64,000 nt of DNA from the NCBI GenBank assembly GCA_965247585.1, contig CBDFHC010000005.1, forward strand, positions 192,334-256,333. The letters run 5' to 3'. Under the pieces are notes generated by a model, which was given only the letters and a program-made list of their open reading frames with translations, was not told the DNA's origin and made no database searches. The position numbers and the translations under genes were made by a program. Positions 1 through 64,000 of this stretch are shown piece after piece (within the stretch, counting starts at the first letter, position 1; the number at the start of each line of letters is the position of its first letter). The stretch comes from Dehalococcoidia bacterium. Its GTDB lineage: Bacteria; Chloroflexota; Dehalococcoidia; Lucifugimonadales; GCA-2712585.

Positions 1-1
1 G

Positions 2-73
2 TGGTTCGCTAAGGAGGTGATGCCGGCGTTCGCGAAGCAGGCGAAGACGCCGGTGGCGGCGGACGACGATTAA
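2..73 (+). CDS. LLM-class (luciferase-like) flavin-dependent oxidoreductase, C-terminal fragment; gene begins upstream of the window
   Basis: Frame 2 reads WFAKEVMPAFAKQAKTPVAADDD-stop. This parallels the C-terminus of the next gene (RFAEEVMPAFTNRTTVAAADGG-stop), so the two are tandem paralogues. Confidence 0.7.
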   Translation, partial: WFAKEVMPAFAKQAKTPVAADDD

Positions 74-87
74 GGGGGGGCAAGACC

Positions 88-118
88 AGGCAAAGGGGCT
101 TCGCCCCTCTGCACTCCC
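88..118 (+). repeat. Hairpin-2 + tail remnant of the repeat family (S-type), 15 nt after the stop codon
   Basis: GGCAAAGGGGCTTCGCCCCTCTGCACTCCC. The stem is AGGGGC/GCCCCT (94-108), followed by the family tail CTGCACTCCC. A T5 run lies at 120-124. Confidence 0.7.
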
Positions 119-274
119 ATTTTTCATCAGCCTGTTGGGGATGGTCAGCGCGCAGAGTTGGCGAATCGATTGAGTCGGGATGACTGGGCTAACACGGACG
201 GTCAGTATGCAACGAGGTGGAGCTGAGAGCGCTAAAGGAGTCAAGAGCTTACAGACGCTAAGAAGGACGGGGAG

Positions 275-1465
275 ATGATAAGCAAGTTCGACAGCCTGTA
301 CGCCGGGCACGTGGACATGGAGGACGTAGGCTACGGGGGCACGGCGGTGAACGACCGGTGGTTTTCCGACGAGCACCTGGCCACGGCGGCAGACAAGGCA
401 ACGGCCATGGCGCGCCTGATGGACGGGCTAGGGTACGACACGTTGTGGCTGGCGGAGCACCACTTCCAGCGGGAAGGGTTCGAGTGCATACCTAACATCA
501 TGATGCTAGGGGTGCACCTGGCGCATTTGACCAAGGAGTTGAAGATAGGATGCGGGTTCAACGTTACGCCGATGTGGCACCCGCTGCGGCTGGCGGAGGA
601 CTTCGCGACGGTGGACTACCTGACGGGGGGGCGGCTGACATTCGGCGTGGGAAGAGGATACCACTCGCGAGAGGTGGAGACTTTCGGTGCGCCGGTGATG
701 GACCAGGCAGCGAACAGGGAGCTTTTCGAAGAGCAGGTGGAGATAATCTTTAAGGCGTTCAACGAGCGGGCGTTTTCGCACCGGGGGAAGCACTACACGC
801 TGCCGGCGAACGTGCCGTACAGGGACTACGAGCTGAAGGAGCTGACGCTGGTGCCGAGGCCGTTGAATCGTCCGGTGGAGTGCTGGCAGCCGATAGTCAG
901 CGCGAATCCCAGGGGTTTCGATTTCATGGCGAAGCACGGGATCAAGGGGCTGATTGGCGGGGGAATTTCGGAAGGAGGAGCGCGCTTCAACGTGATAGAG
1001 GAGTGGCGAGATGCGCTGGGGAGGACGGGCCGGGAGGCGGAGCTAGGGGAGGACCTGGCGGTAGGTTTCCATTTCTATCTGTCGGAGAGCCGGGAGCAGG
1101 GGATACGGGAGGCGTCCAAGTATTTTGAGGAGAACCTGAAGTCCTTTGGGCCGCTGAGGGTGGGGAGCCCGATGACGGACCAGCAGATACGGGACCTGAG
1201 TGACCCCAATCGAGCGCCGTATGCGGACCTGCCCTCGATGGAGGGAGCGGTGAATTCCGGGTCGTTTCTTTGCGGGACGCCGGAGGAGGTTATAGAAGAC
1301 CTGATGGGCCGGGAAGCGCGGATGCCGGGGTTGGAGCGGGTGAACGTGGCGCACCCGGTGGGGATGCCGCAGAGCGTGATCCTGGAGCAGTTGGAGCGGT
1401 TCGCCGAGGAGGTGATGCCGGCATTCACGAACCGGACAACGGTAGCGGCGGCGGACGGCGGCTAG
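275..1465 (+). CDS. LLM-class (luciferase-like) flavin/F420-dependent oxidoreductase
   Basis: 396-aa ORF with LAEHHFQREGFE and the overall pattern of the luciferase-like monooxygenase family. AAGGA lies 7 nt upstream of the ATG. Confidence 0.85.
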   Translation: MISKFDSLYAGHVDMEDVGYGGTAVNDRWFSDEHLATAADKATAMARLMDGLGYDTLWLAEHHFQREGFECIPNIMMLGVHLAHLTKELKIGCGFNVTPMWHPLRLAEDFATVDYLTGGRLTFGVGRGYHSREVETFGAPVMDQAANRELFEEQVEIIFKAFNERAFSHRGKHYTLPANVPYRDYELKELTLVPRPLNRPVECWQPIVSANPRGFDFMAKHGIKGLIGGGISEGGARFNVIEEWRDALGRTGREAELGEDLAVGFHFYLSESREQGIREASKYFEENLKSFGPLRVGSPMTDQQIRDLSDPNRAPYADLPSMEGAVNSGSFLCGTPEEVIEDLMGREARMPGLERVNVAHPVGMPQSVILEQLERFAEEVMPAFTNRTTVAAADGG

Positions 1466-1478
1466 TGGGGCAGGGTTT

Positions 1479-1935
1479 GTGAGTAAATTGAACTAGAACA
1501 GCGATAGTGGGCGCCAGGGTTGGACGTGCTTTCCCACTACACCCAGATGCTCCCCTTCGACGTGCTCAGGACAAACTTACCTCACGGACGGACTCAGAAT
1601 CTAACATGCTATTGGCAGCGCACCAATACGGACGACAATAGAATGGCGGCTATCATCCATGATGGCCGGTATGGCTACCACAAAGGACTGCAAATGACAG
1701 GTTGGTGATTCCCTCCCACCCGCCCAGAAAGGTTTTTAAAAGTTTTTCTGAGGGACACCCTCAGACTCCCGGCAGAGGGGCACAGCCCCTCTGCACTCCC
1801 CCTTGTTAGGCGTGCGGAGAGCAGGGACGGTGCTATTTGCATAACAATGGCGTGACTCTCCTGGAAGCTCAACTGCTACCAGGTTGGCGCAGAGGGCGTA
1901 GAAAAAGTCAAAGACTCACAAGCTCTCAGGGGACG
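1479..1935 (+). repeat. Composite repeat block B-A-C-D filling a convergent gap
   Basis: Modules in order:
- B variant at 1479-1612.
- A unit at 1660-1803 (box from 1699, hairpin 1 at 1748-1764, hairpin 2 at 1772-1794).
- C at 1804-1880.
- D at 1893-1935, overlapping the stop codon of the RidA-like gene. Confidence 0.9.
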
Positions 1936-2324
1936 GTGGCGGTGAGCTCGATTTCGATACGGAAGCGGGGGTCGGCCAAGCCGTTGATGAGGACGACGGT
2001 GCTGGCGGGCGGGGTGTCACCGAAGTATTTGTCGCGGGCGGCGCGGGCGGCGAGCCAGTCCTCGCGGTGGGTGAGGAAGACGTTGATGCGGTGAACATCG
2101 GCGAAGGTGGCGTCGACGGAGGAGAGGGCGGTCTGGAGGTTCAGGTAAACCTGATCGACCTGGGACTCGATGTCGGGGCCGGCGAGAGAACCGTCGGGCT
2201 TTAGGCCCACTTGACCGGCGATGTATGCGGTGTTACCGGCCTTGACGACGTGAGTGTAGCCGCCGGGCGGGGCTATGCCGGTGGGATTTGTGCGCTGGAT
2301 AGCCATTTGAGGTGCCTCCGCCAA
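1926..2324 (-). CDS. RidA/YjgF family (reactive intermediate deaminase-like) protein
   Basis: 132-aa ORF with GYTHVVKAGNTAYIAGQVG and a C-terminal RIEIELTA pattern typical of the YjgF/RidA family. Confidence 0.85.
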   Translation of the reverse strand: MAEAPQMAIQRTNPTGIAPPGGYTHVVKAGNTAYIAGQVGLKPDGSLAGPDIESQVDQVYLNLQTALSSVDATFADVHRINVFLTHREDWLAARAARDKYFGDTPPASTVVLINGLADPRFRIEIELTATVP

Positions 2325-2369
2325 GAGTGGGCGATGGGGTGAAAGCCGCCGGGCGGTATTATAGCGTAG

Positions 2370-2895
2370 GTTGGAGCATGGCGACGGGTGCCGCTGCCGC
2401 AGAGGGTTGCGAATCAGGGGTTGAGAGGTTCCACCTGTCCTCGGGATGAATTATTTCGGTGGCGATCAGCCAGGGCGATGGTTGACTGTTCCTAAGGGCT
2501 ACAAATCATGGGTTGGTGGTTCCCGCCGTCCCGCCCCGAAGGGTTTAAAAAACGAAGTTCTGAGGGACACCCTCTGACTCCTGGCGGAGGGGAAGACCCC
2601 CTCTGCACTCCCACTTGCTTGCCGCAGGTAGAGTAGGGACGGTGCTATTTCAGTAGGAAAGAGATGATAGTGAACGAGCGGACTTAGAGCGATGGCGGCG
2701 GGCTACAAATCATGGGTTGGTGGTTCCCGCCGTCCCGCCCCGGAGGGTTTAAAAAACGAAATTCTGAGGGACACCCTCAAACTCCCGGCAGAAGGGGGAG
2801 ACCCCCTCTGCACTCCCACTTGCTTGTCGCAGGTGGAATAGGGACGGTGCTATTTTCATAGGAATGAGATGGTAGTGAGCGGGCGGACTTCGAGC
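2370..2895 (+). repeat. Degenerate box plus two tandem A+C units (204-bp period)
   Basis: A degenerate box lies at 2370-2440. GGGCTACAAATCATGGGTTGGTGG occurs at 2496 and 2700. Each unit carries hairpin 1, hairpin 2 (2584-2606 with a G.U pair) and a C module. Confidence 0.9.
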
Positions 2896-2992
2896 CATGA
2901 CAGAGGGTTGCGAATTGGGGGTTGGTGAGGGGGGGCGTGGTATGATGCCGGGCGCCCGGGAATTCGATGTAGTGGCTGGAAAGGGGGAGGCG

Positions 2993-3553
2993 ATGGCGCG
3001 GTTGAGGCCGTTGGAGCGGAGGGAGCTTACTGCCCAGGGAAGGGAGGTGTGGGACTGGTATGTGGGGACCCGGGGCTACGAGGTGAAGGACAATTATCGG
3101 ACGCTGCTGCACAGTCCGGAGGCAGCGAAGCGGTTTTCGGAGCTGGGAGAGTACCTGAGGTTTCGATGTTCGGTGCCGCCTCGGCTGAGGCAGGTGGCGA
3201 TCCTGGCCACGGCGCGTTCGGTGGACAGCCACTGGGTGTGGACGCTCCACGCGCTGCTGGCGCCCAATGACGGGGTAAGCCGGGAGGTGATTGACTCGTT
3301 GGGAGAGGGGCGCGTGCCGGTGGAGGGGAGTCTGGAAGAGCAGACGGTGGCGGAGTTCGCGTTCCAGCTTCTTCGGGAGCACCGGGTATCGGAGGAGGTG
3401 TTCCGGCGGGCGCAAGGGGTGCTGGGCGACGGAGGGGTGGTGGACCTGTCGCTGCTGGTGGGTTACTACGCCAGCATGGGGCTGGCGATGGCGGCGTTCG
3501 AGGTACGGCCGGAGCCGGAGGTGGAATCGACGCTGCCTGCCTTGGGCGGCTAG
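2993..3553 (+). CDS. Carboxymuconolactone decarboxylase (AhpD-like) family protein
   Basis: The ORF track gives 2897-3553; I moved the start to ATG 2993 (GGGGGAGG upstream). It is a paralogue of 5249-5800, sharing LERxEL..GRxV.D....TRGY.V..NY.TLLHSPE. Confidence 0.8.
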   Translation: MARLRPLERRELTAQGREVWDWYVGTRGYEVKDNYRTLLHSPEAAKRFSELGEYLRFRCSVPPRLRQVAILATARSVDSHWVWTLHALLAPNDGVSREVIDSLGEGRVPVEGSLEEQTVAEFAFQLLREHRVSEEVFRRAQGVLGDGGVVDLSLLVGYYASMGLAMAAFEVRPEPEVESTLPALGG

Positions 3554-4668
3554 GTCATGACGCGGCGGAAGTAGGCCAGGGCGTTGCCGCCGGCGACTTT
3601 TGTGACGTCCTCGTCAGAGTAGCCACGGGTTATGAGGCCACGGATGATGTTCTTGCCATCGGCGGGGGACTCGAGGCCGTTGAGGTAGGCGGCGGGCAGG
3701 TTAGCGGGGGCGTCACGGGACATCATCTTCTTGTGGAAGCCGACGTGGTCGCCGATGGTGGTGTCGGAGCCGATGGCGACGCTGTCGACGCCCACCAGCT
3801 TGACCATGTAGTCGTAGTGGTCCAGGACGCACTCGATGTCCTGCTCAGGGTCGTCGCTGAGGGAGTTGGGGACGGCGGTGATGGCGACGAGACCGCCGTT
3901 TTCTACGCAGGCCTTTAACTCCTCGTCCTTGCGGGAGCGTCGGGTCTGGCGGAGGGTGTAGGCCTGGTTGTGGCTGAAGATGACGGGGGCCTTGGATAAC
4001 TCGATGGCGTCCATGGCGGTGCGGAAGGAGGCGTGGGAGAGGTCCGCGGCCATGCCAAGGTCGTTCATGCGGTGGAGGACTTCGATGCCGAACTCGCTGA
4101 GGCCGCCGTCGTTGCGCTCGTTGAGGCCGTCGCCGACGTAGTTTTTACGGTTGTAGGTGAGGCCGGCGAGGCGGACGCCGAGGTTGTAGAGGAGGTCGAC
4201 GCGCTCGATACGGTTGCCGATGGCCAAGTGTTCGACGGTGGGAAAGATGCCCAGCTTGCCGTCTGCCTTGGCGGCGACGATCTGATCAGCGTTGCCGACC
4301 TTGGTGGCGATGTCACGGTGGAGGGCGAGATCCGACATCATCTGGTTGAGCTCGGCGACGAGGTCATCGAAGCGGATGAAGGAGACGTCATGGCTGTTGA
4401 GGAGGCAGGCGAGGACGTTGGCGGTGGCGACGCCGCTAAAGCCGCCGTAGCGCATGGCCTCGTAGCCCCAGCGGAAGTCGCCGTCGCGCAGGTATTCGGA
4501 GAAGAGGTCCAGGTCCTCTGGGAAGACGAAGGGGTGCTGGTGGACGTCCACCATGACGATTTGTTCCATGAGGCCCTGGAAGCGCTTCTGCTGCTGGGAG
4601 TCAAGGGGCAGTTGGGAGGACGGAACGCGGCCGACCTCTTTGACCAGCGGGACGTGGGGAGCAGCCAT
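3550..4668 (-). CDS. Membrane (renal-type) dipeptidase, peptidase family M19
   Basis: 372-aa ORF with VDVHQHP, LSHASF, FSHNQAY and GSD motifs. Confidence 0.85.
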   Translation of the reverse strand: MAAPHVPLVKEVGRVPSSQLPLDSQQQKRFQGLMEQIVMVDVHQHPFVFPEDLDLFSEYLRDGDFRWGYEAMRYGGFSGVATANVLACLLNSHDVSFIRFDDLVAELNQMMSDLALHRDIATKVGNADQIVAAKADGKLGIFPTVEHLAIGNRIERVDLLYNLGVRLAGLTYNRKNYVGDGLNERNDGGLSEFGIEVLHRMNDLGMAADLSHASFRTAMDAIELSKAPVIFSHNQAYTLRQTRRSRKDEELKACVENGGLVAITAVPNSLSDDPEQDIECVLDHYDYMVKLVGVDSVAIGSDTTIGDHVGFHKKMMSRDAPANLPAAYLNGLESPADGKNIIRGLITRGYSDEDVTKVAGGNALAYFRRVMT

Positions 4669-4985
4669 TTGATCACCTCAGATGCGGGGTGGTTGGGGCG
4701 GTCCGGTACCGGATTAGAAGGTATGCGTTGGGGGCGGAGTAGTCAAGGTGGGGATGGGTGGGGCCTGGGCTCCCATTGGGTTGGATTGGATACGGAGTGC
4801 GGGGTAGGAGGGTAGCGGAGGGAATGTGCGCACTCGGAGGGCAGGCGCACCCCATCTTGTGCAACCGGGCAGATAGGGGGAGAGGATTCTTGGGCGGGAG
4901 GTGATTATGCATCAGGGTCTTTTTGGCAGGGTGCCGGTCTGGTTTTGACGGGACTCAGCCACAGGAAGCTAGGTTTGGACACCAC

Positions 4986-5050
4986 GAAGGGCTGCGAATC
5001 ATAGGTTGGTGATTCCCGCTCTCCTTCGAGGGCCTCAGGATGAGCGGGAA
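4986..5050 (+). repeat. Box fragment fused to E hairpin
   Basis: GCTGCGAATCATAGGTTGGTGA is followed by the stem TTCCCGCTC (5013-5021) / GAGCGGGAA (5042-5050), which closes the loop TCCTTCGAGGGCCTCAGGAT. Confidence 0.85.
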
Positions 5051-5248
5051 AGGGAGGTATAAGCGTCAATATTCGGCGCGCTGGCATTGCGATGGCAGGG
5101 GGTTGGTTTGCGAGTAGGAGGGTCTATGAGGAGGAGAAGGGAGTCGCGGCGGGATGGGTTTGACGGGATGTTGGGGGGCAATTATGATAGCCGTCGCCCG
5201 TCGATTTGCGGTAGGGATGGGTATTCGTACGAAGTGAAAAGGAGCGGT

Positions 5249-5800
5249 ATGGTCAGGTTGCGAGCCCTGGAACGAGAGGAGCTATCGGAGGAGGGGCGGC
5301 GGGTTTACGACGAGATTGTCCAGACCAGGGGGTACATAGTAAACAACTATAAGACGCTGCTGCACAGCCCGGAGGGCGCGGGGCGGTTTGCGCACCTGGG
5401 GCATTATCTGAGGGCGCTTTCGCCGGTGGAACGGAGGCTGAGGGAGGTGGGGATTCTGGCGGGTGCGAAGGCGGTGGAGAGCGAGTACGTGTGGAGCGCC
5501 CACGAGCCGCTGGCGCGGGACGCGGGGGTGGCGGAAGGGGTGATTGAGGCGATTCGAGAGGGGAGGTTGCCGGGGGAGGGCTTTTCCGAGGAGGCGGCGA
5601 TAGTGGGGTACGCGTGGCAGATGCTGAAGGAGCACAAGGTGGAGGACGAGACGTTTGAGGCGGTGCGGACGAGGCTGGGTGACGCGGGGGTGGTGGACCT
5701 GACGCTGATGATTAACTATTACGTATCACTGGCGCTGGCGATAGCGGCGCTGGAGATACCGCTGCCGGAAGGGTTCGACCCGCTGGTCTCGATACCATAG
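5249..5800 (+). CDS. Carboxymuconolactone decarboxylase (AhpD-like) family protein
   Basis: The ORF track gives 5087-5800; I moved the start to ATG 5249 (AAAAGGAG upstream). Paralogue of 2993-3553. Confidence 0.8.
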   Translation: MVRLRALEREELSEEGRRVYDEIVQTRGYIVNNYKTLLHSPEGAGRFAHLGHYLRALSPVERRLREVGILAGAKAVESEYVWSAHEPLARDAGVAEGVIEAIREGRLPGEGFSEEAAIVGYAWQMLKEHKVEDETFEAVRTRLGDAGVVDLTLMINYYVSLALAIAALEIPLPEGFDPLVSIP

Positions 5801-5860
5801 GCTGTGGCGACGCCGGGGCGATGGCGGGGGATGCGGTGGAGATGGGCTGGGCTGGGGCGG

Positions 5861-5983
5861 AGGACTGCGAGTTGAAGGTTGGTGGTTCCCACCATCCCGC
5901 TCAGGAAGGTTTTATATTTAGTTCTGAGGGACACCCTCAGACTCCCGGCAGCACCACCCAGGTCCCCTGCACTCTCCTGTGGG
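5861..5983 (+). repeat. A unit, subtype-2 tail
   Basis: AGGACTGCGAGTTGAAGGTTGGTGGTTCCCACCATCCCGC...CTGAGGGACACCCTCAGACTCCCGGCAGCACCACCCAGGTCCCCTGCACTCTCCTGTGGG. Confidence 0.9.
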
Positions 5984-6047
5984 ACTGGAGCTAATTGCGC
6001 GGAGGAGGCCCCATTCCTAAGGGCGAGAATTGTAATTGGAGGTTGGC

Positions 6048-7580
6048 ATGCGTTATGACGTTATTGTGATAGGCGGAGGGTCCGGCGGAGCGACGGTGGC
6101 GGGGAGATTGTCAGAGGACGGAGAGCGTTCGGTGCTGCTGCTGGAGGCGGGGCCGGACTACCCGGAGTTCGACGACATTCCTGAGGATGTGAAGGACGGG
6201 AACGACGTAATTAGGGTATCGCTGGGGGAGCATGTGTGGCGGTGGAATGCGCGGGCCAACGAGCACCAGGACCAGCCGGTGGAGGTTATGGGAGGCAAGG
6301 TGAGCGGAGGAGGCAGCGCGGTGAACGGCACGGTGTTTATCCGGGGGCTGCACCAGGACTTCGAAGAGTGGGTGTCGCTGGGCAATAGCGAGTGGTCGTA
6401 CCAGCAGGTGCTGCCGGTGTTCCTGGGGATGGAGACGGACCTGGACTACGGGGGCGACTTTCATGGAAAGAGCGGCCCTATCCCGATCCAACGGGTGAAA
6501 CGGGAGGAGCTGGAAGCCAGCATGCGGGCGTTTACGGAGGCGTGTGTTTCGGCGGGATTCCAGGAGACCCCGGATATGAACCTGCCAGATACCACGGGGG
6601 TGGGACCGCGGCCGCTGAATAGCCTGGGGGGAACGCGAATCAGCACCAGCATAGCGTACCTGAACCCGAACCGGCACCGGCTGAACCTGACGGTGAGGGG
6701 TAACGTGCTGGCGCGGCGCATTCTTTTCGAGGGGAAACGGGCGGTGGGGGTGGAGGTGGAGAGCGGGGGCGAGGTGTACGAGCTGGAGGCGGGGGAGGTG
6801 GTGCTGAGCTGCGGGGCGATAGTTTCGCCGGCGGTGCTGATGAGGTCCGGCGTGGGGCCGCAAGAGCACTTGCGGGAGATGGGTATTCCACTGGTGCAGC
6901 ACCTGCCCGGGGTGGGGGAGAACTTGCAGGACCATCCGCTGATACCGGTATGGTTCAAGCACCGGGCCGGGCTGGGCGAGAAAGGTGCGCCGAGTCAAGT
7001 AGGGCTGCGGTACACATCGGCGGGGTCTGAGATGTTTAACGACATGTACATTAGCCCGTACCCGAATTACCTGGTGGATGGTGAATACTACACCCGGTTT
7101 CACGTGATTCTGGAGCGGCCGGCAGGGACGGGCCGGATTACGCTGGCATCAACGGACGCGAGGGAAGCGCCGAACATTGACTTCCGGTTTCTGGACGAGA
7201 GGCGGGACGTGGAGCGGATGAGGGAAGGGGTGAGGCTGGCGGCGCGGATAGGGGCGGAAGGGGCGTACGCCGGGGTGTTCTTGGAGCGAGTTGGGCCGTT
7301 GGACGAGGAGCTGGCGGAGGACGGGGCGTTGGACCAGTGGTGCCGAAGCAACGTGATTTCGGCGCCGCACGTGGCGCGGACTTGCAAGATGGGTCCGGCG
7401 GGCGACTCGATGGCGGTGGTGGACCAGTACTGCCGGGTACACGGCGTCGAGGGGCTACGGGTGGCGGACGCCTCGGTGTTCCCGACGCACGTGAGGGCGA
7501 ACCCGAATGCGACGACGATCATGATAGGCGAGCGGGTGGCGCGGTGGATCAGGGAAGGGAGCTCTGGGGGTTCCCTCTGA
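6048..7580 (+). CDS. GMC family oxidoreductase (choline dehydrogenase-like)
   Basis: Start moved to ATG 6048 (GGAGG 6 nt upstream). It has the N-terminal FAD Rossmann DVIVIGGGSGG and a length and C-terminal region typical of the GMC family. Confidence 0.85.
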   Translation: MRYDVIVIGGGSGGATVAGRLSEDGERSVLLLEAGPDYPEFDDIPEDVKDGNDVIRVSLGEHVWRWNARANEHQDQPVEVMGGKVSGGGSAVNGTVFIRGLHQDFEEWVSLGNSEWSYQQVLPVFLGMETDLDYGGDFHGKSGPIPIQRVKREELEASMRAFTEACVSAGFQETPDMNLPDTTGVGPRPLNSLGGTRISTSIAYLNPNRHRLNLTVRGNVLARRILFEGKRAVGVEVESGGEVYELEAGEVVLSCGAIVSPAVLMRSGVGPQEHLREMGIPLVQHLPGVGENLQDHPLIPVWFKHRAGLGEKGAPSQVGLRYTSAGSEMFNDMYISPYPNYLVDGEYYTRFHVILERPAGTGRITLASTDAREAPNIDFRFLDERRDVERMREGVRLAARIGAEGAYAGVFLERVGPLDEELAEDGALDQWCRSNVISAPHVARTCKMGPAGDSMAVVDQYCRVHGVEGLRVADASVFPTHVRANPNATTIMIGERVARWIREGSSGGSL

Positions 7581-8752
7581 CCCGCTAGGAGGGAACCAAG
7601 GTCCTCTGCGCTCTCTGTGGTGTTAGCGTTGGGAGAAAGCCGGGGGCTGTTTTCCAGGGCAGTCAGCCATGGCGATGGGTATGGCCACTACAGAGGGTGG
7701 CGAATCACGGGTTGGTGGTTCCCGCCGTCCCACCACAGAAGGTTTTATTGAAGTCCTGAGGGACACCCTTATCCGCCATAGAGCGTGTGAGTAAATTGGG
7801 CTGGTACAGCGCGATTGAGGGCGCGAGGGTTGGGTGTGCTCTCCCACCACACCCAGATTCTTCGATCCTCACGGGCGGACTCAGAATGACATGGTGGGGG
7901 GCGGAATGCGGTATGGGCTCGTCCTTCGAGGGCCTCAGGATGAGCGGGTTGGAGGCGCAGAGAGGGTGGCGAATCACGGGTTGGTGGTTCCCGCCGTCCC
8001 GCCCCGGATGGTTTTATTGAAGCCCTGATGGACACCCTTATCCGCCACAGAGCGTGTGAGTAAATTGGGCTGGTACAGCGTTAGAGGGCGCGAGGGTTGG
8101 GTGTGCTCTCCCACCACACCCAGATTCTTCGATCCTCATGGGCGGACTCAGAATGACATGGTGGAGGGCGGAATGCGGTATGGGCTCGTCCTTCGAGGGC
8201 CTCAGGATGAGCGGGTTGGAGGCGCAGAGAGGGTGGCGAATCACGGGTTGGTGGTTCCCGCCGTCCCGCCCCGGATGGTTTAAGAAACGGCTTTCTGATG
8301 GCCCGCTCTGGACTCCCTCTTGGTAGGCGCAGGTAGAGTACGGACGGTCCTATTTTCACAGGAATGACATGAGTAATTTCGACGCTAGACATGCGATAAA
8401 GTGGCGATGAAAGTGCGGAAGAAGTAAAAAAGTCACAGACTTACAGGCGAACCAGCAGGGAACCGCGGTACTCTGCACCCTTCTGTGGGGCAGAGGATGG
8501 AGGTAGGGTTGGATTGAACTGAGGCTGGGCGGTGATGTGGCACGGGAACGGCGCCTTTGCTACGATAGGCGCGGTTCTGAGCAACGCATGAATTGGGGGA
8601 ATCATTGATGGCGTTGGGTGTTGCTACCACAAAGGGTTGCAAATCATAGGTCGGTGACGCCCACCCACCCGCCCCAGACGGTTTTTAAAAGCTTATTTCT
8701 GAGGGGCACCCTCAGAGTCACGCCAGAGGCGGTTTCCCCTCTGGACTCTCCT
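7568..8752 (+). repeat. Repeat cluster: S remnant, three box units with two B modules, C, D, and one complete A unit
   Basis: - An S remnant overlaps the GMC stop codon (7568-7620).
- The first two of the three box units are cut inside hairpin 1 (CTGAGGGACACCCTTA|TCCGCC) and continue into B.
- C lies at 8321-8392 and D at 8420-8500.
- A complete A unit lies at 8595-8752. Confidence 0.9.
7692..8320 (+). repeat. Tandem repeat of [truncated A + B], about 268-bp period, about 2.3 copies
   Basis: AGAGGGTGGCGAATCACGGGTTGGTGG recurs at 7692, 7961 and 8228 (periods 269 and 267). Confidence 0.9.
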
Positions 8753-8802
8753 TCTTCAGGCGTTGTTCAAGGGACGAAGTTTCGATTTTCGAGGGAAGTG
8801 AT

Positions 8803-9573
8803 ATGGAATTGGACCTGAGCGGAAAGTCAGCCATTGTTACCGGCGCGGGGTCCGGGATTGGGAGGGAGGTGGCGCACACGCTGGCATCGCACGGCGCGGC
8901 GGTGACGGTTGGGGATGTGAATGGGGAGTCGGGCCAGAAGACGGCGGATGAGATCAAGGAGCACGGCGGGAAGAGCCAGGCGGTGCGGACGGACGTGTCT
9001 GACAGCGGACAGGTTTCGGCGCTGGTGAAGGCGGCGGAGGAGGCGTTTGGGGGGGTGGACATACTGGTGAACAACGCGGGCTTCGGGTTTAACAGCCGGA
9101 TTGTGGATATGACGGAGGAGGACTGGGACCGGGTGCTGGACGTGAACCTGAAGGGGCAGTTTCTATGCTCCAAGGCGGCAGGAAGGGCGATGATCCAGCA
9201 AGGGAAGGGGGGCCGCATAGTAAACATAGCGTCGACGGCGGCGGCGAACGCGCGGTACGAGGGAGGCGCTTACTGCGCGGCAAAGGCGGGGGTGGTGCAG
9301 CTAACGAAGGTGCTGGCAATGGAGCTGGGGCCATACGGGATAACGGTGAACTCGGTGGGACCAGGGCTGACGGAGACGCCGGCGAATCTAGATACGTCGC
9401 ACGAATACCGGGCCAACTTCCTGGCGCAGGTGGCGTTGGGAAGGACGGCGCAGCCGTCCGAGATTGCTAACGCGGTGCTGTTTCTGGCGTCGCCTATGGC
9501 AGAATACATTTCGGGGCAGGTGATCTACGTGGACGGGGGATATTCGGCAGGAAAGCTAACGGTAAGAGGATAG
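8803..9573 (+). CDS. SDR family oxidoreductase (FabG-like)
   Basis: TGAGSGIG cofactor motif, NNAG, catalytic YCAAK. Confidence 0.9.
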   Translation: MELDLSGKSAIVTGAGSGIGREVAHTLASHGAAVTVGDVNGESGQKTADEIKEHGGKSQAVRTDVSDSGQVSALVKAAEEAFGGVDILVNNAGFGFNSRIVDMTEEDWDRVLDVNLKGQFLCSKAAGRAMIQQGKGGRIVNIASTAAANARYEGGAYCAAKAGVVQLTKVLAMELGPYGITVNSVGPGLTETPANLDTSHEYRANFLAQVALGRTAQPSEIANAVLFLASPMAEYISGQVIYVDGGYSAGKLTVRG

Positions 9574-9585
9574 GGAGGCAGGCAG

Positions 9586-10368
9586 ATGGAATTCGAAGGG
9601 AAAGCGGCGATTGTCACTGGGGCGGCGCAGGGGATAGGAGGGGCGATAGCGAGGGAGCTGGTGAGTAAGGGCGCCAAGGTGCTGGTGTGCGACGTGCAGG
9701 CGGAGAAGGTGGAGTCTGTGGCGGCGCAGATCCGTGAGGAAGGCGGGGAGGCGGTGGCGTTCGGGGCGGACCTGACGGCGTCGACTCAGGTGAACGAGAT
9801 GGTGCAGCGGGCCGTGGAGGCTTTCGGCAAGATCGACATACTGGTGAATAACGCGGGTGGGAGCGGAAATATTGGGATAGACCAGATTGAAGAGGTGGAC
9901 GACGATCTGTGGGACTTCATAATTGACAGCAACCTGAAGAGCGCGTTCCTGTGCTGCCGGGCGGCGACGCCGCACATGAAGGAGATGGGGTACGGAAAAA
10001 TAGTCAACTTCTCGTCTGGGTCGGCGAAGGGGACGTTCGGGCCGAGGGGGACGTCCGCGGCGAGGCTGCCGTACGCGGGGGCGAAGGCAGGGATAGACGG
10101 GTTCACGAAGCAACTGGCGAAGGACCTGGCGCCGTGGGGCATCAATGTGAACGCGATAATGCCGGGGTTTATTCTGACGGAGGCGGAGGCCAGGGTGGCA
10201 CGGCGGTACGGGGAGCTTTCGGAGCAGGAGCAGAAGGATATGTGGGCAAGGGTGCCGATGGGGAGGCCGGGGCGTCCGGAGGAGATTGCGAAGGTGGTGG
10301 CGTTTTTGGCGTCGGACGACGCGAGCTTTGTGTCCGGGGCGATTGTTGAAGTGACCGGGGCGGGATAG
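9586..10368 (+). CDS. SDR family oxidoreductase
   Basis: TGAAQGIG, NNAG, YAGAK. It lies 12 nt after the previous SDR, so the two are probably co-transcribed. Confidence 0.9.
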   Translation: MEFEGKAAIVTGAAQGIGGAIARELVSKGAKVLVCDVQAEKVESVAAQIREEGGEAVAFGADLTASTQVNEMVQRAVEAFGKIDILVNNAGGSGNIGIDQIEEVDDDLWDFIIDSNLKSAFLCCRAATPHMKEMGYGKIVNFSSGSAKGTFGPRGTSAARLPYAGAKAGIDGFTKQLAKDLAPWGINVNAIMPGFILTEAEARVARRYGELSEQEQKDMWARVPMGRPGRPEEIAKVVAFLASDDASFVSGAIVEVTGAG

Positions 10369-10385
10369 AGGGAAGGGAGGTGGAA

Positions 10386-11556
10386 GCGGTATGGGCTCGA
10401 CTCTCCCTTCGACAAGCTCAGGATAAACTTGGCCTCAGGATGCGGATTCTCGTGGCACAAAACCCACCGGGAGGGTGTTGCTATTGCACAGGGCTGCGCC
10501 TCAAAGGTTGGTGGTTCCCACCATCCCGCCCAGGAAGGTTTTAATTCCTGAGGGACACCCTCAGACTCTCGGCAGCCACCACCCGGGTCCCCACACCCTC
10601 CTGTTTGGGCTGCAATGGAAGCCGCTGGCACAGCGAAAGAGGATGCGAGGGTTGGATGTGCTCTCCCCCCACACCCAGATTCTTCGATCTTCACGGGCGG
10701 ACTCAGAATGACATGGCGGGGGGCGGAATGCGGTATGGGCTCGTCCTCCCCTTCTACAAGCTCAGGCTGAACGGGTTGGAGGTGTAGGGTTGCCATGGCG
10801 GTGGGTGTTTCTATTGCACAGGACTGCGCCTCAAAGGTTGGTGGTTCCCACCGTCCCGCCCCGGAAGGTTTTTAGATCGATTTTCTGTGGGACACCCTCA
10901 GGCTCCCGGCAGAGAGGGTACGCCCTCTCTGGACTCTCCCCGAAAAGGTCATTATAAAAGGCTGGAGGCTCTATTTTCGAGGCAACGACATGACTCCTTT
11001 GGAAGCTCAACGCGGGGAAATGAGACGCTGAAAAAGCCGACGAAGCCAAAAACTCATAGGGTCTCAGGATGAGCGGGCTGGAGGTGTAGAGAGGGACTGC
11101 GAATCATGGGTTGGTGGTTCCCACCGTCCCGCCCAGGATGGTTTTCAGAACGTTTTTCTGAGGGACACCCTCAGACTCCCGGCAGCCACCACCCGGGTCC
11201 CCTACACCCTCCTGTTTGGGCTGCAATGGAAGTCGGCTGGCACAGCGAAAGAGGATGCGAGGGTTGGATGTTCTCTCCCCACACCCAGATTCTTCGATCT
11301 TCACGGGCGGACTCAGAATGACATGGCGGGGGGCGGAATGCGGTATGGGCTCGTCCTCCCCTTCGACAAGCTCAGGATGAGCGGGTTGGAGGAGTAGGTT
11401 TGCCATGGCGGTGGGTGTTGCTATTGCACAGGACTGCGCCTCAAAGGTTGGTGGTTCCCACCATCCCGCCCAGGAAGGTTTTTAAAACGTTTCTCTGAGG
11501 GACACCCTCAGACTCCCGGCAGGGAACCTAGGTTCCCTGCACTCTCCTGTTTGGGC
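10386..11556 (+). repeat. Repeat cluster with four A and three B modules
   Basis: Modules in order:
- B2-like at 10386-10450.
- A at 10470-10600.
- B at 10601-10785.
- A at 10786-10945 (hairpin 2 at 10910-10931).
- C+D at 10946-11090.
- A at 11090-11212.
- B at 11213-11395.
- A at 11396-11556 (hairpin 2 at 11519-11540). Confidence 0.9.
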
Positions 11557-11604
11557 CGCAGAGGAAGCAGGCTGGGGTAATTTTGAGGCGAGGAATGGTG
11601 AGCT

Positions 11605-12978
11605 ATGACGGACGAGGTCCACAAGCTGACGATTGCTGAAGCATCGACGCAGGTGGCGGAGGGGAGGCTGACACCGACGCAACTGGTGGAGGCCAGTCTA
11701 TCGCGGATAGACGAGCGGGAGGCGGAGCTTAAGGCCTGGGTGACGGTGGACCGGGAGGGGGCGCGGGAGGCGGCGGACCTGCTGGACCGGGAGCTGGAGA
11801 CCAGCGGACCCCGGGGTCCCTTGCACGGCATTCCGGTGGGCATCAAGGATATCTTCTACACGGCGGGGCTGAGGACCACGGCGGGATCCAAGTTGCTGGC
11901 GGACTTCGTGCCGGGGTACGACGCCACATCTGTGGAGAGGCTGAAGGCGGCGGGGGCGATCATCCTGGGCAAAACGGTGACGGTGGAATTCGCCAGCATG
12001 GCGGGCCCGCCACCAACGGTGAACCCGTGGAACAGGGCGCGAACGCCGGGAGGGTCCAGCAGCGGCTCGGCGGTGGCGGTGGCGGACCGGATGTGTCCGG
12101 CCGGCATGGGGTCGCAAACCGGCGGTTCGTTGGTCCGGCCTTCGGCGTACAACGGGATTGTGGGGCTGAAGCCGACGTTCGGGAGGATCAGCGTCTACGG
12201 GGTGATACCCGCGGCGTGGTCGATGGACACCATAGGGCCGATGGTGAACAGCGTGACGGACGCGGCGCTGATGCTGCAAGCGCTGGCGGGGTACGACCCT
12301 CGGGACGCGGGTTCCGCCGACGAGCCGGTGCCCGATTACAGCCGCGCCATGGACCAGTTTGACGGCGCGCCACGGATTGGGCTAATCCGAGGATTCTTCC
12401 TCGATAAAGCGGACGAAGAGGTGAGAAGGCACACGGAGGAGGCGGCGGAGAAGCTGGCGCAGGCAGGGGCCGTGATAGAGGAAGTACAGCTACCGCCCAG
12501 CTTCGACACGATATACCAGGCCCACCAAACGGTGACGAACGTGGAGGTTTCCAGCTATCACGAAGAGATGTTTCAGAGCCGAGCGTGGGATTATTCGCCG
12601 AGGCTACGCCGCTATATTGAGACCGGGTTTTTGATACCGGGGACGTATTACGTGCAGGCGCAGCGGCTTAGACGGCTGCACCGGCGGGAGATGAACGCGC
12701 TGGCGTCGCAATGGGACGCGCTGCTGACTCCCACCACGCCGAGCGCAGCGCCCAAGGACCTGAGCACCACCGGGGACCCGGTTTTCCAGAGCCCGTGGAC
12801 TTCGACTGGGCTTCCGACCATAACGGTGCCTTCGGGGCTGGGGGAGTCTTCGGGGTTACCGTTGGGGATTCAACTGGCAGCTACCGCGTTCGCCGAGGAG
12901 CGGCTGCTTTCGGTGGCGCGGTGGTGCGAACGAGTGCTGGACGTGCATCTGGAACCACCCCGGGAGGTACCAGGCTAG
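11605..12978 (+). CDS. Amidase (amidase-signature family)
   Basis: 457-aa ORF with the GGSSSGSAVAVA signature and GIPVGIKD. Confidence 0.9.
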   Translation: MTDEVHKLTIAEASTQVAEGRLTPTQLVEASLSRIDEREAELKAWVTVDREGAREAADLLDRELETSGPRGPLHGIPVGIKDIFYTAGLRTTAGSKLLADFVPGYDATSVERLKAAGAIILGKTVTVEFASMAGPPPTVNPWNRARTPGGSSSGSAVAVADRMCPAGMGSQTGGSLVRPSAYNGIVGLKPTFGRISVYGVIPAAWSMDTIGPMVNSVTDAALMLQALAGYDPRDAGSADEPVPDYSRAMDQFDGAPRIGLIRGFFLDKADEEVRRHTEEAAEKLAQAGAVIEEVQLPPSFDTIYQAHQTVTNVEVSSYHEEMFQSRAWDYSPRLRRYIETGFLIPGTYYVQAQRLRRLHRREMNALASQWDALLTPTTPSAAPKDLSTTGDPVFQSPWTSTGLPTITVPSGLGESSGLPLGIQLAATAFAEERLLSVARWCERVLDVHLEPPREVPG

Positions 12979-12987
12979 GAGGAAGGT

Positions 12988-13740
12988 ATGAGGTTAGCAG
13001 GCAAGGTGGCGCTGATCAGCGGGGGCGCCAGAGGAATGGGCGCGGCAGAGGCGAGGCTCTTCGCTACTGAAGGGGCGAAGGTGGTCATAGGCGACGTTCT
13101 GGAGAAGGAGGGGCGTCAAGTTGAAGCGGCTATCAACGAGGTAGGCGGCGAGGCGCTTTTTGTGAGGCTGGACGTGACCCTTGAGGAGGAGTGGGAAGGA
13201 GCAGTGGAGGCGGCGGTGAGCCGGTTTGGGAAGCTGGACGTGTTGGTGAACAACGCGGGAGTCAGCGGGCACAGGCGGCTGGGAGACCTCTCCAGGGCGG
13301 CGTGGGAAGAGATCATGGAGGTGAATTCCACCGGGGTGTACCTGGGCTGCATGGCGGCAATCCCGGCGATGCGAAAGGCAGGGGGCGGGTCCATCATCAA
13401 TATCTCGTCCCAGATGGGAATCGTGGGCTCGGATGTGACGCACCCCGCGTACCATGCTTCGAAGGGGTCGGTGCGGATTCTGACCAAGTCGATAGCGGTG
13501 CAGTACGCCGGAGAGGGGATACGGTGCAACTCGGTGCATCCGGGGCCGATCCGAACGCCGATGAACGAGGAGCGGCGGAAGGACGCTGGATATGCGGCGC
13601 AGATGAACGCCAAGGTGCCATTGGGCCGGATGGGCACGGCGGAGGAGGTGGCCTGTGGGGTGTTGTACCTGGCCTCGGACGAGGCGTCGTATGTGACGGG
13701 GGCGGAGTTGGTGATTGATGGTGGGTGGATAGCGCAGTAG
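12988..13740 (+). CDS. SDR family oxidoreductase
   Basis: GGARGMG, NNAG, YHASK. Confidence 0.9.
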   Translation: MRLAGKVALISGGARGMGAAEARLFATEGAKVVIGDVLEKEGRQVEAAINEVGGEALFVRLDVTLEEEWEGAVEAAVSRFGKLDVLVNNAGVSGHRRLGDLSRAAWEEIMEVNSTGVYLGCMAAIPAMRKAGGGSIINISSQMGIVGSDVTHPAYHASKGSVRILTKSIAVQYAGEGIRCNSVHPGPIRTPMNEERRKDAGYAAQMNAKVPLGRMGTAEEVACGVLYLASDEASYVTGAELVIDGGWIAQ

Positions 13741-13745
13741 AGGAG

Positions 13746-13811
13746 GGTTTCTGAGGAACACCCTCAGACGCCCGGGAGCCACCACCTGGGTTCCCTGCAC
13801 TCTCCTGTTTT
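13746..13811 (+). repeat. S unit (hairpin-only half) filling a 72-bp convergent gap
   Basis: GGTTTCTGAGGAACACCCTCAGACGCCCGGGAGCCACCACCTGGGTTCCCTGCACTCTCCTGTTTT. It begins 5 nt after the TAG at 13738-13740 and ends 1 nt before the next gene's stop. Confidence 0.9.
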
Positions 13812-13812
13812 G

Positions 13813-14643
13813 TCAGGAGCTAAGTTTGAGGATGCGGCGGGCGTTTTCCAGGAGGATTTTGGGGCGGACTTCGTCACGGATGGGGAGAGCGTCGAATTCG
13901 TTGAGCCAGCGGTCCGGGGGAAGGTAGGGGAAGTCTGAGCCGAAGAGTACCTTGTCGCGGAGGCGGGTATCGGCCTCGCGGATGAGGGGTTCGGGGATGA
14001 AGCGGGGGCTCCAGCCAGAGAGGTCCAGGTAGACGTTGGCCTTGTGAAGGGTCACGGCGATCTGCTCTTCGATCCAGGGCCAGGCGGGATGAGCCATGAT
14101 GATGGTGAGGTCCGGAAAGTCGGCGGCGACGTCGTCGATGCCGGGGATGGGGGCGCTGTACTTTAGCTTGAAGCCAGCGCCGCCGGGGTGGCCCGCGCCG
14201 GCGGCGGCGAAGCCGGAGTGGAAGAGGACGGGGACGCCCAGCTCCATGCATTTCCGGTAGAGGGGATAGAAGTGGGGATCGTTGGGGAAGAAGGCCTGGT
14301 GGATGGGGTGGAGCTTGAGGCCGCGAAGGCCAAGCTCTGTCACGGAGCGCTCCAGCTCCAGGACGGCGGACTTTCCTTTCCAGGGGTCCACGGTGGCGAA
14401 GCCGATGAACTGGTCTGGGTAGGTCTTGACGATTCCGGAGACGTAGTCGTTGGAATCAGGGGGCTCGGCGGTGGTTATCTGGGTATCGACGGAGAAGATG
14501 AGGCCGAAGATGTCCCATTCTTTGTAGCGGCGGGCCATCTCGGCGGCGTCCTCGGGCGGGTCCTTGACGCGGAAGTAGCTGCGGAGGTGGGCTTCGACCT
14601 CGACGGGTTGCAGGCCGGGCTGCCGGGGGACGTGGACGTGCAT
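13813..14643 (-). CDS. Amidohydrolase family protein (Amidohydrolase_2 / ACMSD-like)
   Basis: N-terminal MHVHV metal motif, plus FHSG, MAHPAWPW and GSDFPY. Coordinates use the first ATG. The conserved IKAID strand and a GGAGG lie upstream; see the finding on ATA 14656-14658. Confidence 0.8.
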   Translation of the reverse strand: MHVHVPRQPGLQPVEVEAHLRSYFRVKDPPEDAAEMARRYKEWDIFGLIFSVDTQITTAEPPDSNDYVSGIVKTYPDQFIGFATVDPWKGKSAVLELERSVTELGLRGLKLHPIHQAFFPNDPHFYPLYRKCMELGVPVLFHSGFAAAGAGHPGGAGFKLKYSAPIPGIDDVAADFPDLTIIMAHPAWPWIEEQIAVTLHKANVYLDLSGWSPRFIPEPLIREADTRLRDKVLFGSDFPYLPPDRWLNEFDALPIRDEVRPKILLENARRILKLSS

Positions 14644-14734
14644 GTCTATGGCTTTTATGGCGGGCCTCCTGAGGCGGCGGGGATGGGGTGGCCGCCCGCA
14701 TTATAGCCGTGGCGCTGGCGGAGGGCCACGGAGG

Positions 14735-15670
14735 TCAGGAGGAGAGGAGGCGGTCCAAGGCGGCGCGGACCTCTTCCCCGGCCACGAGGGCTTCGAAGCG
14801 GGCGGCGACGCGGCCCTGGGCGTCGACGACGAAGACCCAGGGCTCGGTGGGGAGACCCCACTCAAGGGCTGGGCCGCTGGGAACCAGCCTGCCCTCGTTT
14901 CGGGCCAACTCCAGGTCCCAGGGCTCGATGTGGAGAAAGTTGACGCGGGAGCGGTAGCTATCTTCGAGAGAGATTACAACGTCGGTGACGGGGCCGCACG
15001 TGGCGCTGACGCAGAAGAGGGGGGTGCTCCAGACGACGACGAAGGGCTTGTGCTGCTCCAGGGCCTGGGCCACAGAAAGCTGGTGCATATCGTCCGGGGG
15101 GCTATGGGTACATATCTCCTGGATGTGGGCCACGTCGCGAACGGTGGGGTTCTGGGTAGCGGGGACCGGGTCGCCGACGTTGGGGACATTTGAAGCGTCT
15201 ATTACGTTAAAGGCGAGGTCGGCCACGTGGAGTGATTCGCCCTGGGATGAGGTGGCGGTGAAGGAGGCGGACCAAATGCCGGGGGCATCGAAGGAGGCAG
15301 CGTCGACAACATAGATGCCGCGGACGTCCATGTGCTCGTGGAGCTCGCCGTCCTGATGGACGTGGGGCGTGACACCCTTAGCCTGACGGTAGGCCGCGGG
15401 GCCGGCGAACTCGGAGGTGCGGGATTCACCCTGGTGGCTATAGAACTGGAGTTGGACGGTGGCGTTCTCGACGACGCGGCCGTCCAGGGAGGCGATGGCG
15501 AAGGAGAAGCGGTTCTCGCCAACGGTGAGCTCCCGGGCGCCGATGAAGGAGTTGTATGGGGGAGGCGTGGGGCTGGGCGCGTCGCCGCCGCAGGCGGAGA
15601 GGGCGAGGAGCAGGAGGGCCATCGCCATTAGAGGGCCGGCGAGTTTTGGTATTCGGGCGGCTGATTTCAA
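14735..15670 (-). CDS. Lipoprotein with C-terminal thioredoxin-fold-like domain (function unknown)
   Basis: Signal peptide with lipobox LLALSAC-GG. The C-terminal part has FVVVWSTPLFCVSATCGP, reminiscent of redoxin/SCO-type folds. TTG start. Confidence 0.6.
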   Translation of the reverse strand: MKSAARIPKLAGPLMAMALLLLALSACGGDAPSPTPPPYNSFIGARELTVGENRFSFAIASLDGRVVENATVQLQFYSHQGESRTSEFAGPAAYRQAKGVTPHVHQDGELHEHMDVRGIYVVDAASFDAPGIWSASFTATSSQGESLHVADLAFNVIDASNVPNVGDPVPATQNPTVRDVAHIQEICTHSPPDDMHQLSVAQALEQHKPFVVVWSTPLFCVSATCGPVTDVVISLEDSYRSRVNFLHIEPWDLELARNEGRLVPSGPALEWGLPTEPWVFVVDAQGRVAARFEALVAGEEVRAALDRLLSS

Positions 15671-15984
15671 TATTCTGTTGACGTTGGAGAATTCATGGGT
15701 TTAGGCGGTGTGTTTAGATGCGGAACGGATGGGGCAGGTGCGCGGCGCGAGGTTAATCCTTGTCGCCCGGCCCGGGCGTCGAGTCTGGCGAGGCTCAACA
15801 GCCGGGATCTCCGGGGTGGCCGCAGCAGCCGCGGAGGTGCCAGGCTTTGAGGAAGCTGTTTCGAGTGACGAGGAAGAGCTTCCTGGGGAGCGGCACGGGG
15901 GCGCCGAGGTTTCGGAGGAGGTGAGCAAGGGTACGCCGGTGAGGTGGTGGGTGCATTGATTCATTCTCCGGTGGGCATTATGCC

Positions 15985-16310
15985 ACTCTGGGGCGCAGTT
16001 TCGAAACGGGTGGGAGGGTTGTTGGGGAGGGAAGCTTTTGTTTTAGGTTCTGAGGGACATCCTCGGACTCCCGGCAGCCACCACCCAGGTTCCCTGCACC
16101 TTCCTGTGGGGTTGGTGTTTCCCGCTCTCCTGCGAGGGCCACAGAGCTTGTGAGTAACCTGAGCTGGAACAGCGATAGTGGGCGCCAGGGTTGGATATGC
16201 TCTCCCCCCACACCCAGATTCTTCGATCTTCACGGGCGGACTCAGAATGCCATGGTGTGGGACGGAATGCGGTATGGGCTCGTCCTTCGAGGGCCTCAGG
16301 ATGAGCGGGA
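15985..16310 (+). repeat. Degenerate A unit, E fragment, B module
   Basis: Hairpin 1 at 16050-16066 is CTGAGGG-ACA-TCCTCGG (two G.U pairs). The tail is subtype 2. B lies at 16149-16310. Confidence 0.85.
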
Positions 16311-16457
16311 ATGGGAGGGACGAAGGGCGATATTCGAGGGGATGGAGAGGGGGTTTCTTGACAGGTTATAGGGTGGCTGATAGCCTTTCGGCCAGCCTCG
16401 GCCCGGTGGTTATTCAAAGGGTACGGCGAGGAACAAGGGGGGCATTCGGAAGGTGAA

Positions 16458-17645
16458 ATGGTAGCAGGAAGGTATCCGGAGCTTAGTATTTCGCCTCGGA
16501 AGCTCCTCAGCACCGGGCCGACGAATGTTCACCCCAGGGTTGTGAGCGCGCTGGCCACGCCGGTGATAGGGTACGCGGAATCAGCGTTCTTTCCTGTAGT
16601 GGACGGAATAGCATCGATGCTGGGGGAGGTGTTCCAGAGCGGGGAGGCGCTGACGATGGCGCTGCCAGCGACGGGGTCCGGTGGGATTGAGGCGGGGGTG
16701 GCGAGCCTGGTGGAGCCTGGGGATACGGTGGTGGTGGGGACGATTGGGTTCTTCGGCGACCGGCTGGTGGAGGTGGCGAGGCGGCAGGGAGCAAAGGTGC
16801 ACCTGGTGGAGGGGGAGTGGGGGCGGCCGTTGGACCCGGAGGCGCTGGCCAAGGAGTTGGGGAAGCACCGGTCGGTGAAGCTGGTGGGGGTGGTGCAGGC
16901 GGAGACGTCGACGGGGATCGCGCAGCCGCTGGACGAGGTGACGCGGCTGGCGAAGGAGCATGAGGCGCTGCTGCTGGTGGACGCGGTAACGTCGCTGGGG
17001 GGCAGCGAGGTGGGGTTCGAGGGGAACGGGATGGACTATTGTTTCAGCGCGTCGCAGAAGTGTCTGAGCTGCCCGCCGGGGCTGGCGCCGGTGGCGGTGA
17101 GCGCGAAGGCGATGGAGGCGATAGGAAATAGGAGGCAGCCGCCGCACACGTGGTACCTGGACCTATCGCTGATAGCCAAGTACTGGGGACCGGCGCGAAC
17201 GTACCATCACACAATCCCGGCGTCTATGTTTTACGCGCTGTACGAGGGGCTGCGGGTGGTGCTGGAGGAGGGGTTGGAGGAACGGTACGAGCGGCACCGT
17301 AGGAATGCGGCGGCGCTGTGGGCAGGGCTAGAGGCGATGGGGCTGGAGATTATTTCGGAGCCAGCGTACCGGTTGCCGCAGATCACGCCGGTCATGGCGC
17401 CGGAGGGGGTGGACGAGCAGCGGGTGAGGGCGCGTCTGGTGGAGGAGTACGGGATAGAGATTTCCAGGGGGCTGGGCCAGTTGGCGGGGAAGGCGTGGCG
17501 AGTGGGACTGATGGGGGAGGCGAGCCAGGCGGAGAACGTGCTATCGCTGCTTTCGGCGCTGGAGCTGATATTGCCCAGCGAAGGGTACGAGGCGCCGATG
17601 GGCGCGGGGGTGGAGGCGGCGGAGCGGTGGCTGGGCGGAGCTTAG
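16458..17645 (+). CDS. Class-V aminotransferase (alanine-glyoxylate / serine-pyruvate type)
   Basis: 395-aa ORF with the SASQKCL PLP-lysine context and the overall class-V pattern. Confidence 0.85.
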   Translation: MVAGRYPELSISPRKLLSTGPTNVHPRVVSALATPVIGYAESAFFPVVDGIASMLGEVFQSGEALTMALPATGSGGIEAGVASLVEPGDTVVVGTIGFFGDRLVEVARRQGAKVHLVEGEWGRPLDPEALAKELGKHRSVKLVGVVQAETSTGIAQPLDEVTRLAKEHEALLLVDAVTSLGGSEVGFEGNGMDYCFSASQKCLSCPPGLAPVAVSAKAMEAIGNRRQPPHTWYLDLSLIAKYWGPARTYHHTIPASMFYALYEGLRVVLEEGLEERYERHRRNAAALWAGLEAMGLEIISEPAYRLPQITPVMAPEGVDEQRVRARLVEEYGIEISRGLGQLAGKAWRVGLMGEASQAENVLSLLSALELILPSEGYEAPMGAGVEAAERWLGGA

Positions 17646-17760
17646 GCGGTGAACTGTGGGCGGATTACTGATGGTTGGAGCGAAATATCCGCTCCTATTT
17701 TGGAGGGACTTTATTAGGAGCGAGGGCCAGCCTAACTATCAGTGCGACGCGACGCTGGGA

Positions 17761-18040
17761 GCGTGTGAACAAACCGGGCTGGAACAGTGAAACTGGGCGC
17801 GAAGGTAGGATATGCTCTCCCACCACACCCAGATTCTTCGATCCTCACGGGCGGACTCGGAATCCATCATGCTGGGGGGCGGAATGCGGTATGGGCTCGT
17901 CCTTCGAGAGCCTCAGGATGAGCGGGTTGGAGGCGTAGGAGGCTTATTTTCATAGGAATTACATGACTGATACGGACTCTCCCAGTGGGACATTGCGACG
18001 TTCCATAAGCCGGAGAAGTCAAAAGCTCTTAGGCTCTCAG
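17761..18040 (+). repeat. B + C' + D modules
   Basis: B lies at 17761-17935 (the ATTCT/GGAAT stem has a U.G pair). GGAGGCTTATTTTCATAGGAATTACATGA follows at 17936-17990, and D lies at 18010-18040. Confidence 0.9.
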
Positions 18041-18174
18041 TAGGCGCACTGGTCTGTATTGGCGGCGACGACAGCCGTGGTCGCGGAGGCCAATATTCTG
18101 GCAACAAAGCTGAAAGCATCCTCGGAGGATGAGGCTGTCAGCATCATAATCAGGGTCCCAGGAGGTTAGCGTAG

Positions 18175-19272
18175 ATGACCGGCAACAACTCGGGCCAGAA
18201 CAGGTCAAGCTTCAGGATTGCCGTTATCCGAGGAGACGGGATAGGGGTGGACGTGATTGAGGAGGGGATAAAGGCGCTGCGGGCGCTGGGTAAGAGGTAC
18301 GAGCTGGCCTGGGAGTTCGAGGAGTTCCCGTGGGGCTCCGACTACTATTTCAGCCACGGGGAGATGATGCCGAAGGACGGGGTGGAGACGCTACGAGGAT
18401 TCGACGCCATTTACTTCGGGGCGGTGGGGCACCCGGAGATACAGGACCACATGACGCTGAACAATTTGCTGTTGCCTATACGCCGGGGGTTCGACCAGTA
18501 CGTGTGCCTCCGGCCGAGCAAGCTGCATAAGGGGATAGAGTCGCCGCTGCGAGGTAAGGGCGCAGGGGATATAGACATGGCGGTGATCCGGGAGAACACG
18601 GAGGGGGAATACGCGAACGTTGGGGGGTTCCACTACTCGGGGCTGCCGCAGGAGATGGCGGCGCAGACGGCGATTTTCACGCGTTTCGGTTGCGAGCGCG
18701 TGATGAGGTTCGCGTTCGAGCTGGCGCGAAGGCGGGGCGGGAGGAAGAAGGTGACGTCTATCACCAAGTCGAACGCGCTGGGGTACGGGATGGTGCTGTG
18801 GGACCGGGTGTTCCAGGAGGTGGCAGCAGGGTACCCGGACGTTGCCACGGACTCGTTGCTGATAGACGCGGCGTGCATGGACTTCATCCGCCGGCCGGAG
18901 GTGTTCGACGTGGTGGTGGCGAGCAATCTGTTTGGGGATATTCTGACGGATATAGCGGCGATCATTACAGGGAGCATGGGGATGGCGGCCAGTGGGAATA
19001 TTGACCCGGAGAAGAGGTACCCTTCGATGTTCGAGCCGGTACACGGCAGCGCGCCGGACATTGCGGGGAAGGGGGTGGCTAACCCGATGGCGGCGATACT
19101 TTCCGGGGCGATGATGGTGCGGCACCTGGGACATGAGGAAGCGGCGACGGCGCTGGAAGGGGCGGTGCTGGGGGTGCTAGGGGAGGGGAGGCAACTGACG
19201 CCAGACCTGGGCGGAAGCGCCAGGACGACGGAGGTAGGAGACGCGGTGGTGGAGGGGATTAGCAAACTTTGA
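18175..19272 (+). CDS. Tartrate / D-malate dehydrogenase-like enzyme (isocitrate-isopropylmalate dehydrogenase superfamily)
   Basis: 365-aa ORF with RIAVIRGDGIG and NLFGDILTD. The stop codon TGA (19270-19272) lies inside a repeat unit. Confidence 0.8.
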   Translation: MTGNNSGQNRSSFRIAVIRGDGIGVDVIEEGIKALRALGKRYELAWEFEEFPWGSDYYFSHGEMMPKDGVETLRGFDAIYFGAVGHPEIQDHMTLNNLLLPIRRGFDQYVCLRPSKLHKGIESPLRGKGAGDIDMAVIRENTEGEYANVGGFHYSGLPQEMAAQTAIFTRFGCERVMRFAFELARRRGGRKKVTSITKSNALGYGMVLWDRVFQEVAAGYPDVATDSLLIDAACMDFIRRPEVFDVVVASNLFGDILTDIAAIITGSMGMAASGNIDPEKRYPSMFEPVHGSAPDIAGKGVANPMAAILSGAMMVRHLGHEEAATALEGAVLGVLGEGRQLTPDLGGSARTTEVGDAVVEGISKL

Positions 19273-19713
19273 GGGACACCCTCAGGCTTCCGGCAGAGAG
19301 GGTATTCCCCCGCTGGACTCCCCGTTTTGCGGAGCCTTGACGCACCTTTGGCGCTATTTCCTGGGTGATCAGATTTGGCGCTGCGTGTAACTACTGCAAG
19401 GGATTGCGAATAGAAGGTTGGTGGCGCCCACCGTCCCGCCCAGGAAGGTTTAGATAGTAAGATTTGAGGGACACCCTCAGACTCCCGTCAAAGGGCTCTG
19501 CCCTTCTGCACTCCCCGTTTTGCGGAGCCTTGACGCACCTTTGGCGCTATTTCCTGGGTGATCAGATTTGGCGTTGCGTGTAACTACTGCAAGGGATTGC
19601 GGATAGAAGGTTGGTGGCGCCCACCGTCCCGCCCAGGAAGGTTTAGAGAGTAAGATTTGAGGGACACCCTCAGACTTCCGCCAGAGAGGGTATTCCCCCG
19701 CTGGACTCCCCCC
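19268..19713 (+). repeat. Tandem A units, about 194-bp period, about 2.3 copies, starting within the upstream stop codon
   Basis: TTTGAGGGACACCCTCAG occurs at 19268, 19463 and 19656. Boxes GGTTGGTGGCGCCCACCGTCCCGCC occur at about 19417 and 19609. Confidence 0.9.
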
Positions 19714-19724
19714 TATGAGGCGGG

Positions 19725-20114
19725 CTATTCGTCGTCCAGGTCAAGGATTTCGGGGTTGACGGCGGCGGCCCAGGCCTGGAGGCCGCGCCGGAAGGCGAGC
19801 ATACCCATGGGCAAGACGACGGTCTCCATGGCCTCGAGAACTTCCTGGGGGGTGGCGCCGGCGTTGATGGCGTTGCGAATGTGGGCCTCGATCTGGCCTA
19901 TCTCGGCGCGGAGGGCGGCTTCGACGACGACCTGGAGCAGCTCCTTGGTCTTGCGGTCCAGCAGCCGCTGCCCGGTGTAGGTGGCCTCGGCGAAGGGGTC
20001 GTAGGCCTTCACCCAGTCGAGGTCGTTGGAGACGAGGATCTTGTGCATGTCCAGCAGGTAGCCTCGGTCCTCCAGGATGTGGCGCAGGTAGGCCTGCTTC
20101 TCTTGACTGGTCAC
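19725..20114 (-). CDS. Carboxymuconolactone decarboxylase-like (AhpD-fold) protein
   Basis: The ORF track gives 281 aa, but the N-terminal part is translated repeat (LRLSKDEP, VILSPPVRIEES). I take the gene from GTG 20114 (GGAGG 7 nt upstream), giving 129 aa. Confidence 0.7.
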   Translation of the reverse strand: MTSQEKQAYLRHILEDRGYLLDMHKILVSNDLDWVKAYDPFAEATYTGQRLLDRKTKELLQVVVEAALRAEIGQIEAHIRNAINAGATPQEVLEAMETVVLPMGMLAFRRGLQAWAAAVNPEILDLDDE

Positions 20115-20263
20115 GGTGAGACCTCCGTTGGATAGGGTGTGTTGGCGCGGAGCCCATTCTACCAGCCGGGCAGGGGGTTGCGGGGAGGAGAGAGGTGGCA
20201 CTATAGTCCGGCGGTAACGGAGGGCGGTTGGATGATTGATGGTGCGTGGGAGGAGCCCCGGGC

Positions 20264-20685
20264 ACTGGAAATCTAAGGTTGGTGGTAGAAGTGGACGCGA
20301 GAGCAGGACACGCTCCACCCAGATTCCTCGATCTTCAAGGACGGACTCGGAATGTATCATGTTAGCGTCCAGCACCAGGGAGGATGAAAAACCAGGTTTG
20401 GAATCCGAAGCGGGCGCCGAGGCGGGACTTGCTCTCCCCCCGAACTCAGATTCTTCGATCCTCACGGGCGGACTCAGAATGACATAGTGGGGGGCGGAAT
20501 GCGGTTTGGGCTCGTCCTTCGAGAGCCTCAGGATGAGCGGATTGGAGGCGAAGATGGGGCCACAAATCACAGGCTGGTGGTTCCCACCATCCCTCCCAGA
20601 AAGGTTTTTAAAGTTTTTCTGAGGGACACCGGCAGACTCCCGGCAGCCACCACCCAGGTTCTCTGCACTCTCCTGTATGGTTGGA
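20264..20685 (+). repeat. Box fragment, B1 variant, F, B, A
   Basis: The B1 variant carries the compensated stem ATTCC (20323-20327) / GGAAT (20349-20353). F lies at 20361-20440, B at 20441-20545, and A at 20555-20685. Confidence 0.9.
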
Positions 20686-20718
20686 AGGGAAAGTAGCGCG
20701 CGTTTAGTGTGTAAAGCA

Positions 20719-21408
20719 ATGATTGAGTTGGAGCGGCTTCAGGAAGAAGTTGTAGGGTGCACGCTGTGCCCCCGGCTGGTGGAGCACTGCCGGTCGGTGG
20801 CGGTGAAGAAGCGGCGTATGTATATGGACTGGGAGTACTGGGGAAAGCCGCTGCCAGCGTTCGGGGACCCCGAGGCGAGGGTGCTGGTGTTGGGGCTGGC
20901 GCCGGCGGCGCACGGGGGGAACCGCACCGGGCGGATGTTTACCGGCGACCGTAGCGGGGACTGGGTTTATGGGACGCTGCACAAGTTTGGGTTCGCGTCG
21001 CAGGCGGAATCGACGCGCCGAGGGGACGGGCAAAAGCTGACGGACGCGTATATCACGGCGCCGCTGCGGTGCGCGCCGCCGCTGAACAAGCCGCTGCCGC
21101 AGGAGATGGCGAATTGCCAGCCGTACCTGTTGAGGGAGCTGGAACTGCTGGACAGGGTGAGGGTGGTGGTGGCGCTGGGGAGGATAGCGTTCGGGAGCTA
21201 CCTTTCGGCGCGGCGTGCCATGGGGCTGGAGGTTCCTTCGCCGGCGCCGGCGTTCGGGCACAACGTAGTACACGGGCTGAGCGGCGGCGTGAAGCTGGTG
21301 GCGTCTTACCACCCGAGCCAGCAGAATACGCAGACGGGCAGGCTAACGCGGGAGATGTTCGAGGGGGTGTTCGCGACGGTGCGTGAGATTCTGGAGGGGG
21401 AGAGTTAG
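20719..21408 (+). CDS. Uracil-DNA glycosylase superfamily protein (family 4/5, UdgB-like)
   Basis: CTLCPRL, GLAPAAHGGNRTGRMFTGD, SYHPSQQN. I chose ATG 20719 as the start; the start at 20677 is possible. Confidence 0.8.
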   Translation: MIELERLQEEVVGCTLCPRLVEHCRSVAVKKRRMYMDWEYWGKPLPAFGDPEARVLVLGLAPAAHGGNRTGRMFTGDRSGDWVYGTLHKFGFASQAESTRRGDGQKLTDAYITAPLRCAPPLNKPLPQEMANCQPYLLRELELLDRVRVVVALGRIAFGSYLSARRAMGLEVPSPAPAFGHNVVHGLSGGVKLVASYHPSQQNTQTGRLTREMFEGVFATVREILEGES

Positions 21409-21851
21409 CGCTTAAAGAGGTCTTTGGCCTTGGAGAAGAAGGACTTGGACTTGGACTTGGGGGCGCTCTTGGCCTGGTGCCAAGATGCCTCGGCGGAGGA
21501 AGCGCGATTGAGGTCCTTGACCCGTTGCTGAAGGACTTCGAAGACCTGGGCGTCCTCGCCGGGGTCTAGCCAATAACCGTGGCCCTGGTTACAGTAGTCG
21601 ATGGGGAGCTCGTGGGCGCGGTAGTTGAAGGTGGTCATCCCGGCATTACACTTAGGGCAGGCGATGTCGCTCTCGCGCTTGAAGTAGGTGAGGGTGCCCT
21701 TGAGGCGGTCCTGGTCCATGACCTTGTCTTCGAGCTCGTCTAGCTCATGGTGGTCCAGCCAGAGTCCATGGCAGTTTACGCAGCGGTCGACTTCGATGCC
21801 GTGGAGGTTAGTGACCTCAAGGGTGGCGTTTTCGCATCGAGGGCAGTTCAT
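21405..21851 (-). CDS. TFIIB-type zinc-ribbon domain protein
   Basis: CPRC..CVNC and CPKC..C..GH cysteine pairs, with a Lys-rich C-terminus. Start taken at ATG 21851. Confidence 0.7.
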   Translation of the reverse strand: MNCPRCENATLEVTNLHGIEVDRCVNCHGLWLDHHELDELEDKVMDQDRLKGTLTYFKRESDIACPKCNAGMTTFNYRAHELPIDYCNQGHGYWLDPGEDAQVFEVLQQRVKDLNRASSAEASWHQAKSAPKSKSKSFFSKAKDLFKR

Positions 21852-21974
21852 ATCAATTGTTACGATTCCTATTATGGTGAAAGGCTGCAATGGTTATCTT
21901 AGCATATCAGGAAATGGGTGCGGAATTTCTCCGGACTCACTGGTTGGGCATAGAGGTCGTGAGCAGTCATGTTC

Positions 21975-23118
21975 AGTGGAATCAGGGACGGTGATGGGTG
22001 TTGCCAGTGCAAAGGGCTGCGAATCACAGGTTGGTGGTTCGGACCATCCCGCCCAGGAAGGTTTTTAACGGTTTTTTCTGAGGGGTCACCCTCAGACTCC
22101 CGGCAGAGGGGCGCAGCCCCTCTACACTCCCCCCAGGTTCATGTACTTCAAGGTTGACTTTCCCGCTCTCCTTCGAGGGCCTCAGGATGGGCGGGAAAGG
22201 AAGGGCTGAGGGGTTATTTGCGGGAGGATCAGGCAAGGTGATGGGTGTTACCAGTGCAAAGGGCTGCGAATCACAGGTTGGTGGTTCCCACCATCCCGCC
22301 CAGGAAGGTGTTTAACGGTTTTTTCTGAGGGTCACCCTCAGACTCCCGGCAGAGGGGCGCAGCCCCTCTGCACTCCCCCTAGGTTGATGTACTTCAAGGT
22401 TGACTTTCCCGCTCTCCTTCGAGGGCCTAAGGATGAGCGGGTTGGATAGGCAGAGGGGCTATTCGCGGGAGGATCAGGCAAGGTGATGGGTGTTGCCGGG
22501 ACAAAGGGTTGCGAATCACAGGTTGGTGGTTCGGACCATCCCGCCCAGGAAGGTCTTTAACGGTTTTTTCTGAGGGGTCACCCTCAGACTCCCGGCAGAG
22601 GGGCGCAGCCCCTCTGCACTCCCCCTAGCTGGATGTACTTCAAGGTTGACTTTCCCGCTCTCCTTCAAGGGCCTCAGGATGGGCGGGTTCGATAGGCAGA
22701 GGGGCTATTTGCAGGAGGATCAGGCAAGGTGATGGGTGTTACCAGTGCAAAGGGCTGCGAATCACAGGTTGGTGGTTCCCACCATCCCGCCCAGGAAGGT
22801 TTTTAACGGTTTGTTCTGAGGGTCACCCTCAGACTCCCGGCAGAGGGGCTGCGCCCCTCTGCACTCCCCCCAGGTTGATGTACTTCAAGGTTGACTTTCC
22901 CGCTCTCCTTCGAGGGCCTAAGGATGAGCGGGTTGGATAGGCAGAGGGGCTATTCGCGGGAGGATCAGGCAAGGTGATGGGTGTTGCCGGAACAAAGGGT
23001 TGCGAATCACAGGTTGGTGGTTCCGACCATCCCGCCCAGGAAGGTTTTTAACGGTTTGTTCTGAGGGTCACCCTCAGACTCCCGGCAGAGGGGCTGCGCC
23101 CCTCTGCACTCCCCCTTG
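21975..23118 (+). repeat. Tandem array of [A + E] units, about 246-bp period, 4.6 copies, with a 491-bp higher-order (dimer) periodicity
   Basis: GGTGATGGGTGTT occurs at 21990, 22237, 22482, 22728 and 22973. Alternate units share diagnostic variants (see the finding on this array). Confidence 0.95.
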
Positions 23119-23160
23119 GTGGCTGAGGTGGTGGTGGACGAAACGCCAGGGGGTTGGGGG

Positions 23161-24201
23161 TTACCAGAAGGGGGTGGTGTCTTCCGAGGGGCTGTTGGTG
23201 AGGCGTTTCTGGTTGGAGCCGTCAGAGTCCATGGAGAAGATCTCGCCGCCCTCGTCGCCGCTCTCGGAGTAGGAGACGAAGGCGATGCGCTTGCCGTTGG
23301 GAGACCAGACGGGGTGGATATCGCGGCGATCGTTGCGGGTCAGGCGGAGCTGGTCGCTGCCGTCTGACTTCATGGTGTAGAGCTCTAGGTTACCGTGCTG
23401 ATTGGAGACATAGGCGATGCGCTTCCCATCAGGGGACCATGAGACGGGAAAGGCCCCATCCACCCGGGTGACCAACCCAGTCTCCTCATTGGACGACCGG
23501 TTCACCAGGTGAATCTCGCTACCTTCCTCACCATCTAGGTAGAAGGCGATGCCCTCACCCTTGGGTGACCAGACGGGACTTCGGGCCGGGGCTGTGGTAA
23601 GACGGATCAGATCTACACCGTCCGGATTCCGGACGTAGATTCCAGGCGACTCTCCATCAAACAGGGCGTAGGCCAGCCACTCACCGTCAGGGGACCAAGA
23701 GCCCAGGTCTTCCTGCTCTGTTGTTTTGGTGACGGAGATTATTTCATTTTCTTCGCCGTCCAGCTTCAAGACGAAGATATCGGGCTGGCCCTCCATATCT
23801 GAGGTGAAGGCGATGCGCTTTCCGTCCGGGGACCAGCGGTGCTGCCAAACGGTGCCACGGGTGGAAGGTTCGGTGATGACGTTGGTGCCATCGGCGTCGG
23901 CGATTTTAAGGACAGTGCGGTCCGACTCCTCCTGGAGAAAGGCGACCCTGCGGCGGTCCGGGGACCAGCGTGGCCGGGAATCCGCGGCCAGGTGGGAAGT
24001 GAAGCGGGCGGCGTTGGCGCCGTCGGCGTCCATGGTGTAGATCTCGGAGTTGCCGTTGCGGTCTGAGACGAAGATGATGCGCTTCTCGGAGCGTCCGCAG
24101 GCGGAGAGGACGGTCAGCGCCAGGCCCAGGATGAAGAGAGTGAAGAGGGCTTTGGCGGCAGCGGCGGGCCCGGGTGTTGTTTGCAGGGGTGAGGTTGGCA
24201 T
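23161..24201 (-). CDS. PD40 (TolB-like beta-propeller) repeat lipoprotein
   Basis: Signal peptide with lipobox LSAC-G, followed by repeated WSPDG.xIAF blades. Confidence 0.85.
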   Translation of the reverse strand: MPTSPLQTTPGPAAAAKALFTLFILGLALTVLSACGRSEKRIIFVSDRNGNSEIYTMDADGANAARFTSHLAADSRPRWSPDRRRVAFLQEESDRTVLKIADADGTNVITEPSTRGTVWQHRWSPDGKRIAFTSDMEGQPDIFVLKLDGEENEIISVTKTTEQEDLGSWSPDGEWLAYALFDGESPGIYVRNPDGVDLIRLTTAPARSPVWSPKGEGIAFYLDGEEGSEIHLVNRSSNEETGLVTRVDGAFPVSWSPDGKRIAYVSNQHGNLELYTMKSDGSDQLRLTRNDRRDIHPVWSPNGKRIAFVSYSESGDEGGEIFSMDSDGSNQKRLTNSPSEDTTPFW

Positions 24202-24273
24202 ATCTGCCAGTTATGTTACCCCGATTTTATGGTAATTAAGAACGGGATTGGGTGCGGTTTACGAGGAAAATTA

Positions 24274-24732
24274 GGGGAGCGAATCACTCACGCCCGCTTC
24301 CAGAGAGGTAGTGCCCTGTCTGGAGTCTTCCTGGTGAGTGTCCTTCAAGGGAGGAGGTTTCGATCGGCGGAGCGATCAGGGATGGTGTTGGGTATAGCCG
24401 GTGCAAAGGACAGCAAATCACAGGTTGGTGCTTCCCACCATCCCGCCCCGGAAGGTTTTTAAGGTTTATTTCTGAGGGACACCCTCAGACTCCCGCAAGA
24501 GGGGGGAAGCCCCCTCTTGACTCCCCCTTGATGGGGGTCAGTCAAGGAAAGATGGTTCTCTAGTCCGGGTATTTAGCCATGACGACGGGTGCGGTTCCTG
24601 CAGACGACAGCAAATCACAGGTTGGTGCTTCCCGCCATCCCGCCCCGGAAGGTTTTTAAGGTTTATTTCTGAGGGACACCCTCAGACTCCCGGCAGCGCC
24701 ACCACCCAGGTTTCCCGCACTCTCCTGTTTGG
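24274..24732 (+). repeat. Degenerate S plus two A units (197-bp period)
   Basis: CAGCAAATCACAGGTTGGTGCTTCCC occurs at 24411 and 24608. Hairpin 2 at 24496-24519 is CAAGAGGGGG/CCCCCTCTTG. Confidence 0.9.
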
Positions 24733-24750
24733 CTTCGCCGGGGAAGGGGG

Positions 24751-25269
24751 TTACTTGTTGATACCACGCTGGAGGCCGCGGAGGTAGCGGATGTGGCCGA
24801 TGTGCTGGCTGAGCTCGCAGAGGAGGTGGCCGAACATGCGGCCGATAGTGTAGTCGCGTTGACGGTCGATGTCCGTTTCGGGCTCGATATCGTAGTCGGC
24901 GGGCTGGAGGGTGCGGAGGTAGTCCAGGGTTACCTTTCGGACTGCGCGGTCAAACTGGCGGATTTCGGCCACGGGCGGGGTGACGAAGGCGGTGACCTGC
25001 TCGTTGGTGTAGCGGCCGCCGGTGTCTTCCGGGGGGATGTTCCACTTCTGGGCCCAGCCGTCACGAGAGAAGACCTGGGTCTGCTTCAGGGCGAAGCCGC
25101 TGACCCAGAAGTCCTCTGCGCGGGCCATGTGCCAAAGGGTGAAGCCGATGGGGTTGGCCTGGTCTGTGGGGCGCCAGTCCAGCTCGGCGTTGGTGAGGCC
25201 GTCCAAGGCGGTGTCCAGGTCGCGGTCGATTTCGGCCAGGGTATCTGCGGTGTACTGGTTGATGTCCAT
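24751..25269 (-). CDS. DinB family protein
   Basis: 172 aa with the DinB/DUF664-like His pattern (WHMARAED ... HIGHIRYL). Confidence 0.75.
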   Translation of the reverse strand: MDINQYTADTLAEIDRDLDTALDGLTNAELDWRPTDQANPIGFTLWHMARAEDFWVSGFALKQTQVFSRDGWAQKWNIPPEDTGGRYTNEQVTAFVTPPVAEIRQFDRAVRKVTLDYLRTLQPADYDIEPETDIDRQRDYTIGRMFGHLLCELSQHIGHIRYLRGLQRGINK

Positions 25270-25302
25270 TGAACACTCCTATAAAAGGCGAATTAGGCGG
25301 GT

Positions 25303-26307
25303 TTAGTGCTGGTAGAAGAGCTGTTGGATGGCGTCTCTATCCCTGGTAAGGGTGAGGGCCAGGATTAGAAGGACGCGGGCCTTGGGTGGCATCAGGTCAT
25401 CGGCGACGGCGAAGCCGAAGTCGGTCTTGCGCGGCGTGGCGATGACCCTGCCGACGTAGGAGCGAGTGGAGATGACGACGGAGATGCCGTCCTGGACGGC
25501 GGCAGCGGCGGCAGCCTCCAGCGGTGGAGTGAAGGTGCCGGAACCAAAGCCCGCCAGGACCAAACCATCCGACTTGTTGTTTCTCACGGCGTCGACCAGG
25601 AGGCCGTCCGCCCCGGCGTAGGCGTACACGATGTCAACGCGGGGCAGCGAGTCCAGGGCGTCGACGTTGAAGGAGGTGGCGGTGGTGTGTTTGCGCTCCG
25701 GGGACCGGTAGAAGACGACCTGGTGGTTGGAGTCGACGTAGCCGAGGGGTCCCCAATCTGGGGAGATGAAGGTCTCTGGGCGCAGGGCGTCGCTTTTGGT
25801 GACGTCACGGGCGGAGTGGATCTGCTGGTTGAGGACGGTGAGGACGCCACGCCCCCCGGCGGTGGGATCGGCGGCGAGCTGGATGGCGTTGTAGAGATTG
25901 AGGTCGGCGTCAGTGCCCATGGAGGAAGGTGGCCGCATGGCGCCGGTGACGACGACGGGATTGGGGAACTTGACGGTGAGGTGGAGGAAGTAGGCGGTCT
26001 CTTCCAGGGTGGCGGTGCCGTGGGTAACGACGATGCCATCGACATCGGGCTGGTCACGGAAGAGCTGGTTGATGCGGGCGGCGGCCTGGAGCCAGGTCTG
26101 GGGGCCGACGCTGCCGCTGCCGACGCTGACCAGGTTTTCGCTGCGGATGTTCGCGATGTCGGAGACCTCTGGGATGCGGGCGAGCGATTCTTCGATTTTA
26201 AGGCGGCCGCCAACCTCGGGGTACATGACGTAGTCGAGGCGGTGTGGGCCGAGTCCGGCAATGCTGCCGCCGGTGCCGAGTACTGCGACCGTAGGTTTCG
26301 ATGGCAT
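25303..26307 (-). CDS. L-asparaginase/glutaminase family protein
   Basis: VAVLGTGGSIAG and HGTATLEETAYF motifs. Confidence 0.85.
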   Translation of the reverse strand: MPSKPTVAVLGTGGSIAGLGPHRLDYVMYPEVGGRLKIEESLARIPEVSDIANIRSENLVSVGSGSVGPQTWLQAAARINQLFRDQPDVDGIVVTHGTATLEETAYFLHLTVKFPNPVVVTGAMRPPSSMGTDADLNLYNAIQLAADPTAGGRGVLTVLNQQIHSARDVTKSDALRPETFISPDWGPLGYVDSNHQVVFYRSPERKHTTATSFNVDALDSLPRVDIVYAYAGADGLLVDAVRNNKSDGLVLAGFGSGTFTPPLEAAAAAAVQDGISVVISTRSYVGRVIATPRKTDFGFAVADDLMPPKARVLLILALTLTRDRDAIQQLFYQH

Positions 26308-26372
26308 AACTTCGCCCCCAGAGAGGTAGCCGCTATTCTACTGGAGGCGGCGCGGGCGCTCAAGGCGTGGCC

Positions 26373-26401
26373 TTGACGCTCTGAAAGGGCAGCTAGATAA
26401 T
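26373..26401 (+). promoter_or_regulatory. Candidate sigma-70-type promoter for the FAH-family gene
   Basis: TTGACG (26373-26378), 17 nt spacer, GATAAT (26396-26401), 66 nt upstream of the ATG at 26468. Confidence 0.45.
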
Positions 26402-26467
26402 GCAGGCGCGCCGACCCTTGGCCGGACTGACCGCCGGATCAAAGGGCGGGGGCGAGGTTATTCGAAA

Positions 26468-27250
26468 ATGAGATTTTGCAGGTTTGTAGCGGCGGACCGG
26501 GAGAGCTACGGGATTGTGGACGGGCAGGAGGTGGTGGAGATCCGGGGGACGCCGTTTGAGCGGTATGACGTGACGTCTGTGCGGAGGCCGTTGGACCGGG
26601 TGAAGCTGCTAACGCCGTTTGTTCCGAAGACGTTTTACGCGGCGGGGCTGAATTACCTGGCGCACATTAAGGAGACGGCGGAGTCCAGGGGTGAGGAGGT
26701 GAATTTGCCGGAGAAGCCGGACATAGGGTACAGGGCGAACAACGCGCTGATAGCACAGGATGAGCCGATTGTGATTCCGGCGGACGCCACGGAGGAGGTG
26801 CAGTACGAAGGGGAGCTAGTGGTGGTGATAGGGAAGAAGGCGAAGCACCTTTCGGAGGAGGAGGCGTTGGGCTGCGTGCTGGGTTCCACGATTGGAAACG
26901 ACGTGAGCGAGCGGTCCTGGCAGCGGAGCGACCGGACGATGTGGAGGTCCAAGAATACGGACACGTTCAAGCCGATGGGGCCGTGGATTGAGACGGAGGT
27001 GAGGCTGGGGCGGATGCAGACGACGATCAGGCTGAACGGAGAAGAGGTGTACCAGTTTCCGACGAACGACATGCTGTTTGGGGTGGAGAAGTACATAAGC
27101 ACGATGACGCGAAACCTGACGCTGTACCCCGGGGACGCGATCTGGATGGGCACGGATGGCCCGACGCTGAATATGAAGGACGGGGATGTGGTGGAGGTGG
27201 AGATACGAGGCATCGGGACGCTGAGGAACCCGGTGGTGCGGGAGAAGTAG
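26468..27250 (+). CDS. Fumarylacetoacetate hydrolase (FAH) family protein
   Basis: 260 aa with YEGELVVVIGKK and the overall FAH C-terminal domain pattern. Confidence 0.85.
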   Translation: MRFCRFVAADRESYGIVDGQEVVEIRGTPFERYDVTSVRRPLDRVKLLTPFVPKTFYAAGLNYLAHIKETAESRGEEVNLPEKPDIGYRANNALIAQDEPIVIPADATEEVQYEGELVVVIGKKAKHLSEEEALGCVLGSTIGNDVSERSWQRSDRTMWRSKNTDTFKPMGPWIETEVRLGRMQTTIRLNGEEVYQFPTNDMLFGVEKYISTMTRNLTLYPGDAIWMGTDGPTLNMKDGDVVEVEIRGIGTLRNPVVREK

Positions 27251-27296
27251 GGCGGGCCCGGGGCGGGGAAGGGACGGGGGCCTGCGGGGGATGGAG

Positions 27297-27830
27297 GGAG
27301 GCAGCCAAGGGGATGGGTGTGGACCCCGCAGAGGACTGCGAATCACAGGTTGGTAGTACCCACCGTCCCGCCCAGTAGGGTTTTTAAAATGATTTCTGAG
27401 GGACACCCTCAGACTCCCGGCAGCCACCACCCAGCTTCCCTGCACTCTCCTGTGTGGTTGGTATTGATTGGGCGCAGGAGACGCCCTTTAAAAGGTCGGG
27501 TTGGGTGTATTTCGGGGGGACCCAGGGTAAGGCCGCGACGGCGGCGATAGGTTGAGTAGGTCCATTGCCAAGGCGTCTCAGGATGAAAGGGGAATCAGGG
27601 GGGCGAAGGTGTATTTTTGAGGGAGGCAGCGATGGCGATGGGTGTGGACCCTGTAGAGGACTGCGAATCACAGGCTGGTCGTTCCCACCGTCCCGCCCCG
27701 GAAGGTTTAATAAACGAATTTCTGAGGGACACCCTCAGACTCCCGGCAGCCAGGGGCCATCCCCCTCTGGACTCCCCCTTGGTAGGCACAGGTTGAGTAG
27801 GAACGGTGCTATTTTCATAGGAATGACATT
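27297..27830 (+). repeat. A, spacer, A, C
   Basis: A at 27297-27455 (subtype 2), A at 27625-27778, C at 27779-27830. The block is bracketed by a duplicated 50-nt segment (27507-27555 and 27897-27946). Confidence 0.9.
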
Positions 27831-27975
27831 ACATATTTAGTATGCTCTATGGGCGATGATGTAATGTGGCAGGCGCCATGGAAGCAGGCTGCGACGGTAT
27901 TTCCGAGGGAAACTAAGGTGAGGCCGCGACGGCGGCGATAGGTTGAACCGGACGACGGGCCAAAAGGAGAGAGGC

Positions 27976-29085
27976 ATGAAGACGAAAGCAGCGGTGTTGT
28001 ATGAGGCGGGAACGCCCCTGGTGATTGAGGAGCTGGAGCTGGATGAGCCGAAGGCGGGGGAGGTGCTGGTGAAGATAGGCGGGGCGGGTATCTGCCGCAG
28101 CGATTGGCACTTGATGTCGGGCGAGTCTTCCATGGTGCTGCCGGCGGTGCTGGGGCACGAAGGGGCGGGGACGGTGGAGGAGGTGGGGCCAGGGGTGACG
28201 GCGGTGAAGCCGGGAGCCCGAGTGATACTTTCGTTTGTGGCGAGTTGCGGGCATTGCTATTTCTGCAACACGGGGAAGCCGAACCTGTGCGACCGGCACA
28301 TGGCGACGTCTGCCACGATGCTGGACGGTACGCACCGGCTGCACAAGGGGGAGCACGATTTCACACCGATGGCCAAGCTGGCGTGCTTTGCGCAGTGGTC
28401 CGTTGTGCCGGAGGTGTCTTGCATTCCCTGCCCCGACGGGCTGCCGCTGGACAAGGCGGCGCTGGTAGGGTGCTGCGTGACGACGGGGGTGGGCGCGGCG
28501 ACGATAACGGCGGGGGTGACGCCGGGAAGCACCGTGGCGGTGGTGGGTTGCGGGGGAGTGGGGCTGAACGTTATTCAAGGGGCCAAGCTTTCGGGAGCGG
28601 CGAAGATAATCGCGGTGGATATAAGCGAGGGGGCGCTGGAGTTCGCGATGCAGTTTGGGGCGACGCACATGGTGAACCCGAAGCAGCAGGGCGCGGTAGC
28701 GCGGGTGAGGGAGATCACCGGCGGGCTGGGGGCGGACTATACGTTTGAGGTGTTCGGGTCCAGCGAGACGGTGGAGATGGCGTTTGAGATGGCGCGCAAG
28801 GGTGGAACCGCGACGGTGGTGGGGATAGTGCCGGACGGGGAGATGCCTTCGATAAACCCAGTGGCGCTGGTAAGGCAGGAGAAGACGTTGAAGGGGAGCT
28901 ACTACGGGTCGGCGCGGCTGCACGCAGATATGCCGCGGCTGGCGGAGATGTACGTTTCCGGGCAGTTGGACCTGGACGCGATGGTGACGCGGACGTATCA
29001 CCTGGATGAGATTAATCAGGCGTATGAGGACCTGACCGGTGGGGAGGTGGGGCGAGGGGTGATAACGCGGTTTGAGGACCGGTAA
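27976..29085 (+). CDS. Zn-dependent alcohol dehydrogenase (MDR family, class III-like)
   Basis: Start moved to ATG 27976 (AAAAGGAG upstream). It has GHEGAGTVEEVG, the structural-Zn cysteines CGHCYFC, and GCGGVG. Confidence 0.9.
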   Translation: MKTKAAVLYEAGTPLVIEELELDEPKAGEVLVKIGGAGICRSDWHLMSGESSMVLPAVLGHEGAGTVEEVGPGVTAVKPGARVILSFVASCGHCYFCNTGKPNLCDRHMATSATMLDGTHRLHKGEHDFTPMAKLACFAQWSVVPEVSCIPCPDGLPLDKAALVGCCVTTGVGAATITAGVTPGSTVAVVGCGGVGLNVIQGAKLSGAAKIIAVDISEGALEFAMQFGATHMVNPKQQGAVARVREITGGLGADYTFEVFGSSETVEMAFEMARKGGTATVVGIVPDGEMPSINPVALVRQEKTLKGSYYGSARLHADMPRLAEMYVSGQLDLDAMVTRTYHLDEINQAYEDLTGGEVGRGVITRFEDR

Positions 29086-29345
29086 AGGGGGGTCAGGGAT
29101 CCAGGGGTGCCCGTCAGACGCCCCAGGCGGACTGCACTCTACTGTGGGGCCGAATGTAACCGGGCCGATAATTTCAGACCGATCAGTTATAGAGGAGGGT
29201 ATGGCCACCACGAAGGGCAGCGAATCACAGGTTGGCGGTTCCCACCCTCCCGCCCAGCAGGGTTTTTAAAATGATTTCTGAGGGACACTCTCAGGCTCCC
29301 GGCAGCCACTACTCAGGTTCTGTGCACTCTCCTGTGCGGTTGGTG
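29086..29345 (+). repeat. Degenerate S directly after the stop codon, then an A unit (subtype 2)
   Basis: The region 29086-29145 ends in CTGCACTCTACTGTGGGG. The A unit at 29190-29335 has the box GGTTGGCGGTTCCCACCCTCCCGCC. Confidence 0.85.
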
Positions 29346-29559
29346 CTAAAAGTGCGCAGGAGAGGCTCATCAGGGGACGAGATTTTTGGTTTAGGTACCA
29401 TCAGAGATAGCGGGTGGGCGACGGAGTGGAAAGGGTTGGGGCGACGGTGTGGAAGGGGGTTGTATGATACAATCGAGCCGGGATTAAGGGGGCGGATAGA
29501 GCGCTCAACAGTCAGAAATTCCCAATTTTACGAGCAAACGGCGGGAAAGGCGGTGTTTA

Positions 29560-30207
29560 TTGACCGACCGTGTAGCGATCTTTATAGATGGTAGCAATTT
29601 GTATCACGCCCTGGACGAGAACTGCGGCCGGATGGACCTGGACTTCGGGGCGTTTGTGGCCAAGCTGACGGGGGCCCGGCAGCTATTCAGGGCCTATTAC
29701 TACAATATCTTGCAGGATTCAGACCGGAAGGGTCACGCGTTCCAGGAGCAGCAGAAGTTCCTGGCTACGCTGTACGGCACTCCGTATTTTGAGGTGCGGC
29801 TGGGGACGTCCAAGTACCGGGGCGAGGTGCTGGTGGAGAAGGGGGTGGATATTATGATGGCGACGGACCTGCTCCAGTATGGATGGACTGACAAGTACGA
29901 TGTGGGGATATTGGTGAGCGGGGACGGAGACTTTGCGTACGCTATTCAAACGGTGAAGAACTTTGGGAAGCACGTGGAAGTGGCGTCTTTTCCCGGCAAC
30001 TTGTCATACGAGCTTTCACAGACGGCGGACGTGCTGAACATTCTGGACCGGGGCTTCTTTGACGACCTTTGGGCGTCAGGGCGAGGGCAAAGGGACCGGG
30101 ATGAGGATGCGGAAGGTCAACTACGGAAGCGCCGGAGGCGGAGGCGGCCATCAACCGGAGTGGGGCAGCCCGGGGCGGAAGAGGCCGCGCCGGTGGGTGT
30201 GAACTAG
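29560..30207 (+). CDS. NYN (LabA-like, PIN-related) domain protein with Arg-rich tail
   Basis: VAIFIDGSNLYH and VSGDGDF motifs, with a C-terminal RKRRRRRRP. TTG start. Confidence 0.75.
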   Translation: MTDRVAIFIDGSNLYHALDENCGRMDLDFGAFVAKLTGARQLFRAYYYNILQDSDRKGHAFQEQQKFLATLYGTPYFEVRLGTSKYRGEVLVEKGVDIMMATDLLQYGWTDKYDVGILVSGDGDFAYAIQTVKNFGKHVEVASFPGNLSYELSQTADVLNILDRGFFDDLWASGRGQRDRDEDAEGQLRKRRRRRRPSTGVGQPGAEEAAPVGVN

Positions 30208-30245
30208 GGACCGCCAACTCTGGAAACAAGGGCTGGAGGCCATGC

Positions 30246-31112
30246 ATGGCTAAGGCGATGGTAGACGGGGTGGGGCTGTATTACGAGGTGACGGGCGAAG
30301 GGTTTCCGCTGGTGTTTTCGCACGAGTTCGGTGGAGACTACCGGAGCTGGGAGAACCAGGCGCGGTATTTTTCGCGGCGCTATCAGGTGATTACTTATAA
30401 CGCCAGAGGGTACCCGCCGTCAGACGTGCCGGAGAGGGTAAACGACTACTCGCAGGACCGGGCGGTGGATGATCTGCACGGGTTGCTGAAGCACCTGGGG
30501 ATCAATGAGGCTTACGTAGCGGGGCTGTCCATGGGAGGCAGCGTGGCGCTGAATTTCGGGTTCGCGTACCCGGAGATGGCCAAGGCGCTGGTGGTTTCGG
30601 GGGCAGGGACGGGGAGCACCGATACGGAGAGTTGGCGCAAGGAGACGTTGGCGCTGGCGGAGCGGTTCGAGAAGGAGGGACTGAAGGGGATGGGGGACGA
30701 GTACGCCAGGGCTAGGGCGAGGCAGTCGTTTCTTCGGAAGGACCCGCGGGGGTGGGGTGAGTTCAAGGCGGCGCTGCTGGAGCACGACTCGAAGGGGGCG
30801 ACGCTGACGTTCCGGGGGTTTCAGGCGAGGCGGCCCAGCGTCTTCGAGCAGAAGGATAAGATGCACGCGCTGAAGACGCCGACGCTGATTATTTGCGGGG
30901 ACGAGGACGAGCCGTGCATTGAGCCGTCCATTTTCATGAGGCGGAATATTCCGCGGTCCGGGTTGGTGATGTTCCCGCAGACGGGGCACACACCGAACCT
31001 GGAGGAGCCGGCGCTGTTCAACCGGACGATTGAGGATTTTCTGACGTCGGTGGAGGCGGGGCGGTGGGCGGAGAGGGACCTATCGGCGGCGGCGGGGTTC
31101 GTTTCGCGGTAG
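30246..31112 (+). CDS. Alpha/beta hydrolase
   Basis: 288 aa with the nucleophile elbow GLSMGG and a C-terminal GH. Confidence 0.85.
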   Translation: MAKAMVDGVGLYYEVTGEGFPLVFSHEFGGDYRSWENQARYFSRRYQVITYNARGYPPSDVPERVNDYSQDRAVDDLHGLLKHLGINEAYVAGLSMGGSVALNFGFAYPEMAKALVVSGAGTGSTDTESWRKETLALAERFEKEGLKGMGDEYARARARQSFLRKDPRGWGEFKAALLEHDSKGATLTFRGFQARRPSVFEQKDKMHALKTPTLIICGDEDEPCIEPSIFMRRNIPRSGLVMFPQTGHTPNLEEPALFNRTIEDFLTSVEAGRWAERDLSAAAGFVSR

Positions 31113-31134
31113 ACGGCGTGTGGACAGCGGCCCG

Positions 31135-31887
31135 CTAGAGGGCGAGGGCGGCCACGGCGCCCACCACTTGGGCCAGACCGGCCACGGTGGCGTCAGGCGG
31201 ATGGTGGTCAGGGAGTAGGTCCTGCGGGAACATGGGGACCCAGATGGCCTTGAGCCCAGCAGCCTTGGCACCCGCCACGTCCTTCATTCGATCATCACCG
31301 ACGTGCACGGTGGCTCCGGGGGAGGCGTTCAGCTGCCGCAAGGCGCAGTAGAACATCTCTTTAGCGGGCTTGGCGAGGCGGACCTGGTCAGAGAAGACCA
31401 GGGTATCGAAAAACCGCAGGATGCCCACCTGTTCCATGTATGCCTGGACGGTGCTACCCGGGGTCATGGCGGTGTTGGAGATGAGTCCCAGATTGAATCC
31501 TCGCTCCTTTAGCTGGGATAGGGTGGAGAAGGTGTCGGGGTGGAGGGGGGTTGGGTAGTCGAAGAAGGAGTGGTCGTAGGCGCGGCCGATCTGTTGGATG
31601 GTGTCGCCGGGAAGGTCCGCGGAGAGGCCGGGGGCGATGCCATCAATAAAGATGAGGACCTGGTCATCGAACGGGATGTCGCGCTCCTGGGCACGGATGT
31701 CGCTACAGGTCTTGACGCAGGCCCAGTAGGCGTCCCACAAGCGGTCCTCAGGGAAGGGGCGTCCGGCGTGGGCCAGGGCTTCGGCGGCGCGATCTATCCG
31801 AAGCTGGGCGCGTTTGAGACCCAGTTCGCGGTCCTCGATGATGAGGGTCTCCCACATATCGAAGGTGACGGTGGTAACAGCGGTCAA
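31135..31887 (-). CDS. HAD family hydrolase
   Basis: N-terminal FDMWETL, plus SNT and GDDRMKD motifs. Confidence 0.8.
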   Translation of the reverse strand: MTAVTTVTFDMWETLIIEDRELGLKRAQLRIDRAAEALAHAGRPFPEDRLWDAYWACVKTCSDIRAQERDIPFDDQVLIFIDGIAPGLSADLPGDTIQQIGRAYDHSFFDYPTPLHPDTFSTLSQLKERGFNLGLISNTAMTPGSTVQAYMEQVGILRFFDTLVFSDQVRLAKPAKEMFYCALRQLNASPGATVHVGDDRMKDVAGAKAAGLKAIWVPMFPQDLLPDHHPPDATVAGLAQVVGAVAALAL

Positions 31888-31950
31888 ACCAGGGGGCTCC
31901 TTTTGGGGCTTTGGTGGTAATCATACCAGCGGGGCGGCGCGGAGGGTAAC

Positions 31951-32220
31951 GCTGAGAATACCGATGAAATCAAAAACTCACAGCCCCTGAGGCTCCCGCC
32001 AGAGGGTTTGTGAATAATTCCCCCCAGGGAGGCGTCCATAGAAGAGATGAGCGTCTATTCCCCAGCCAATGAGACATGGCGATGGGTGTGGTCACTGGAG
32101 AGGGTTGCGAATCGGAGGTTGGTGGTTCCCACCGTCCCGCCCCGAATGGTTTTTAAGGTAGTTTCTGAGGGACACCCTCAGACCCCCGCCAGAGGGGGCT
32201 AACTCCCTCTCGACACCCCC
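31951..32220 (+). repeat. D-like module and A unit
   Basis: AAATCAAAAACTCACAGCCCCTGAGGCTCCCGCCAG lies at about 31968-32003. The A unit is at 32050-32220. Confidence 0.85.
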
Positions 32221-32277
32221 CTAGGTGGGTGTCAGGAACCGGCTTGCCACGGGAAGGGGGACCGGCGAGGGCAGGGG

Positions 32278-33504
32278 CTAGCCGATGCGCTCGTAGGCGG
32301 CTTCGCCGTGCTGGGAGAGGTCAAGGCCGGCCGCTTCGTCCTCGGGCTTAACGCGGAGGCCGATGGTGCGCTGGAGGACCAGGAGGATGACGAGGGTGAC
32401 GGCGAAGGACCAGGCCCAGGCGACGCCGATGGTGCCGAGCTGCCGGACGATCTGTTCGCCGCGGGTGAGGTCAACGCCCAGCTCACGCATGCTGAGAAGA
32501 CCGACGCCCATAAAGAGTCCGACGGCCAGCATGCCAATGGTCCCGCCGACGCCGTGGATGGCCCAGACGTCCAGGGAATCGTCCAGCCGCATGCGGTTCT
32601 TGAGGTGGACCGCGCCGTAGCAGATGATACCAGCGGCCAGACCGATGAGCAGGGCGGGCATGGGGCCGACGAAGCCAGCGGCGGGGGTGATGGTGGCGAG
32701 GCCGGCGACGGCGCCTGTGGCGGCGCCGACGACGCTAATGCGGCCGATGAAGAAGTAGTCGAGGGTGGCCCAGGTGACGGCGGCCATGGCGGCGGCGGTG
32801 TGGGTGGCGACGAAGGCAGAGGTGGCGATGGCGTCCGCGGCGAGGGAGCTGCCGGCGTTGAAGCCGAACCAGCCGAACCAGAGGAGGGAGGCGCCCAAGA
32901 CGACGAAGGGGACGTTGTGGGGGGTCATCTGCACCTGGCCGTAACCGCGGCGCCTGCCGAAAACCAAGGCGGCACAAAGGGCGGCGACACCGGAGCTGAT
33001 GTGAACGACGGCGCCACCGGCGAAGTCCTTGGCGCCCCATTCGCCGAGCCATCCACCGGCGCCCCAGACCCAGTGGGCCAGGGGGGCGTAGACGATGGTG
33101 GACCAGAGAACCATGAAGATGACGAAGGTGCTGAACTTGATGCGCTCAGCGAAGGCGCCGGCGATGAGGGCGGGGGTGATGATGGCGAATTTGGCCTGGA
33201 ATACCATGAATGCCATGTGAGGAATGGTAGCGGCATAGGGACCTGCCTCTTCTGCGGAGACGCCTCTGAGGCCAATCCACTTGAGGTTGCCGATGAAGCC
33301 GCCAAGGTCAGGGCCGAAGGCGAGGCTGTAGCCCCAGAGGACCCAGACGAGGCCGACGACGGCCAGGGCGATGAAGCTGTGCATCATGGTGCCGATGACG
33401 TTTTTGGAACGGACGAGGCCAGCGTAGAAGAAGGCCAAGCCGGGGACCATGATGAAGACCAGTGCGGAAGAGGTTAAGACCCAAGCGGTATCGCCACTGT
33501 CCAT
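32278..33504 (-). CDS. amt: Ammonium transporter (Amt family)
   Basis: 408 aa, polytopic, with DFAGGAVVHISSG and the overall Amt/MEP pattern. No adjacent glnK/glnB. Confidence 0.9.
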   Translation of the reverse strand: MDSGDTAWVLTSSALVFIMVPGLAFFYAGLVRSKNVIGTMMHSFIALAVVGLVWVLWGYSLAFGPDLGGFIGNLKWIGLRGVSAEEAGPYAATIPHMAFMVFQAKFAIITPALIAGAFAERIKFSTFVIFMVLWSTIVYAPLAHWVWGAGGWLGEWGAKDFAGGAVVHISSGVAALCAALVFGRRRGYGQVQMTPHNVPFVVLGASLLWFGWFGFNAGSSLAADAIATSAFVATHTAAAMAAVTWATLDYFFIGRISVVGAATGAVAGLATITPAAGFVGPMPALLIGLAAGIICYGAVHLKNRMRLDDSLDVWAIHGVGGTIGMLAVGLFMGVGLLSMRELGVDLTRGEQIVRQLGTIGVAWAWSFAVTLVILLVLQRTIGLRVKPEDEAAGLDLSQHGEAAYERIG

Positions 33505-33716
33505 TGGGGCTGTCCTTCCCTAACCGTTTCCAGCTACGTAATGGTTGCCATGGATGGAGTAAAATGGCAGAGTCGTTGTCGACTTGGGCTATCCTAGTAT
33601 CGGAATGAGGCCACGTCAAGCGAATCGGGCGCTGGATACGGTAAGTGAATTGGGGCGCTGGATTGGGGACGGTTGAAGAGGGTGGTGGTGCCCTCCCTCT
33701 CTTCAACCTGGAGCAG

Positions 33717-34080
33717 AAGCGGTATGGGCTCGTCCTTCGAGGTCCTCAGGATGAGCGGGTTGGAAGGGCAGAAGGGCTGCAAGTCACAGGTTGGTGGTGC
33801 CCAGCCGCCCGCTATGTAAGGTTTTATGAAGTTATTTCTGAGGGAGACCCTCAGACTCCCGGCAGGGAACCTGGGTTCCCTCAACTCTCCTGTGAAGCTG
33901 AGACCGACACGGCCAGGGATGAAAATCAGAGGTGAGGCTTCCCTAATTCCGTGGAGAGTCTCAGAGCTCGAGAGTAAATTGAACTGGCACAGCGGTAGTG
34001 GGCACAGGGGTTGGATGTGCTCTCGCCTCCCTACCAGATTCCTCGATCCTCACGCACGGACTCGGAATGACGTGGTGGTG
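33717..34080 (+). repeat. B2, A, F-like, B1
   Basis: The A unit at 33771-33890 has hairpin 2 GGGAACC-TG-GGTTCCC. B1 has the compensated stem ATTCC (34038-34042) / GGAAT (34064-34068). Confidence 0.9.
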
Positions 34081-34133
34081 AACGGGCGGACTTCCTGAAG
34101 CCGTTTGGACGGGCTTCTTGACATGAATTAGAC

Positions 34134-34148
34134 GGATGCAATGCATCC
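34134..34148. promoter_or_regulatory. Perfect 7-1-7 palindrome, candidate operator
   Basis: GGATGCA-A-TGCATCC, 10 nt downstream of a TTGACA hexamer (34118-34123) and about 110 nt upstream of the acylase start. Confidence 0.3.
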
Positions 34149-34259
34149 GAGAGTGTGACGCCGAAAATGGCGGGGGGGCGAACTGCTGGCAGGCTGGCAG
34201 TGAGTTGCCGGGGAGGCGAGGCCACGCTACAGTTAGCCGACCACTTTTGGGAGCTGGCG

Positions 34260-36581
34260 ATGATTACAAGAGATGATTTGAAGCAGGCGCTACCTGACGT
34301 GACGAGCCCGGTTTCGATGGGGGGGCTGAGGGCCGGGGTGGAGGTGTACCGGGACGCGCGGGGGATACCGCACGTGAAGGCGCAGTGTATGGAGGACGCG
34401 TTCTTCGGGCAGGGGTTCGCGACGGCGCAGGACCGGTTGTGGCACATGGATACGGACCGGCACCGAGCGTACGGGCGGTGGGCAGAGCTGGCGGGAGAGG
34501 CGGGGTTGGAGCAGGACCTGCTGATGCGGCGGTTCCGGCTGGAGGCCAGCGCCCGGGCGGATATGCAGTGCATCAGCGAGGGGGGGCGGAGGATGTTGGA
34601 GGCGTACGCGGCGGGGGTGAACGGATTTATTGAGAGCAGCAGGACGCTTCCGGTGGAGTACAAGCTGGTAGGGGCGTCGCCGGCGCCATGGCAACCGTGG
34701 GACTGTCTGGCGGTTTTGAAGGTGCGGCACATTTTCATGGGGACGTTTGAGGGGAAGCTGTGGCGATCGCGGTTGTTGAATGCGCTAGGGGCGGAGGCGA
34801 CGGCGCGGCTGCTGCCGGGCTACGAGCCGGGACATCTGCTGATTCTGCCGCCGGGGCTGGAGTACACGGGCGGGACGGCGGAGGCGCTGGAGGAGTTGGA
34901 GAGGGGAGCTTCTGCGGTGGACCGGCTGAGGGAGGTGGAGGCGGGGAGCAATAACTGGGTGCTTTCCGGGGAGCGGACGGCGTCAGGGAAGCCGTTGCTG
35001 GCGGGGGACCCGCACCGGGGGCTGGACACGCCGAATGTTTACTACCAGAACCACGTTTCGTGTCCGGAGTTCGACGTGATAGGGGCGTCGTTCCCCGGGG
35101 CGCCGGGGTTTCCCCACTTCGGGCACAACCGTTGGGTGTGCTGGGGGGTGACGCACACGGGGGCGGACTACCAGGACTTGTATGTGGAGCGGTTCAAGGA
35201 GGGGGATTCTTCGCACTACCTATATAAGGAGCAGTGGTTGAGGGCGGAGGCGCACGACGAGACGATCAAGGTGCGTGGCGGAGATGACGTGCCGATTCAG
35301 GTGTTCGTGACGCACCACGGGCCGGTAATAGCAGGGGACCCGGGCAAGGGAACGGGGATTTCGTTCCGGTACACGCAGACGGCGGGGGCCAACGACGGCG
35401 CGGACTGCCTGCTGGAGATGCTGTTGGCGAAGTCCACGCTGGAGCTGGACCGGGCGATGGAGCGGTGGGTGGACCCGGCGAACAATTTTCTGTTCGCGGA
35501 CGTGCACGGGAATATTGGCTACCTTACGCGTGGAAAGGTGCCGATTCGGGCGCCGTTGAACGGGTGGCTGCCGGTGGCGGGTTGGACTGGGGAGCAGGAG
35601 TGGCAGGGGGAGATTGCGTTTGAGGAGATGCCGCGGTCACACAATCCGGAGCAGGGTTATATTGTGACGGCGAATCAGCGGCCGGTGGGAACGGACTATC
35701 CGTACTATGTTGGGCTGGACCACTCGCCGGAGTTCAGGGCGCGCCGAATCACGGAGCGGCTGGCCGGGTTGGAGAAGGCGACGGTGGAGGATATGGGGAG
35801 GGTGCACGGGGAGCGGGTTTCGATACCGGCGCGGCATTATGTGAAGTGGCTGGGCCGGGTCACAGCCTCGGACGAGCTGACGAAGAAGGCGCTGGGCATC
35901 TTGCTAGAGTGGGACGGGAATATGCTGCCGGAGAGCGTGGCGGCGACGATTTACAGCGCGTTCCGGCTGGAGCTGGACCGGGGGGTGCTTGGGCACGCGC
36001 TGGGTCCGCTTTCGGAGGAGGCGTTCGAGGTGAACGGGCGGGGGGCGCCGGGGCACGTGGCGCGGCTGAGGGCGCACATGCTGAAGGTGATAGGGGAGGG
36101 GAACGAGTGGTTTCTGCCGCCAGGCAAGGACTGGAAATCGCTGATGGGGGAGGCGCTGACGGAGGCGGTGGAGAAGTTGAAGGGGGAGTTGGGCAGCGAG
36201 GTGTCAGGGTGGCAGTGGAGCAAGGTACACCACACGGCACCGCAGCACCCGCTGACGCCGGTGTTTCCGGAGGTTTCTGGGTTGCTGGACCCGCCTCAGG
36301 TCTCGATAGGGGGCGACGGGGACACGCCGCAGAACGCGGCGTATTCGCCAGGGCAACCGTACACGATTACGACGATGTCGGTGCTGCGGTACGTGTATGA
36401 CCTTTCGGACTGGAACAAGAGCCGCTGGGTGGTGCCGCTGGGGGCGTCGGGGCACCCGGGGAGCGAGCACTACGCTGACCAGGCTTCGACGTGGGCCGCG
36501 GTGGAGACGCACCCGATGCTTTACGATTGGGGTCAGATAGAGAAGGAGGCGGAGAGCCGGCAGAGGTTGGGGTTGGGGTAG
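34260..36581 (+). CDS. Penicillin acylase family protein (Ntn hydrolase, peptidase S45; AHL/penicillin acylase-like)
   Basis: Start moved to ATG 34260 (GGGAG upstream). It has the autoprocessing site GSNNW. No obvious signal peptide. Confidence 0.85.
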   Translation: MITRDDLKQALPDVTSPVSMGGLRAGVEVYRDARGIPHVKAQCMEDAFFGQGFATAQDRLWHMDTDRHRAYGRWAELAGEAGLEQDLLMRRFRLEASARADMQCISEGGRRMLEAYAAGVNGFIESSRTLPVEYKLVGASPAPWQPWDCLAVLKVRHIFMGTFEGKLWRSRLLNALGAEATARLLPGYEPGHLLILPPGLEYTGGTAEALEELERGASAVDRLREVEAGSNNWVLSGERTASGKPLLAGDPHRGLDTPNVYYQNHVSCPEFDVIGASFPGAPGFPHFGHNRWVCWGVTHTGADYQDLYVERFKEGDSSHYLYKEQWLRAEAHDETIKVRGGDDVPIQVFVTHHGPVIAGDPGKGTGISFRYTQTAGANDGADCLLEMLLAKSTLELDRAMERWVDPANNFLFADVHGNIGYLTRGKVPIRAPLNGWLPVAGWTGEQEWQGEIAFEEMPRSHNPEQGYIVTANQRPVGTDYPYYVGLDHSPEFRARRITERLAGLEKATVEDMGRVHGERVSIPARHYVKWLGRVTASDELTKKALGILLEWDGNMLPESVAATIYSAFRLELDRGVLGHALGPLSEEAFEVNGRGAPGHVARLRAHMLKVIGEGNEWFLPPGKDWKSLMGEALTEAVEKLKGELGSEVSGWQWSKVHHTAPQHPLTPVFPEVSGLLDPPQVSIGGDGDTPQNAAYSPGQPYTITTMSVLRYVYDLSDWNKSRWVVPLGASGHPGSEHYADQASTWAAVETHPMLYDWGQIEKEAESRQRLGLG

Positions 36582-36590
36582 GGATTGGGG

Positions 36591-37337
36591 CTGAGGGAGT
36601 TGCCGCCCTCTGACCTCCCCGAAAGTGGGCGTGGTTCTAGAGACACAGTTTCTAATTGCGGAGCAATCAGCCAAGGGAATGGGCATTGCTAGCATAAAGG
36701 TTTGCGAATCAGAGGTTGGTGGTTCCAACCATCCCGCCCCCCCAGGTTTTTAAAGTTTTTCTGAGGGACACCCTAATACTCCCGGCAGCACCAACCAGGT
36801 TCCCTGCACCCTCCTGTGGGGTTGGTGCCAGGCGGAGGGAGGGAGTCCGGTATGGGCTCGTCCTTCGAGGGCCTCAGGATGAGCGGGTTGGAGGATCAGA
36901 GAGGGTTGCGAATCACGGGTTGGTTGTAAAAGCGGAGGCGAGGGCAGGACACGCTCATCCCGGCGCCACCCAGATTCTTCGATCCTGACGGGCGGACTCG
37001 GAATCGATCATGTTGGCGTCCAGCACCAGGGAGGATGAAAATCAGGATTGGAATCCAAAGCGGTCGCCGCGGTAGGACTTGCTCTCCCCCCGCACCCAGA
37101 TTCTTCGATCCTCACGGGCGGACTCAGGATGAGCGGGTTGGAGGATCAGAGAGGGTTGCGAATCACGGGTTGGTTGTAAAAGCAGAGGCGAGGGCGGGAC
37201 ACGCTCATCCCCGCTCCACCCAGATTCTTCGATCCTGACGGGCGGACTCGGAATGACATGACGCTCTTGGAGGCTCACCTGCCACCAAGTTCGCGCTGAA
37301 GGTGCGGGTGAAGTCAAGAACTCACAGCCTCTCAGGG
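36591..37337 (+). repeat. Repeat cluster: S-like hairpin, A, B2, duplicated 125-bp segment, F, D
   Basis: - CTGAGGGAGTTGCCGCCCTCTGACCTCCCC lies at 36591-36620, 10 nt after the stop codon.
- A lies at 36650-36822.
- The segment 36868-36990 is repeated at 37113-37235.
- D lies at 37263-37337. Confidence 0.9.
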
Positions 37338-37446
37338 TGAATCTGGCACGCAGGAGGAGTGGAAAGTGGATGTGCGGCGCACGTCCCAGGCGGCCAGTTG
37401 TGTGGAGGCGACGGCAACTTTGTTTGGCGGCGTGGATGGCGGCTGA

Positions 37447-37475
37447 TTGACAGGGTTGGGATGGAGAAATACCAT
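37447..37475 (+). promoter_or_regulatory. Candidate promoter for the DUF1800/NHL gene pair
   Basis: TTGACA (37447-37452), 17 nt spacer, TACCAT (37470-37475). Confidence 0.35.
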
Positions 37476-37558
37476 TACCGCCATCAAGGAACGGGCGTTC
37501 TCCGGACGCCGGAATATAGAACGGGAAATCTCGGCTTAGAGATTGAAGGGAGGGCGAT

Positions 37559-38974
37559 ATGGCGAACAAGGATATTGCGCTGATGGCGCATCTGATGAGG
37601 CGCGCCGGATTTGGCGCGAGCTATGAGGAGCTGGAGGCCAGGGCGGCCAAGGGGTACGAGGCAACGGTGGAAGAGTTGCTGGACCCGGCGGCGCACGGCG
37701 TGGCGCCGGTGGACCCGTACCTGTTGTTCCGGTATCACCCGATGGTGGAGGCGCCAGGGGCGCCGCCGTACGGCCAGATGAATTTCATGTACCACATGAT
37801 TTCGACGGAGAGGCCGCTGGAAGAGAAGATGGTGCTGTTCTGGCACATGCTGTTCGCCACGGGGAATTCGAAGATAGACAACCCGACGGAGATGGTGCGG
37901 CAGATAGGGATGTTCCGGGAGCATGGGTTGGGTAACTACAGAGATCTTCTGGTGCGGCTGGCGAAGGACCCGGCGATGATCTTCTGGTTGGACAACAATA
38001 TGAGCCACAAGCACGCGCCGAATGAGAACTGGGGTCGAGAGTTGCTTGAGCTGTTCTCCATGGGACAGGGGAACTACTCAGAGGACGACGTGAAGATGGC
38101 GTCCCGGGCGTTTACCGGCTGGACGATCAAGCCGAAGATACCACGTGCACCTTACGGGCGCTACCTGTGGGAATTTGAGTACCGGCCTGAGGACCACGAC
38201 GACAGCACGAAGGAGTTCCTGGGACAAACCGGCCCGCTGAACGGGGAAGACATTATCGACATAGTGGTGCAGCAGCCGGCGACGCGGCGGTTCATACCCA
38301 GGCACCTTTACAACTTCTTCGTTGCGGACGAGGTGCAGGTGCCAAGCTGGAATGACGTGGCGCCACGGGACCCGGCGGCGGTGGAGGCGATAGGGGACGT
38401 GTTGGTAAAGTCGAACTTCGACATAAAGGAGACGCTGAGGTTCATCTTCAACTCCGACTTCTTCAAGGACGAGAGCGTATGGTTCGCGAAGGTGAAGAAC
38501 CCGGCGGAAGTGGTGGCGGGCACGACGCGGCTGGTGGGGGACTTCAACGTTCCGAAGCCGGGCGTACTGCTGCTTGCGATGGAAACGGGCTACCAAGGAC
38601 AGGAGCTGATCAACCCGCCCAGCGTGGAGAGCTGGCACACGGGCCACGAGTGGATAGACACGGGGTCACTGGTGCGGCGGGTAAATTTCGTTGCGGAGAG
38701 GCTGGGGGACGCGGAGCTGCCGGGCGTCAAGGCGATCATCAACAAGCTGAGCGCCAGCGAGTCGCTTTCGGCGGAAGAGCTGGTGGACGGATGCCTGGAG
38801 CTTTTGGGTTCGATACGGGTGGAAAGCGATACACGGGAGCAGCTATTGGAGCACGTCCGGACCGATGGAGAGATTCGCCGAGGCTCCTCAGAGGAAGAGG
38901 TGAGGGCGTTTGGGCAGCGGGTAACGGAGGTGCTGCAACTGATAGCGTCGACGAGGGAGTACCAGTTCGCCTAG
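37559..38974 (+). CDS. DUF1800 domain-containing protein
   Basis: 471 aa. The LMRRAGFGAS N-terminus and the length are typical of DUF1800. Confidence 0.7.
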   Translation: MANKDIALMAHLMRRAGFGASYEELEARAAKGYEATVEELLDPAAHGVAPVDPYLLFRYHPMVEAPGAPPYGQMNFMYHMISTERPLEEKMVLFWHMLFATGNSKIDNPTEMVRQIGMFREHGLGNYRDLLVRLAKDPAMIFWLDNNMSHKHAPNENWGRELLELFSMGQGNYSEDDVKMASRAFTGWTIKPKIPRAPYGRYLWEFEYRPEDHDDSTKEFLGQTGPLNGEDIIDIVVQQPATRRFIPRHLYNFFVADEVQVPSWNDVAPRDPAAVEAIGDVLVKSNFDIKETLRFIFNSDFFKDESVWFAKVKNPAEVVAGTTRLVGDFNVPKPGVLLLAMETGYQGQELINPPSVESWHTGHEWIDTGSLVRRVNFVAERLGDAELPGVKAIINKLSASESLSAEELVDGCLELLGSIRVESDTREQLLEHVRTDGEIRRGSSEEEVRAFGQRVTEVLQLIASTREYQFA

Positions 38975-39033
38975 TGGGCTAGATTTTGAGGAATTACGGG
39001 GAAGATTAGCCGAGCCATAAAAAGGAGTTCCTG

Positions 39034-40041
39034 ATGCCGTTAACGAAGACAGTTGGGGAGCGCACCTACACTTACGACTATTGTATAGGGTCGCTGTTCG
39101 CATTCACGGCGCCGACGGATTTAATCATGGGTCCCAAGCCATCTGTGTACGTGGTGAGTTGGGGGGTGGACCCGGGCTATCCGTTGGGGCAACGACAGGG
39201 CTGGACCCATTGGGACACGAAAGAGGACACAAAAATTACCGCAGGTGGGGGGCAAGGGAGCGAAGACGGGCAGTTTATGTGGCCCGCAGCGATAGACAGG
39301 AATAGCGAAGGGAACGTATTCGTCTCGGACGAGTACCTGAACCGGGTGTCGGTATTCGCGAACGACGGACCGTACCTTAGGAAGTGGGGAACGCCGGGGA
39401 GCGGCGAAGGCCAACTGGATGGCCCGACCGGGATGCGATTCGATGGCGAAGAGAATCTGTATATCGCCGAAAGCCGAAACAACCGGGTGCAGAAGTTCAC
39501 CAAGGACGGCAAATTCTTGGGGCAGTGGGGGCATGAGGGTGGCGGTCAGGGAGAGTTCAGCCGTCCCTCCGGGCTACACATTGATTCCAAAGGAGACGTC
39601 TACGTAGCGGACTGGGGAAACGACCGGGTGCAGAAGTTCTCATCGGAGGGAAGGTTTCTAGCCCAGTTCGGCAGCTCGGGTTCCGGATCGGGTGAGTTGC
39701 TGCATCCCACGGGGGTGGCCACCGATAGGGAGGGGGACGTGTACGTGGCGGATTGGGGGAACAACCGAGTGCAGGTTTACGATCCGAACGGCGAGTTCAT
39801 AACGTCTTTCTATGGCGACGCCAGGGAGCTGGGTAAGTCCGCGGGAACGTTTATAAACGCCAACCCTGACTACGTGAAGGCGCGCAAGCGGGCGGACACG
39901 TCACCGGAGTGGGCGTTCCGCCGGCCAACGGCGGTGGCAGTGGACGAGGACAACAGGATCTACATTGCCGAGTCGATCAGCGGGCGGGTACAGGTGTACG
40001 TTAAGGAAGAGGACTACACGGACCCGCAGTTCAACCTGTAG
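39034..40041 (+). CDS. NHL repeat-containing beta-propeller protein
   Basis: Six repeats of the form G.G.GQ...P.G...D..G.(V/I)YVAD..N.RVQ(K/V)(F/Y). Confidence 0.85.
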   Translation: MPLTKTVGERTYTYDYCIGSLFAFTAPTDLIMGPKPSVYVVSWGVDPGYPLGQRQGWTHWDTKEDTKITAGGGQGSEDGQFMWPAAIDRNSEGNVFVSDEYLNRVSVFANDGPYLRKWGTPGSGEGQLDGPTGMRFDGEENLYIAESRNNRVQKFTKDGKFLGQWGHEGGGQGEFSRPSGLHIDSKGDVYVADWGNDRVQKFSSEGRFLAQFGSSGSGSGELLHPTGVATDREGDVYVADWGNNRVQVYDPNGEFITSFYGDARELGKSAGTFINANPDYVKARKRADTSPEWAFRRPTAVAVDEDNRIYIAESISGRVQVYVKEEDYTDPQFNL

Positions 40042-40086
40042 AGGACTTAGAGCGCCAGCCGGCGCAACGATTTGGGAGAGAGTACG

Positions 40087-40119
40087 CAGGGGCCCGCCGA
40101 TGGCGGGCCCCTGGTTTTT
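40087..40119 (+). terminator. Rho-independent terminator
   Basis: 12-bp stem CAGGGGCCCGCC / GGCGGGCCCCTG with loop GAT, then G + TTTTT. It lies 46 nt after the NHL gene stop. Confidence 0.85.
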
Positions 40120-40120
40120 G

Positions 40121-40395
40121 GGTGGAGTATTGATGGCGATGGGCATTACTACTATGAAGGACTGAGAATCGAAGGTTGGTGGTACCCACCCTGCCACCCA
40201 GTAAGGTTTTATTTTCTGAGGGCCACCCTCAGACTCCAGGCAGCACCACCCAGGTTCCCTGCACTCTCCTGTATGGTTGGTGTCCTCAATGGTTGGACGG
40301 GTCAATGGATTGAAAATCAAAGGTTGGACCTGCAGCTCTCCATCAAGGGCCTCAGGATGGGCGAGTTCCAGGGCCGAAGGTCTATTTTCGGGGGA
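40121..40395 (+). repeat. A unit (subtype 2) plus E-like/H module
   Basis: Box GGTTGGTGGTACCCACCCTGCCACCC, hairpin 1 CTGAGGGCCACCCTCAG, then CATCAAGGGCCTCAGGATGGGCGAG and TCTATTTTCGGGGG. Confidence 0.9.
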
Positions 40396-40454
40396 ATGTG
40401 TGTAGAATACAGGCGTTAGTAGGCCAGGTTAGACCAGCGAGGAGGACTGCCGAG

Positions 40455-41300
40455 ATGAAGGTTGGAATTGGGTTGCCGTTGCCAGCGTATTACACGGATG
40501 TGGCGTTTGTGGCGCAGAAGGGGGAGGAGTTGGGATTCGAGTCGCTGTGGTGCGCGGAACACCCGATTATTCCGGTGGTGAGCAAAAGCCGGTTCCCAGG
40601 GTCTGAGGACGGGGAGATACCGGATGCGTACTCGCATTTTGTGGACCCGTTCGTGGCGCTGGCCCGGGCGTCCGGGGTGACGAAGACTATGACGCTGGGG
40701 ACGGGGATAACGCTGATAACGGAGCGAAACCCGCTGCTGTTGGCGAAGGAGATATCCACGCTGGACCATTTCAGCGGCGGCCGGTTTATGTTCGGCATCG
40801 GGACGGGGTGGCTGAGGGAGGAGACGGAGATAATGGGGGGGGACTTCGACCACCGATGGACGCAGGCGCGGGAGGCGGTGGCGGTGTTGAGGGAGCTGTG
40901 GACAAAAGATGAGGCGGAGTACCATGGGAAGTATTACGACTTTCCGGCGGTGAAATCGTTTCCCAAGCCAGCGCAGGCGGGCGGGCCGCCGATCATCCTG
41001 GGAGGGATGGCGCCGAATGTGTTGAAGAGGGTGGTGGCGTGGGGTGACGGCTGGCTGCCGAACCGATTATCGCCGGAGGAGTTAAAGGTGAAGCGGGCGG
41101 AGTTGAACCGGCTGGCGGAGGCGGCTGGGAGGGACCCGGCGTCGATAAGCGTTAACATATTCGGGCAGCCGCCGGACGCGGAGCTGATCAAGGCGTACGA
41201 GGACGCGGGGGCGGACCGGTACGTGATACGGACCCCGGCGCTTCGGTCAGAGAAGGAGCTGGGGGAGGAGTTGGAGCGGATGGCGGTGGCGGTTTTATAG
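40455..41300 (+). CDS. LLM-class F420-dependent oxidoreductase-like protein
   Basis: Start moved to ATG 40455 (GGAGG upstream). It has ESLWCAEHP and GGRFMFGIGTGW. Confidence 0.85.
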   Translation: MKVGIGLPLPAYYTDVAFVAQKGEELGFESLWCAEHPIIPVVSKSRFPGSEDGEIPDAYSHFVDPFVALARASGVTKTMTLGTGITLITERNPLLLAKEISTLDHFSGGRFMFGIGTGWLREETEIMGGDFDHRWTQAREAVAVLRELWTKDEAEYHGKYYDFPAVKSFPKPAQAGGPPIILGGMAPNVLKRVVAWGDGWLPNRLSPEELKVKRAELNRLAEAAGRDPASISVNIFGQPPDAELIKAYEDAGADRYVIRTPALRSEKELGEELERMAVAVL

Positions 41301-41328
41301 AGGGGTCCTGAGTGACGGGCTGTGTGGG

Positions 41329-41907
41329 AGGCGATCAGCAATGGTGAAGGGTATGGCTACAGCAAAGGACTCCAAATCGGAGGTTGGTGGTTCCCGCCAT
41401 CCCGCCCAGGAAGGTTTCTAAAGCTTATTTCTGAGGGACACCCTCAGACTCCCGGCATGGAACCCAGGTTCCCTGCACTCTCTTGTTTGGTTGGTGTTGT
41501 TGAAACGACCGGCGGTTTGCGAGGCGATCAGCCGTACCGCTGGGGAATGCCACGACGATTGGCTGCAAATCGTGGGTTGGTGGTTCCCACCATCCCGCCC
41601 CGGAAGGTTTTTAAAGCTTTTCTGAGGGACACCCTCAGACTCCCGGCAGCACCACCCAGGTTCCCTGCACCTTCCTTTACGATGCATCCAATAATGCGGT
41701 AAGGCTCCTCCACAGAGGAGTCACAAAAGGCGAATCGCCAGGCTATTGCAGAGGACTGCAAATCGTGGGTTGGTGGTTCCCACCGTCCCGCCCCGGAAGG
41801 TTTTTAAAGGTTTTTCTGAGGGACACCCTCAGAATCCCGGCAGGAAACCCAGGTGCTCCTGCACCTTCCTTTGTGTGGCTGGTGCTAATTGTGCGCGTTA
41901 GGCGCAG
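41329..41907 (+). repeat. Three tandem A units (193-bp period)
   Basis: GGTTGGTGG occurs at 41382, 41575 and 41768. The third unit's hairpin 2 is GCAGGA/TCCTGC (41840-41862). Confidence 0.9.
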
Positions 41908-41965
41908 TCTCACTGGCCGGGATGAGATGTTATCTAGGAGATACCCCGCCGGTGGGCAGGCTCGA

Positions 41966-42916
41966 CTAGAAGAGGGCGACGGGGTTGACGGGGGAGCCGG
42001 TGGTGTTGTGGAGGCGGAGGGGTAGGATGTTGATGAGGAACTCCCACCGGTTTCGGGACTGGCACTCTTTGGCCACGTCCTCCAGGTTGGCGTTGTCCAG
42101 TATCCACATGCCCATGGCGACAAGGCCCACCTGGTGGATGGGGTTGGTCATAAGCTCGTAGGGAGGCGGCTGGACGTCGTTGCCGGTGTCGGAGCCAAGG
42201 ACGGAGACGCCCCGCTGATGGAGGAGGGGGAGGCAGGAGCCGTGCAGGGCGGTGCTGCCCTCGGCGGCGATGTCCACAGCCCCTTGGACGCCGCGGCGGT
42301 GGAGTTGACCGGTGCGGACGAGGAGGACGTCGCCTTCCTCCACGGTGAAGCCACAGCGCTTCTCGGCAGCGAGGATGTCCTCGGGCATGACGCCCTGGCC
42401 GCGGTCAATCCAGTCGACGCCGCGAACCAAGGGGACGTCCACCAGGACGGCCCGGGTGACGATGCCATCTTTGACGAGCTCCACGGCGCCCTCGGTGGCG
42501 CCGAGACGGGTGGAGACGAGCTTGGCATCAAGGCCGTTGTACATCTTGCCCTCCCAGAAGAAGTGACAGAGGCTGTCCAGGTGGGTGATGCTGTGGCCGT
42601 GGAAGATCATGCCAAAGAAGTCGCTGGAGGTCTGAGCGGGCCGGTCAAAGAGTCGATCGCCGGTGGCGAAGCCCTCGCCGCTGGAGACCATGTAGTGGAT
42701 GGGCGGGGCGGGTTGGTCCGGCATGGACTCGAACCGAACGGTGCGGGAGAGGCTGAGGGTAACGCCGTCCTGGACGAGGGCCAGGGCCCGCTTTCGCTTG
42801 TCCGGGGTGATGTAGTTGAGGCAGCCGATCCGGTCGCCAGCGCCCCAACGACCCCAATTGCTGAGGGATTTCATATAGCCCAGCATCTCTTGCTCAGAGG
42901 GTATGGTTGCGGGCAT
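41966..42916 (-). CDS. Cyclase family protein (kynurenine formamidase-like)
   Basis: HGHSITHLDSLCHF motif; 316 aa. Confidence 0.8.
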   Translation of the reverse strand: MPATIPSEQEMLGYMKSLSNWGRWGAGDRIGCLNYITPDKRKRALALVQDGVTLSLSRTVRFESMPDQPAPPIHYMVSSGEGFATGDRLFDRPAQTSSDFFGMIFHGHSITHLDSLCHFFWEGKMYNGLDAKLVSTRLGATEGAVELVKDGIVTRAVLVDVPLVRGVDWIDRGQGVMPEDILAAEKRCGFTVEEGDVLLVRTGQLHRRGVQGAVDIAAEGSTALHGSCLPLLHQRGVSVLGSDTGNDVQPPPYELMTNPIHQVGLVAMGMWILDNANLEDVAKECQSRNRWEFLINILPLRLHNTTGSPVNPVALF

Positions 42917-42976
42917 GGCGGCCTCCTTAGGAGTTTGACCGTAAAATAGGCCAAGGGAAGATGGGCGTCAAGGCGG

Positions 42977-43726
42977 TCAAAGAAGGCGGACGATCTCTCG
43001 CACCAGGACGCCGAAGCTGGCGGCGAGGAGAACGGTGAGGACCAGGCGCCGGAAGAGGGCTTCGTCGACGCGGCCGACGAGGCGGGTGGCGATGAAGGCG
43101 CCAGCGAGGAGGACAGGGATGAAGATGGCGCCGCTGCGGAGCTCCTGGGCGCCCATCAGGCCGCTGATGGCGTGGGAGGCGAGGCCGATGACGGAGGTGA
43201 CCAGGAAGAAGCTGGAGAGCATGGCGCGGGTGCGGTCGCGGCCCCAGCGCTGGTTGAGGGCGAAGAGGGCGACGATGGGCCCCCCCAGGGCCAAGCCGGC
43301 GTTGAGGAATCCGTAGGATGCGCCGATGGGGACGGCGGCCAGTCGCTCTCGGTGGAGGTATCTGAGGCGGCCGACCATGCCCAGCATGGCGGTGGCGATG
43401 ATGACGGAGGTAAGTGCCAGCCTGAGGGAGGAGTCAGGCGCGGATGCGGCGACGTAAGTGCCCAAGGGAACGCCGACGAGGCTACCCAGGAGCAGGGCGA
43501 AGAAGGTGGAGCGGTCTATGAATCTCCATGTTTGGCTGGAGACGACGATGAAGAGGACGCTGGTGAGGATAAGGTTGATCTCGACGGCGAGGACAGGTTC
43601 GAGCCAGATGAGGAGGAAGGGCATGGTGGTCATGCCGAAGCCGAAGGAGACGATACCGACGGCAATGGCGGCGAGGAAAACGAGGATCTGGAGGGCGGCC
43701 ATCTCGGCGGGGCCTATGTCTAGCAT
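42977..43726 (-). CDS. TauE/SafE family sulfite-exporter-like membrane protein
   Basis: Polytopic (about 8 TM) with a DUF81-like pattern. Start is ATG 43726 or TTG 43759. Confidence 0.7.
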   Translation of the reverse strand: MLDIGPAEMAALQILVFLAAIAVGIVSFGFGMTTMPFLLIWLEPVLAVEINLILTSVLFIVVSSQTWRFIDRSTFFALLLGSLVGVPLGTYVAASAPDSSLRLALTSVIIATAMLGMVGRLRYLHRERLAAVPIGASYGFLNAGLALGGPIVALFALNQRWGRDRTRAMLSSFFLVTSVIGLASHAISGLMGAQELRSGAIFIPVLLAGAFIATRLVGRVDEALFRRLVLTVLLAASFGVLVREIVRLL

Positions 43727-43786
43727 TGGATAGGCATTTCGGCAGGTGAGGCGGGACAAGGGTATCAGGGGGGGTGGCTAAAGGGA

Positions 43787-44200
43787 CAGCCTGATCCGCC
43801 ACAGGCGGACCGGCAGAGGGGCTGTGCTCCTCTGGACTCCCTCTTTTAAGGGAGGTGGAAATGTAGGCAGTGCGGTTTTCGAGGCGATCAGCCACGGGGG
43901 TGGGTGTCACCGCTTTTAGGGGCTCCAAATCTAAGGTTGGTTGACGGCAAGTTTTCAAACCGGGAGAATCGCGGATGCCGGTTGCGACCGGGACCATAGG
44001 GATGAAGGTCGAGGCTGGGATGGAGGGCAGTGGTCGCCGCGGTAGGACTTGCTCTCCCCCCACACCCAGAGTCTTCGATCCTCACGCACGGACTCAGAAT
44101 GACATGGTGGGGGGCGGAATGCGGTATGGGCTCGTCCTTCGAGAGCCTAAGGATGAGCGGGTTGGAGGCGTAGGAGGCTTATTTTCATAGGAGTGACAAG
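43787..44200 (+). repeat. S variant, truncated box, F, B, C'
   Basis: The hairpin 1 stem is replaced but the loop is kept: CCGCC-ACA-GGCGG (43796-43808). B lies at 44049-44170. Confidence 0.85.
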
Positions 44201-44282
44201 GTAGGAGGGTGGACCGGGGCTGGAGTGTTGTGGGAAGGGGTATGGAAGCCGGATGGGATTATGTTTTCGAGGCAATTGTGGA

Positions 44283-45266
44283 ATGCGAGCAGTTGTAATT
44301 GAACAGGCTATAGGCCCGGGGGGGCTGGCGGTGCGGGAGGTGGGGGACCCGGTGGCGGGACCGGAGGAGGTGTTGGTGGAGGTGAAGGCCACGGCGTTGA
44401 ACCGTGCGGACCTGGCGCAGATAAGCGGGAATTACCCGGCACCCCTGGGCAGTCCGCCGGACATACCTGGGCTGGAGATGGCGGGGGTGGTGCTGGAGGC
44501 GGGACGGTACGTGGCAGGGGTGAAGCCGGGGGACCGGGTGTTCGGACTGCTGGGCGGGGGAGGTTATGCGTCTAAGGTGGCGGTACACCACCGGACGACG
44601 ACGCCGATACCGGAGCGGCTGGACTTCGTACAGGCGGCGGCCTGCCCGGAGGTGTTTTTTACGGCGTACGACGCGCTGTTCAACCATTGCGAGCTGAGGA
44701 TGGGGGAGCGGGCGCTGGTACACGCCGGCGGCAGCGGAGTGGGCACGGCGGCGATTCAACTGGCGAAGAGCTGCGGGGCGTTCACGCTGGCGACGGCGGG
44801 GTCAAAGGAGAAGCTGGAGAAGGCGAAGGCGCTGGGGCTGGACGTGGGGATTAATTACCGGGAGGAGGACTTCGCGGAGGCGGTGGCCCGGGAGACGGGC
44901 GGGGAGGGTGTGGATGTGATTGTGGACATGGTAGGCGGACCGTACTGGGAGAGAAACCTGAGGTGTCTTTCGGTGGGCGGCCGGATGGTGATAGTGGGAG
45001 CGCTGGGTGGAGGGAAGGTGGAGACGGACATACGCCGGTTGATGCCGAAGCGGCTAAGGGTCCACGGGACGGTGCTCCGGTCGCGGCCGCTGGAGGAGAA
45101 GATCGGGCTGACGCAACAGTTTCGAAAGCACGTGGCGCCGTTGCTGGAGAGGGGTGAAGTACAGCCGGTGATAGACCGGGTATTTCGGCTTGAGGAGGCG
45201 GCGGAAGCGCTGAGGTATATGGAGAGCAACGCAAACTTTGGGAAGATAGTGTTGACGGTGGAGTAG
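44283..45266 (+). CDS. NAD(P)H:quinone oxidoreductase (MDR family, zeta-crystallin-like)
   Basis: Start moved to ATG 44283. It has AGGSGVGTAAIQLAK and no catalytic-Zn ligand pattern. Confidence 0.85.
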   Translation: MRAVVIEQAIGPGGLAVREVGDPVAGPEEVLVEVKATALNRADLAQISGNYPAPLGSPPDIPGLEMAGVVLEAGRYVAGVKPGDRVFGLLGGGGYASKVAVHHRTTTPIPERLDFVQAAACPEVFFTAYDALFNHCELRMGERALVHAGGSGVGTAAIQLAKSCGAFTLATAGSKEKLEKAKALGLDVGINYREEDFAEAVARETGGEGVDVIVDMVGGPYWERNLRCLSVGGRMVIVGALGGGKVETDIRRLMPKRLRVHGTVLRSRPLEEKIGLTQQFRKHVAPLLERGEVQPVIDRVFRLEEAAEALRYMESNANFGKIVLTVE

Positions 45267-45295
45267 GCGGAAGGCCAAGTGGTGGAGGGAATCTA

Positions 45296-45325
45296 TTGAC
45301 CGTAGCGGAGAGAATTTACTAAAAT
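45296..45325 (+). promoter_or_regulatory. Candidate promoter of the ilv T-box leader
   Basis: TTGACC (45296-45301), 18 nt spacer, TAAAAT (45320-45325). Confidence 0.5.
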
Positions 45326-45334
45326 TAGGAATGA

Positions 45335-45567
45335 ATACGAATTAAGAACGCTTAGATAGGGACAGTTAGCGGTTTCCTGGGCGATAGAGGGCGGGGAAGC
45401 GGCGGAAGCCAAGCGCAAAGAGAGCCGTGAGATCAGCCCGGATCGGCCAGCCTGAACCGCAGGAGGGCTGGAAGGGCCGCCCGTTACAGCGCTGGAGCGC
45501 CCCGGCAGGCCGGGGAAGAAGGGTGGTAACGCGGAGCAGGTCCGTCCCTTCCAGGGACGGGCTTTTT
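45335..45567 (+). promoter_or_regulatory. T-box riboswitch leader controlling ilvBNC
   Basis: AGAGAG and GTGAGA stem-I elements lie at about 45418-45432. The T-box sequence GGGTGGTAACGCGG (45521-45534) overlaps the 5' side of a terminator hairpin. The specifier codon is not resolved. Confidence 0.8.
45540..45567 (+). terminator. T-box leader terminator (attenuator)
   Basis: GTCCGTCCCT-TCC-AGGGACGGGC (10 bp, one U.G), followed by TTTTT (45563-45567). Confidence 0.85.
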
Positions 45568-45622
45568 CTATTGAGGCGATGGAGAAGAAAGGAAGAGGGG
45601 TAGAATTGAGGAGGAGCAGCCG

Positions 45623-47323
45623 ATGAAGCTGAACGGGGGTCAGATAGTATGTGAAAGCCTGCTGCGGGAGGGGGTGGAGATTGTGTTCGGGATTCCCGGA
45701 GGGGCGATTCTGACGCTGTACCAGACGCTGCCACAGTATCCCCAGTTGCGGCACGTGCTGATGCGCCACGAGCAAGGGGCGGCGCACGCGGCGGACGGGT
45801 ACGCCAGGGCGACGGGGAGGGTTGGAGTAGCCTTCGGGACGTCAGGTCCCGGGGCGACGAACCTGGTGACGGGAATAGCCACGGCACAGATGGACTCGGT
45901 GCCGACGGTGTTTGTGACCGGTCAGGTGGGACGGGACGCCATTGGGAAGGACGCTTTTCAGGAGACGGACGTCACCGGGGTGACGCTGCCGATCACGAAG
46001 CACAACTACCTGGTATGGAACGCCAGCGAGATTGCAGAAGTAATCAAGGAGGCGTTCTACCTCGCGAGGACAGGGAGGCCGGGTCCGGTGCTGGTGGATA
46101 TACCGAAGGATGTGTTTGTGGAGGAGGCGGAGTTCGAGTACCCGGAGACGGTGGACCTGCCGAACTATGTACCGGCGTTGGAAGCCGATCCGGCGGCGGT
46201 GGAGGAAGCGGCGAAGCTGATTCGGGAGGCGAAGCGGCCGCTGATTCTGGCGGGACACGGGAACATTATCTCGAGGTCGTACGAAGAGCTGCGGGAGCTG
46301 GCGGAGAAGACGCAGATACCAGTGATAACAACGCTTTTGGGGATCAGCTCGTTCCCGGACACGCACCCGCTGTGCGTTGGGATGCCGGGGATGCACGGGA
46401 TGGCGTACGCCAACATTGCCATAGACGAGTCTGACTTGCTGATAGCGTTGGGAATGCGATTTGACGACCGGATTACGGGAAAGCTGAGCCGGTTCGCGCC
46501 GAACGCCAAGGTGATCCACGTGGAGATAGACCCGTCAGAGATACACAAGAACGTGAGAGCCACGGTGCCGCTGGTGGGTGATGTGAAGAGCGTGTTAAAG
46601 CAGCTTATCCCGGCGGTGGAACCGTTGAGCCATGAGGAGTGGGTCCAGCGGATCCAAGAGTTGAAGGTGGCGCACCCGCCAATGCGGCCCAAGACGACGG
46701 GGGAGCTGAGGCCGCAGTACATCTTGCAGGCGCTATCAGAGGCGACCAAGGGAGAGGCGGTGATAGTGACGGGGGTGGGCCAGCACCAGATGTGGGCGGC
46801 GCAACACTGCACGTTCACGAAGCCGAACAGCCTGATCACTTCGGGCGGGTTGGGAACGATGGGGTTCGAGGTGCCAGCGGCGCTGGGAGCGCAGATGGGG
46901 CTTCCCGGAACGCAGGTGTGGTCTGTGGCCGGCGATGGGGGATTCCAGATGACGATGTCAGAATTGGCAACGATGGTGGAGAACAAGGTGCCGGTGAAGT
47001 TCGCGCTGCTGAACAATAATTTCCTGGGGATGGTGCGGCAGTGGCAGGACCTGTTCTACGATAAGAGCTACGTGCATACGGGGTACACGGGGAACCCGGA
47101 TTTTGTGAAGCTGGCGGACGCGTTTGGGATGTACGGGGCCAGGGTGACGCGGGAAGAGGATGTGCTGCCGGCGATAAGGGCGGCAATGGAGGAGCCGGGG
47201 CCGACGCTGATAGACTTTGTTGTGGCACGGGAGGAGAATGTGTACCCAATGATACCGGCGGGGGGCACGGTTGATCAGCAGATGGAGGAGCCGATAGAGG
47301 AGCCGATAGAGGGTCACGCCTGA
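45623..47323 (+). CDS. ilvB: Acetolactate synthase, large (catalytic) subunit
   Basis: 566 aa ThDP enzyme with [24 protein letters not shown] and GDGGFQM. It is followed by ilvN and ilvC. Confidence 0.95.
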
Positions 47324-47862
47324 TGCAGGATAGGACCACAACGCCGGAGAACACTACTACGATAGTGGCTATGGTGCGGGACCGGCCCGGGGTTCTGAAC
47401 CGGGTGTCCAGCATGTTCCGCCGCCGAAACTTCAACATTGTGAGCCTGGCGGTGGGACAGTCAGAGGCGCCAGGAATGTCACGGATGACGTTCGTGGTGA
47501 CCGGTGACGACGCCACGGTGGACCAGGTGATAAAGCAGCTTCGGAAGCTGATTGACGTAGCGTCAGTGAGCCCCTTAAGCGAACAGCACATGGTGTCCAG
47601 GGAGCTGGCGCTGATCCGGGTGCACGCGAGCTCGCTGACGCGGGCGGAAGTGACGCAGATAGTAGAGATATACCGGGCTAATATAGTTGACGTGGCGCCG
47701 GACTCGTTGATAGTTGAAGTGGTGGGTGACGAGGACAAAGTACAGTCCCTGAAGAACCTACTTTCGACCTTCGGGATAACGGAGATGATCCGGACGGGAA
47801 GGGTAGCCATGTTGCGTGGTATGACCGAGGACACGCCGAACGGCAGAACGCCCATATCTTAG
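47323..47862 (+). CDS. ilvN: Acetolactate synthase, small (regulatory) subunit
   Basis: ACT domain ([22 protein letters not shown]). The start overlaps the ilvB stop (TGATG). Confidence 0.95.
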
Positions 47863-47923
47863 GGGCGTCCCGAACCTGATTATTGGGTGTACCAAGCGTC
47901 TAAGAGGAAGAAAGGACTGATTC

Positions 47924-48922
47924 ATGGCGATAATGTATTACGAATCCGACGCCGACCTAGGGCTGTATTCTGACAAGAAGGTGGGAGTGATAGGCTACGG
48001 TAGCCAGGGGCACGCGCACGCGTTGAACCTGCATGACAATGGGGTCGATGTAAAGGTAGGGCTGTACGAGGGAAGCGCGAGCCGGGCGAAGGCCGAGGAG
48101 GCAGGGCTGGAGGTGGGCACGGTGGCGGAGGTGTCCGAGTCGTCTGACGTAATCATTATGTTGATACCGGATACAACGCAGCCGAGGGTTTTCCAGGAGT
48201 CTGTCTTGCCGCACCTGCACCCTGGGAAGACGTTGATGTTCGCGCACGGATTTAACATCCACTATAAGACGATAGTCCCGCCGGCGAACATTGACGTTTC
48301 GATGGTTGCGCCGAAGGCGCCCGGGCACCGAATGAGGGAGGTGTTTGTGAAGGGCTCCGGGGTTCCAGGGTTGCTGGCTATTCACCAGGACGTTTCGGGG
48401 AAGGCAAGGGAGATGGGACTGGCGTATGCCAAGGGGGTGGGGTGCACCCGGGCGGGAGTGCTGGACACGACGTTCAAGGAGGAGACGGAGACGGACCTGT
48501 TCGGGGAGCAGGCGGTACTGTGCGGGGGAGTAACCGCGCTGGTGAAGAACGCATTCGAGGTGCTGACGGAGGCGGGGTATCAGCCGGAGTCGGCGTACTT
48601 TGAGGTGCTGCACGAATTGAAGCTGATAGTAGACTTGATGTACGAGGGCGGTATGGGTTACATGCGCTATTCGGTGAGCGACACGGCGGAGTTTGGGGAC
48701 TACACGCGGGGGCCAATGGTGATAGACGCCAGCGTTAAGGACCGGATGCGAGAGGTGCTGGCGGCGATTCAGGACGGGAGCTTCGCGCGGGAGTGGATAG
48801 CGGAGAATGACGAGGGGCGGGCGCGGTTCCACCGGTTGCGGAAGGAGAACGCGGACCACCCGGTAGAGAAGGTTGGGGTGGAGTTGCGGGGGATGATGCC
48901 GTGGCTAAAGGAGCAGATGTAG
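47924..48922 (+). CDS. ilvC: Ketol-acid reductoisomerase
   Basis: 332 aa class-I KARI with [13 protein letters not shown]. Confidence 0.95.
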
Positions 48923-48926
48923 TAGC

Positions 48927-49117
48927 AGGTCTGGCGATGGGTATCGCCAGTTCAAAGGACTGAGAATCACAGGTTGGTGGTGCCCACCAACCCGCCCAGG
49001 AAGGTTTGTTTAAATATAGTCTGAGGGACACCCTCAGACTGCCGGCAGAGAACTCAGGTTCCCTGCATCCTCCTTGATGACTGGAAGTGGTTGAAAGGTT
49101 GGTGGAATTTTAAAGCG
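48927..49117 (+). repeat. A unit plus internally deleted box fragment
   Basis: The A unit at 48927-49075 starts 5 nt after the ilvC stop. The fragment GGTTGGTGGAATTTTAAAG (49097-49115) ends 2 nt before the ATG of the next gene. Confidence 0.9.
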
Positions 49118-49744
49118 ATGACAACGAACGGAGAGGCAGTAGACGTTTTTGTTTGGTACGACTATATATGACCGTGGTGTTATGTCGGCCTGGAGCGGCT
49201 CGACAGGCTAGGGAAAGAGTTCAACATTAAGGTCCACGGCAGAGCGTTTTTCCTGCGCCCTGATATGCCCAAGGAGGGGACGCCGCGAGAGCCGCGTCCA
49301 GGGGAAGAGGACGGGCTGCTGGCGGAGCCGCTGCGCAGCTATGCATCCGAGGCGGGGTTGGTGATGAGGCGGCCTCCGCTGACGCCGTACACGATTACGG
49401 CGCTGGAGGCCACGGAGCACGCGCAGCAGCAAGGTAAGTTCATGGAGTTCCACCACTCGATGTATAAGGCGCTGTGGGAGGATGGGAAGGACCTGGGAGA
49501 TGCTTCGGCGTTGCGGGAGGTGGCGGAGGGTTGCGGGCTGGAGTGGGCTGAAATGGAGGAGAAGCTGGAGAAGGGGGACTACAGCGCGACGGTGCAGGGG
49601 CAGCACCAGGAGGCGATGGACCTGGGGATCCACGGGATCCCGGCGTTTCTGGTGGGGAACCTGCTGTTCACAGGGGCTCAGCCGTACGAGGTGTTCCAGA
49701 AGGCAATGAACCGCGTGCTGGCGGAGAGGGATGGGGAGGGGTAA
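49118..49744 (+). CDS. DsbA/FrnE-like thiol:disulfide oxidoreductase, probable selenoprotein (TGA 49169-49171 read as Sec)
   Basis: The same frame as ORF 49265-49744 extends upstream as MTTNGEAVDVFVWYDYI-TGA-PWCYVGLERLDRLGKEFNIKVHGRAFFLRPD. The TGA replaces the first Cys of the family CPWC motif, and a SECIS-like hairpin follows. Confidence 0.7.
49183..49205 (+). promoter_or_regulatory. SECIS-like hairpin
   Basis: TGTCGGCC-TGGAGC-GGC(T)CGACA: 8 bp with one bulged U and a G-rich loop. It starts 11 nt after the TGA. Confidence 0.6.
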
Positions 49745-49746
49745 TA

Positions 49747-49800
49747 TCCGAGGGACACCCTCGGACTCCCGGCAAAGGGGCGCTGCTCCTCTGCACTCCC
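49747..49800 (+). repeat. S unit with compensated hairpin 1
   Basis: CCGAGGG-ACA-CCCTCGG (49748-49764; T-A changed to C-G), then ACTCCCGGCAAAGGGGCGCTGCTCCTCTGCACTCCC. It begins 2 nt after the TAA. Confidence 0.9.
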
Positions 49801-49832
49801 GTTATTGGTCCGATTTCGGTGTCTGCCGAGAG

Positions 49833-51017
49833 CTAGTTTTCACTCGCCGCTTCGGGGGCCCAGCCCCAGGGGCGGGGGCCCCAGTGAGCGGTGTAGGCCT
49901 CGCCGCGCTTGACGGTTAGGAAGGGGACGATGGCTTTGTCGACGGGCAGCGGGTTTTCCAGGGTGTCACGGACGATCCAGCTGCCGTCCCTCACTTCCAG
50001 TACCGATATATCGGCCTGATGACCTTCGGCGAGGCTGCCGAGGCGGTGAGCCTGGCCCAGCGCCTGGGCGGGGTTGGAGGTGCACATGGTGACGACTTGC
50101 TCCAGGGTGAAGCCCAAGGCGATGAAACGGGTCATCATCTCTGTCAAGCTGAGGAAGCCAGTGGCGCGTCCGGGGGCGGTGACATCAGTGCTGATGCAGT
50201 GGGGAACGAGGTCCTGATCCAGGACGCGCTGACCGACGTCGAAACTGAAGTTGAACCGGCCGTGGGCGGTGTCCAGCCAGACGCCGCGCTCTCGGGCCTC
50301 TTTTGCCTCGGGGACCAGGCGGCCGTTGGCGTCTAGGACACCGCCGGCGTTGGGGGTGAAGAGGTGGGTGAGGATATCACCCTCGTCCATGATTGGGAGA
50401 AGCTGCCGGATGACGTTGGGGTCGTAGCGTTGCTCGGTGTCGCCGATGTGGACCATGAGCTTGACGCCGCTGTCGCGGGCGGCCTGCTTCGCGAGGCGAG
50501 GCATCTCCATGCCGAAGATTTCCAGGGCGGGCGAGACCATGCGGGCCTTGATACCGCGGATGAGGTCTGGATTTCGCTGGACAGTCTGGATGGTGGCGTC
50601 CAGGTCAATGCTGCCGCGGCTGAAGATGTCCGGCCGGGTGGCGAGGCCGGTGCGGCAGATGTGTAGGAAGCAGATGATCTCCGTCTTGGCGTGGGGGACG
50701 ACGTGGCTGGGAAAGCCGGCAAAGGTGTCGCAGCCGGAGCTACCGGCATCGACGAGGGTGGTGACGCCAGCGTAGACGCCCACTTCGTCCGGGTCGACGC
50801 CGTTGGAGTTTACGCCGGCGTAGACGTGGGTGTGGATGTCTATAAGGCCGGGGGTAACGACGCGGCCGCCGACTTCGACGACGCGTTGGGCGCCGGTGGG
50901 GTCCAGGGAGGGGGCGACTTTGGCGATTTTACCGTCCTGGACGGCGACATCGTTGGGGGCGTTGATGCCGAGGGAGGGGTCTACGACGGTGCCGCCTTTT
51001 ATAAGAAGGTCGTACAT
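49833..51017 (-). CDS. Amidohydrolase/deacetylase family metallohydrolase (dihydroorotase-like fold)
   Basis: 394 aa with the GLIDIHTHVY metal motif. Confidence 0.85.
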   Translation of the reverse strand: MYDLLIKGGTVVDPSLGINAPNDVAVQDGKIAKVAPSLDPTGAQRVVEVGGRVVTPGLIDIHTHVYAGVNSNGVDPDEVGVYAGVTTLVDAGSSGCDTFAGFPSHVVPHAKTEIICFLHICRTGLATRPDIFSRGSIDLDATIQTVQRNPDLIRGIKARMVSPALEIFGMEMPRLAKQAARDSGVKLMVHIGDTEQRYDPNVIRQLLPIMDEGDILTHLFTPNAGGVLDANGRLVPEAKEARERGVWLDTAHGRFNFSFDVGQRVLDQDLVPHCISTDVTAPGRATGFLSLTEMMTRFIALGFTLEQVVTMCTSNPAQALGQAHRLGSLAEGHQADISVLEVRDGSWIVRDTLENPLPVDKAIVPFLTVKRGEAYTAHWGPRPWGWAPEAASEN

Positions 51018-51047
51018 TTTAGGCTCCTTGCTGGCGCGTGATGGGGG

Positions 51048-51506
51048 GAGTTTAAAGGAATTGATTTTTGAGGGACACCCTCAAACTCCCGGCAGGGGGC
51101 TGTGCCCCTCTGCACTCCCTCTCTCAAGGGATTCCCAAGGGGCGAGGATCATATTCCCACGGCAATCGCACATGCCGGTTGCGACCGGCAGCAATGGGGA
51201 TGAAAATCCAATGTCGATGATACAAGTAGACGCGAAGGTGGAGAATGCTCTCCCCCCACACCCAGATTCTTCGATCCTCACGGGCCGACTCAGAATGACG
51301 TGATGGTGGACGGGTGCTTGCCGACGCTGACGGGACAGACTGCATGACGTGAGGGAGGGTTGACTGGCGAAGCGTTAGCCGCTCCTAAGGGTTGCAAATC
51401 GAAGGTTGGTGGTTCCCACTATCCCGCCCAGGAAGGTTTTTAAAGTTTTTCTGAGGGACACCCTCAGGCTCCCGCCAGCAAGGGTGCTCCCTCTCTGGAC
51501 TCTTCC
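51048..51506 (+). repeat. S, F, B1, A
   Basis: S at 51048-51120, F at 51160-51245, B1 at 51246-51305, A at 51365-51506. Confidence 0.9.
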
Positions 51507-51534
51507 CGGAAGGAAGGTTCAATGTGAGAGGCGG

Positions 51535-52443
51535 CTAGAGCCAACGGCGGAGCCAGTGGCCAAGTTTCATTTCTAGGCGGTTGCGGGGGGTGATGTGGGC
51601 GGTGACGAAGCGGGCCATGTCCGGGCTACCGAATACCCAGGCGGGGCGGTGGGACTTTAGCTGCTCCGGGGTCATGCCTTCGCCCTGGGGGTTGAAGAAT
51701 CCCTCGAAGGGCTCCCACGAGGAGAGGCGTTTTCTGGCGGCGAGGGCGAGGCCCTGGGCCTCGGTGACGAGGGTGATGCCGCCGGCGACGTCCCAAACCC
51801 AGGGGCTGCCGAAGAATGCGTACTGGATGACGCCGCAGGAGACCATGGCCATCTCGTAGGCGGCACTGCCAGCGGAGCGTAGCTCTCCTACCTGGCGACG
51901 CAGGCCCTTTTTGAGGCGGAAGGCGCGGACCCAGGAGGCAGGGAATATGGCGATGCGGTTTCGCTGGGGACGGTCGAATTGGGCCACCTGGACTGGGAGA
52001 TCGTCCTGGAAGGCGCCGCCGCCGCTTCGGGCGTGGAAGACGCTGCCCTGGGGGTTACGAGGCGAGGGGACGAAGATGCTGCCGACCACGGGGCGGCCGC
52101 GGTGGAGGACACCCACGGAGACGGCGAAGATGGGGAGGCCGTTGATGAAGTTGGTGGTGCCGTCCAGGGGGTCCAGGACCCAGGTTACCTCGGCGGAGGG
52201 GCTGTCCACCATGGAGCCCTCTTCGGCCAAGATGGCGTGGCCGGGGTAGCGCTCTAAGATGGCGGTTTTGAGGAATTCCTCGCTGCGTTTATCAACATCT
52301 GTGACGGGGTCTGAGCCGTCTTTGGACTTGTATTCGACCTGCAGGGGGCGTTGAAAGGCCTCGAGGAGTATGGCGCCAGCCTTTTGGGCGATATCAGTGG
52401 AAAAGCTCTCGATCTCTTTTAGGTCGGCGTCATCCATTGGCAT
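51535..52443 (-). CDS. Inositol monophosphatase family protein
   Basis: WVLDPLDGTTNF motif. I chose ATG 52443 as the start; the ORF extends to 52494. Confidence 0.8.
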   Translation of the reverse strand: MPMDDADLKEIESFSTDIAQKAGAILLEAFQRPLQVEYKSKDGSDPVTDVDKRSEEFLKTAILERYPGHAILAEEGSMVDSPSAEVTWVLDPLDGTTNFINGLPIFAVSVGVLHRGRPVVGSIFVPSPRNPQGSVFHARSGGGAFQDDLPVQVAQFDRPQRNRIAIFPASWVRAFRLKKGLRRQVGELRSAGSAAYEMAMVSCGVIQYAFFGSPWVWDVAGGITLVTEAQGLALAARKRLSSWEPFEGFFNPQGEGMTPEQLKSHRPAWVFGSPDMARFVTAHITPRNRLEMKLGHWLRRWL

Positions 52444-52484
52444 GCGATATTCTACCGCAAGATTGGCAGGGGGATTTGGTGGTT

Positions 52485-52715
52485 TGGGGGGCAATCAGGG
52501 ATCGCGAGGTGTATGGCCGATGTGAAGGGTTGAGAATCACAGGTTGGCGGCGCACCTCCTCTGTAACTATCCCCCTCGATAAGGGGCGAGGATTTTTACT
52601 GAGGGACACCCTCAGACTCCCCCTCTAAGGTCGTCTTTCAAGGGCCGACGTTTCTATTTCGGAGGCGATCCGGCATGGAGTGGAGGCGCGCCTGGGGCGA
52701 TGATGGGAGGCCCCA
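52485..52715 (+). repeat. Degenerate A unit plus H-like module
   Basis: GGGCAATCAGGGATCGCGAGG...GAGAATCACAGGTTGGCGGCGCACC...CTGAGGGACACCCTCAGACTCC, then TTTCTATTTCGGAGGCGATCCGGCATGG. Confidence 0.8.
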
Positions 52716-52730
52716 ATCCAACAGATGGGG

Positions 52731-53636
52731 TCAGGCGACGCCTTCGGCCTTGGGGGCGTGGGAGGGGTCCAGGTTTTCCAGGTTGTGAAGGATTTTGGAG
52801 ATGGACTGGCTGCGGTTGAGGGCGTAGAAGTGGACGCCATCCACACCGTTTTGCCAAAGCTCTTGGACCTGCTGGGTGGCGTACTCGATGCCGAGGTCTC
52901 GGACGGCGTCGTCGTCACCGTCCAGGAGGTCCAGGCGGCGGTCCAACTCCGGAGGAATGCGTACTCCGCAGACCGCGGTGAAGCGGCGCACCTGGGCGAC
53001 GTTGAGGATGGGTAGCACACCGGCGAGTATGGGGGCGGTAATGCCGGCCTTTCGGGCGCGGTCCAGGAAGTCAAAGAAGTAGCGATTATCATAGAAAAGC
53101 TGGGTGATTAAGAAGTCGGCGCCGGCGTCCAGTTTCTGTTTGGTGCGGTCCATGTCCGACGTTAGGTCCGGCGACTCGACGTGGCCCTCGGGGTAGCAGG
53201 CGGCGGCGATGCCGAAATTAAAGTTTTGCCGGGTGAACTGGATAAGGCCGGTGGCGTGGTCGAATCCGCCGGGGACGGGGACGAAACGATCCGTGCCGGC
53301 CGGGGCGTCGCCGCGGAGGGCGATGACGTTCCGAATGCCGGCGGATTCGAGACGGGAGAGGAGGGGGAGAAGCTCGTCTTTCGACTTGCCGACGCAGGAG
53401 AGGTGGGCCATGGGGAGGACATCGCCTGCCTGGTGGATGCCCAGGACCATCTCTTCGGTAAGCGTCTGACCGCTGCCGCCGGCGCCGTAGGTGACGGAGA
53501 CAAAGTTGGGACGGAAGGCGGAGAGCCGGTGGATGGCACGCCAAACGGCGGGGAGGGCATCGGTGGACTTAGGCGGGTAGAACTCGAAGGAGAGGGTGCG
53601 TTGGCGTTGAAGGATGTCTATTATCTTACCGGGCAG
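52731..53636 (-). CDS. metF: Methylenetetrahydrofolate reductase
   Basis: The ORF track starts at ATG 53450, but the conserved MetF N-terminus (IIDILQRQRTLSFEFYPPK...FVSVTYGAGGS) lies upstream in frame with no ATG/GTG/TTG. I take the start as CTG 53634-53636, 7 nt after AGGAG. Confidence 0.75.
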   Translation of the reverse strand: MPGKIIDILQRQRTLSFEFYPPKSTDALPAVWRAIHRLSAFRPNFVSVTYGAGGSGQTLTEEMVLGIHQAGDVLPMAHLSCVGKSKDELLPLLSRLESAGIRNVIALRGDAPAGTDRFVPVPGGFDHATGLIQFTRQNFNFGIAAACYPEGHVESPDLTSDMDRTKQKLDAGADFLITQLFYDNRYFFDFLDRARKAGITAPILAGVLPILNVAQVRRFTAVCGVRIPPELDRRLDLLDGDDDAVRDLGIEYATQQVQELWQNGVDGVHFYALNRSQSISKILHNLENLDPSHAPKAEGVA

Positions 53637-53659
53637 AGAAGCGCTCCTGATAAAGGAAT

Positions 53660-53690
53660 GGCGCGGTACCGCGCCGGTACAATTCTATCA
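53660..53690 (-). promoter_or_regulatory. Candidate metF promoter (extended -10) followed by a perfect 16-bp palindrome
   Basis: On the - strand, TGATAGAAT (53682-53690) is followed by GGCGCGGTACCGCGCC (53660-53675), then AGGAG and CTG. Confidence 0.4.
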
Positions 53691-53737
53691 TTTTGTGGGG
53701 TGGGGGTGAGTTGGGAGGTGTAGAGACTGCCAGTCCT

Positions 53738-54320
53738 CCTAGCAGGGAACCCCGGTTCCCTGCATCTTCCAATGGAGCTGGAAAGAAAGGCAAGGGCTGG
53801 TGCAATTTGGGGCATCAGCCATGGCGATGGGTTTTGCCACTACGAAGGATTGAGAATTGGAGGTTGGTGGTGCCCACCCGCCCACCCAGTAAGGTTTTAA
53901 TTTCTGAGGGACACCCTCAGACTGCCGGCAGAGGGGCACAGCCCCTCTGCACTCCCCCCTTAGTGGGTTTCTTTGACAAGGAAGCCGATCCGAGTTTGAG
54001 GGGCATCAATCTTGGCGATAGGTGAGTGCACCACGAAGGGTTGCAAATTGGAGGTTGGGGGTAGTCACGCGTCCACCCAGTAGGGTATTAATTTCTGAGG
54101 GACACCCTCAGACTCCCGGCAGAAGGGGTGTGCCCCTCTGCACTCCCCTTTAGTGGGTTTCTTTGACAAGGAAGCCGATCCGAGTTTGAGGGGCATCAAT
54201 CATGGCGATAGGTGAGTGCACCACGAAGGGTTGCAAATCGGAGGTTGGGGGTACTCACGCGTCCACCCAGTAGGGTTTATTTCTAAGGGCCACTGTGAGC
54301 CGCCTCGGCAGGCATGTTTC
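53738..54320 (+). repeat. Hairpin-2 remnant and three tandem A units (about 190-bp period)
   Basis: GCAGGGAACC-CC-GGTTCCCTGC lies at about 53741-53762. CTGAGGG/CTAAGGG occurs at 53904, 54095 and 54283. The third unit is decayed. Confidence 0.9.
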
Positions 54321-54418
54321 ATGGGACTATGTGTCTGTTTTCGGGGGCGGGCAGCTTTCCAATGGGGCAGGGCTGTGGGATAATCGCCGCGCCCAAACGA
54401 ACCGGAGGAGCCGGGACT

Positions 54419-56014
54419 ATGCACTTCAATTCTCGCCGCTCGCCTGTATTCTCCCGCAACGGAATGGTGGCCACCAGCCAGCCGATGGCGGCTATGGCGG
54501 GCCTTCGGATGCTGCTGGAGGGAGGGAACGCGGTGGATGCGGCGGTGGCGGCGGCGGCGACGCTGAACGTGGTGGAGCCGGAGTCTACGGGGATGGGGGG
54601 AGACCTGTTCGCGCTGCTCTGGAACGCGAAGGAGAAGAGCGTCAGTGCGCTGAACGCCAGCGGGTATGCATCGGCGGGGGCGTCCATTGATGAGGTGAGG
54701 AGGCAGGGGCACGCATACATACCGCCGCATTCGGCATACGCGGTGACGGTGCCAGGGGCGGTTTCCGGGTGGCACACGCTGGTGACGGAGCGGGGCAGGA
54801 TGCCGTTTGCCACGGTGCTGGGCCCGGCGATTGAGTACGCCGAGCAAGGGTACGCGATGTCGCCGGTGATAGGGGAGGCGATAGCTCAATCGACGCCGAA
54901 GCTGCTGCGGCACCCGTCCGGAAAGGAGATGCTGCGAAACGGCGGCCCGGCGCGGGCGGGCGAGATTGTGCAGCTTCCGGAGCTGGCGAGGTCGCTGCGG
55001 GCGGTGGCGGAGGGCGGAGCGGAGGCGTTTTACCGAGGTCCACTGGCGGAAAAGGTTTCGGCATACGTGCAGGAGCTTGGGGGGTGGCTGACCACCGAAG
55101 ACTTCGCGGGGTACTCGGCGGAATGGGTGGAGCCGCTTCGGACGGACTACCGAGGGGTGGACTGCTGGGAGTGCCCGCCCAATGGACAGGGGTTGAACGC
55201 GCTAATGGCGTTGAACCTGGCGGAAGGGTTTGACCTGGCTTCTATGGGGTTTCAGTCGGCAGACACGAGCCACTATCTGATCGAGTCGATGAGGCTTGCC
55301 TTCGCGGACGGGCTGCACTTCATAACGGACCCGAATAAGGTGGACGTGCCGATCCAAAGGATGCTTTCGAAGGAGCATGCGGAGGAGAGGAGGGGACTGA
55401 TTTCGAGAGAGCAGGCAATGGAGCGGATCGCCTACGACCCGCACCTCCGAGACGCGGACACGGTATACGTTACGTGCGTGGACGGTGAAGGGAATGCCTG
55501 CTCGCTGATTAACAGCCTGTTCCACAGCTTCGGGACGGGGCTGGTGGCGCCAGGAACGGGGGTAGCGCTGCAGAACCGGGGGGTATCGTTCTCGTTGGAC
55601 CCGGAGCACCCGAACTGCCTGGCGCCGGGGAAGCGGCCCTTCCACACGATTATCCCGGGGATGGCCACTCGGGACGGGGAGTTTTGGCTTTGCTACGGGG
55701 TGATGGGTGGGCTGCAACAGGCGCAAGGGCACTTGCAGGTGATGTCTAACATGGTGGACTTTGGGCTGGACCCGCAGTCTGCGCTGGACGCGCGGCGGTT
55801 CAACGTGAATCTGGACGGGAGCACCAGCCTGGAGCAGGAGTTTCCGTCAGACGTTATGGGAGAGCTGAGGTCCCGGGGGCACCTGATCACATCAGATAGC
55901 GGAGCGCCGGGGATGCTCTTCGGCGGGGGGCAGGTGATAGAACGGGACGCGGACTCGGGGGTGCTGACGGCGGGATCGGACCCGCGGAAGGACGGCGGAG
56001 CGGTGGGGTGGTAG
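54419..56014 (+). CDS. ggt: Gamma-glutamyltransferase family protein (Ntn hydrolase)
   Basis: Start moved to ATG 54419 (GGAGGAG upstream). It has GGNAVDAAVA and the processing-Thr region DTVYVTCVDGEGNA. No signal peptide seen. Confidence 0.8.
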   Translation: MHFNSRRSPVFSRNGMVATSQPMAAMAGLRMLLEGGNAVDAAVAAAATLNVVEPESTGMGGDLFALLWNAKEKSVSALNASGYASAGASIDEVRRQGHAYIPPHSAYAVTVPGAVSGWHTLVTERGRMPFATVLGPAIEYAEQGYAMSPVIGEAIAQSTPKLLRHPSGKEMLRNGGPARAGEIVQLPELARSLRAVAEGGAEAFYRGPLAEKVSAYVQELGGWLTTEDFAGYSAEWVEPLRTDYRGVDCWECPPNGQGLNALMALNLAEGFDLASMGFQSADTSHYLIESMRLAFADGLHFITDPNKVDVPIQRMLSKEHAEERRGLISREQAMERIAYDPHLRDADTVYVTCVDGEGNACSLINSLFHSFGTGLVAPGTGVALQNRGVSFSLDPEHPNCLAPGKRPFHTIIPGMATRDGEFWLCYGVMGGLQQAQGHLQVMSNMVDFGLDPQSALDARRFNVNLDGSTSLEQEFPSDVMGELRSRGHLITSDSGAPGMLFGGGQVIERDADSGVLTAGSDPRKDGGAVGW

Positions 56015-56029
56015 AAGGGAGGGGTTACG

Positions 56030-56637
56030 TTCCATTTGCGGGGCAATCAGTCATGGCGAAGGGTGTTGGAGCACCACCAGGGATTAACAGCCGAAGAAGG
56101 CCCGTCGATAGCCTCAGGATGAGCGGGTAAGGAATGGGGTCTCTATTGCAGGATCCGTACAGCGTTATTTGTGAGGCAAACAGTAATGGCGATGGGCATG
56201 GCCTGTGCGAAGGACCGCAAATCACAGGTTGGTGGTTCCCACCATCCCGCCCAGAAAGGTCTTATTTCTGAGGGACACCTTCAGAATCCCGGCAGCCACC
56301 ACCCAGGTTCCCTGCACTCTCTTTTGTTGGGTGACCAGCTATGGAGATAGGTGTCACTGCCGGTGACGAAAATTCAGGTATATTGATAAAGGTAGAACGT
56401 GCTCTCCCCCCGCACCCAGATTCTTCGATCCTCACGGGGGGACTCAGAATGCCATTGTGGGGGGCGGGATGCGGTATGGGCTCGTCCTTCGAGAGCCTCA
56501 GGATGAGCGGGTTGGAGGCATAGGAGGCTTATTTTCATAGGAATGACATGTCGGAGAGTTGAAGTGGGGCTGGAGTGACGGGGGTATGGCTTTGGAAGCA
56601 TTATGGGCTCCTATTTTCGGGATGATCAGGAGAAGCG
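56030..56637 (+). repeat. Lead fragment + E end, A, F-like, B, C', lead fragment
   Basis: A at 56165-56325, B at 56399-56515, C' at 56516-56550. The lead-like GGGCTCCTATTTTCGGGATGATCAGGAGAAGCG (56605-56637) abuts the next ATG. Confidence 0.9.
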
Positions 56638-57318
56638 ATGTCATTGAAGGGTAAGGTGGCCTGGGTAACGGGGGTTAACGATGTGCCGGCGACCACGATT
56701 GCGCTCGCGCTGGCGAAGGCGGGGGCGAAGGTGGCGATGGAAGGGGGAGGGCAGTTGCAGGAGAGGGTGCTGAGGACGGTGGAGACGTTTGGAGGAGAGG
56801 CGCTGCCGGTGCGGGGTGACTCTTCCAGCGAGTCGGATGTACGGCACATGCTTTCGAACGTGGAGGCAGTGCTGGGGCCGGTGGATATATTGGTGAACGC
56901 GTACGGCGCTCGGGCAGCCAAGAAGCTGAGCGAGACGACGGCGGAAGACTGGGAGAACGTGGCGGTGAAGAAGACGAGGGCGGCGTTTCTCTGCAGCCGG
57001 GCGGTGCTGCCGGGGATGGTGAGCCGTGGCGGGGGTCACATAATCTCGATAGCTTCGGTGGAAGCGCTGCGGGGCGAGGCGAACCATGTAGCGATGAGCG
57101 CGTCAGAGAACGCGCTGGCGGGGTTCAGCGAGGCGCTGGCGCAGGAGGCGGCGAAGGGAGGGGTAAAGGTGTCGCTGGTGTGTGCCGGGGGGCCGGTGGC
57201 GGGGCAAGGAGGCGAGTCGGCCAGCGGGTTGGACCCGGAGGAGGTGGCCTCGGCGGTGGTGCAGTTGGCGAGCCAAACAGGCCCGTCTTCCGGGGCGCGC
57301 ATAACGATCCAACCTTAA
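56638..57318 (+). CDS. SDR-fold protein with degenerate cofactor and catalytic motifs
   Basis: TGVNDVPAT replaces TGxxxGIG, and AMSASENAL replaces YxASKxAL (Tyr to Met, Lys to Glu). The fold is otherwise SDR-like. Confidence 0.7.
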   Translation: MSLKGKVAWVTGVNDVPATTIALALAKAGAKVAMEGGGQLQERVLRTVETFGGEALPVRGDSSSESDVRHMLSNVEAVLGPVDILVNAYGARAAKKLSETTAEDWENVAVKKTRAAFLCSRAVLPGMVSRGGGHIISIASVEALRGEANHVAMSASENALAGFSEALAQEAAKGGVKVSLVCAGGPVAGQGGESASGLDPEEVASAVVQLASQTGPSSGARITIQP

Positions 57319-57360
57319 ACGACACCACTGATATATGAGACATTGGAGGTCTAATAAGCG

Positions 57361-58281
57361 ATGAGTGACGCCATGGCGGGGATGCACTGGATGTTGGTGA
57401 CGCCGTTTGACGAAGATGAGAGGGTGGACCTGGATTCGATAAGCAAGCTGGTTGACCAGGCGGTGGATGCGGGTTGCGTGGGTGTTGTGACGCTGGGGGA
57501 GATGGGGGAATGGCGGCGGCTGGCCGACAGGGAGCGGACGGAGATTCTGGAACGGACGATGGAGGCGGTGGCGGGAAGGGTGAAGGTGACGGTGGGGGCG
57601 ACGGCGCCGAGCACGCATCTGGCGGTGGAGAGGGCCAAGGAGGCGAAGCGTTTCGGCGGAGCGGCGATAATGGTATCGCCACCTTCGATACCGAAGCCGA
57701 ACCCGGCGGCGGTGCAGGCGTACTACCAGCGAGTGGCGGAGGCGGCGGATATTCCACTGGTGGTGCAGGACTTTCCGCAGACGTCAGGGGTGCATATGTC
57801 GCCGCAGTTCATCGCGGAGCTGTTCAATGCGATACCGAGCTTTGAGTACTTGAAGCTGGAGGACCCGCCCACGCCGACCAAGATCACGCGGATTCGAGAG
57901 CTGACGGGGGACAGGATGGGCATATTCGGGGGGCTGGGGGGGAACTTCCTGCTGGATGAGCTGAATCGAGGCGGCATGGGGGCGATGACGGGATTCGCGT
58001 ACCCCGAGGTGTTGGTGGAGATAATCCGGCTGTGGACCGAGGGGCGCCGCGGAGAGGCGTCTGAGGTGTTCAACCGGTTCCTGCCGCTGATCCTGTTCGA
58101 GAACCAGGAGGGGGTAAACCTGAGCATTCGCAAGGAGGCGATCAAGGGGCGGGGGCTGTTGAAGACGGCGAAGGTGCGGCATCCCGGCGGGCCGGTGGAC
58201 GACCATATCCGCGGAGAGCTGTTCGAGATGATTGAGAGGCTGCGTCCGAGCGAGGTGAAGGCGGGGGCTACAAGGGGATAA
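57361..58281 (+). CDS. Dihydrodipicolinate synthase family (class I aldolase) protein
   Basis: 306 aa with the DapA/NAL-like pattern (GVVTLGEMGE ...). Substrate unknown. Confidence 0.75.
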   Translation: MSDAMAGMHWMLVTPFDEDERVDLDSISKLVDQAVDAGCVGVVTLGEMGEWRRLADRERTEILERTMEAVAGRVKVTVGATAPSTHLAVERAKEAKRFGGAAIMVSPPSIPKPNPAAVQAYYQRVAEAADIPLVVQDFPQTSGVHMSPQFIAELFNAIPSFEYLKLEDPPTPTKITRIRELTGDRMGIFGGLGGNFLLDELNRGGMGAMTGFAYPEVLVEIIRLWTEGRRGEASEVFNRFLPLILFENQEGVNLSIRKEAIKGRGLLKTAKVRHPGGPVDDHIRGELFEMIERLRPSEVKAGATRG

Positions 58282-58783
58282 CGGTCGGCTTAATTTCCTG
58301 GGCGGTTAGCTCCAGGAGTCCGACGGAGGGGACGACTCGGAAGCGCCGCTTGCCAGCGGCGCCGGGGTTGAAGAAGAGGATGCCGTCCCGCCATTCCTGG
58401 TGGGCGATGTGGCTGTGACCGAAGACGACGACGTCCAGCGCTTGGCCTAGAAAGCGGTCCGGAGGCGGGCTGCCCCTGCGTTTGGGGAGCTGGACCTGGT
58501 GGGTGAGGAAGAAGCGGAGGCCAGACAGCTCCAGCACCAGCTCCTCTTCAAAGTTGGCCGTTGGGCCGGCACGGTCGTTGTTGCCGCGGACGGCGGTGAC
58601 GGGGGCGATGGACTCCAGGCCCTGGATTACTTCCTCTGTACCAATATCGCCTGCGTGGAGGATGAGGTCCACACCGTGGAGAAGCGGCGGAACGCGGGGG
58701 TCCAGGAAGCCATGGGTGTCTGAGATAACGCCTATCTTCACCGGCAGGTTTCCGTTGGGTAAGACTGGTAGGGAGTGCGGCAC
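58268..58783 (-). CDS. Metallophosphoesterase (YfcE/MJ0936-like)
   Basis: ISDTHG, GDIG, GNND and GHSH motifs. Its 3' end overlaps the convergent upstream gene by 14 nt. Confidence 0.85.
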   Translation of the reverse strand: MPHSLPVLPNGNLPVKIGVISDTHGFLDPRVPPLLHGVDLILHAGDIGTEEVIQGLESIAPVTAVRGNNDRAGPTANFEEELVLELSGLRFFLTHQVQLPKRRGSPPPDRFLGQALDVVVFGHSHIAHQEWRDGILFFNPGAAGKRRFRVVPSVGLLELTAQEIKPTVIPL

Positions 58784-58849
58784 GTTAGCTCAGCGCTCAT
58801 TAGTGGATGTCATTAGGTCAGCTTATGTATGAGCGGTCAAGTCAGGGGC

Positions 58850-59312
58850 AAATTCCTGGGGAGAATCAGTCATGGCGATGGGTATAGCAATCACAGAGGA
58901 TTGAAAATCATAGGTTGGCGGTTCCCACCCACCCGCCCAGAAGGGTTTTTAAATAAATTTCTGAGGGACACCCTCAGACTCCCGGCAGCCACCACCCAGG
59001 TTCCCTGCACCCTCCTGTTTGGTTGGTGTTGATCGCACACTGGAGGCTCCCTTTCAAAGGCCGGACTGGGCTATTTTGGGGGGAATCAGTCATGGCGATG
59101 GGTATAGCAATCATAGAGGATTGAAAATCATAGGTTAGTGGTGCCCACCGTCCCGCCCAGGAAGGTTTATAAAGTATATTTTGAGGGACACCCTCAGACA
59201 CCCGGCAGCCACCACCCAGGTTCCCTGCACCCTCCTGTGTCGCTGGAGCTGATTGCATAGAGGGGGCTCTCTTTTAACGACCCGGCTAAGCTGTTTTCGG
59301 GAGAATTGGGGA
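58850..59312 (+). repeat. Two tandem A+H units (220-bp period)
   Basis: G(A/G)GAATCAGTCATGGCGATGGGTATAGCAATCA occurs at 58861 and 59081. Both units have subtype-2 tails. Confidence 0.9.
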
Positions 59313-59319
59313 GGGAACT

Positions 59320-59877
59320 CTATAAGCCCCATATCCCATGAATCCGAGCCAGGTTTAATGCCGCCAAAGTAAGACCGTCCCTGATTTCACCATTTGCGGC
59401 CATTTCATTTACTGTGCTGTCATCGAAGAACCGGGTCTCGGTGATCGCTCCAGAGTCCGCATCCAGGACGCCGTTTGAGGGAACCAGATCTCTGGCAACC
59501 ACAACAGCAACCTCTACGGTTATGATTGCTGAGTTAGGGAAAAAGCGACCCACCTCTTTAATATTAGCTGAATCGAAGCCAGTCTCTTCATTTATCTCTC
59601 GTCGAGCGTTCTCAACCAGCGAGAGCCCGGCGACACACGTTCCCCGTGGCAATTCCCACAGCCAAGCGTTGACTGGATAGCGATATATCTTTACTAATCC
59701 AACCTGGCCGATAGCTGAAATTGCGATGACGGCAACACTGCCCTGGCCTTCGCCTTCGACAATCCGGTTGTAACGACCTTTCTCGCCGTTCGGGAACAGA
59801 ACCTTGTCAAAGTACAGTTTGATCCATTTATTTTCCGGATTTGAATACTCCAGGATTTCCTCTTCCCGAATTATCAT
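59320..59877 (-). CDS. NUDIX hydrolase
   Basis: Nudix box GLSLVENARREINEETG. GC is about 49 percent, against well above 60 percent in neighbouring genes. Confidence 0.85.
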   Translation of the reverse strand: MIIREEEILEYSNPENKWIKLYFDKVLFPNGEKGRYNRIVEGEGQGSVAVIAISAIGQVGLVKIYRYPVNAWLWELPRGTCVAGLSLVENARREINEETGFDSANIKEVGRFFPNSAIITVEVAVVVARDLVPSNGVLDADSGAITETRFFDDSTVNEMAANGEIRDGLTLAALNLARIHGIWGL

Positions 59878-60122
59878 GACCTACCTCTGGTATGGGGTGT
59901 TGTTCTTTTGCTCAACAAGTCAAGCGTGGTCTTGTGTTGCTTGTACCGTACGTAAATCGTAGTGCCAAGGATATTATCAAGGCTGCCTGCCGGATGCGAT
60001 GGCCAGGTAGATGCGGACCCAAACCCGTTGGAGCAGCTACGTCAATACTAACCATGCCTCCGGGGTCAGTTGGAGGTAGGGAATCTCCGTTGGATCGAGA
60101 TACGGAGGGTTGCAGTTTCTTT

Positions 60123-61064
60123 TCAATGGGCGGTGTGGTGGGCTTCGGCGCAGGCGTTCTGGGAGGTCTCGAGCTGGATGGTGACGTGGGAGATGCCGAA
60201 GCCCTGGGCGGCGATGGCCTGAAGGTCTTCCAGCATACCCTCGCGGCGGGACGGCTGGTCAGAGTCGGTGGTCACGTGGGCGCTGAGGACTTCGTAACCG
60301 GTGGTGATGGACCAGATGTGGAGGTCATGGACGCCGGTGACGCCTTCGACGGCCTCGATGCGGCTGCACAGCGCTTCGACGTCGACGTGGCCAGGGGAGT
60401 GCTCCATGAGGACGTGGACCGCCTCACGGGTGACCCTGGCACCGCTCCAGAGGATGAGGGCGGCGATGCCGATGCTCATCGCAGGGTCTACGATGAACCA
60501 GCCAAAGGCGAGCATGAGGGCGCCGCCGATGACGATGATGACGGACTGGACGGCGTCGGTGGCGACGTGGATGTAGGCGGCCTTGACGTTGAGGCTGTCC
60601 GAGGCGGAGCGGCGGAGGACCATGGCGGCGGTGACCTGGGCGACGAATCCGGCGGCGGCGACCAGGAGCATGGGCAGGCTTTCGACGTCAGGGGCGGACT
60701 GGAGGCGGCGAACAGCCTCGAAGGCGATGTAGCCGGCCACGGCCCAGAGGGCCAGGCCGTTGACCAGGGCGGCGAAGACCTCGGCGCGATAGTAGCCGTA
60801 GCTGCGGACGTTGGAGGTGGCGCGGGAGGCGAACCAGATGGCCAGGAGGGCCAGGACGATGGAGGCGACGTCGGTGAGGAGGTGGCCGGCGTCGGCCATG
60901 AGGGCGAGGCTGTTGGTGAGGTAGCCACCGACGGCCTCGACGACGAAGAAGGTCCCGATGATGGCCAGGGCCCAGTAGAGGCGGACGCGTGCGACGGCGC
61001 GGAAGATGTTGAGGCCGTACTCCAGGGTAGGAGTGGAATTGCTTTCCGAGGGGTGAGAGGTCAA
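60123..61064 (-). CDS. Cation diffusion facilitator family transporter (CzcD/ZitB-like)
   Basis: 313 aa with six TM segments plus a cytoplasmic domain, and HLLTDV and HVATDA motifs. Confidence 0.9.
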   Translation of the reverse strand: MTSHPSESNSTPTLEYGLNIFRAVARVRLYWALAIIGTFFVVEAVGGYLTNSLALMADAGHLLTDVASIVLALLAIWFASRATSNVRSYGYYRAEVFAALVNGLALWAVAGYIAFEAVRRLQSAPDVESLPMLLVAAAGFVAQVTAAMVLRRSASDSLNVKAAYIHVATDAVQSVIIVIGGALMLAFGWFIVDPAMSIGIAALILWSGARVTREAVHVLMEHSPGHVDVEALCSRIEAVEGVTGVHDLHIWSITTGYEVLSAHVTTDSDQPSRREGMLEDLQAIAAQGFGISHVTIQLETSQNACAEAHHTAH

Positions 61065-61070
61065 CGCCGG

Positions 61071-61439
61071 TTACCGGCCTTCCAGGTGCTCGATCTCCAG
61101 GTCCAGGAGGTCACGTACGTGTTGGTCGTCCAGGGAGTAGTAGACGAGCCGACCAGCCTTGCGGCTGCGGACCCATCGGAGTGTGCGGAGGAGGCGGAGG
61201 TGCTGGGAGACGGCGGACTCGGAGACGGCGAGGAGGGCAGCAAGGTCGGCGACGCAGAGCTCGCCGGTGGTGAGGGCGCTGAGTATCTTGACGCGGTTGG
61301 GGTCCGCCAGGGCGGAGAAGGTGCGGGCCAAGGTGGCAAGCATCTCGTCAGAGAGCATGGAGTCCCGGGCGCGACGGACGGCCTGGGGATGGAGGCCCAG
61401 TTGATGTCTATGTCCGGCGTGGGGGAGCTGTTTCAGCAT
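61071..61439 (-). CDS. ArsR/SmtB family metalloregulator
   Basis: ELCVADLAALLAVSESAVSQHLRLL helix-turn-helix. It lies 6 nt upstream of the CDF gene, so the two probably form an operon. Confidence 0.9.
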   Translation of the reverse strand: MLKQLPHAGHRHQLGLHPQAVRRARDSMLSDEMLATLARTFSALADPNRVKILSALTTGELCVADLAALLAVSESAVSQHLRLLRTLRWVRSRKAGRLVYYSLDDQHVRDLLDLEIEHLEGR

Positions 61440-61458
61440 GAAGGCACCGCTACTATAT

Positions 61459-61474
61459 TTTAGCGTTGGCTAAA
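61459..61474. promoter_or_regulatory. Candidate ArsR operator (6-4-6 inverted repeat)
   Basis: TTTAGC-GTTG-GCTAAA lies 20 nt upstream of the arsR ATG and overlaps a TAAAAT -10-like hexamer on the - strand. Confidence 0.4.
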
Positions 61475-61494
61475 GTGTTACAGCAATAGATGAA

Positions 61495-61552
61495 TTCTGA
61501 GGGACACCTTCAGACGCCCGGCAGGGAACCCAGGTTCCCTGCACCCTCCTGT
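61495..61552 (+). repeat. S unit in a divergent gap
   Basis: TTCTGAGGGACACCTTCAGACGCCCGGCAGGGAACCCAGGTTCCCTGCACCCTCCTGT. Confidence 0.9.
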
Positions 61553-61677
61553 AAAGAAGCTAGGAGAATTGGAAGGCGGGAGGCGTGGGAGGAGCGGTTG
61601 TGTGGGTCTGGGGGCGGTGCTATCCTAACGCTGGATTTCGCCTACGGGCGCCGCTGAAATAGGCAGGAGGACGGTCC

Positions 61678-62562
61678 ATGGCTGATAAGAATATCCAATG
61701 CGCCTTTGGGGTAGATGTGGACGCGGTGGCAGGGTGGCTGGGCTCGTACGGGGGCGAGGACTCGCCGGACGACATCTCGCGGGGGCTGTTCGCCGGGGAG
61801 GTGGGGACGCCCCGGCTGCTGAAGTTCTTCGACCGGATGGGTATAAAGGCGACCTGGTTCATACCCGGGCACTCGGTGGAGACGTTCCCGGAGCAAACGA
61901 AGATGATTGTGGACGCGGGGCATGAGTTGGGGCTGCACGGATATTCGCACGAGAACCCGATAGCCATGAGTCCGGAGCAGGAAGAGGCGGTGCTGGATAG
62001 GTGCATTGAACTGCTAACCAGCGTCTCCGGGAAGCGGCCGACGGGCTATGTTGCGCCGTGGTGGGAGTTCAGCCACGTGACGAATGAGCTGCTGCTGAAG
62101 CGGGGCATCAAGTACGACCATAGCCTGATGCACCGGGACTTTGAGTGCTATTACGTGCGGGTGGGAGATAAGTGGACGAAGATTGACTTTGGGCAGACGG
62201 CGGACAAGTGGATGAGGGCGCTGGAGCGAGGTGAGGAGACGGACCTGATAGAGATCCCGGCGAACTGGTACCTGGATGACCTGCCGCCGATGATGTTCAT
62301 TAAGAGCGCACCCAACAGCTATGGTTTCACGAATCCCCGGGACATAGAGCAGATGTGGCGGGACCAGTTTGATTATGTGTACCGGGAGTACGACGAAGCG
62401 GTGTTTCCGATTACGATTCACCCGGACGTGAGCGGGAGGCCGCAGGTGATTCTGATGCTGGAGCGGCTAACTTCGTACATCATGACCCATCCCGGGGTGC
62501 GGTTCCGGACGTTTGACCAGATGGCGGACGATTTCGCCGCCCGGCACCCGCGTAAGAAGTGA
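61678..62562 (+). CDS. Polysaccharide deacetylase (NodB-fold, PuuE-like) family protein
   Basis: 294 aa with the overall pattern of the divergent polysaccharide deacetylase / allantoinase PuuE group. Confidence 0.75.
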
Positions 62563-62663
62563 CGGCAGCCGGGGGGAGCAATTGAGCAGGCCTCCGAGGT
62601 GGGTAGGCGCCGGGATGCGGCGGTTCCCCCGGGCGGCGCGGGCGATAGGCCGCAGGAGCGGCG

Positions 62664-63056
62664 ATGGCTTGGGTTGACGCCATAGGCGCGGTGATCAAGG
62701 GCATCGCGGTGCCCTATGGGTACACGCTGGCCATATGGTCCGCGGGGATGCTGGCGGTGGGGCGCTACGGGCATCCGCGGGTGTCCGACGTGTTCATGTT
62801 TGTGCTGGGGGCGGTGGCGGGCTATCTGCTGTTCGACCTGTTGAGCGTGGGCGGGCTGACGGCGGACGACAACTACACGGTTGAAGTGCCGTCGGTGGCG
62901 CTGTTGAACGTTTTGCCGATCATCCCGGCGGTGCTGACGGCGTTTGTGGCGCGGGAGATACCGTGGAGGAGATTGGGGTTCCCGGCGATGGGGTTCTCGG
63001 CGACGATTTTCTATATTCTGTCGCTGGGGACGTTGTTCTGGGTGTGGTCGTTATAG
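62664..63056 (+). CDS. Small integral membrane protein, unknown function
   Basis: 130 aa with four hydrophobic segments. GGAG lies 6 nt upstream of the ATG. Confidence 0.6.
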   Translation: MAWVDAIGAVIKGIAVPYGYTLAIWSAGMLAVGRYGHPRVSDVFMFVLGAVAGYLLFDLLSVGGLTADDNYTVEVPSVALLNVLPIIPAVLTAFVAREIPWRRLGFPAMGFSATIFYILSLGTLFWVWSL

Positions 63057-64000
63057 GGGACACCTCCCGACGGTGACGAAGGGCTGGCGGTTAAGCCGGT
63101 TGGTGTTACATGGTGAGAGGGTTACGGGTCACGGGTTGGTGGTGGCCGCTCTCCTTCGAGAGCCTCGGGATAAGCGGGAAAGGGAGGGAATCCGGTCTGC
63201 TTTCGGGGGCGATCAGCCATGGAGATGGTTTGGTGAGCGCGAAGGATTGCGAATCACAGGTTGGCGGTTCCCACGGTCCCGCCCCGGAAGGTTTTAAGTT
63301 CTGAGGGACACCCTCAGTCTCCCGGCAGAAGGGCTGCGCCCCTTTGCACTCCCTCTCTTTGGCAGGCGGCCCTAAGAGGAAGCAATGTTCCTTTCCTTTG
63401 GGGCGATCAGCCTTGGTGGATGGTTTGGTGACGGCGAAGGATTGCGAGTCACGGGTTGGCGGTGGAAGTAGACTCTAAGGTGGGACATGCTCTCCCTCCA
63501 CACCCAGATTCTTCGATCCTCACGGGCGGACTCAGAATGACATGACTTATGCGGAGGCTGAATGCGGGACAATGAGACGCTGAAAAGCCGACGAAGCCAA
63601 AAACTCACAGGGTTTCAGACTCCCTGCAGAAGGGCTGTGCCCCTCTGCACTCTCCCTCTTAGGCAGATAGCCCTAAGAGGAGGCAATGTTCCTTTTCGTT
63701 GGGGCGATCAGCCTTGGTGGATGGTTTGGTGACCGCGAAGGATTGGGAGTCACGGGTTGGCGGTTCCCACCGTCCCGCCCCGGAAGGTTTTAATTTCTGA
63801 GGGATACCCTCAGTCTCCCGGCAGAAGGGCTGCGCCCCTCTGCACTCCCTCTTTGGCAGGTGGCCCTAAGAGGAGGCAATGTTCCTTTCCTTTGGGGCGA
63901 TCAGCCTTGGTGGATGGTTTGGTGACGGCGAAGGATTGCGAGTCACGGGTTGGCGGTTCCCACGGTCCCGCCCTGGAAGGTTTTAAGTTCTGAGGGACAC
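63054..64000 (+). repeat. Repeat cluster running to the window end
   Basis: - An S remnant overlaps the stop codon (63054-63075).
- Box+E lies at 63110-63185.
- A lies at 63195-63350.
- A interrupted by B1+D lies at 63395-63656.
- A lies at 63690-63850.
- A lies at 63880-64000, truncated by the window end. Confidence 0.9.

Follow-up and report, generated by a model that had tools for sequence, protein, structure and literature searches.

The window considered here, a 64-kb stretch of a SAR202 (Dehalococcoidia) deep-ocean chromosome, carries ordinary metabolic genes, 29 on the plus strand and 20 on the minus strand (calls validated with Pfam), and its coding fraction of 71% agrees with the ~70 percent given in the first-pass annotation. 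As that annotation had also stated, mobile-element genes were lacking: no transposase, integrase, reverse transcriptase or Cas gene was present among the ~48 Pfam-annotated genes of the window. Approximately a fifth of the segment is made up of a mosaic, hairpin-bearing intergenic repeat family that has not been described previously. Starting from a single unit, we iteratively built an nhmmer profile; it represents the ~150-nt unit in 153 positions and gave 61 matches at E<=0.01, all 61 on the plus strand and none on the minus strand; 43 of these spanned at least 100 profile positions, eight were hairpin-only (S) and nine were box-only. Likewise the asymmetric 21-mer GGGACACCCTCAGACTCCCGG, allowing up to three mismatches, occurred 44 times on the plus strand and never on the minus strand (chance expectation 0.02). 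When the window was compared with itself by BLASTN, 2002 direct and 0 inverted HSPs were obtained, the direct repeats covering 13,196 bases or 20.6% of the window (840 of these bases are contributed by a paralogous CMD-gene pair), and a repeat-family search returned at least 60 direct families along with one chance inverted pair, inside genes. The earlier claims that one family fills about a fifth of the window and that every copy is on the plus strand therefore hold, and the inverted copies that had been named as evidence against them are absent from the window. We conclude that the strand lock in the window is 100%.

On the G-rich strand, a complete (A) unit consists of a 5′ 'box' of motifs followed by a 3′ two-hairpin S module. 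The box motifs run in the order ATCAG, ATGG, GATGGG, AAGG, TGCGAATC, AGGTTGGTGG, CCCGCC and GGTTTTTAA, and the S module in the order HP1 (CTGAGGG-ACA-CCCTCAG, almost invariant), ACTCCCGG, a second hairpin (HP2) and ACTCC. HP1 is maintained through compensatory variants, while HP2 is maintained despite entirely different stem sequences, its base being conserved (GCA...TGC) and its stem covarying freely. A conserved ACTCC flank is common to both hairpins and lies 3′ of the hairpin on the plus strand; on the minus strand it reads as GGAGT, 5′ of the hairpin foot. The self-comparison of the window revealed no terminal inverted repeats, no conserved hairpin was found at the 5′ end of the unit, and the 5′ ends shared no invariant 4-5-nt target, only a T-rich or TATTT boundary being seen. 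Neither a strand-specific nor a global RNA fold was seen, z-scores being -0.3 to -3.2 on the plus strand and +0.3 to -6.0 on the minus strand.

A or S matches occupy 29 of the 50 gaps. With a gap containing only module B (17759..17990) and an isolated HP2-type hairpin fragment (GGCAAAGGGGCTTCGCCCCTCTGCACTCCC; family D11, 74% to the reference) at 79..121, this gives the 31 occupied gaps counted earlier. All features that follow are on the plus strand. Single A units were identified with the profile at 5836..6025 (A 5836-5977), 8590..8763 (A 8600-8751), 29177..29366 and, with minus-strand genes on both sides, 32068..32235; the profile also identified an A unit (40128-40269) with a box fragment at 40116..40387 and a box-only fragment at 4963..5075. 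A 3′-truncated A unit lies between minus-strand genes at 52493..52621, and the A unit at 48924..49087 starts 2 nt past the ilvC stop codon. Two A units are found at 24367..24734 (minus-strand genes on both sides) and 27292..27829 (27302-27450 and 27627-27777), both by profile, and as a 220-nt tandem between minus-strand genes at 58845..59306. Three are found in a convergent gap at 41314..41896 (profile) and as a 190-nt tandem (87%) in a divergent gap at 53785..54314. Four A units (10470-10600, 10793-10939, 11081-11212 and 11402-11547) share 10375..11575 with module B pieces (10605-10709), and five form a 245-nt tandem array with a 491-nt higher-order period (94-97%) between two minus-strand genes at 21974..23131. 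The divergent gap at 2377..2927 (profile, self-BLASTN) holds a box-only match (2377-2447), two A units (2464-2612 and 2689-2817) and a box fragment (2893-2927).

Module B accompanies A units in several gaps. At 1471..1849 (profile, repeat search, self-BLASTN) a B fragment (1473-1577) precedes a full A unit (1652-1801), and at 7592..8372 truncated A units (7662-7777, 7958-8046 and 8225-8328) alternate with module B (7783-8014 and 8050-8281) in a 267-nt tandem array of 2.2 copies (95%). Module B (20376-20607) is fused to a 5′-truncated A unit (20553-20673) at 20277..20687; an A unit is followed by module B at 33710..34126 (A 33754-33890, B fragment 33964-34068) and 56155..56619 (A 56179-56321, B 56346-56577), and 36626..37263 contains an A unit (36665-36814) together with 124-nt repeats resembling module B and with box fragments (36894-36926 and 37142-37177). 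S-only units fill a 72-nt convergent gap at 13743..13823 (profile) and occur at 49740..49803, where HP1 is the compensatory variant CCGAGGG/CCCTCGG, at 16030..16375 (S 16030-16103, HP1 with two G-T wobbles, plus module B 16144-16375) and, between minus-strand genes, at 51051..51511 (S 51052-51119, compensatory TTGAGGG/CCCTCAA; a B fragment; A 51365-51503). At 19253..19725 an S unit overlaps the stop codon of an isocitrate/isopropylmalate dehydrogenase gene and is joined by two A units in a 193-nt tandem (89%), and 43782..44269 combines an S fragment (43782-43841), a box (43886-43941) and module B (43996-44227). A mosaic array at 63092..64000 continues past the window end (box 63092-63154, A 63211-63353, box 63405-63463, S 63615-63655, A 63706-63849 and A 63899-64000).

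The profile matches were spread over gaps of every type (++ 19, -- 13, -+ 13, +- 9, window end 6), as had been claimed, and ~47% of the ++ gaps and ~55% of the -- gaps were occupied; repeat orientation is therefore independent of the neighbouring genes. The plus strand of the window is extremely G-rich, and its GC skew at third codon positions is +0.46 in plus-strand genes and +0.52 in minus-strand genes. We compared repeat orientation with skew, as the first-pass annotation had recommended, and in nine of nine independent deep-ocean metagenome contigs of the same lineage that carry the repeats, orientation followed the GC-skew sign of the DNA outside the repeats, every repeat HSP being oriented as that sign predicts. 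Two loci in OZ240215.1, a genome with strong skew, obeyed the same rule. These observations support the view that repeat orientation is tied to a replication-type strand asymmetry and not to genes. We infer the leading strand to be the G-rich one, and the confinement of all copies to this G-rich strand points to copying or retention tied to replication.

Both the repeats and the skew are missing from syntenic relatives (KARI ~80% identical). In three such relatives, L098, L099 and L100, there were no repeat matches, gaps were short and ORFs covered 84-89%, and the gene order of the window matches that of the repeat-free relatives. The S-only unit at 61486..61583 lies amid operator/promoter blocks that are conserved in L098, interrupting these non-coding blocks. 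Because syntenic relatives lack the repeats, the units are genuine lineage-specific insertions. The 3′ two-hairpin module is nevertheless not restricted to this lineage, and at least 26 further Dehalococcoidia MAGs carry it in low copy number. In weakly skewed Dehalococcoidia its orientation is mixed, even inside a single 8-kb locus, and tracks gene direction (62 of 106 are antisense to both neighbours); in other Dehalococcoidia it usually sits downstream of genes and seldom in a divergent gap. The hairpin module is thus not strand-locked in other Dehalococcoidia, and a fork-coupled mechanism is no general property of S.

Repeat-rich MAG contigs are generally prone to mis-assembly, and collapsed or chimeric repeats might have been given one orientation by the assembler, a possibility raised from the outset. 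However, the copies are diverged, each with unique flanks, the same modules are present in nine contigs from other metagenomes, and gene order agrees with relatives. Moreover, L097, an independent short-read contig of 3091 nt that is 98.2% identical, reproduces ilvN-ilvC-unit-DSBA, so the post-ilvC unit, the one unit covered by this check, is not an assembly artefact. We regard mis-assembly as having practically no chance of accounting for the pattern. An orientation inherited by descent, in which a few founders spread by tandem duplication, unequal crossing-over and template switching with no strand-specific mechanism or selection, would fit the six tandem arrays (periods 190-267 nt, identity 87-97%), the module fusions at microhomologies and the finding that, for 21 of 43 units, the closest copy lies within the same gap. 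About half of the units are indeed local tandem duplicates, which brings the number of independent events to ~30 rather than ~60. However, between the 29-31 occupied gaps lie genes of both orientations, and repeat-free relatives keep these genes in the same order, so each gap needs its own insertion; recombination alone is unable to carry a unit across intact conserved genes, and the skew rule is obeyed by nine contigs from other samples. Descent is therefore an improbable explanation. The dispersed copies are old, with a median pairwise identity of 73% and a best inter-gap identity of 77-90%, and this comparison of identities showed no sign of current transposition among them.

A second group of explanations gives the units a function. 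Either whole units or their components, the S hairpins and box motifs, may be polar DNA or RNA signals used by the host, for example protein sites on the lagging-strand template or nascent leading strand, or may be tolerated only when co-oriented with the fork, opposite copies being purged. Purity of 100% over ~30 independent gaps would be easier to maintain in this way, and conservation is block-wise, HP1 with its flank and GGTTGGTGG being nearly invariant next to columns of ~1.5 bits entropy; we take GGTTGGTGG to resemble known Chi-type octamers. The identical 21-mer occurred in 26 or more different Dehalococcoidia/Chloroflexota assemblies, and the post-ilvC A unit differed between strains at 2 of 164 nt (1.2%) versus 37 of ~896 third-codon positions (4.1%; P ~0.03, for this one unit). 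Together, the block-wise conservation and the low divergence of this unit suggest constraint beyond selfish spread. However, the blocks could also reflect the needs of a mobilising enzyme on master copies, or gene conversion; close syntenic relatives live without the elements, and the variably truncated and fused arrays resemble junk mosaics. Nor did a function emerge: there was no excess of promoters or terminators, no strand-specific or global fold, and no enrichment of GTTGGTGG outside the repeats (5 versus 1). We consider selection unlikely, albeit a serious contender. It is very improbable that the A unit is a multicopy mini-gene for a small peptide or small RNA, maintained in the direction of replication so that head-on collisions are avoided. 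Approximately 20 of 33 full units do have a Shine-Dalgarno-like GGAG at suitable spacing, ATG, ~26 codons (MAMGVATTKGCESQVGGSHHPAQEGF) and a TAA just before the hairpins, and a Cys codon alternates with TGA in five copies. However, 13 of the 33 contain internal stops or frameshifts, variability per column does not follow a 3-nt period (0.78, 0.70 and 0.73 bits at first, second and third codon positions), the translated unit has no homologue in the protein collection, and no sigma-70-like promoter, intrinsic terminator or Rfam match was found.

We tentatively favour, at somewhat below even odds, non-autonomous hairpin elements resembling REPs and PATEs, which a single-strand enzyme of HUH type acting in trans would have placed on the lagging-strand template and tandem duplication would then have expanded. 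For IS200/IS605 elements, both insertion and excision take place at the lagging-strand template (PMC6006769, PMC5027513). Y1 enzymes recognise a tetranucleotide plus hairpin (PMC6006769), an arrangement that the ACTCC/GGAGT flank and hairpin resemble. Copies would enter the lagging-strand template at the fork as single-stranded DNA, a trans-acting HUH (Y1)-type nuclease/transposase recognising the S hairpins with their conserved flanks, and such insertion would set a single orientation with respect to the moving fork, irrespective of adjoining genes. Local tandem duplication, and recombination among co-oriented modules, would subsequently enlarge and rearrange the arrays while preserving orientation; more speculatively, long-lived single-strandedness of the lagging-strand template might underlie the extreme G>C asymmetry of the lineage. 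The first-pass annotation had offered either replication-coupled single-strand insertion of the IS200/IS605 HUH type or selection on one strand. This interpretation is supported in part: orientation is tied to the strand asymmetry, and the units are insertions devoid of terminal inverted repeats, but an invariant target tetranucleotide and a conserved 5′-end hairpin were not found. The genes of the window include no Y1/HUH, TnpB or other mobiliser, and a search of 96 related loci by tblastn and motif, a weak test, likewise returned none.

Comparison with Rfam, plasmids, phages and the literature gave no match to the repeat units, and the family thus escapes assignment to a described element, a match to which had been named as grounds for rejection. 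KOPS/SRS and Chi share its strict polarity with replication direction, and the box GGTTGGTGG is Chi-like; however, these are 5-8-mers scattered through genes, whereas the units here are 150 nt and gap-confined, and GTTGGTGG is not enriched outside them. Chromosomal integrons also have co-oriented hairpin sites, attC acting as folded single strands in arrays whose orientation has a known relation to replication (PMC5371416). Unlike integrons, the window has no integrase, and its 'cassettes' are housekeeping genes on both strands with conserved synteny. Pneumococcal BOX (boxA-B-C), neisserial NIMEs/Correia and enterobacterial ERIC are non-coding, structure-prone modules that combine, truncate and repeat intergenically; no sequence similarity to them was found. 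They occur in both orientations per replichore and make up at most a few percent of a genome, whereas the present family has one orientation and ~20% of the window.

REP/BIME (REPIN) elements with RAYT (TnpA-REP) are closer, being high-copy extragenic hairpins with a short conserved motif by the hairpin foot, in mosaic arrays with other modules and probably serviced, as here, by a single trans-acting enzyme; the placement of the S module in other Dehalococcoidia is also REP-like. However, REPs are characteristically inverted pairs (PMC6006769), in contrast to the direct matches here. In place of GT[AG]G the flank here reads ACTCC/GGAGT, and the ~150-nt unit includes a non-palindromic box. PATEs, which are IS200/IS605-derived and moved by a Y1 HUH TnpA ('peel and paste'), are likewise short, non-coding and without terminal inverted repeats, with stable hairpins, conserved flanking nucleotides, an orientation that is constant with respect to the replication fork, and insertion regardless of gene direction (PMC6006769, PMC5027513). 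Unlike PATEs, the family described here lacks a detected transposase (window, 96 loci) and an invariant 5′ target tetranucleotide, has hairpins in its 3′ half only, and is mosaic, modular and arrayed. The copy density reported for PATEs is far below that of the present family, which reaches ~1 copy per kb and 20% of the DNA.

A profile of the A unit with its S module (153 positions, iterated from one unit) matched the window 61 times, and all 61 of these matches were on the + strand. Likewise, an asymmetric 21-mer of the unit occurred 44 times on + and never on -, with a chance expectation of 0.02, and self-BLAST of the window returned 2002 direct HSPs and 0 inverted HSPs, the direct repeats amounting to 13,196 bases or 20.6% of the window. 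Matches were seen in gaps of every type (++ 19, -- 13, -+ 13 and +- 9), and repeats occupy roughly half of the co-directional gaps, whichever their polarity. The copy numbers and coverage reported in the first-pass annotation, its claim that every copy is on +, and the presence of copies in convergent, divergent and co-directional gaps were all borne out. That annotation had also considered that the contig might be misassembled. However, L097, a same-species contig from another assembly made with short reads, is 98.2% identical to the window over 3,091 nt, including the unit that trails ilvC, and the same modules recur in nine contigs from other deep-ocean metagenomes. We conclude that the repeat family is no assembly artefact. 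For orientation, the independent trials are the approximately 30 gaps and the nine foreign contigs, and on this count the evidence is still overwhelming.

The 5' box of the A unit is conserved as sequence blocks (ATCAG, ATGG..GATGGG, AAGG, TGCGAATC, AGGTTGGTGG and CCCGCC..GGTTTTTAA) and not as structure. The 3' S module has the order HP1, ACTCCCGG, HP2, ACTCC, with both conserved hairpins in the 3' third of the unit; none was detected at the 5' end. HP1 (CTGAGGG-ACA-CCCTCAG) hardly varies, and its variants at 49747 and 51067 are compensatory. In HP2 the base, GCA...TGC, is constant and the remaining stem is swapped wholesale, as in AGAGGGGC/GCCCCTCT and GGGAACC/GGTTCCC or, among relatives, TCCCGA/TCGGGA and GGAGG/CCTCC; these changes are clear covariation for a hairpin. 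The palindromes are 17 and about 23 nt long, and the conserved flank ACTCC 3' of them on + corresponds to GGAGT 5' of them on -. The left boundary of the A unit lies at a TATTT motif, 5' boundaries being T-rich or TATTT without being invariant, and the right boundaries differ by subtype. The two ends of a unit are unrelated to each other, and no terminal inverted repeats were detected (0 inverted HSPs in the window). Wobble pairs in HP1 within the window favour folding of + by 11:2 (G-T versus A-C), a ratio made up of C>T changes, which mutational bias would yield anyway; in relatives wobbles favour the opposite strand by 65:15, mostly from one fixed HP2 position, and 46 of 80 copies in relatives have A.C at HP2 position 4, equivalent to G-U on the opposite strand.

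Module B, of about 230 nt (for example at 7783-8014, 16144-16375, 17759-17990, 43996-44227 and 56346-56577), joins A, S and several shorter linkers in mosaics and in tandem arrays with periods of 190, 193, 220, 245/491 and 267 nt. It has an open + frame (..ALPPHPDSSILTGGLRMTWWGAECGMGSSFEGLRMSGLEA), and other assemblies have it annotated as small hypothetical proteins (P0121-P0125). Its reverse frame reads ..NPLILRLSKDEP.. and resembles repeat-derived spurious ORFs of many Chloroflexota and cyanobacterial genomes.

A pseudo-ORF in the A unit consists of GGAG, 8 nt, ATG, about 26 codons and TAA, reads MAMGVATTKGCESQVGGSHHPAQEGF and has the hairpins 3' of it (examples are at 22226-22315, 32079-32160, 40128-40210 and 58872-58950). 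On the surface this gives the unit the look of a mini-gene, with GGAG as a Shine-Dalgarno-type sequence. Five copies have TGA in place of TGC, the only Cys codon, and a hairpin follows about 14 nt downstream. The frame is disrupted in 13 of 33 copies, column entropy at the three codon positions is 0.78, 0.70 and 0.73 with no 3-nt periodicity, and the translated unit has no homologue in the protein collection; on these grounds a peptide gene or small-protein family was rejected, and since codon periodicity is lacking the pseudo-ORF is probably not coding. A known RNA family or global fold was also discarded, as scanning the whole window with the Rfam 15 covariance models gave no match at gathering score and, at E<=5 in the region 19200-24800, chance-level matches only, and as RNAalifold and MFE folds of the whole unit gave local hairpins alone, with similar z-scores on both strands. 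The units showed no excess of sigma-70 promoters or intrinsic terminators, which argues against autonomous transcription units, and a Chi/KOPS-like role of GGTTGGTGG was dropped as that sequence is not enriched outside the repeats. The unit motif matched nothing in plasmids, phages, viral contigs or the literature; together with the Rfam result, the described element family that the first-pass annotation had allowed for did not emerge from any of these sources.

The window has a G+C content of 62% and contains ordinary enzymes and transporters throughout, including luciferase-like monooxygenases, amidases, penicillin amidase, GMC oxidoreductase, short-chain dehydrogenases, ilvBNC, MTHFR, gamma-glutamyltranspeptidase and an ammonium transporter, among others. 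A frame-plot caller with a Pfam check placed 29 genes on + and 20 on - and gave 71% coding, close to the 70% first estimated. No transposase, integrase, reverse transcriptase or Cas gene is among the window genes, as had been remarked before, and no tRNA was found in the window. The window KARI (47924-48922) is 100% identical to P0133, a protein whose contig also encodes module-B-derived ORFs; the closest named match by KARI, at 90% identity, is 'SAR202 cluster bacterium AD-804-J14_MRT_500m'. A search with the box pattern retrieved deep-ocean metagenome contigs only, one of them with the accession prefix ABEF, which we take to denote the Station ALOHA 4000-m metagenome. From the KARI matches and the restriction of the box pattern to deep-ocean contigs, we conclude that the host belongs to a deep-ocean SAR202 (Dehalococcoidia) lineage.

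Several other features of the window were recorded. A T-box leader (RF00230) upstream of ilvB, at 45344-45552 (+), scored 57.7 bits (E = 3.6e-12), short of the gathering score of 93; its GGGTGGTACCGCGG box and terminator are kept in the syntenic relatives L098, L099 and L100, and the 356-nt gap holding it is among the long gaps without any repeat. Paralogous carboxymuconolactone-decarboxylase-family genes are found at 2897-3553 and 5087-5800, and also at 19725-20570; the 420-nt direct similarity between the first two is the sole non-intergenic repeat in the window. A uracil-DNA-glycosylase-superfamily gene at 20677-21408 (+), between two repeat-filled gaps, may bear on the repair functions retained by a strongly skewed lineage.

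GC skew ranges from +0.08 to +0.34 across all 2-kb bins and the cumulative skew rises monotonically. Third-codon-position GC skew, read on +, amounts to +0.46 for + genes and +0.52 for - genes; AT skew is close to 0. The asymmetry of the window is of the replication type and not of the coding type. It can also be seen in the non-repeat DNA, where the counts on + and - are 353 and 33 for GGTGG and 76 and 0 for GGAGGCG. To our knowledge this is among the strongest replication-type asymmetries in bacteria. The general G>C rule, together with the 64% of coding bases on +, leads us to infer that + is the leading strand, which would make the + sequence the lagging-strand template; replication direction is here taken from GC skew alone. 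In nine of nine independent contigs, one of them with negative skew, every HSP of the repeats has the orientation given by the skew sign of the non-repeat DNA, and two loci on OZ240215.1, another strongly skewed Dehalococcoidia chromosome, also fit the rule. Substitutions of the copies relative to their consensus are only mildly asymmetric (A>G 0.076, T>C 0.042).

Four contigs are syntenic with the window (KARI about 80% identity, genes about 70% nucleotide identity). Three of them have no strand-type skew, no A/S matches and 84-89% ORF cover. The fourth, L101 (a TARA scaffold of 16.5 kb), has intermediate skew (GC3 skew +0.03 in + genes and +0.33 in - genes), 78% ORF cover and 0 A/S matches, and therefore skew can exist without the repeat family. 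Orthologous gaps are short in the syntenic relatives, and in the HTH_5/deacetylase gap, the one filled-versus-empty comparison, the S unit of the window lies between non-coding blocks kept in L098, with junctions too diverged to read. Because the relatives' gaps are short and this S unit splits conserved blocks, we conclude that the units are insertions gained in the lineage of the window.

The S module has a far wider distribution. An exact 21-mer comprising HP1 and its flank occurs in no fewer than 87 stretches, drawn from at least 26 Dehalococcoidia/Chloroflexota assemblies of soil, groundwater and sea, which share with the window profile positions of about 63-153 only, that is, the S module. 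The S module is a widespread unannotated two-hairpin element of Dehalococcoidia. Where genomes are weakly skewed, S copies are few and of mixed orientation, even within a single 8-kb locus, and therefore the strand lock belongs to the strongly skewed lineage and not to S. In the relatives L001-L087 S mostly occurs singly, at about 80-150 nt from gene ends, antisense to both neighbours in 62 of 106 cases, as judged by the orientation of the profile, and in divergent gaps in 7 of 106. Its recurrent neighbours there are only paralogue-rich enzyme families and one DDE IS. This 1.7-kb IS with a DDE_Tnp_1_4 transposase occurs in two relatives (L017 207-1931, L022 817-2529, L025 4474-7670 and L051 411-2120) in copies 86-99% identical; in L022 one IS end abuts an S unit, but none of the other copies lies next to S. 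The first 8 kb of OZ253478.1, from a soil relative (L019), have a ~200-nt tandem mosaic array of their own at 642-1577 (-), joining S to other perfect hairpins (CCCCCTTCCT-AGC-AGGAAGGGGG and GGAGGCACATCCTCC), so that arrays of this mosaic kind are not confined to the lineage of the window.

Pairwise identity between units has a median of 73%. The nearest relative of a unit lies in the same gap in 21 of 43 cases (87-97% identity) and elsewhere in 22 of 43 (77-90%). Since the median is low and the closest copies share a gap, dispersal is old and recent growth is due to tandem duplication. Between the strains represented by window positions 46592-49682 and L097 there are 55 differing sites, A>G and G>A being the most frequent changes (14 each). 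Coding differences fall at codon position 3 (37), position 1 (7) and position 2 (2), and of the non-coding ones 2 lie in the 164-nt post-ilvC A unit and 7 elsewhere in intergenic DNA (238 nt). The 2 differences in 164 nt of this one unit, compared with 37 in about 896 third-codon positions, hint at constraint or homogenisation.

The best-supported reading of the repeats, which we put forward tentatively, is insertion of the HUH type into the lagging-strand template followed by local amplification. A trans-acting HUH-type enzyme would copy a non-autonomous, hairpin-recognised element into this template while it is single-stranded, and local amplification would follow. This reading would explain why the strand lock tracks skew and is indifferent to genes, why inverted termini are absent and why hairpins and their flank are conserved. 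Mobility of this kind is established for IS200/IS605 and proposed for REP/RAYT (PMC6006769, PMC5027513). The first-pass annotation had proposed either single-strand HUH insertion or selection on one strand. The agreement with skew in 9 of 9 contigs and the lack of terminal inverted repeats are in favour of the former; however, a search for a mobiliser came up empty, with no Y1 HUH transposase among the window genes and none by tblastn and regex in 96 related loci, the latter a weak test. HUH-type insertion is also not proven in that a fixed target, a 5' hairpin and recent transposition are all lacking, and S shows other behaviour in relatives.

The main rival, selection for one orientation, we regard as the less likely of the two, although it may add to an insertion bias. 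That skew and lock share a cause, the prolonged single-strandedness of one template, is an attractive if speculative idea. Broader still, and in our opinion improbable, is that the lock and the near-mitochondrial asymmetry (GC3 skew about 0.5) are one lineage-specific peculiarity of replication in which the template stays single-stranded for long, the repeats being either a novel class of single-strand mobile DNA or polar hairpin sites retained by the host and acting on the exposed strand. If so, the family would be a marker of, or a participant in, an unusual replication mode rather than a variant of REPs or PATEs.

For small non-coding repeats to take up some 20% of a chromosome segment in a free-living bacterium, bringing coding density down to about 71%, is exceptional in an oligotrophic ocean lineage, the syntenic relatives being compact (84-89%). 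The repeats explain the poor short-read assembly of this species, the sole same-species short-read contig retrieved being about 3 kb. In an abundant uncultured clade, a 100% lock that follows skew makes for a clean natural experiment on replication-coupled single-strand DNA mobility or on orientation selection, and the S hairpin module adds an unannotated element to Dehalococcoidia genomes generally.

Among known element classes, integron cassette arrays (IntI with promoterless cassettes ending in attC) differ from the window, which lacks an integrase and whose genes are housekeeping, on both strands and syntenic with repeat-free relatives. DDE-type MITEs have terminal inverted repeats and target-site duplications, whereas the repeats have no inverted repeats, and the 1.7-kb DDE IS of relatives is not systematically next to S. 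REPs are imperfect palindromes of 20-40 nt with GT[AG]G 5' of the foot, compared with 17 and about 23 nt and GGAGT on - here, and they form inverted pairs (REPIN/BIME), unlike a family with 2002 direct and 0 inverted HSPs. With PATEs of the IS200/IS605 type the repeats share an orientation fixed relative to replication, its direction inferred from GC skew only, and the lack of terminal inverted repeats. PATEs have subterminal imperfect hairpins at both ends, and the repeats have two conserved hairpins in the 3' third; PATEs insert 3' of a fixed tetra- or pentanucleotide without target duplication, and the 5' boundaries of the repeats are T-rich or TATTT without being invariant. The repeats resemble PATEs and REPs functionally. 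They lack the inverted pairing of REPs and show two of the PATE traits, and we therefore group them with hairpin repeats in general and place them in neither family. What sets them apart as unusual is their 100% polarity, their coverage of roughly 20% and their coincidence with extreme strand asymmetry.

What the first reader, a model, noticed from the sequence alone, without database searches (positions are those of the whole stretch)
7857..7887. The B module has a stem that covaries through a G.U intermediate
In the conserved B1 core (CACCCAGATTCTTCGATCCTCACGGGCGGACTCAGAATGACATG; about 17 copies), ATTCT pairs with AGAAT across a 21-nt loop.
- Majority copies have the T-A pair, for example 7857-7861 with 7883-7887.
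- Three copies have T.G: 17833-37 with 17859-63; 36974-78 with 37000-04; 37224-28 with 37250-54.
- Two copies have C-G: ATTCC/GGAAT at 20323-27 with 20349-53, and at 34038-42 with 34064-68.
- I saw no C.A combination.
The adjacent B2/E stem GCTCGTC/GATGAGC also carries a G.U that is valid only on the + strand.
Basis: seen in the sequence. Interest (0 to 1): 0.65.

Follow-up and report, generated by a model that had tools for sequence, protein, structure and literature searches.

The report
Strand-locked mosaic intergenic repeat, not proven RNA
The flagged "covarying stem" sits in one module of a very abundant mosaic intergenic repeat of a deep-sea SAR202 bacterium; the base-pair swap is real, but ordinary linkage between two sequence variants explains it equally well, and the repeats follow the replication direction rather than gene direction, which points to a DNA-level element rather than a structured RNA.

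Summary
The interpretation does not hold up.

- **More copies:** with 23 further copies from related SAR202 contigs the pair reads T-A 22, C-G 11, T.G 5 and C.A 2. The "no C.A" rule fails outside the window.
- **Only one pair varies:** one of five pairs covaries. The other pairs show two G.A mismatches, one A.C mismatch and one destroyed stem.
- **Linkage explains it:** the T/C column is tied as strongly, or more strongly, to two columns it cannot pair with. This indicates two linked core haplotypes.
- **Weak stem:** the stem is less stable than shuffled sequence, as RNA and as DNA.
- **No RNA signals:** there is no Rfam hit and no recurrent promoter.
- **Orientation:** B is one of five modules (A, C, X, B, E). 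All 144 module copies in the window lie on the + strand, although genes lie on both strands. In 13 of 13 external loci the module orientation matches the sign of the GC skew of the non-repeat DNA.

Best reading: a replication-polar, BIME/REP-like mosaic DNA repeat. An RNA role is not excluded, but nothing supports it.

The parts
7857..7861 (+). 5' arm ATTCT of the flagged B1 stem
   Evidence: exact bases; pairs with 7883-7887 across a 21-nt loop
7883..7887 (+). 3' arm AGAAT of the flagged B1 stem
   Evidence: in the MFE only when the 44-nt core is folded alone (-5.8 kcal/mol, z +0.82)
7816..7906 (+). B module copy (T-A), in array A-X-B-E-A-X-B-E-A-A-C between two + genes
8082..8173 (+). B module copy (T-A)
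1504..1617 (+). B module copy with a 23-nt insertion in the loop and ATGCT (G.A mismatch)
10636..10728 (+). B module copy (T-A)
11248..11338 (+). B module copy (T-A)
16175..16267 (+). B module copy (T-A); its ortholog in L035 (96% identical locus) has AGAAC (A.C mismatch)
17790..17884 (+). B module copy (T.G); the copy at the same site in L043 has a destroyed stem (GTGCT/GGATA)
20288..20372 (+). B module copy (C-G), subfamily ii, in a divergent (-+) intergenic region
20407..20499 (+). B module copy (T-A)
33995..34085 (+). B module copy (C-G), CCCTACCAG subfamily; a near-identical copy lies at a non-orthologous site in L043 (8496)
36928..37023 (+). B module copy (T.G), subfamily ii
37057..37144 (+). 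B/E chimera (AGGAT: U.G at the third pair); the B core runs straight into the E 3' arm
37178..37264 (+). B module copy (T.G), subfamily ii
44028..44119 (+). B module copy with AGTCT (G.A mismatch)
51224..51313 (+). B module copy (T-A) between two - strand genes, so antisense to local transcription
56388..56469 (+). B module copy (T-A)
63465..63552 (+). B module copy (T-A)
7917..7945 (+). E hairpin GCTCGTCCT..AGGATGAGC (9 bp with a fixed G.T, plus 3 bp); a paralog of the B stem
7775..7811 (+). X module preceding B
7663..7746 (+). A module (one of 51 copies, all +)
8696..8750 (+). C module with two hairpins (one of 48 copies, all +)
21970..23198 (+). Tandem array of five A-C-E units (245-246 nt) between two - strand genes

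Best explanation
B is one module of a modular, non-coding, DNA-level repeat family (modules A, C, X, B, E) that fills the intergenic regions of this SAR202 (Chloroflexota) chromosome.

**Anatomy.** Units have a common tail, A(30-87)+C, and one of two heads, A(1-30) or X-B-E. Units are amplified in tandem and exchanged between loci by recombination at shared modules.

**Polarity.** The sense strand of every copy is the G-rich strand. That strand is presumably the leading strand, which is also the template of the lagging strand. Gene direction makes no difference.

**Origin of the stem.** The ATTCT/AGAAT inverted repeat in B is a weak relic of the E-type hairpin (TCCT..AGGA).

**The apparent covariation.** The T-A and C-G states belong to two linked core haplotypes. 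Mixed states arise at the frequencies expected from the strand-biased mutation spectrum, with no detectable selection for pairing.

**Inferred mechanism, not shown.** The polarity comes from a replication-coupled process. The most likely one is strand-specific mobilisation of single-stranded DNA at the fork, as in IS200/IS605, followed by local tandem amplification. I give this specific step about 0.3. The DNA-level, non-RNA reading as a whole gets the confidence below.
For: **Organism and context**
- The window's own protein sits on a 1.33-Mb contig. The nearest named relative is SAR202 bacterium AD-804-J14.
- That syntenic locus (L044) has no repeats, short spacers, 46% GC and no skew.

**Module census and grammar**
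- Counts are A 51, C 48, E 22, B 17 and X 6, and 144 of 144 are on the + strand.
- Genes are about 29 on + and 18 on -, checked by Pfam and codon-position GC.
- Modules occur in ++, -+, +- and -- spacers.

**Strand asymmetry**
- GC3 skew is +0.46 in + genes and -0.54 in - genes on their coding strand.
- In 13 of 13 external loci (12 contigs, 77 modules) the orientation equals the sign of the skew of the non-repeat DNA.

**Turnover and mosaicism**
- Loci 91-97% identical to the window carry different module sets at the same spacers.
- There is a B/E chimera at 37057.
- A near-identical subfamily copy lies at a non-orthologous site in L043.

**The stem itself**
- One of five pairs varies.
- The linkage controls do not single out the pairing partner.
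- Both intermediates are present.
- A>G is 1.7 times T>C per site on the + strand.
- The stem is weaker than shuffled sequence.

**No RNA signals**
- Rfam gives nothing at gathering scores, and nothing at E <= 1 in the 7581-8802 spacer, which holds all five modules.
- There are no tRNA-like genes.
- No recurrent promoter-like site lies in the modules.
- Folding z-scores of whole units are +0.04, -0.35 and -1.5.

**Literature**
- IS200/IS605 elements insert in the orientation that corresponds to the lagging-strand template (PMC5027513).
Against: - No transposase of any strand-specific kind was found. Twenty of the roughly 47 window genes were scanned against Pfam and all hits were metabolic. 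The relatives carry only DDE and rve-type IS.
- Element ends, target sites and duplications could not be defined.
- The alternation T-A/C-G at exactly a pairing position has a prior chance of only a few percent (my estimate). B and E differ by a compensated pair (TTCT/AGAA against TCCT/AGGA). Some selection for a hairpin, in DNA or RNA, therefore remains possible.
- Leading-strand orientation is also what strongly transcribed RNA genes show.
- No expression data could be consulted.
- Only 40 copies were available. External copies were retrieved with a pattern that fixes much of the loop, which favours little-diverged copies.
Confidence: 0.6

Rival explanations
1. B, or the X-B-E unit of about 190 nt, is a structured RNA transcribed from the + strand. 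The ATTCT/AGAAT stem is kept by selection and changes from U-A to C-G through G.U.
For: - 95.7% of stem cells are paired, and RNAalifold recovers the stem.
- The innermost pair reads T-A 22, C-G 11, T.G 5 and C.A only 2.
- The tree simulation gives P of about 0.008 at the fitted rate.
- The E stem carries a G.T that pairs only on the + strand.
- All copies lie on the presumed leading strand, as highly expressed RNA genes do.
Against: - Only one pair varies. The consensus energy is -3.5 kcal/mol and the covariation term is -0.09.
- Non-pairing columns 29 and 93 are linked to column 55 as strongly or more strongly.
- C.A, A.C and G.A states and one destroyed stem all exist.
- The stem is weaker than shuffles, and it is absent from the MFE fold of the whole unit.
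- There is no Rfam hit and no promoter-like site.
- Copies lie antisense within - strand gene runs.
- Mismatches in the C-module hairpins show no strand preference, 8 G.T to 8 A.C.
Confidence: 0.12
2. The hairpins, including the B stem and the E stem with its G.T or bulged T, are functional in single-stranded DNA. They would be recognition structures for a strand-specific enzyme, such as an HUH/Y1 transposase or a RAYT-like protein, acting on the lagging-strand template. On this view the pair alternation is real selection, but at the DNA level.
For: - Polarity is strict with respect to GC skew.
- The G.T is kept in 20 E copies and replaced by a bulged T in 8.
- The hairpin design is kept between the paralogs B and E.
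- Hairpin 2 of module C has many fully compensated variants.
- IS200/IS605 elements show this orientation bias and use an extrahelical T in their hairpins (PMC5027513).
Against: - As ssDNA the B stem is only -1.5 kcal/mol and is weaker than shuffles.
- No Y1 or RAYT gene was seen in the window or in related loci.
- No conserved flanking tetranucleotide or defined ends were found.
- Mismatch statistics fit neutrality.
Confidence: 0.2
3. No strand-specific mobility is involved. The repeats spread by tandem amplification, unequal crossing-over and ectopic gene conversion, all of which preserve orientation. Copies in the opposite orientation are purged because recombination between inverted copies would invert chromosome segments in a genome with extreme strand asymmetry. 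Inversions symmetric about the origin keep the polarity. A variant of this view is that the modules carry a polar DNA signal that is itself selected.
For: - There are tandem arrays with higher-order periodicity.
- Whole module blocks are exchanged at orthologous spacers.
- Chimeras form at shared motifs.
- The extreme GC3 skew makes inversions costly.
- Repeat positions and orientations in bacteria appear constrained by replication-dependent organisation (PMC9297083).
Against: - It does not explain how new, unlinked spacers are seeded. Solo C modules occur at 13748 and 49747, and a near-identical B subfamily copy lies at a non-orthologous site in L043.
- Purging would have to be complete, because no reverse copy appears among more than 220 modules.
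Confidence: 0.25

Closest known systems
BIMEs / REP elements of enterobacteria and REPINs of Pseudomonas (mobilised by RAYT transposases)
   Same: High-copy, extragenic, built from a small set of hairpin-forming modules in mosaic combinations. Stems carry conserved non-Watson-Crick positions. The content of orthologous spacers turns over quickly.
   Different: REPs are 20-40 nt long and typically occur as inverted pairs. Here the modules are 37-96 nt, units are 190-330 nt, and every copy is direct and on one strand. No RAYT gene was seen, and the GTAG-type 5' motif was not tested.
IS200/IS605 family and its non-autonomous derivatives (PATEs)
   Same: Orientation is tied to the direction of replication (PMC5027513). 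Hairpins with a wobble or an extrahelical T occur. There are no terminal inverted repeats.
   Different: No TnpA or TnpB gene was found. No defined left and right ends or target tetranucleotide were found. The copy density and tandem arrays are far beyond what is described for PATEs.
BOX elements of Streptococcus pneumoniae and RIMEs of rhizobia (modular intergenic mosaic elements)
   Same: Modular grammar with a variable number of internal modules, an intergenic location, and predicted hairpins that have prompted RNA-level hypotheses.
   Different: To my knowledge BOX and RIME occur in both orientations and are not tied to replication. There is no sequence similarity.
MIRU-type tandem intergenic repeats of Mycobacterium
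   Same: Direct tandem arrays in intergenic regions whose copy number differs between strains.
   Different: MIRUs are 40-100 bp, single-module, and oriented with the operon. Here the units are composite and independent of gene direction.
Multi-copy structured RNAs in Rfam (for example HEARO/omega RNA of IscB/TnpB elements)
   Same: Many dispersed copies of a 100-300-nt non-coding unit containing hairpins.
   Different: No match to any of 4227 Rfam models, even at E <= 1 in the 7581-8802 spacer that holds all five modules. There is no significant covariation.

Membership tests
   One of five pairs varies. Its association is equalled by non-pairing column 93 and exceeded by column 29. It ranks 26th of 1081 column pairs.
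   Core z = +0.82 as RNA. Whole units give z = +0.04, -0.35 and -1.5.
   No sigma-70-like site recurs in the modules, and copies occur in all four gene contexts. The consensus scan is crude and no expression data were available.
   No Rfam hit at gathering scores across the window, and none at E <= 1 in the 7581-8802 spacer.
REP / BIME / REPIN (RAYT-associated) | Short imperfect palindromes arranged as inverted pairs | tested here: not met
   All 144 modules are direct and on one strand. Only intra-module hairpins were found.
REP / BIME / REPIN (RAYT-associated) | A RAYT (Y1 HUH) gene in the same genome | not testable with these tools
   Only 64 kb of a contig of at least 1.33 Mb is available. 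None was seen among the 20 window proteins scanned.
REP / BIME / REPIN (RAYT-associated) | Mosaic combination of a few extragenic modules at high copy number | tested here: met
   Five modules with a clear grammar, and 31% of the window is intergenic.
IS200/IS605-derived non-autonomous elements | Insertion orientation biased with respect to replication | tested here: met
   144 of 144 modules in the window, and 13 of 13 external loci, follow the sign of the GC skew. Taking GC skew as a proxy for replication direction is an assumption.
IS200/IS605-derived non-autonomous elements | Subterminal hairpins at both ends, with a conserved cleavage or target tetranucleotide | tested here: inconclusive
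   Hairpins exist in A, C and E, but the element ends could not be fixed and no conserved flank was seen in eight solo A-C units.
DDE-type MITE | Terminal inverted repeats and target-site duplications | tested here: not met
   No terminal inverted repeats flank the units, and no duplications appear at solo units.
Protein-coding repeat | A conserved reading frame across copies | tested here: not met
   Copies differ by 1- and 2-nt indels next to the core. The open frame differs between copies. The translated unit finds only two called ORFs among 5.8 billion proteins.

The most novel reading that the evidence does not exclude
This SAR202 lineage carries a previously undescribed, replication-polar mosaic repeat system. 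It has five modules, fills about 30% of the sequence, and every copy lies on the G-rich strand. Its spread, or its retention, would be mechanistically coupled to the replication fork. That coupling could be single-strand mobilisation by an unidentified enzyme, or a polar DNA function comparable to KOPS or Chi. The system co-occurs with an exceptionally strong strand compositional asymmetry.
Probability: 0.35. Interest if true: 0.65.

Novelty: new variant of a known kind. Interest (0 to 1): 0.35.

Why it matters
- **A caution for covariation claims.** In high-copy repeat families, apparent covariation at a single pair can come from linked subfamily variants plus a strand-biased mutation spectrum. 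It needs a control against non-pairing columns before it is read as RNA structure.
- **A new feature of an important clade.** SAR202 bacteria are abundant in the dark ocean and are known almost entirely from genomes. A repeat system that fills a third of a chromosomal region and is strictly locked to the replication strand would be a new feature of their genome biology. A syntenic relative lacks it entirely.
- **Practical consequences.** Such a system is a possible handle on replication-coupled mobility and a source of assembly and gene-calling artefacts.

Tried and rejected
- **Coding repeat:** rejected. Frames differ between copies, indels of 1-2 nt lie beside the core, and the translated unit found only two called ORFs.
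- **Known RNA family or tRNA-like origin:** nothing in Rfam or ARAGORN.
- **Promoter or terminator function of B:** no recurrent sites. Only module A has a weak hairpin followed by a T run.
- **MITE with terminal inverted repeats:** none found.
- **Ends and target sites from solo A-C units:** no sharp boundary or duplication.
- **Genome-collection scan with the loop pattern:** 32 of 34 hits were chance matches in unrelated taxa. Only one Dehalococcoidia MAG contig carried B.
- **Metagenome scan:** eight short contigs only.
- **Walking beyond the window:** this failed because the longest-ORF start did not match the called gene.
- **Orthologous-copy decay test (W 17790 against L043 5250):** not clean, because the L043 copy has a different 3' module.
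- **Tree-based simulation of independent evolution:** it gives P from 0.084 to below 0.001 depending on the rate, and 0.008 at the fitted rate. I do not rely on it. The mosaic history violates the single tree, and non-pairing column 93 has the identical table.
- **Skew flip inside L046:** the only module beyond it is a 23-nt palindromic hit whose strand is ambiguous.
- **Preference of B for sites upstream of + genes:** 14 of 16 copies against 66% expected by spacer length. By my rough binomial estimate, not run as a test, this is not significant.

Full report
**1. The observation**

The window has 62% G+C and a + strand GC skew of 0.1-0.3 along its whole length. The 44-nt B1 core occurs 11 times with at most three mismatches, where none is expected by chance. 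nhmmer finds 17 copies, all on the + strand.

- T-A at 7857/7883.
- T.G at 17833, 36974 and 37224.
- C-G at 20323 and 34038.

Three further window copies depart elsewhere in the stem:
- ATGCT at 1502, a G.A mismatch plus a 23-nt insertion in the loop.
- AGTCT at 44025, a G.A mismatch.
- AGGAT at 37055, a U.G pair.

**2. Where the window comes from**

The genes are ordinary metabolic genes: luciferase-like monooxygenases, GMC oxidoreductase, amidases, IlvC and others. The window's own aminotransferase lies on a 1.33-Mb contig. Its nearest named relative is SAR202 cluster bacterium AD-804-J14, at 76% amino-acid identity.

That genome is syntenic over more than 20 kb (L044). It has short spacers, 46% G+C, no skew and none of the repeats.

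B copies were found only in a few places:
- one Dehalococcoidia MAG contig (L015, L032);
- eight deep-sea metagenome contigs (L035-L042);
- three contigs of one ENA sample (L043, L045, L046).

Several of these are 91-97% identical to parts of the window.

**3. The stem with more copies**

Forty copies are now available. The innermost pair reads T-A 22, C-G 11, T.G 5 and C.A 2. The C.A copies are L037 176-273 and L042 950-1048.

| Measure | Result |
|---|---|
| Pairs that vary on both sides | 1 of 5 |
| RNAalifold consensus energy | -3.54 kcal/mol |
| RNAalifold covariation term | -0.09 |
| Core alone as RNA | -5.8 kcal/mol, z = +0.82 |
| Core alone as DNA | -1.5 kcal/mol, z = +1.26 |

The other pairs are invariant or broken. 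Breaks are two G.A mismatches, one A.C mismatch, and a destroyed stem in L043 5250. The stem is absent from the MFE fold of the whole unit.

*Is the association more than relatedness?* Shuffling columns says yes, 0 of 500 shuffles, but that control ignores relatedness.
- A neighbour-joining tree built without the stem columns puts the C-G copies in two clades.
- Column 55 (T/C) has the same 2x2 table with non-pairing column 93 (G/A in the loop) as with its partner, column 101.
- Column 55 is more strongly tied to column 29.
- The pair ranks 26th of 1081 binarised column pairs and 276th of 1035 by mutual information.
- A simulation of independent evolution on the tree gives P of about 0.008 at the rate that reproduces the observed seven to eight changes. 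Column 93 has the same table and the same number of changes, so I infer it would score much the same; the test was not run on that pair.

I therefore read C55-A93-G101 and T55-G93-A101 as two linked core haplotypes. The mixed states would come from point mutation or exchange between them. The relative from sample ERZ26167216 carries mostly the C-G haplotype, in 7 of 8 copies.

*Do the intermediates favour pairing?* Excluding the multiply substituted L043 copy, wobble and mismatch cells produced by transitions in the stem number about 6 and 3. Deviations of about 140 module copies from their consensus show that A>G is 1.7 times as frequent per site as T>C on the + strand. That predicts about 63:37 with no selection.

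In an unbiased hairpin scan of the other modules, G.T outnumbers A.C by 24 to 9 overall. The count is 8 to 8 in module C, which has the strongest hairpins. Most of the excess in modules A and E probably reflects inherited positions such as the fixed G.T of the E stem; this was checked directly only for that pair.

*The E stem.* The E-stem pair is G.T in 20 of 29 copies. The G is deleted, leaving a bulged T, in 8, and the pair is A-T in 1. There is no double change. It is one inherited character.

**4. What B is part of**

Iterative nhmmer defines five modules in the window:

| Module | Copies |
|---|---|
| A | 51 |
| C | 48 |
| E | 22 |
| B | 17 |
| X | 6 |

- **Grammar.** Spacers read, for example, AXBEAXBEAAC, EACBEACEACBEAC and ACEACEACEACEAC. 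After E, module A always starts near its position 30. Units therefore share a tail, A(30-87)+C, and carry one of two heads, A(1-30) or X-B-E.
- **B is a paralog of E.** Both have a GCTC..TCC arm, TTCGA, a loop, CTCAG and a 3' arm. B has an insertion and a longer loop. The copy at 37057 is a B/E chimera.
- **Share of the sequence.** About 31% of the window is intergenic, nearly all of it these repeats.
- **Turnover.** Orthologous spacers in loci 91-97% identical to the window hold different module sets. A near-identical B subfamily copy sits at non-orthologous sites in the window (33995) and in L043 (8496).

**5. Orientation**

This is the most informative result.
- All 144 module hits in the window are on the + strand.
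- Genes lie on both strands, about 29 on + and 18 on -.
- Modules occur in co-directional, divergent, convergent and minus-minus spacers. These include a 1.2-kb array and a B copy that are antisense to - strand genes.
- The + strand is G-rich whatever the gene direction. GC3 skew is +0.46 in + genes and -0.54 on the coding strand of - genes.
- In all 13 external loci (12 contigs, 77 modules) the modules are uniformly oriented, and the orientation equals the sign of the GC skew of the non-repeat DNA. Six loci are negative and seven positive.

Orientation thus follows the strand asymmetry normally set by replication, not transcription. If the G-rich strand is the leading strand, which is the usual rule and fits the 62% gene bias, the sense strand of the repeats is the template of the lagging strand.

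**6. Signals of an RNA**

None was found.
- No Rfam hit at gathering scores across the window, and none at E <= 1 in the 7581-8802 spacer that holds all five modules.
- No tRNA-like genes.
- No recurrent promoter-like site.
- Folding z-scores of whole units are +0.04, -0.35 and -1.5.
- No conserved reading frame.

**7. Mechanism**

*Shown:*
- a modular repeat with rapid turnover and mosaic exchange;
- strict polarity with the compositional strand asymmetry;
- no selection for pairing detectable in the B stem.

*Inferred:* the polarity reflects a replication-coupled process. The best-documented precedent is single-strand transposition of IS200/IS605 elements into the lagging-strand template, which produces exactly such an orientation bias (PMC5027513).

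*Alternative:* spread by recombination alone, with purging of reverse copies because they would promote inversions (compare PMC9297083).

No candidate enzyme and no element ends were identified.

**8. Verdict**

- The covariation claim is not distinguishable from haplotype linkage and neutral, strand-biased mutation.
- The RNA interpretation lacks any independent support, though it is not excluded.
- The underlying entity is a BIME/REP-like mosaic repeat with an unusual strict replication polarity. I found no description of it in the searches made.

Noticed in passing
window 1-64000: Extreme strand compositional asymmetry. GC3 skew is +0.46 in + strand genes and -0.54 on the coding strand of - strand genes, and whole-window GC skew is 0.1-0.3. 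The syntenic SAR202 AD-804-J14 locus (L044) has 46% GC, no skew and no repeats.
   Followed up: partly
window 21970-23198: Tandem array of five A-C-E units of 245-246 nt with a 491-nt higher-order periodicity (alternate units are 97% identical). It lies between two - strand genes, so it is antisense to them.
   Followed up: partly
window, C modules, e.g. 1745-1800, 11494-11546, 19268-19322, 24469-24525: Hairpin 2 of module C has many different, fully compensated stem sequences (CAGAGGGGC/GCCCCTCTG, CAGGGAACC/GGTTCCCTG, CAGAGAGGG/CCCTCTCTG, AAGAGGGGGG/CCCCCTCTT). This is a much richer case of compensated change than the B stem. In a DNA palindrome it could also arise by template-switch correction.
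   Followed up: no
window 13748-13804 and 49747-49800: Solo C modules fill the short spacers between convergent genes, the position where a bidirectional terminator or an mRNA-stabilising hairpin would sit. No T run follows the hairpins.
   Followed up: no
window A modules, e.g. 7993-8022: The 3' end of module A has a weak hairpin (CCRTCC..GGAWGG) followed by TTTTT(A). This is terminator-like on the + strand, and it is present in most of the 51 copies whatever the gene context.
   Followed up: partly
L043 6755-7170: A foreign segment of about 420 nt is inserted inside hairpin 1 of a C module (CTGAGGGACACC|...) in the 91%-identical relative.
   Followed up: no
L046 about 8600: The GC skew changes sign (+0.2 to -0.25) immediately after an IS3-family insertion (7099-8585). 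This is an inversion breakpoint, an assembly chimera or a replication landmark. Only an ambiguous 23-nt palindromic module hit lies beyond it.
   Followed up: partly
L043 3398-3852; L045 10001-10417; L046 1393-1752: Gene callers have called ORFs with no Pfam hit (51-138 aa; P0121, P0122) that overlap the repeat arrays and are probably spurious. The repeats will inflate hypothetical-protein counts in these genomes.
   Followed up: partly
window 7917-7945 and 28 other E copies: The G.T of the E stem is either kept (20 copies) or the G is deleted to leave a bulged T (8 copies). It is converted to A-T only once. This is reminiscent of the extrahelical T used by IS200/IS605 transposases.
   Followed up: partly

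What the first reader, a model, noticed from the sequence alone, without database searches (positions are those of the whole stretch)
49118..49744. DsbA/FrnE-like gene with an in-frame TGA at the redox cysteine and a SECIS-like hairpin: probable selenoprotein
The ORF track shows only a 159-aa ORF from ATG 49265, which lacks the N-terminal redox motif of this family. The same frame continues upstream to ATG 49118 as MTTNGEAVDVFVWYDYI-TGA-PWCYVGLERLDRLGKEFNIKVHGRAFFLRPD. The TGA (49169-49171) falls exactly where FrnE/DsbA-family proteins have the first Cys of CPWC, giving U-P-W-C. Eleven nt downstream lies the hairpin TGTCGGCC-TGGAGC-GGC(T)CGACA (49183-49205). It has 8 bp, one bulged U and a G-rich apical loop, which is the position and shape expected of a bacterial SECIS. 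Sec-containing DsbA-like proteins are known from marine metagenomes, so the family is not new. Here it would be annotated as a truncated gene or pseudogene.
Basis: partly seen in the sequence, partly recalled or inferred. Interest (0 to 1): 0.75.

Follow-up and report, generated by a model that had tools for sequence, protein, structure and literature searches.

The report
Mis-annotated selenocysteine DsbA/FrnE-like oxidoreductase gene
This is a thiol-disulfide oxidoreductase gene whose active-site cysteine is replaced by selenocysteine encoded by an in-frame TGA; gene callers cut it short, but it belongs to a selenoprotein family known since 2005.

Summary
Read through, the 208-aa product covers the whole Pfam DSBA domain. 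The 159-aa ORF that gene callers see covers only the last two thirds.

The TGA aligns with the first Cys of CPWC in D. radiodurans FrnE and in seven Cys-containing homologues. In 79 of 79 usable orthologous loci from other Chloroflexota/Dehalococcoidia species the codon is also TGA. It is flanked by conserved coding sequence on both sides.

The hairpin meets all four constraints of the published bacterial SECIS model, here and in 72 of 80 sequences. It keeps 89% pairing and has four pairs with compensatory changes. Synonymous variation is suppressed in the stem codons.

Two genomes carrying the orthologue (L029, L034) are listed in BSepDB among the ten most selenoprotein-rich bacteria. That database covers only species with a Sec system.

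I could not find selA, selB, selD or tRNA-Sec.

Verdict: a real selenoprotein gene, and a new member of the known "DsbA-like, UxxC" family. The main practical point is pervasive mis-annotation: all 120 best database entries are N-terminally truncated.

The parts
49118..49744 (+). Complete coding sequence of a 208-residue DsbA/FrnE-like selenoprotein (ATG 49118, Sec-UGA at codon 18, TAA stop 49742-49744)
   Evidence: Translation. Pfam DSBA E 2e-34 over residues 10-197, profile positions 2-190 of 191. FrnE 5cnw E 3e-16 over residues 3-204. The start is supported by the Cys-form homologue P0146, which begins MTTDTESHQVSVWYDYIC.
49169..49180 (+). Redox motif U-P-W-C; TGA 49169-49171 is the predicted selenocysteine codon
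   Evidence: Aligned with Cys in FrnE and in 7/7 Cys-form homologues. TGA in 79/79 orthologous loci, with P, W and C invariant after it.
49183..49205 (+). Predicted bacterial SECIS hairpin: 8-bp stem with bulged U49200 and apical loop UGGAGC 49191-49196. It lies within codons 22-30 (Tyr-Val-Gly-Leu-Glu-Arg-Leu-Asp-Arg).
   Evidence: -11.6 kcal/mol, loop of 6 nt with G at position 2, 19 nt after the UGA: all four constraints of the bSECIS model are met, as in 72/80 family members. 89.2% of cells paired; 4 pairs with compensatory changes; 0/500 shuffles reach the covariation score. Third-position entropy is 0.00-0.39 bits in stem codons +5, +6, +7 and +10, against 1.2-1.9 in comparable codons outside.
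49265..49744 (+). The 159-aa ORF that gene callers report (database cluster P0001). This is the truncated annotation, not a separate gene.
   Evidence: ORF list. It is 100% identical to P0001. It covers only DSBA profile positions 62-190.

Best explanation
The locus encodes a cytoplasmic FrnE-type thiol-disulfide oxidoreductase of 208 residues. The N-terminal, nucleophilic residue of its CxxC redox motif is selenocysteine (U18-P-W-C21).

Proposed mechanism, step by step:
1. Translation starts at ATG 49118.
2. The ribosome reaches UGA 49169-49171. SelB carrying Sec-tRNA(Sec) is held by the apical part of the hairpin at 49183-49205, whose loop starts 19 nt downstream. It delivers selenocysteine instead of allowing termination.
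3. The ribosome melts the hairpin, which itself encodes the start of helix alpha-1 (Y-V-G-L-E-R-L-D), and finishes at TAA 49742.
4. The enzyme then works like FrnE/DsbA, through a transient selenenylsulfide in place of a disulfide.

Shown here:
- The TGA is conserved, with coding sequence on both sides.
- The TGA position pairs with Cys in homologues.
- The hairpin is conserved and fits the SECIS model.
- Relatives carrying the orthologue are recorded in the literature as Sec users.

Inferred:
- Sec is actually inserted in this organism.
- SelB binds this hairpin.
- The protein is cytoplasmic and has a disulfide reductase/isomerase role.
For: Domain and active site:
- The read-through product matches the full DSBA domain, and the called ORF only positions 62-190.
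- The TGA aligns with the first Cys of CPWC in FrnE 5cnw and in 7/7 Cys-form homologues, including P0146 at 61% identity.

Conservation of the TGA:
- 79/79 orthologous loci from distinct GTDB species (57-69% aa identity) have TGA there. It is preceded by in-frame W-Y-D-Y-(I/V) and an upstream start codon.
- Variation upstream of the TGA is concentrated at third codon positions.
- TGA is an ordinary stop for other genes in the window, for example the acetolactate synthase gene ending at 47323. So there is no genome-wide reassignment.

Hairpin:
- It meets all four bSECIS constraints (model from PMC13188914).
- It is 89% paired, with compensatory changes at 4 pairs. Some are double synonymous changes, such as CTG>TTG with CGG>CGA in L038.

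Literature:
- The DsbA-like UxxC selenoprotein family (pfam01323/COG2761) is established (PMC1088965; PMC2398784; PMC13188914).
- The genomes behind L029 and L034 are listed with 46 and 49 selenoprotein genes in a study restricted to species with a Sec system (PMC13326102).
Against: Sec machinery was not found:
- No selA, selB, selD or tRNA-Sec in the 64-kb window, in 80 orthologous loci (about 1.5 Mb), or in 120 metagenome loci that share the window's repeat (0.6 Mb). tblastn with the E. coli proteins gave only EF-Tu and TypA.
- The window's own genome was never examined outside these 64 kb.

The hairpin is unremarkable on its own:
- z = -0.61 against shuffles.
- 10% of TGA trinucleotides in the window are followed by a hairpin that meets the model.

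The covariation is modest:
- Only 16 cells show double changes, probably from a few events.
- It sits inside strongly conserved coding sequence.
- The shuffle control does not correct for relatedness of the sequences.

Other gaps:
- 8 of 80 sequences miss one model constraint as MFE folds.
- No curated Rfam or NCBIfam model confirms the call.
Confidence: 0.9

Rival explanations
1. The TGA is a genuine stop. The locus would then be a pseudogene, or a gene for an N-terminally truncated DsbA-like protein that starts at ATG 49265 or at an alternative start just after the TGA, with no redox motif.
For: This is how every annotation pipeline reads it: 120 of the 120 best database entries are such truncated calls. 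No Sec machinery was found in any sequence I could search.
Against: A stop that inactivates a gene would not stay at the same codon in 79/79 species while the 8 codons before it evolve like coding sequence and W-Y-D-Y and P-W-C stay invariant. The truncated product lacks strand beta-1, the active site and 61 of 191 profile positions. The start codons chosen by callers differ from species to species.
Confidence: 0.03
2. The UGA is read through without selenocysteine. Either a near-cognate tRNA inserts Trp or Cys, or a lineage-specific recoding system is used, and the hairpin acts as a general read-through stimulator.
For: No sel genes or tRNA-Sec were seen in about 2.1 Mb of related sequence. 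The expectation was roughly 1-2 hits if every locus came from a Sec user, so this is only weakly informative. Cys insertion at Sec-UGA codons under selenium shortage is known in other systems (from my own knowledge, not tested here).
Against: The codon lies at the catalytic Cys position, the signature of Sec/Cys pairs. The hairpin has the spacing and the loop guanine specific to SelB-dependent SECIS elements. Two orthologue-bearing genomes were scored as having the Sec biosynthetic system and 46-49 selenoproteins.
Confidence: 0.05
3. The TGA is a sequencing or assembly error for TGC/TGT, for example in a long-read MAG.
For: The window has a very odd base composition, which could suggest a problematic assembly.
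Against: The same TGA occurs in 79 independent assemblies made with different technologies and from different projects. A second database member from another contig gives the same truncated ORF.
Confidence: 0.01

Closest known systems
DsbA-like selenoprotein, form 1 ('DsbA 1'; pfam01323 / COG2761, motif UxxC). Described from the Sargasso Sea (Zhang, Fomenko & Gladyshev 2005, PMC1088965) and GOS (PMC2398784), and listed in the 2022 and 2026 reviews (PMC9312934, PMC13188914).
   Same: Same Pfam domain. Sec at the first position of the CxxC motif. SECIS hairpin immediately downstream with a loop guanine. Cys-containing homologues are widespread. Predominantly marine and environmental.
   Different: Nothing in kind. 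This copy belongs to a Chloroflexota/Dehalococcoidia (SAR202-type) orthologous group in which all 80 species examined have Sec. I could not compare it directly with the published representative (NIP15863.1) or with the Sargasso SECIS figure.
FrnE of Deinococcus radiodurans (PDB 5cnw and related entries), a cytoplasmic DsbA-fold disulfide oxidoreductase/isomerase
   Same: Best solved-structure match (E 3e-16, residues 3-204). Same C/U-P-W-C-Y-(V/I)-G active-site context at the N-terminus. No signal peptide.
   Different: FrnE uses Cys. Its deposited chain is 260 residues, and the alignment ends at chain residue 222, so it carries a C-terminal extension absent here. From my own knowledge that tail holds a CX4C motif. 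Similarity is low overall apart from the conserved active-site stretch.
Bacterial SECIS elements (consensus model of Zhang & Gladyshev; prototype E. coli fdhF)
   Same: Hairpin inside the coding region. Apical loop 19-21 nt after the UGA. [quoted passage not shown] Stem of at least 4 bp. Energy at or below -7.5 kcal/mol. A bulged U in the window's variant.
   Different: Short (8-9 bp), with no well-supported lower stem: the candidate lower helix is only 69% paired. No sequence similarity to fdhF. SelB binding is untested.
Periplasmic DsbA of E. coli and relatives
   Same: Thioredoxin fold with a helical insertion, and a CxxC-type active site.
   Different: DsbA is exported, has CPHC and acts as an oxidant. 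The protein here has no signal sequence and clusters with the FrnE/COG2761 branch.

Membership tests
DsbA-like selenoprotein form 1 (PF01323, UxxC) | DSBA-like thioredoxin domain above Pfam's gathering score | tested here: met
   119.4 bits against a cut-off of 25.6; residues 10-197 match profile positions 2-190 of 191.
DsbA-like selenoprotein form 1 (PF01323, UxxC) | In-frame TGA aligned with the first Cys of the CxxC motif, with at least two Cys-containing homologues (criterion of PMC1088965) | tested here: met
   Aligned with Cys in FrnE 5cnw and in P0146, P0122, P0145, P0163, P0160, P0151 and P0176.
DsbA-like selenoprotein form 1 (PF01323, UxxC) | [quoted passage not shown] | tested here: met
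   79/79 orthologous loci; W-Y-D-Y before the TGA and P-W-C-Y after it are invariant or nearly so.
DsbA-like selenoprotein form 1 (PF01323, UxxC) | Host genome encodes SelA, SelB, SelD and tRNA-Sec | not testable with these tools
A search seeded with Aquifex SelA returned Aquificota plus unnamed entries and one Nitrospirae, with no Chloroflexota. Indirect support: the genomes of L029 and L034 are in BSepDB, which covers only species with at least two Sec-pathway genes.
Bacterial SECIS element (consensus model, PMC13188914 Fig. 2) | Apical loop of 3-9 nt and upper stem of 4-16 bp | tested here: met
   Loop UGGAGC (6 nt) and an 8-bp stem with one bulged U.
Bacterial SECIS element (consensus model, PMC13188914 Fig. 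2) | At least one G in the first two loop positions | tested here: met
   G at loop position 2 here; 74 of 80 sequences as MFE folds. The 6 sequences with a UCU or UCC loop also comply if the two closing pairs open, giving UGUCUCG.
Bacterial SECIS element (consensus model, PMC13188914 Fig. 2) | 16-37 nt between the UGA and the apical loop | tested here: met
   19 nt here; 19-21 nt in all 80 sequences.
Bacterial SECIS element (consensus model, PMC13188914 Fig. 2) | Minimum free energy at or below -7.5 kcal/mol | tested here: met
   -11.6 kcal/mol here. The range across the family is -14.8 to -5.2, with 2 of 80 above the threshold.
Bacterial SECIS element (consensus model, PMC13188914 Fig. 2) | Structure maintained in evolution beyond what the coding sequence requires | tested here: met
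   89.2% of cells paired against 21-49% for slid partners. Four pairs have compensatory changes. 0/500 shuffles reach the covariation score. Third-position entropy is suppressed in the stem codons. Caveat: few independent events, and the control ignores phylogeny.
Bacterial SECIS element (consensus model, PMC13188914 Fig. 2) | Binds SelB and directs Sec insertion | not testable with these tools
   Needs a binding assay or a reporter assay.
FrnE subfamily (COG2761; D. radiodurans FrnE) | Closest solved relative is FrnE, with the CPWC-type motif near the N-terminus | tested here: met
   5cnw at E 3e-16; the motif context DY-I-[U/C]-PWCY-[VI]-G is shared.
FrnE subfamily (COG2761; D. radiodurans FrnE) | Cytoplasmic: no signal peptide or lipobox | tested here: inconclusive
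   Judged by inspection only. The N-terminus MTTNGEAVDVFVWYDYI has no hydrophobic h-region or lipobox, and the domain starts at residue 10. No signal-peptide predictor was available.
FrnE subfamily (COG2761; D. radiodurans FrnE) | C-terminal extension after the DsbA domain (said to carry a CX4C motif in drFrnE; that detail is from my own knowledge) | tested here: not met
   The product ends at residue 208, right after the DSBA domain. The deposited FrnE chain is 260 residues and the alignment ends at chain residue 222. The last 60 residues here contain no Cys.

The most novel reading that the evidence does not exclude
The evidence does not exclude that the window's organism lacks the canonical SelA/SelB/SelC/SelD system and decodes this conserved UGA some other way. 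It has a very unusual genome composition, and none of its machinery genes was seen. The hairpin would then be a read-through signal, not a SelB-binding SECIS. A milder reading is more likely but less surprising: this is an obligately Sec-containing FrnE orthologue conserved across Dehalococcoidia, whose SECIS constrains the amino-acid sequence of helix alpha-1.
Probability: 0.03. Interest if true: 0.8.

Novelty: new member of a known kind. Interest (0 to 1): 0.22.

Why it matters
- Annotation. Public databases hold this protein and all of its 120 nearest clusters only as N-terminally truncated "DsbA family" fragments without the catalytic motif. Any functional or structural inference drawn from those entries is wrong.
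- Curation. No NCBIfam model exists for this family (the best hit is far below its cut-off), so automated pipelines cannot rescue the gene. The 80-sequence alignment made here could seed such a model, and a SECIS covariance model.
- Biology. The finding adds a clean example of a Sec-only orthologous group in Dehalococcoidia/SAR202-type bacteria, a lineage recently listed among the most selenoprotein-rich bacteria.
- Limits. It does not change what is known about selenoprotein families or about how Sec is inserted.

Tried and rejected
1. Sec machinery nearby.
- ARAGORN and Rfam on the window found no tRNA at all.
- ARAGORN on all fetched loci found no tRNA-Sec.
- A 92-nt "tRNA-Gly(acc)" in L028 is a false call; Rfam finds no tRNA there.
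- tblastn with E. coli SelA, SelB and SelD against the window and 80 loci gave only weak SelB hits. These turned out to be EF-Tu followed by rpmG-secE-nusG-rplK-rplA.
- The same search against 120 metagenome loci gave one hit, which is TypA/BipA.

2. Reaching the source genome.
- Exact look-ups of P0001 and of the ketol-acid reductoisomerase were not on record.
- The cluster look-up gave no accession.

3. The window's abundant 25-mer repeat as a handle.
- I used it to pull contigs of the same or related organisms from metagenomes. It retrieved 120 loci but no sel genes.

4. Seeding a search for Chloroflexota SelA with Aquifex SelA.
- The 120 listed hits were Aquificota, unnamed entries and one Nitrospirae, with no Chloroflexota.

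5. A lower SECIS stem pairing the Pro-Trp codons with a CCAGG about 40 nt downstream.
- Only 69% paired, and weak in the window. Not claimed.

6. Scans of the window for further TGA-interrupted genes, by redox motif and by GC3.
- The results were dominated by antisense and off-frame ORFs of this GC-rich DNA. Uninformative, so other selenoprotein genes in the window are neither found nor excluded.

7. Gene neighbourhood as a clue to function.
- Only L001 shares the acetolactate synthase / ketol-acid reductoisomerase neighbourhood.
- Other loci have a HAD-like hydrolase upstream and an ABC transporter downstream (family names from reading the sequences, not Pfam-tested). There is no conserved redox partner.

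The 190 residues after the TGA were used instead.

Full report
**Observation**

The sequence is exactly as described.
- ATG is at 49118. Seventeen sense codons follow (MTTNGEAVDVFVWYDYI), then TGA at 49169-49171.
- The same frame continues as PWCYVGLERLDRL... to TAA at 49742-49744.
- The mechanical ORF list contains only the 159-aa ORF from ATG 49265.
- Eleven bases after the TGA lies the hairpin TGTCGGCC / TGGAGC / GGC-T-CGACA (49183-49205). It has 8 bp and one bulged U.

**What the protein is**

With Cys written at the stop, the 208-aa product matches Pfam DSBA (PF01323).
- The score is 119 bits, E 2e-34. Residues 10-197 cover profile positions 2-190 of 191.
- The 159-aa ORF covers only positions 62-190. 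It lacks strand beta-1, the active site and the start of helix alpha-1.

The best solved structure is FrnE of Deinococcus radiodurans (5cnw, E 3e-16, residues 3-204).
- In the printed alignment the stop position sits under the first Cys of FrnE's CPWC.
- The N-terminus has no signal-peptide-like stretch, judged by inspection.
- There is no counterpart of FrnE's C-terminal extension.

**Is the TGA translated?**

A protein search returned 359 relatives. The best 120 were all 158-189 aa long and covered 75-89% of the query.
- The ten I read begin at varying points just after the TGA position, and none has the redox motif.
- One is named "DsbA family protein" by NCBI.

A scan of one genome per GTDB species gave 233 relatives, of which the best 80 loci were kept.
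- All are Chloroflexota, Dehalococcoidia or SAR202 MAGs, at 57-69% amino-acid identity.
- In 79 of the 79 loci with enough upstream sequence, the codon before P-W-C-Y is TGA.
- That TGA is preceded in frame by (V/I)-W-Y-D-Y-(I/V), and in 75 of the 79 by an in-frame Met codon further upstream, most often 24 codons before the TGA.

Column entropies support coding upstream of the TGA.
- The eight upstream codons vary mainly at third positions. For example, Val at codon -8 has 0.53, 0.10 and 1.93 bits at positions 1, 2 and 3.
- W, D and Y are invariant or nearly so.

So the upstream segment is under protein-coding selection in the same frame as the downstream domain. This excludes a pseudogene and a sequencing error.

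TGA ends other well-supported genes of the window, such as the acetolactate synthase large subunit at 45623-47323. The codon is therefore not reassigned genome-wide.

**Sec/Cys pairs**

I searched a library of cluster representatives at 50% identity with the 190 residues after the TGA. It found full-length homologues whose match starts at about residue 15-20. Their sequences carry Cys at the position of the TGA.
- P0146: a fragment at 61% identity, MTTDTESHQVSVWYDYICPWCYVGLDRLDRL.
- P0122: 47% identity.
- P0145, P0163, P0160, P0151 and P0176.

In the multiple alignment the stop aligns with Cys in 7 of 7. P0146 also supports ATG 49118 as the start codon.

**The hairpin**

On its own the hairpin is not remarkable.
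- A 71-nt fold has z = -0.61 against shuffles.
- 10.4% of the 1698 TGA trinucleotides in this 61%-GC window are followed by a hairpin that meets the SECIS model. 1.65% are followed by one as good as this.

The published bacterial SECIS model has four constraints (PMC13188914):
- a loop of 3-9 nt and a stem of 4-16 bp;
- a G in one of the first two loop positions;
- 16-37 nt between the UGA and the loop;
- a free energy at or below -7.5 kcal/mol.

The window hairpin meets all four: loop UGGAGC, 8 bp, 19 nt spacing, -11.6 kcal/mol.
- 72 of the 80 family sequences also meet all four as MFE folds.
- Six more comply if the two closing pairs open.

In the 80-sequence alignment the nine-pair helix holds up well (columns 16-24 with 28-36).
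- It is paired in 89.2% of cells, against 21-49% when the 3' partners are slid.
- Four pairs show compensatory changes: G-C to A-U at 16/36, C-G to G-C at 18/34, and C-G to U-A at 21/31 and 22/30.
- None of 500 shuffles reaches the covariation score.
- Some compensations are double synonymous changes, such as CTG>TTG with CGG>CGA in L038.

Third-position entropy is 0.17, 0.39, 0.00 and 0.17 bits in stem codons +5, +6, +7 and +10. It is 1.2-1.9 bits in comparable Val and Pro codons outside the stem. This points to selection on the RNA as well as on the protein.

Caveats on the hairpin:
- The independent events are few.
- The shuffle control ignores phylogeny.
- A candidate lower stem is only 69% paired and is not claimed.
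- Rfam has no matching family.

**Sec machinery**

This is the weak point. I found no selA, selB, selD or tRNA-Sec in any of these:
- the window;
- the 80 orthologous loci;
- 120 metagenome loci retrieved through the window's abundant repeat.

The weak SelB hits were EF-Tu and TypA. The source genome could not be reached. A search seeded with Aquifex SelA returned no Chloroflexota.

The literature fills part of the gap. BSepDB analysed only species with at least two of SelA, SelB and SelD. Among the ten bacteria with the most selenoprotein genes it lists two Dehalococcoidia:
- "Dehalococcoidia bacterium UBA1141", with 49 genes;
- [quoted passage not shown], with 46 genes.

These are the genomes of my loci L034 and L029. 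Both carry the orthologous TGA and hairpin. So Sec use is documented in the lineage. For the window's own organism it remains an inference.

**Comparison with what is known**

DsbA-like proteins with UxxC (pfam01323, COG2761) have a long record as a selenoprotein family:
- they were among the new families found in the Sargasso Sea in 2005, with nine sequences;
- "DsbA 1" had 63 sequences in GOS and was enriched in marine samples;
- 41 organisms carried the family by 2016;
- it is listed as "DsbA-like protein form 1" in the 2022 and 2026 reviews.

The gene here meets every testable criterion of that family. No NCBIfam model covers it: the best hit, Rcas_1661, scores 50 bits against a cut-off of 190. 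This explains the systematic truncation in annotation. The gene neighbourhood gives no clue to function.

**Verdict**

- This is a genuine, mis-annotated selenoprotein gene of a known family, with a conserved compact SECIS.
- Confidence is about 0.9. The remaining doubt concerns the untested Sec machinery of this particular genome.
- Novelty is low: a new member of a known kind. Interest is about 0.2, mainly for annotation and for curating a family model.

**Seen in passing**

The window itself is odd in ways unrelated to this gene.
- It has an extreme strand bias in composition. In genes on the + strand, third positions are 59% G and 22% C. In genes on the - strand they are 64% C and 19% G.
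- TAG is the commonest stop codon.
- A three-hairpin intergenic repeat occurs 43 times in 64 kb, always in the same orientation. This includes one copy on each side of this gene and a 245-bp tandem array at 21981-23120.

Noticed in passing
window, 43 sites from 1750 to 63823 (e.g. 49023-49047 and 49750-49774, which flank the gene): The 25-mer GAGGGACACCCTCAGACTCCCGGCA (up to 3 mismatches) occurs 43 times in 64 kb, against 0 expected by chance. Every copy is on the + strand, although genes lie on both strands. It is the core of a composite intergenic unit of about 120-130 nt that folds into three hairpins (z = -3.0). The exact 25-mer is also present in at least 120 JGI metagenome contigs from marine, sediment and groundwater samples, but there it is sparse and not tied to GC skew. 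It is absent from the 80 Dehalococcoidia loci. The uniform orientation suggests a REP/BIME-like element inserted in a strand-specific way. That idea is untested.
   Followed up: partly
window 1-64000: Extreme strand asymmetry in composition. G is 38.1% and C 23.7% overall, and GC skew is +0.08 to +0.34 in every 2-kb bin. In + strand genes third codon positions are 59% G and 22% C. In - strand genes they are 64% C and 19% G. The 80 related loci have a median absolute skew of 0.02. The cause is unknown; it could be a very strong replication-strand mutational bias or an assembly peculiarity.
   Followed up: partly
window, stop codons of 61 greedy non-overlapping ORFs: TAG is the commonest stop (32), ahead of TGA (17) and TAA (12). 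That is unusual for a 61%-GC bacterium. TGA is still used as an ordinary stop by well-supported genes.
   Followed up: no
window 21981-23120: A tandem array of 4.6 copies with a 245-bp period and 92% matches. Each unit contains one copy of the intergenic repeat.
   Followed up: partly
window 45623-48922 (+), 49833-51017 (-) and 51535-52494 (-): Upstream of the gene lie the acetolactate synthase large and small subunits and ketol-acid reductoisomerase. An amidohydrolase and an inositol-monophosphatase-family gene are convergent downstream. Only the closest relative, L001 (Chloroflexota bacterium KW1-S21_197), shares this ilv neighbourhood, at 79-84% identity.
   Followed up: yes
proteins P0123, P0124, P0131, P0132, P0134 and others from the representative search: Many long proteins (about 470-1160 aa) contain 2-5 tandem stretches that match only residues of about 48-185 of the query. 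That is the DsbA-like domain without its N-terminal active-site segment. They could be concatenated mis-calls or a real multi-domain architecture. I did not examine them.
   Followed up: no
L028 17183-17274 (-): ARAGORN reports a 92-nt 'tRNA-Gly(acc)'. Rfam finds no tRNA there, so it is probably a false positive.
   Followed up: yes
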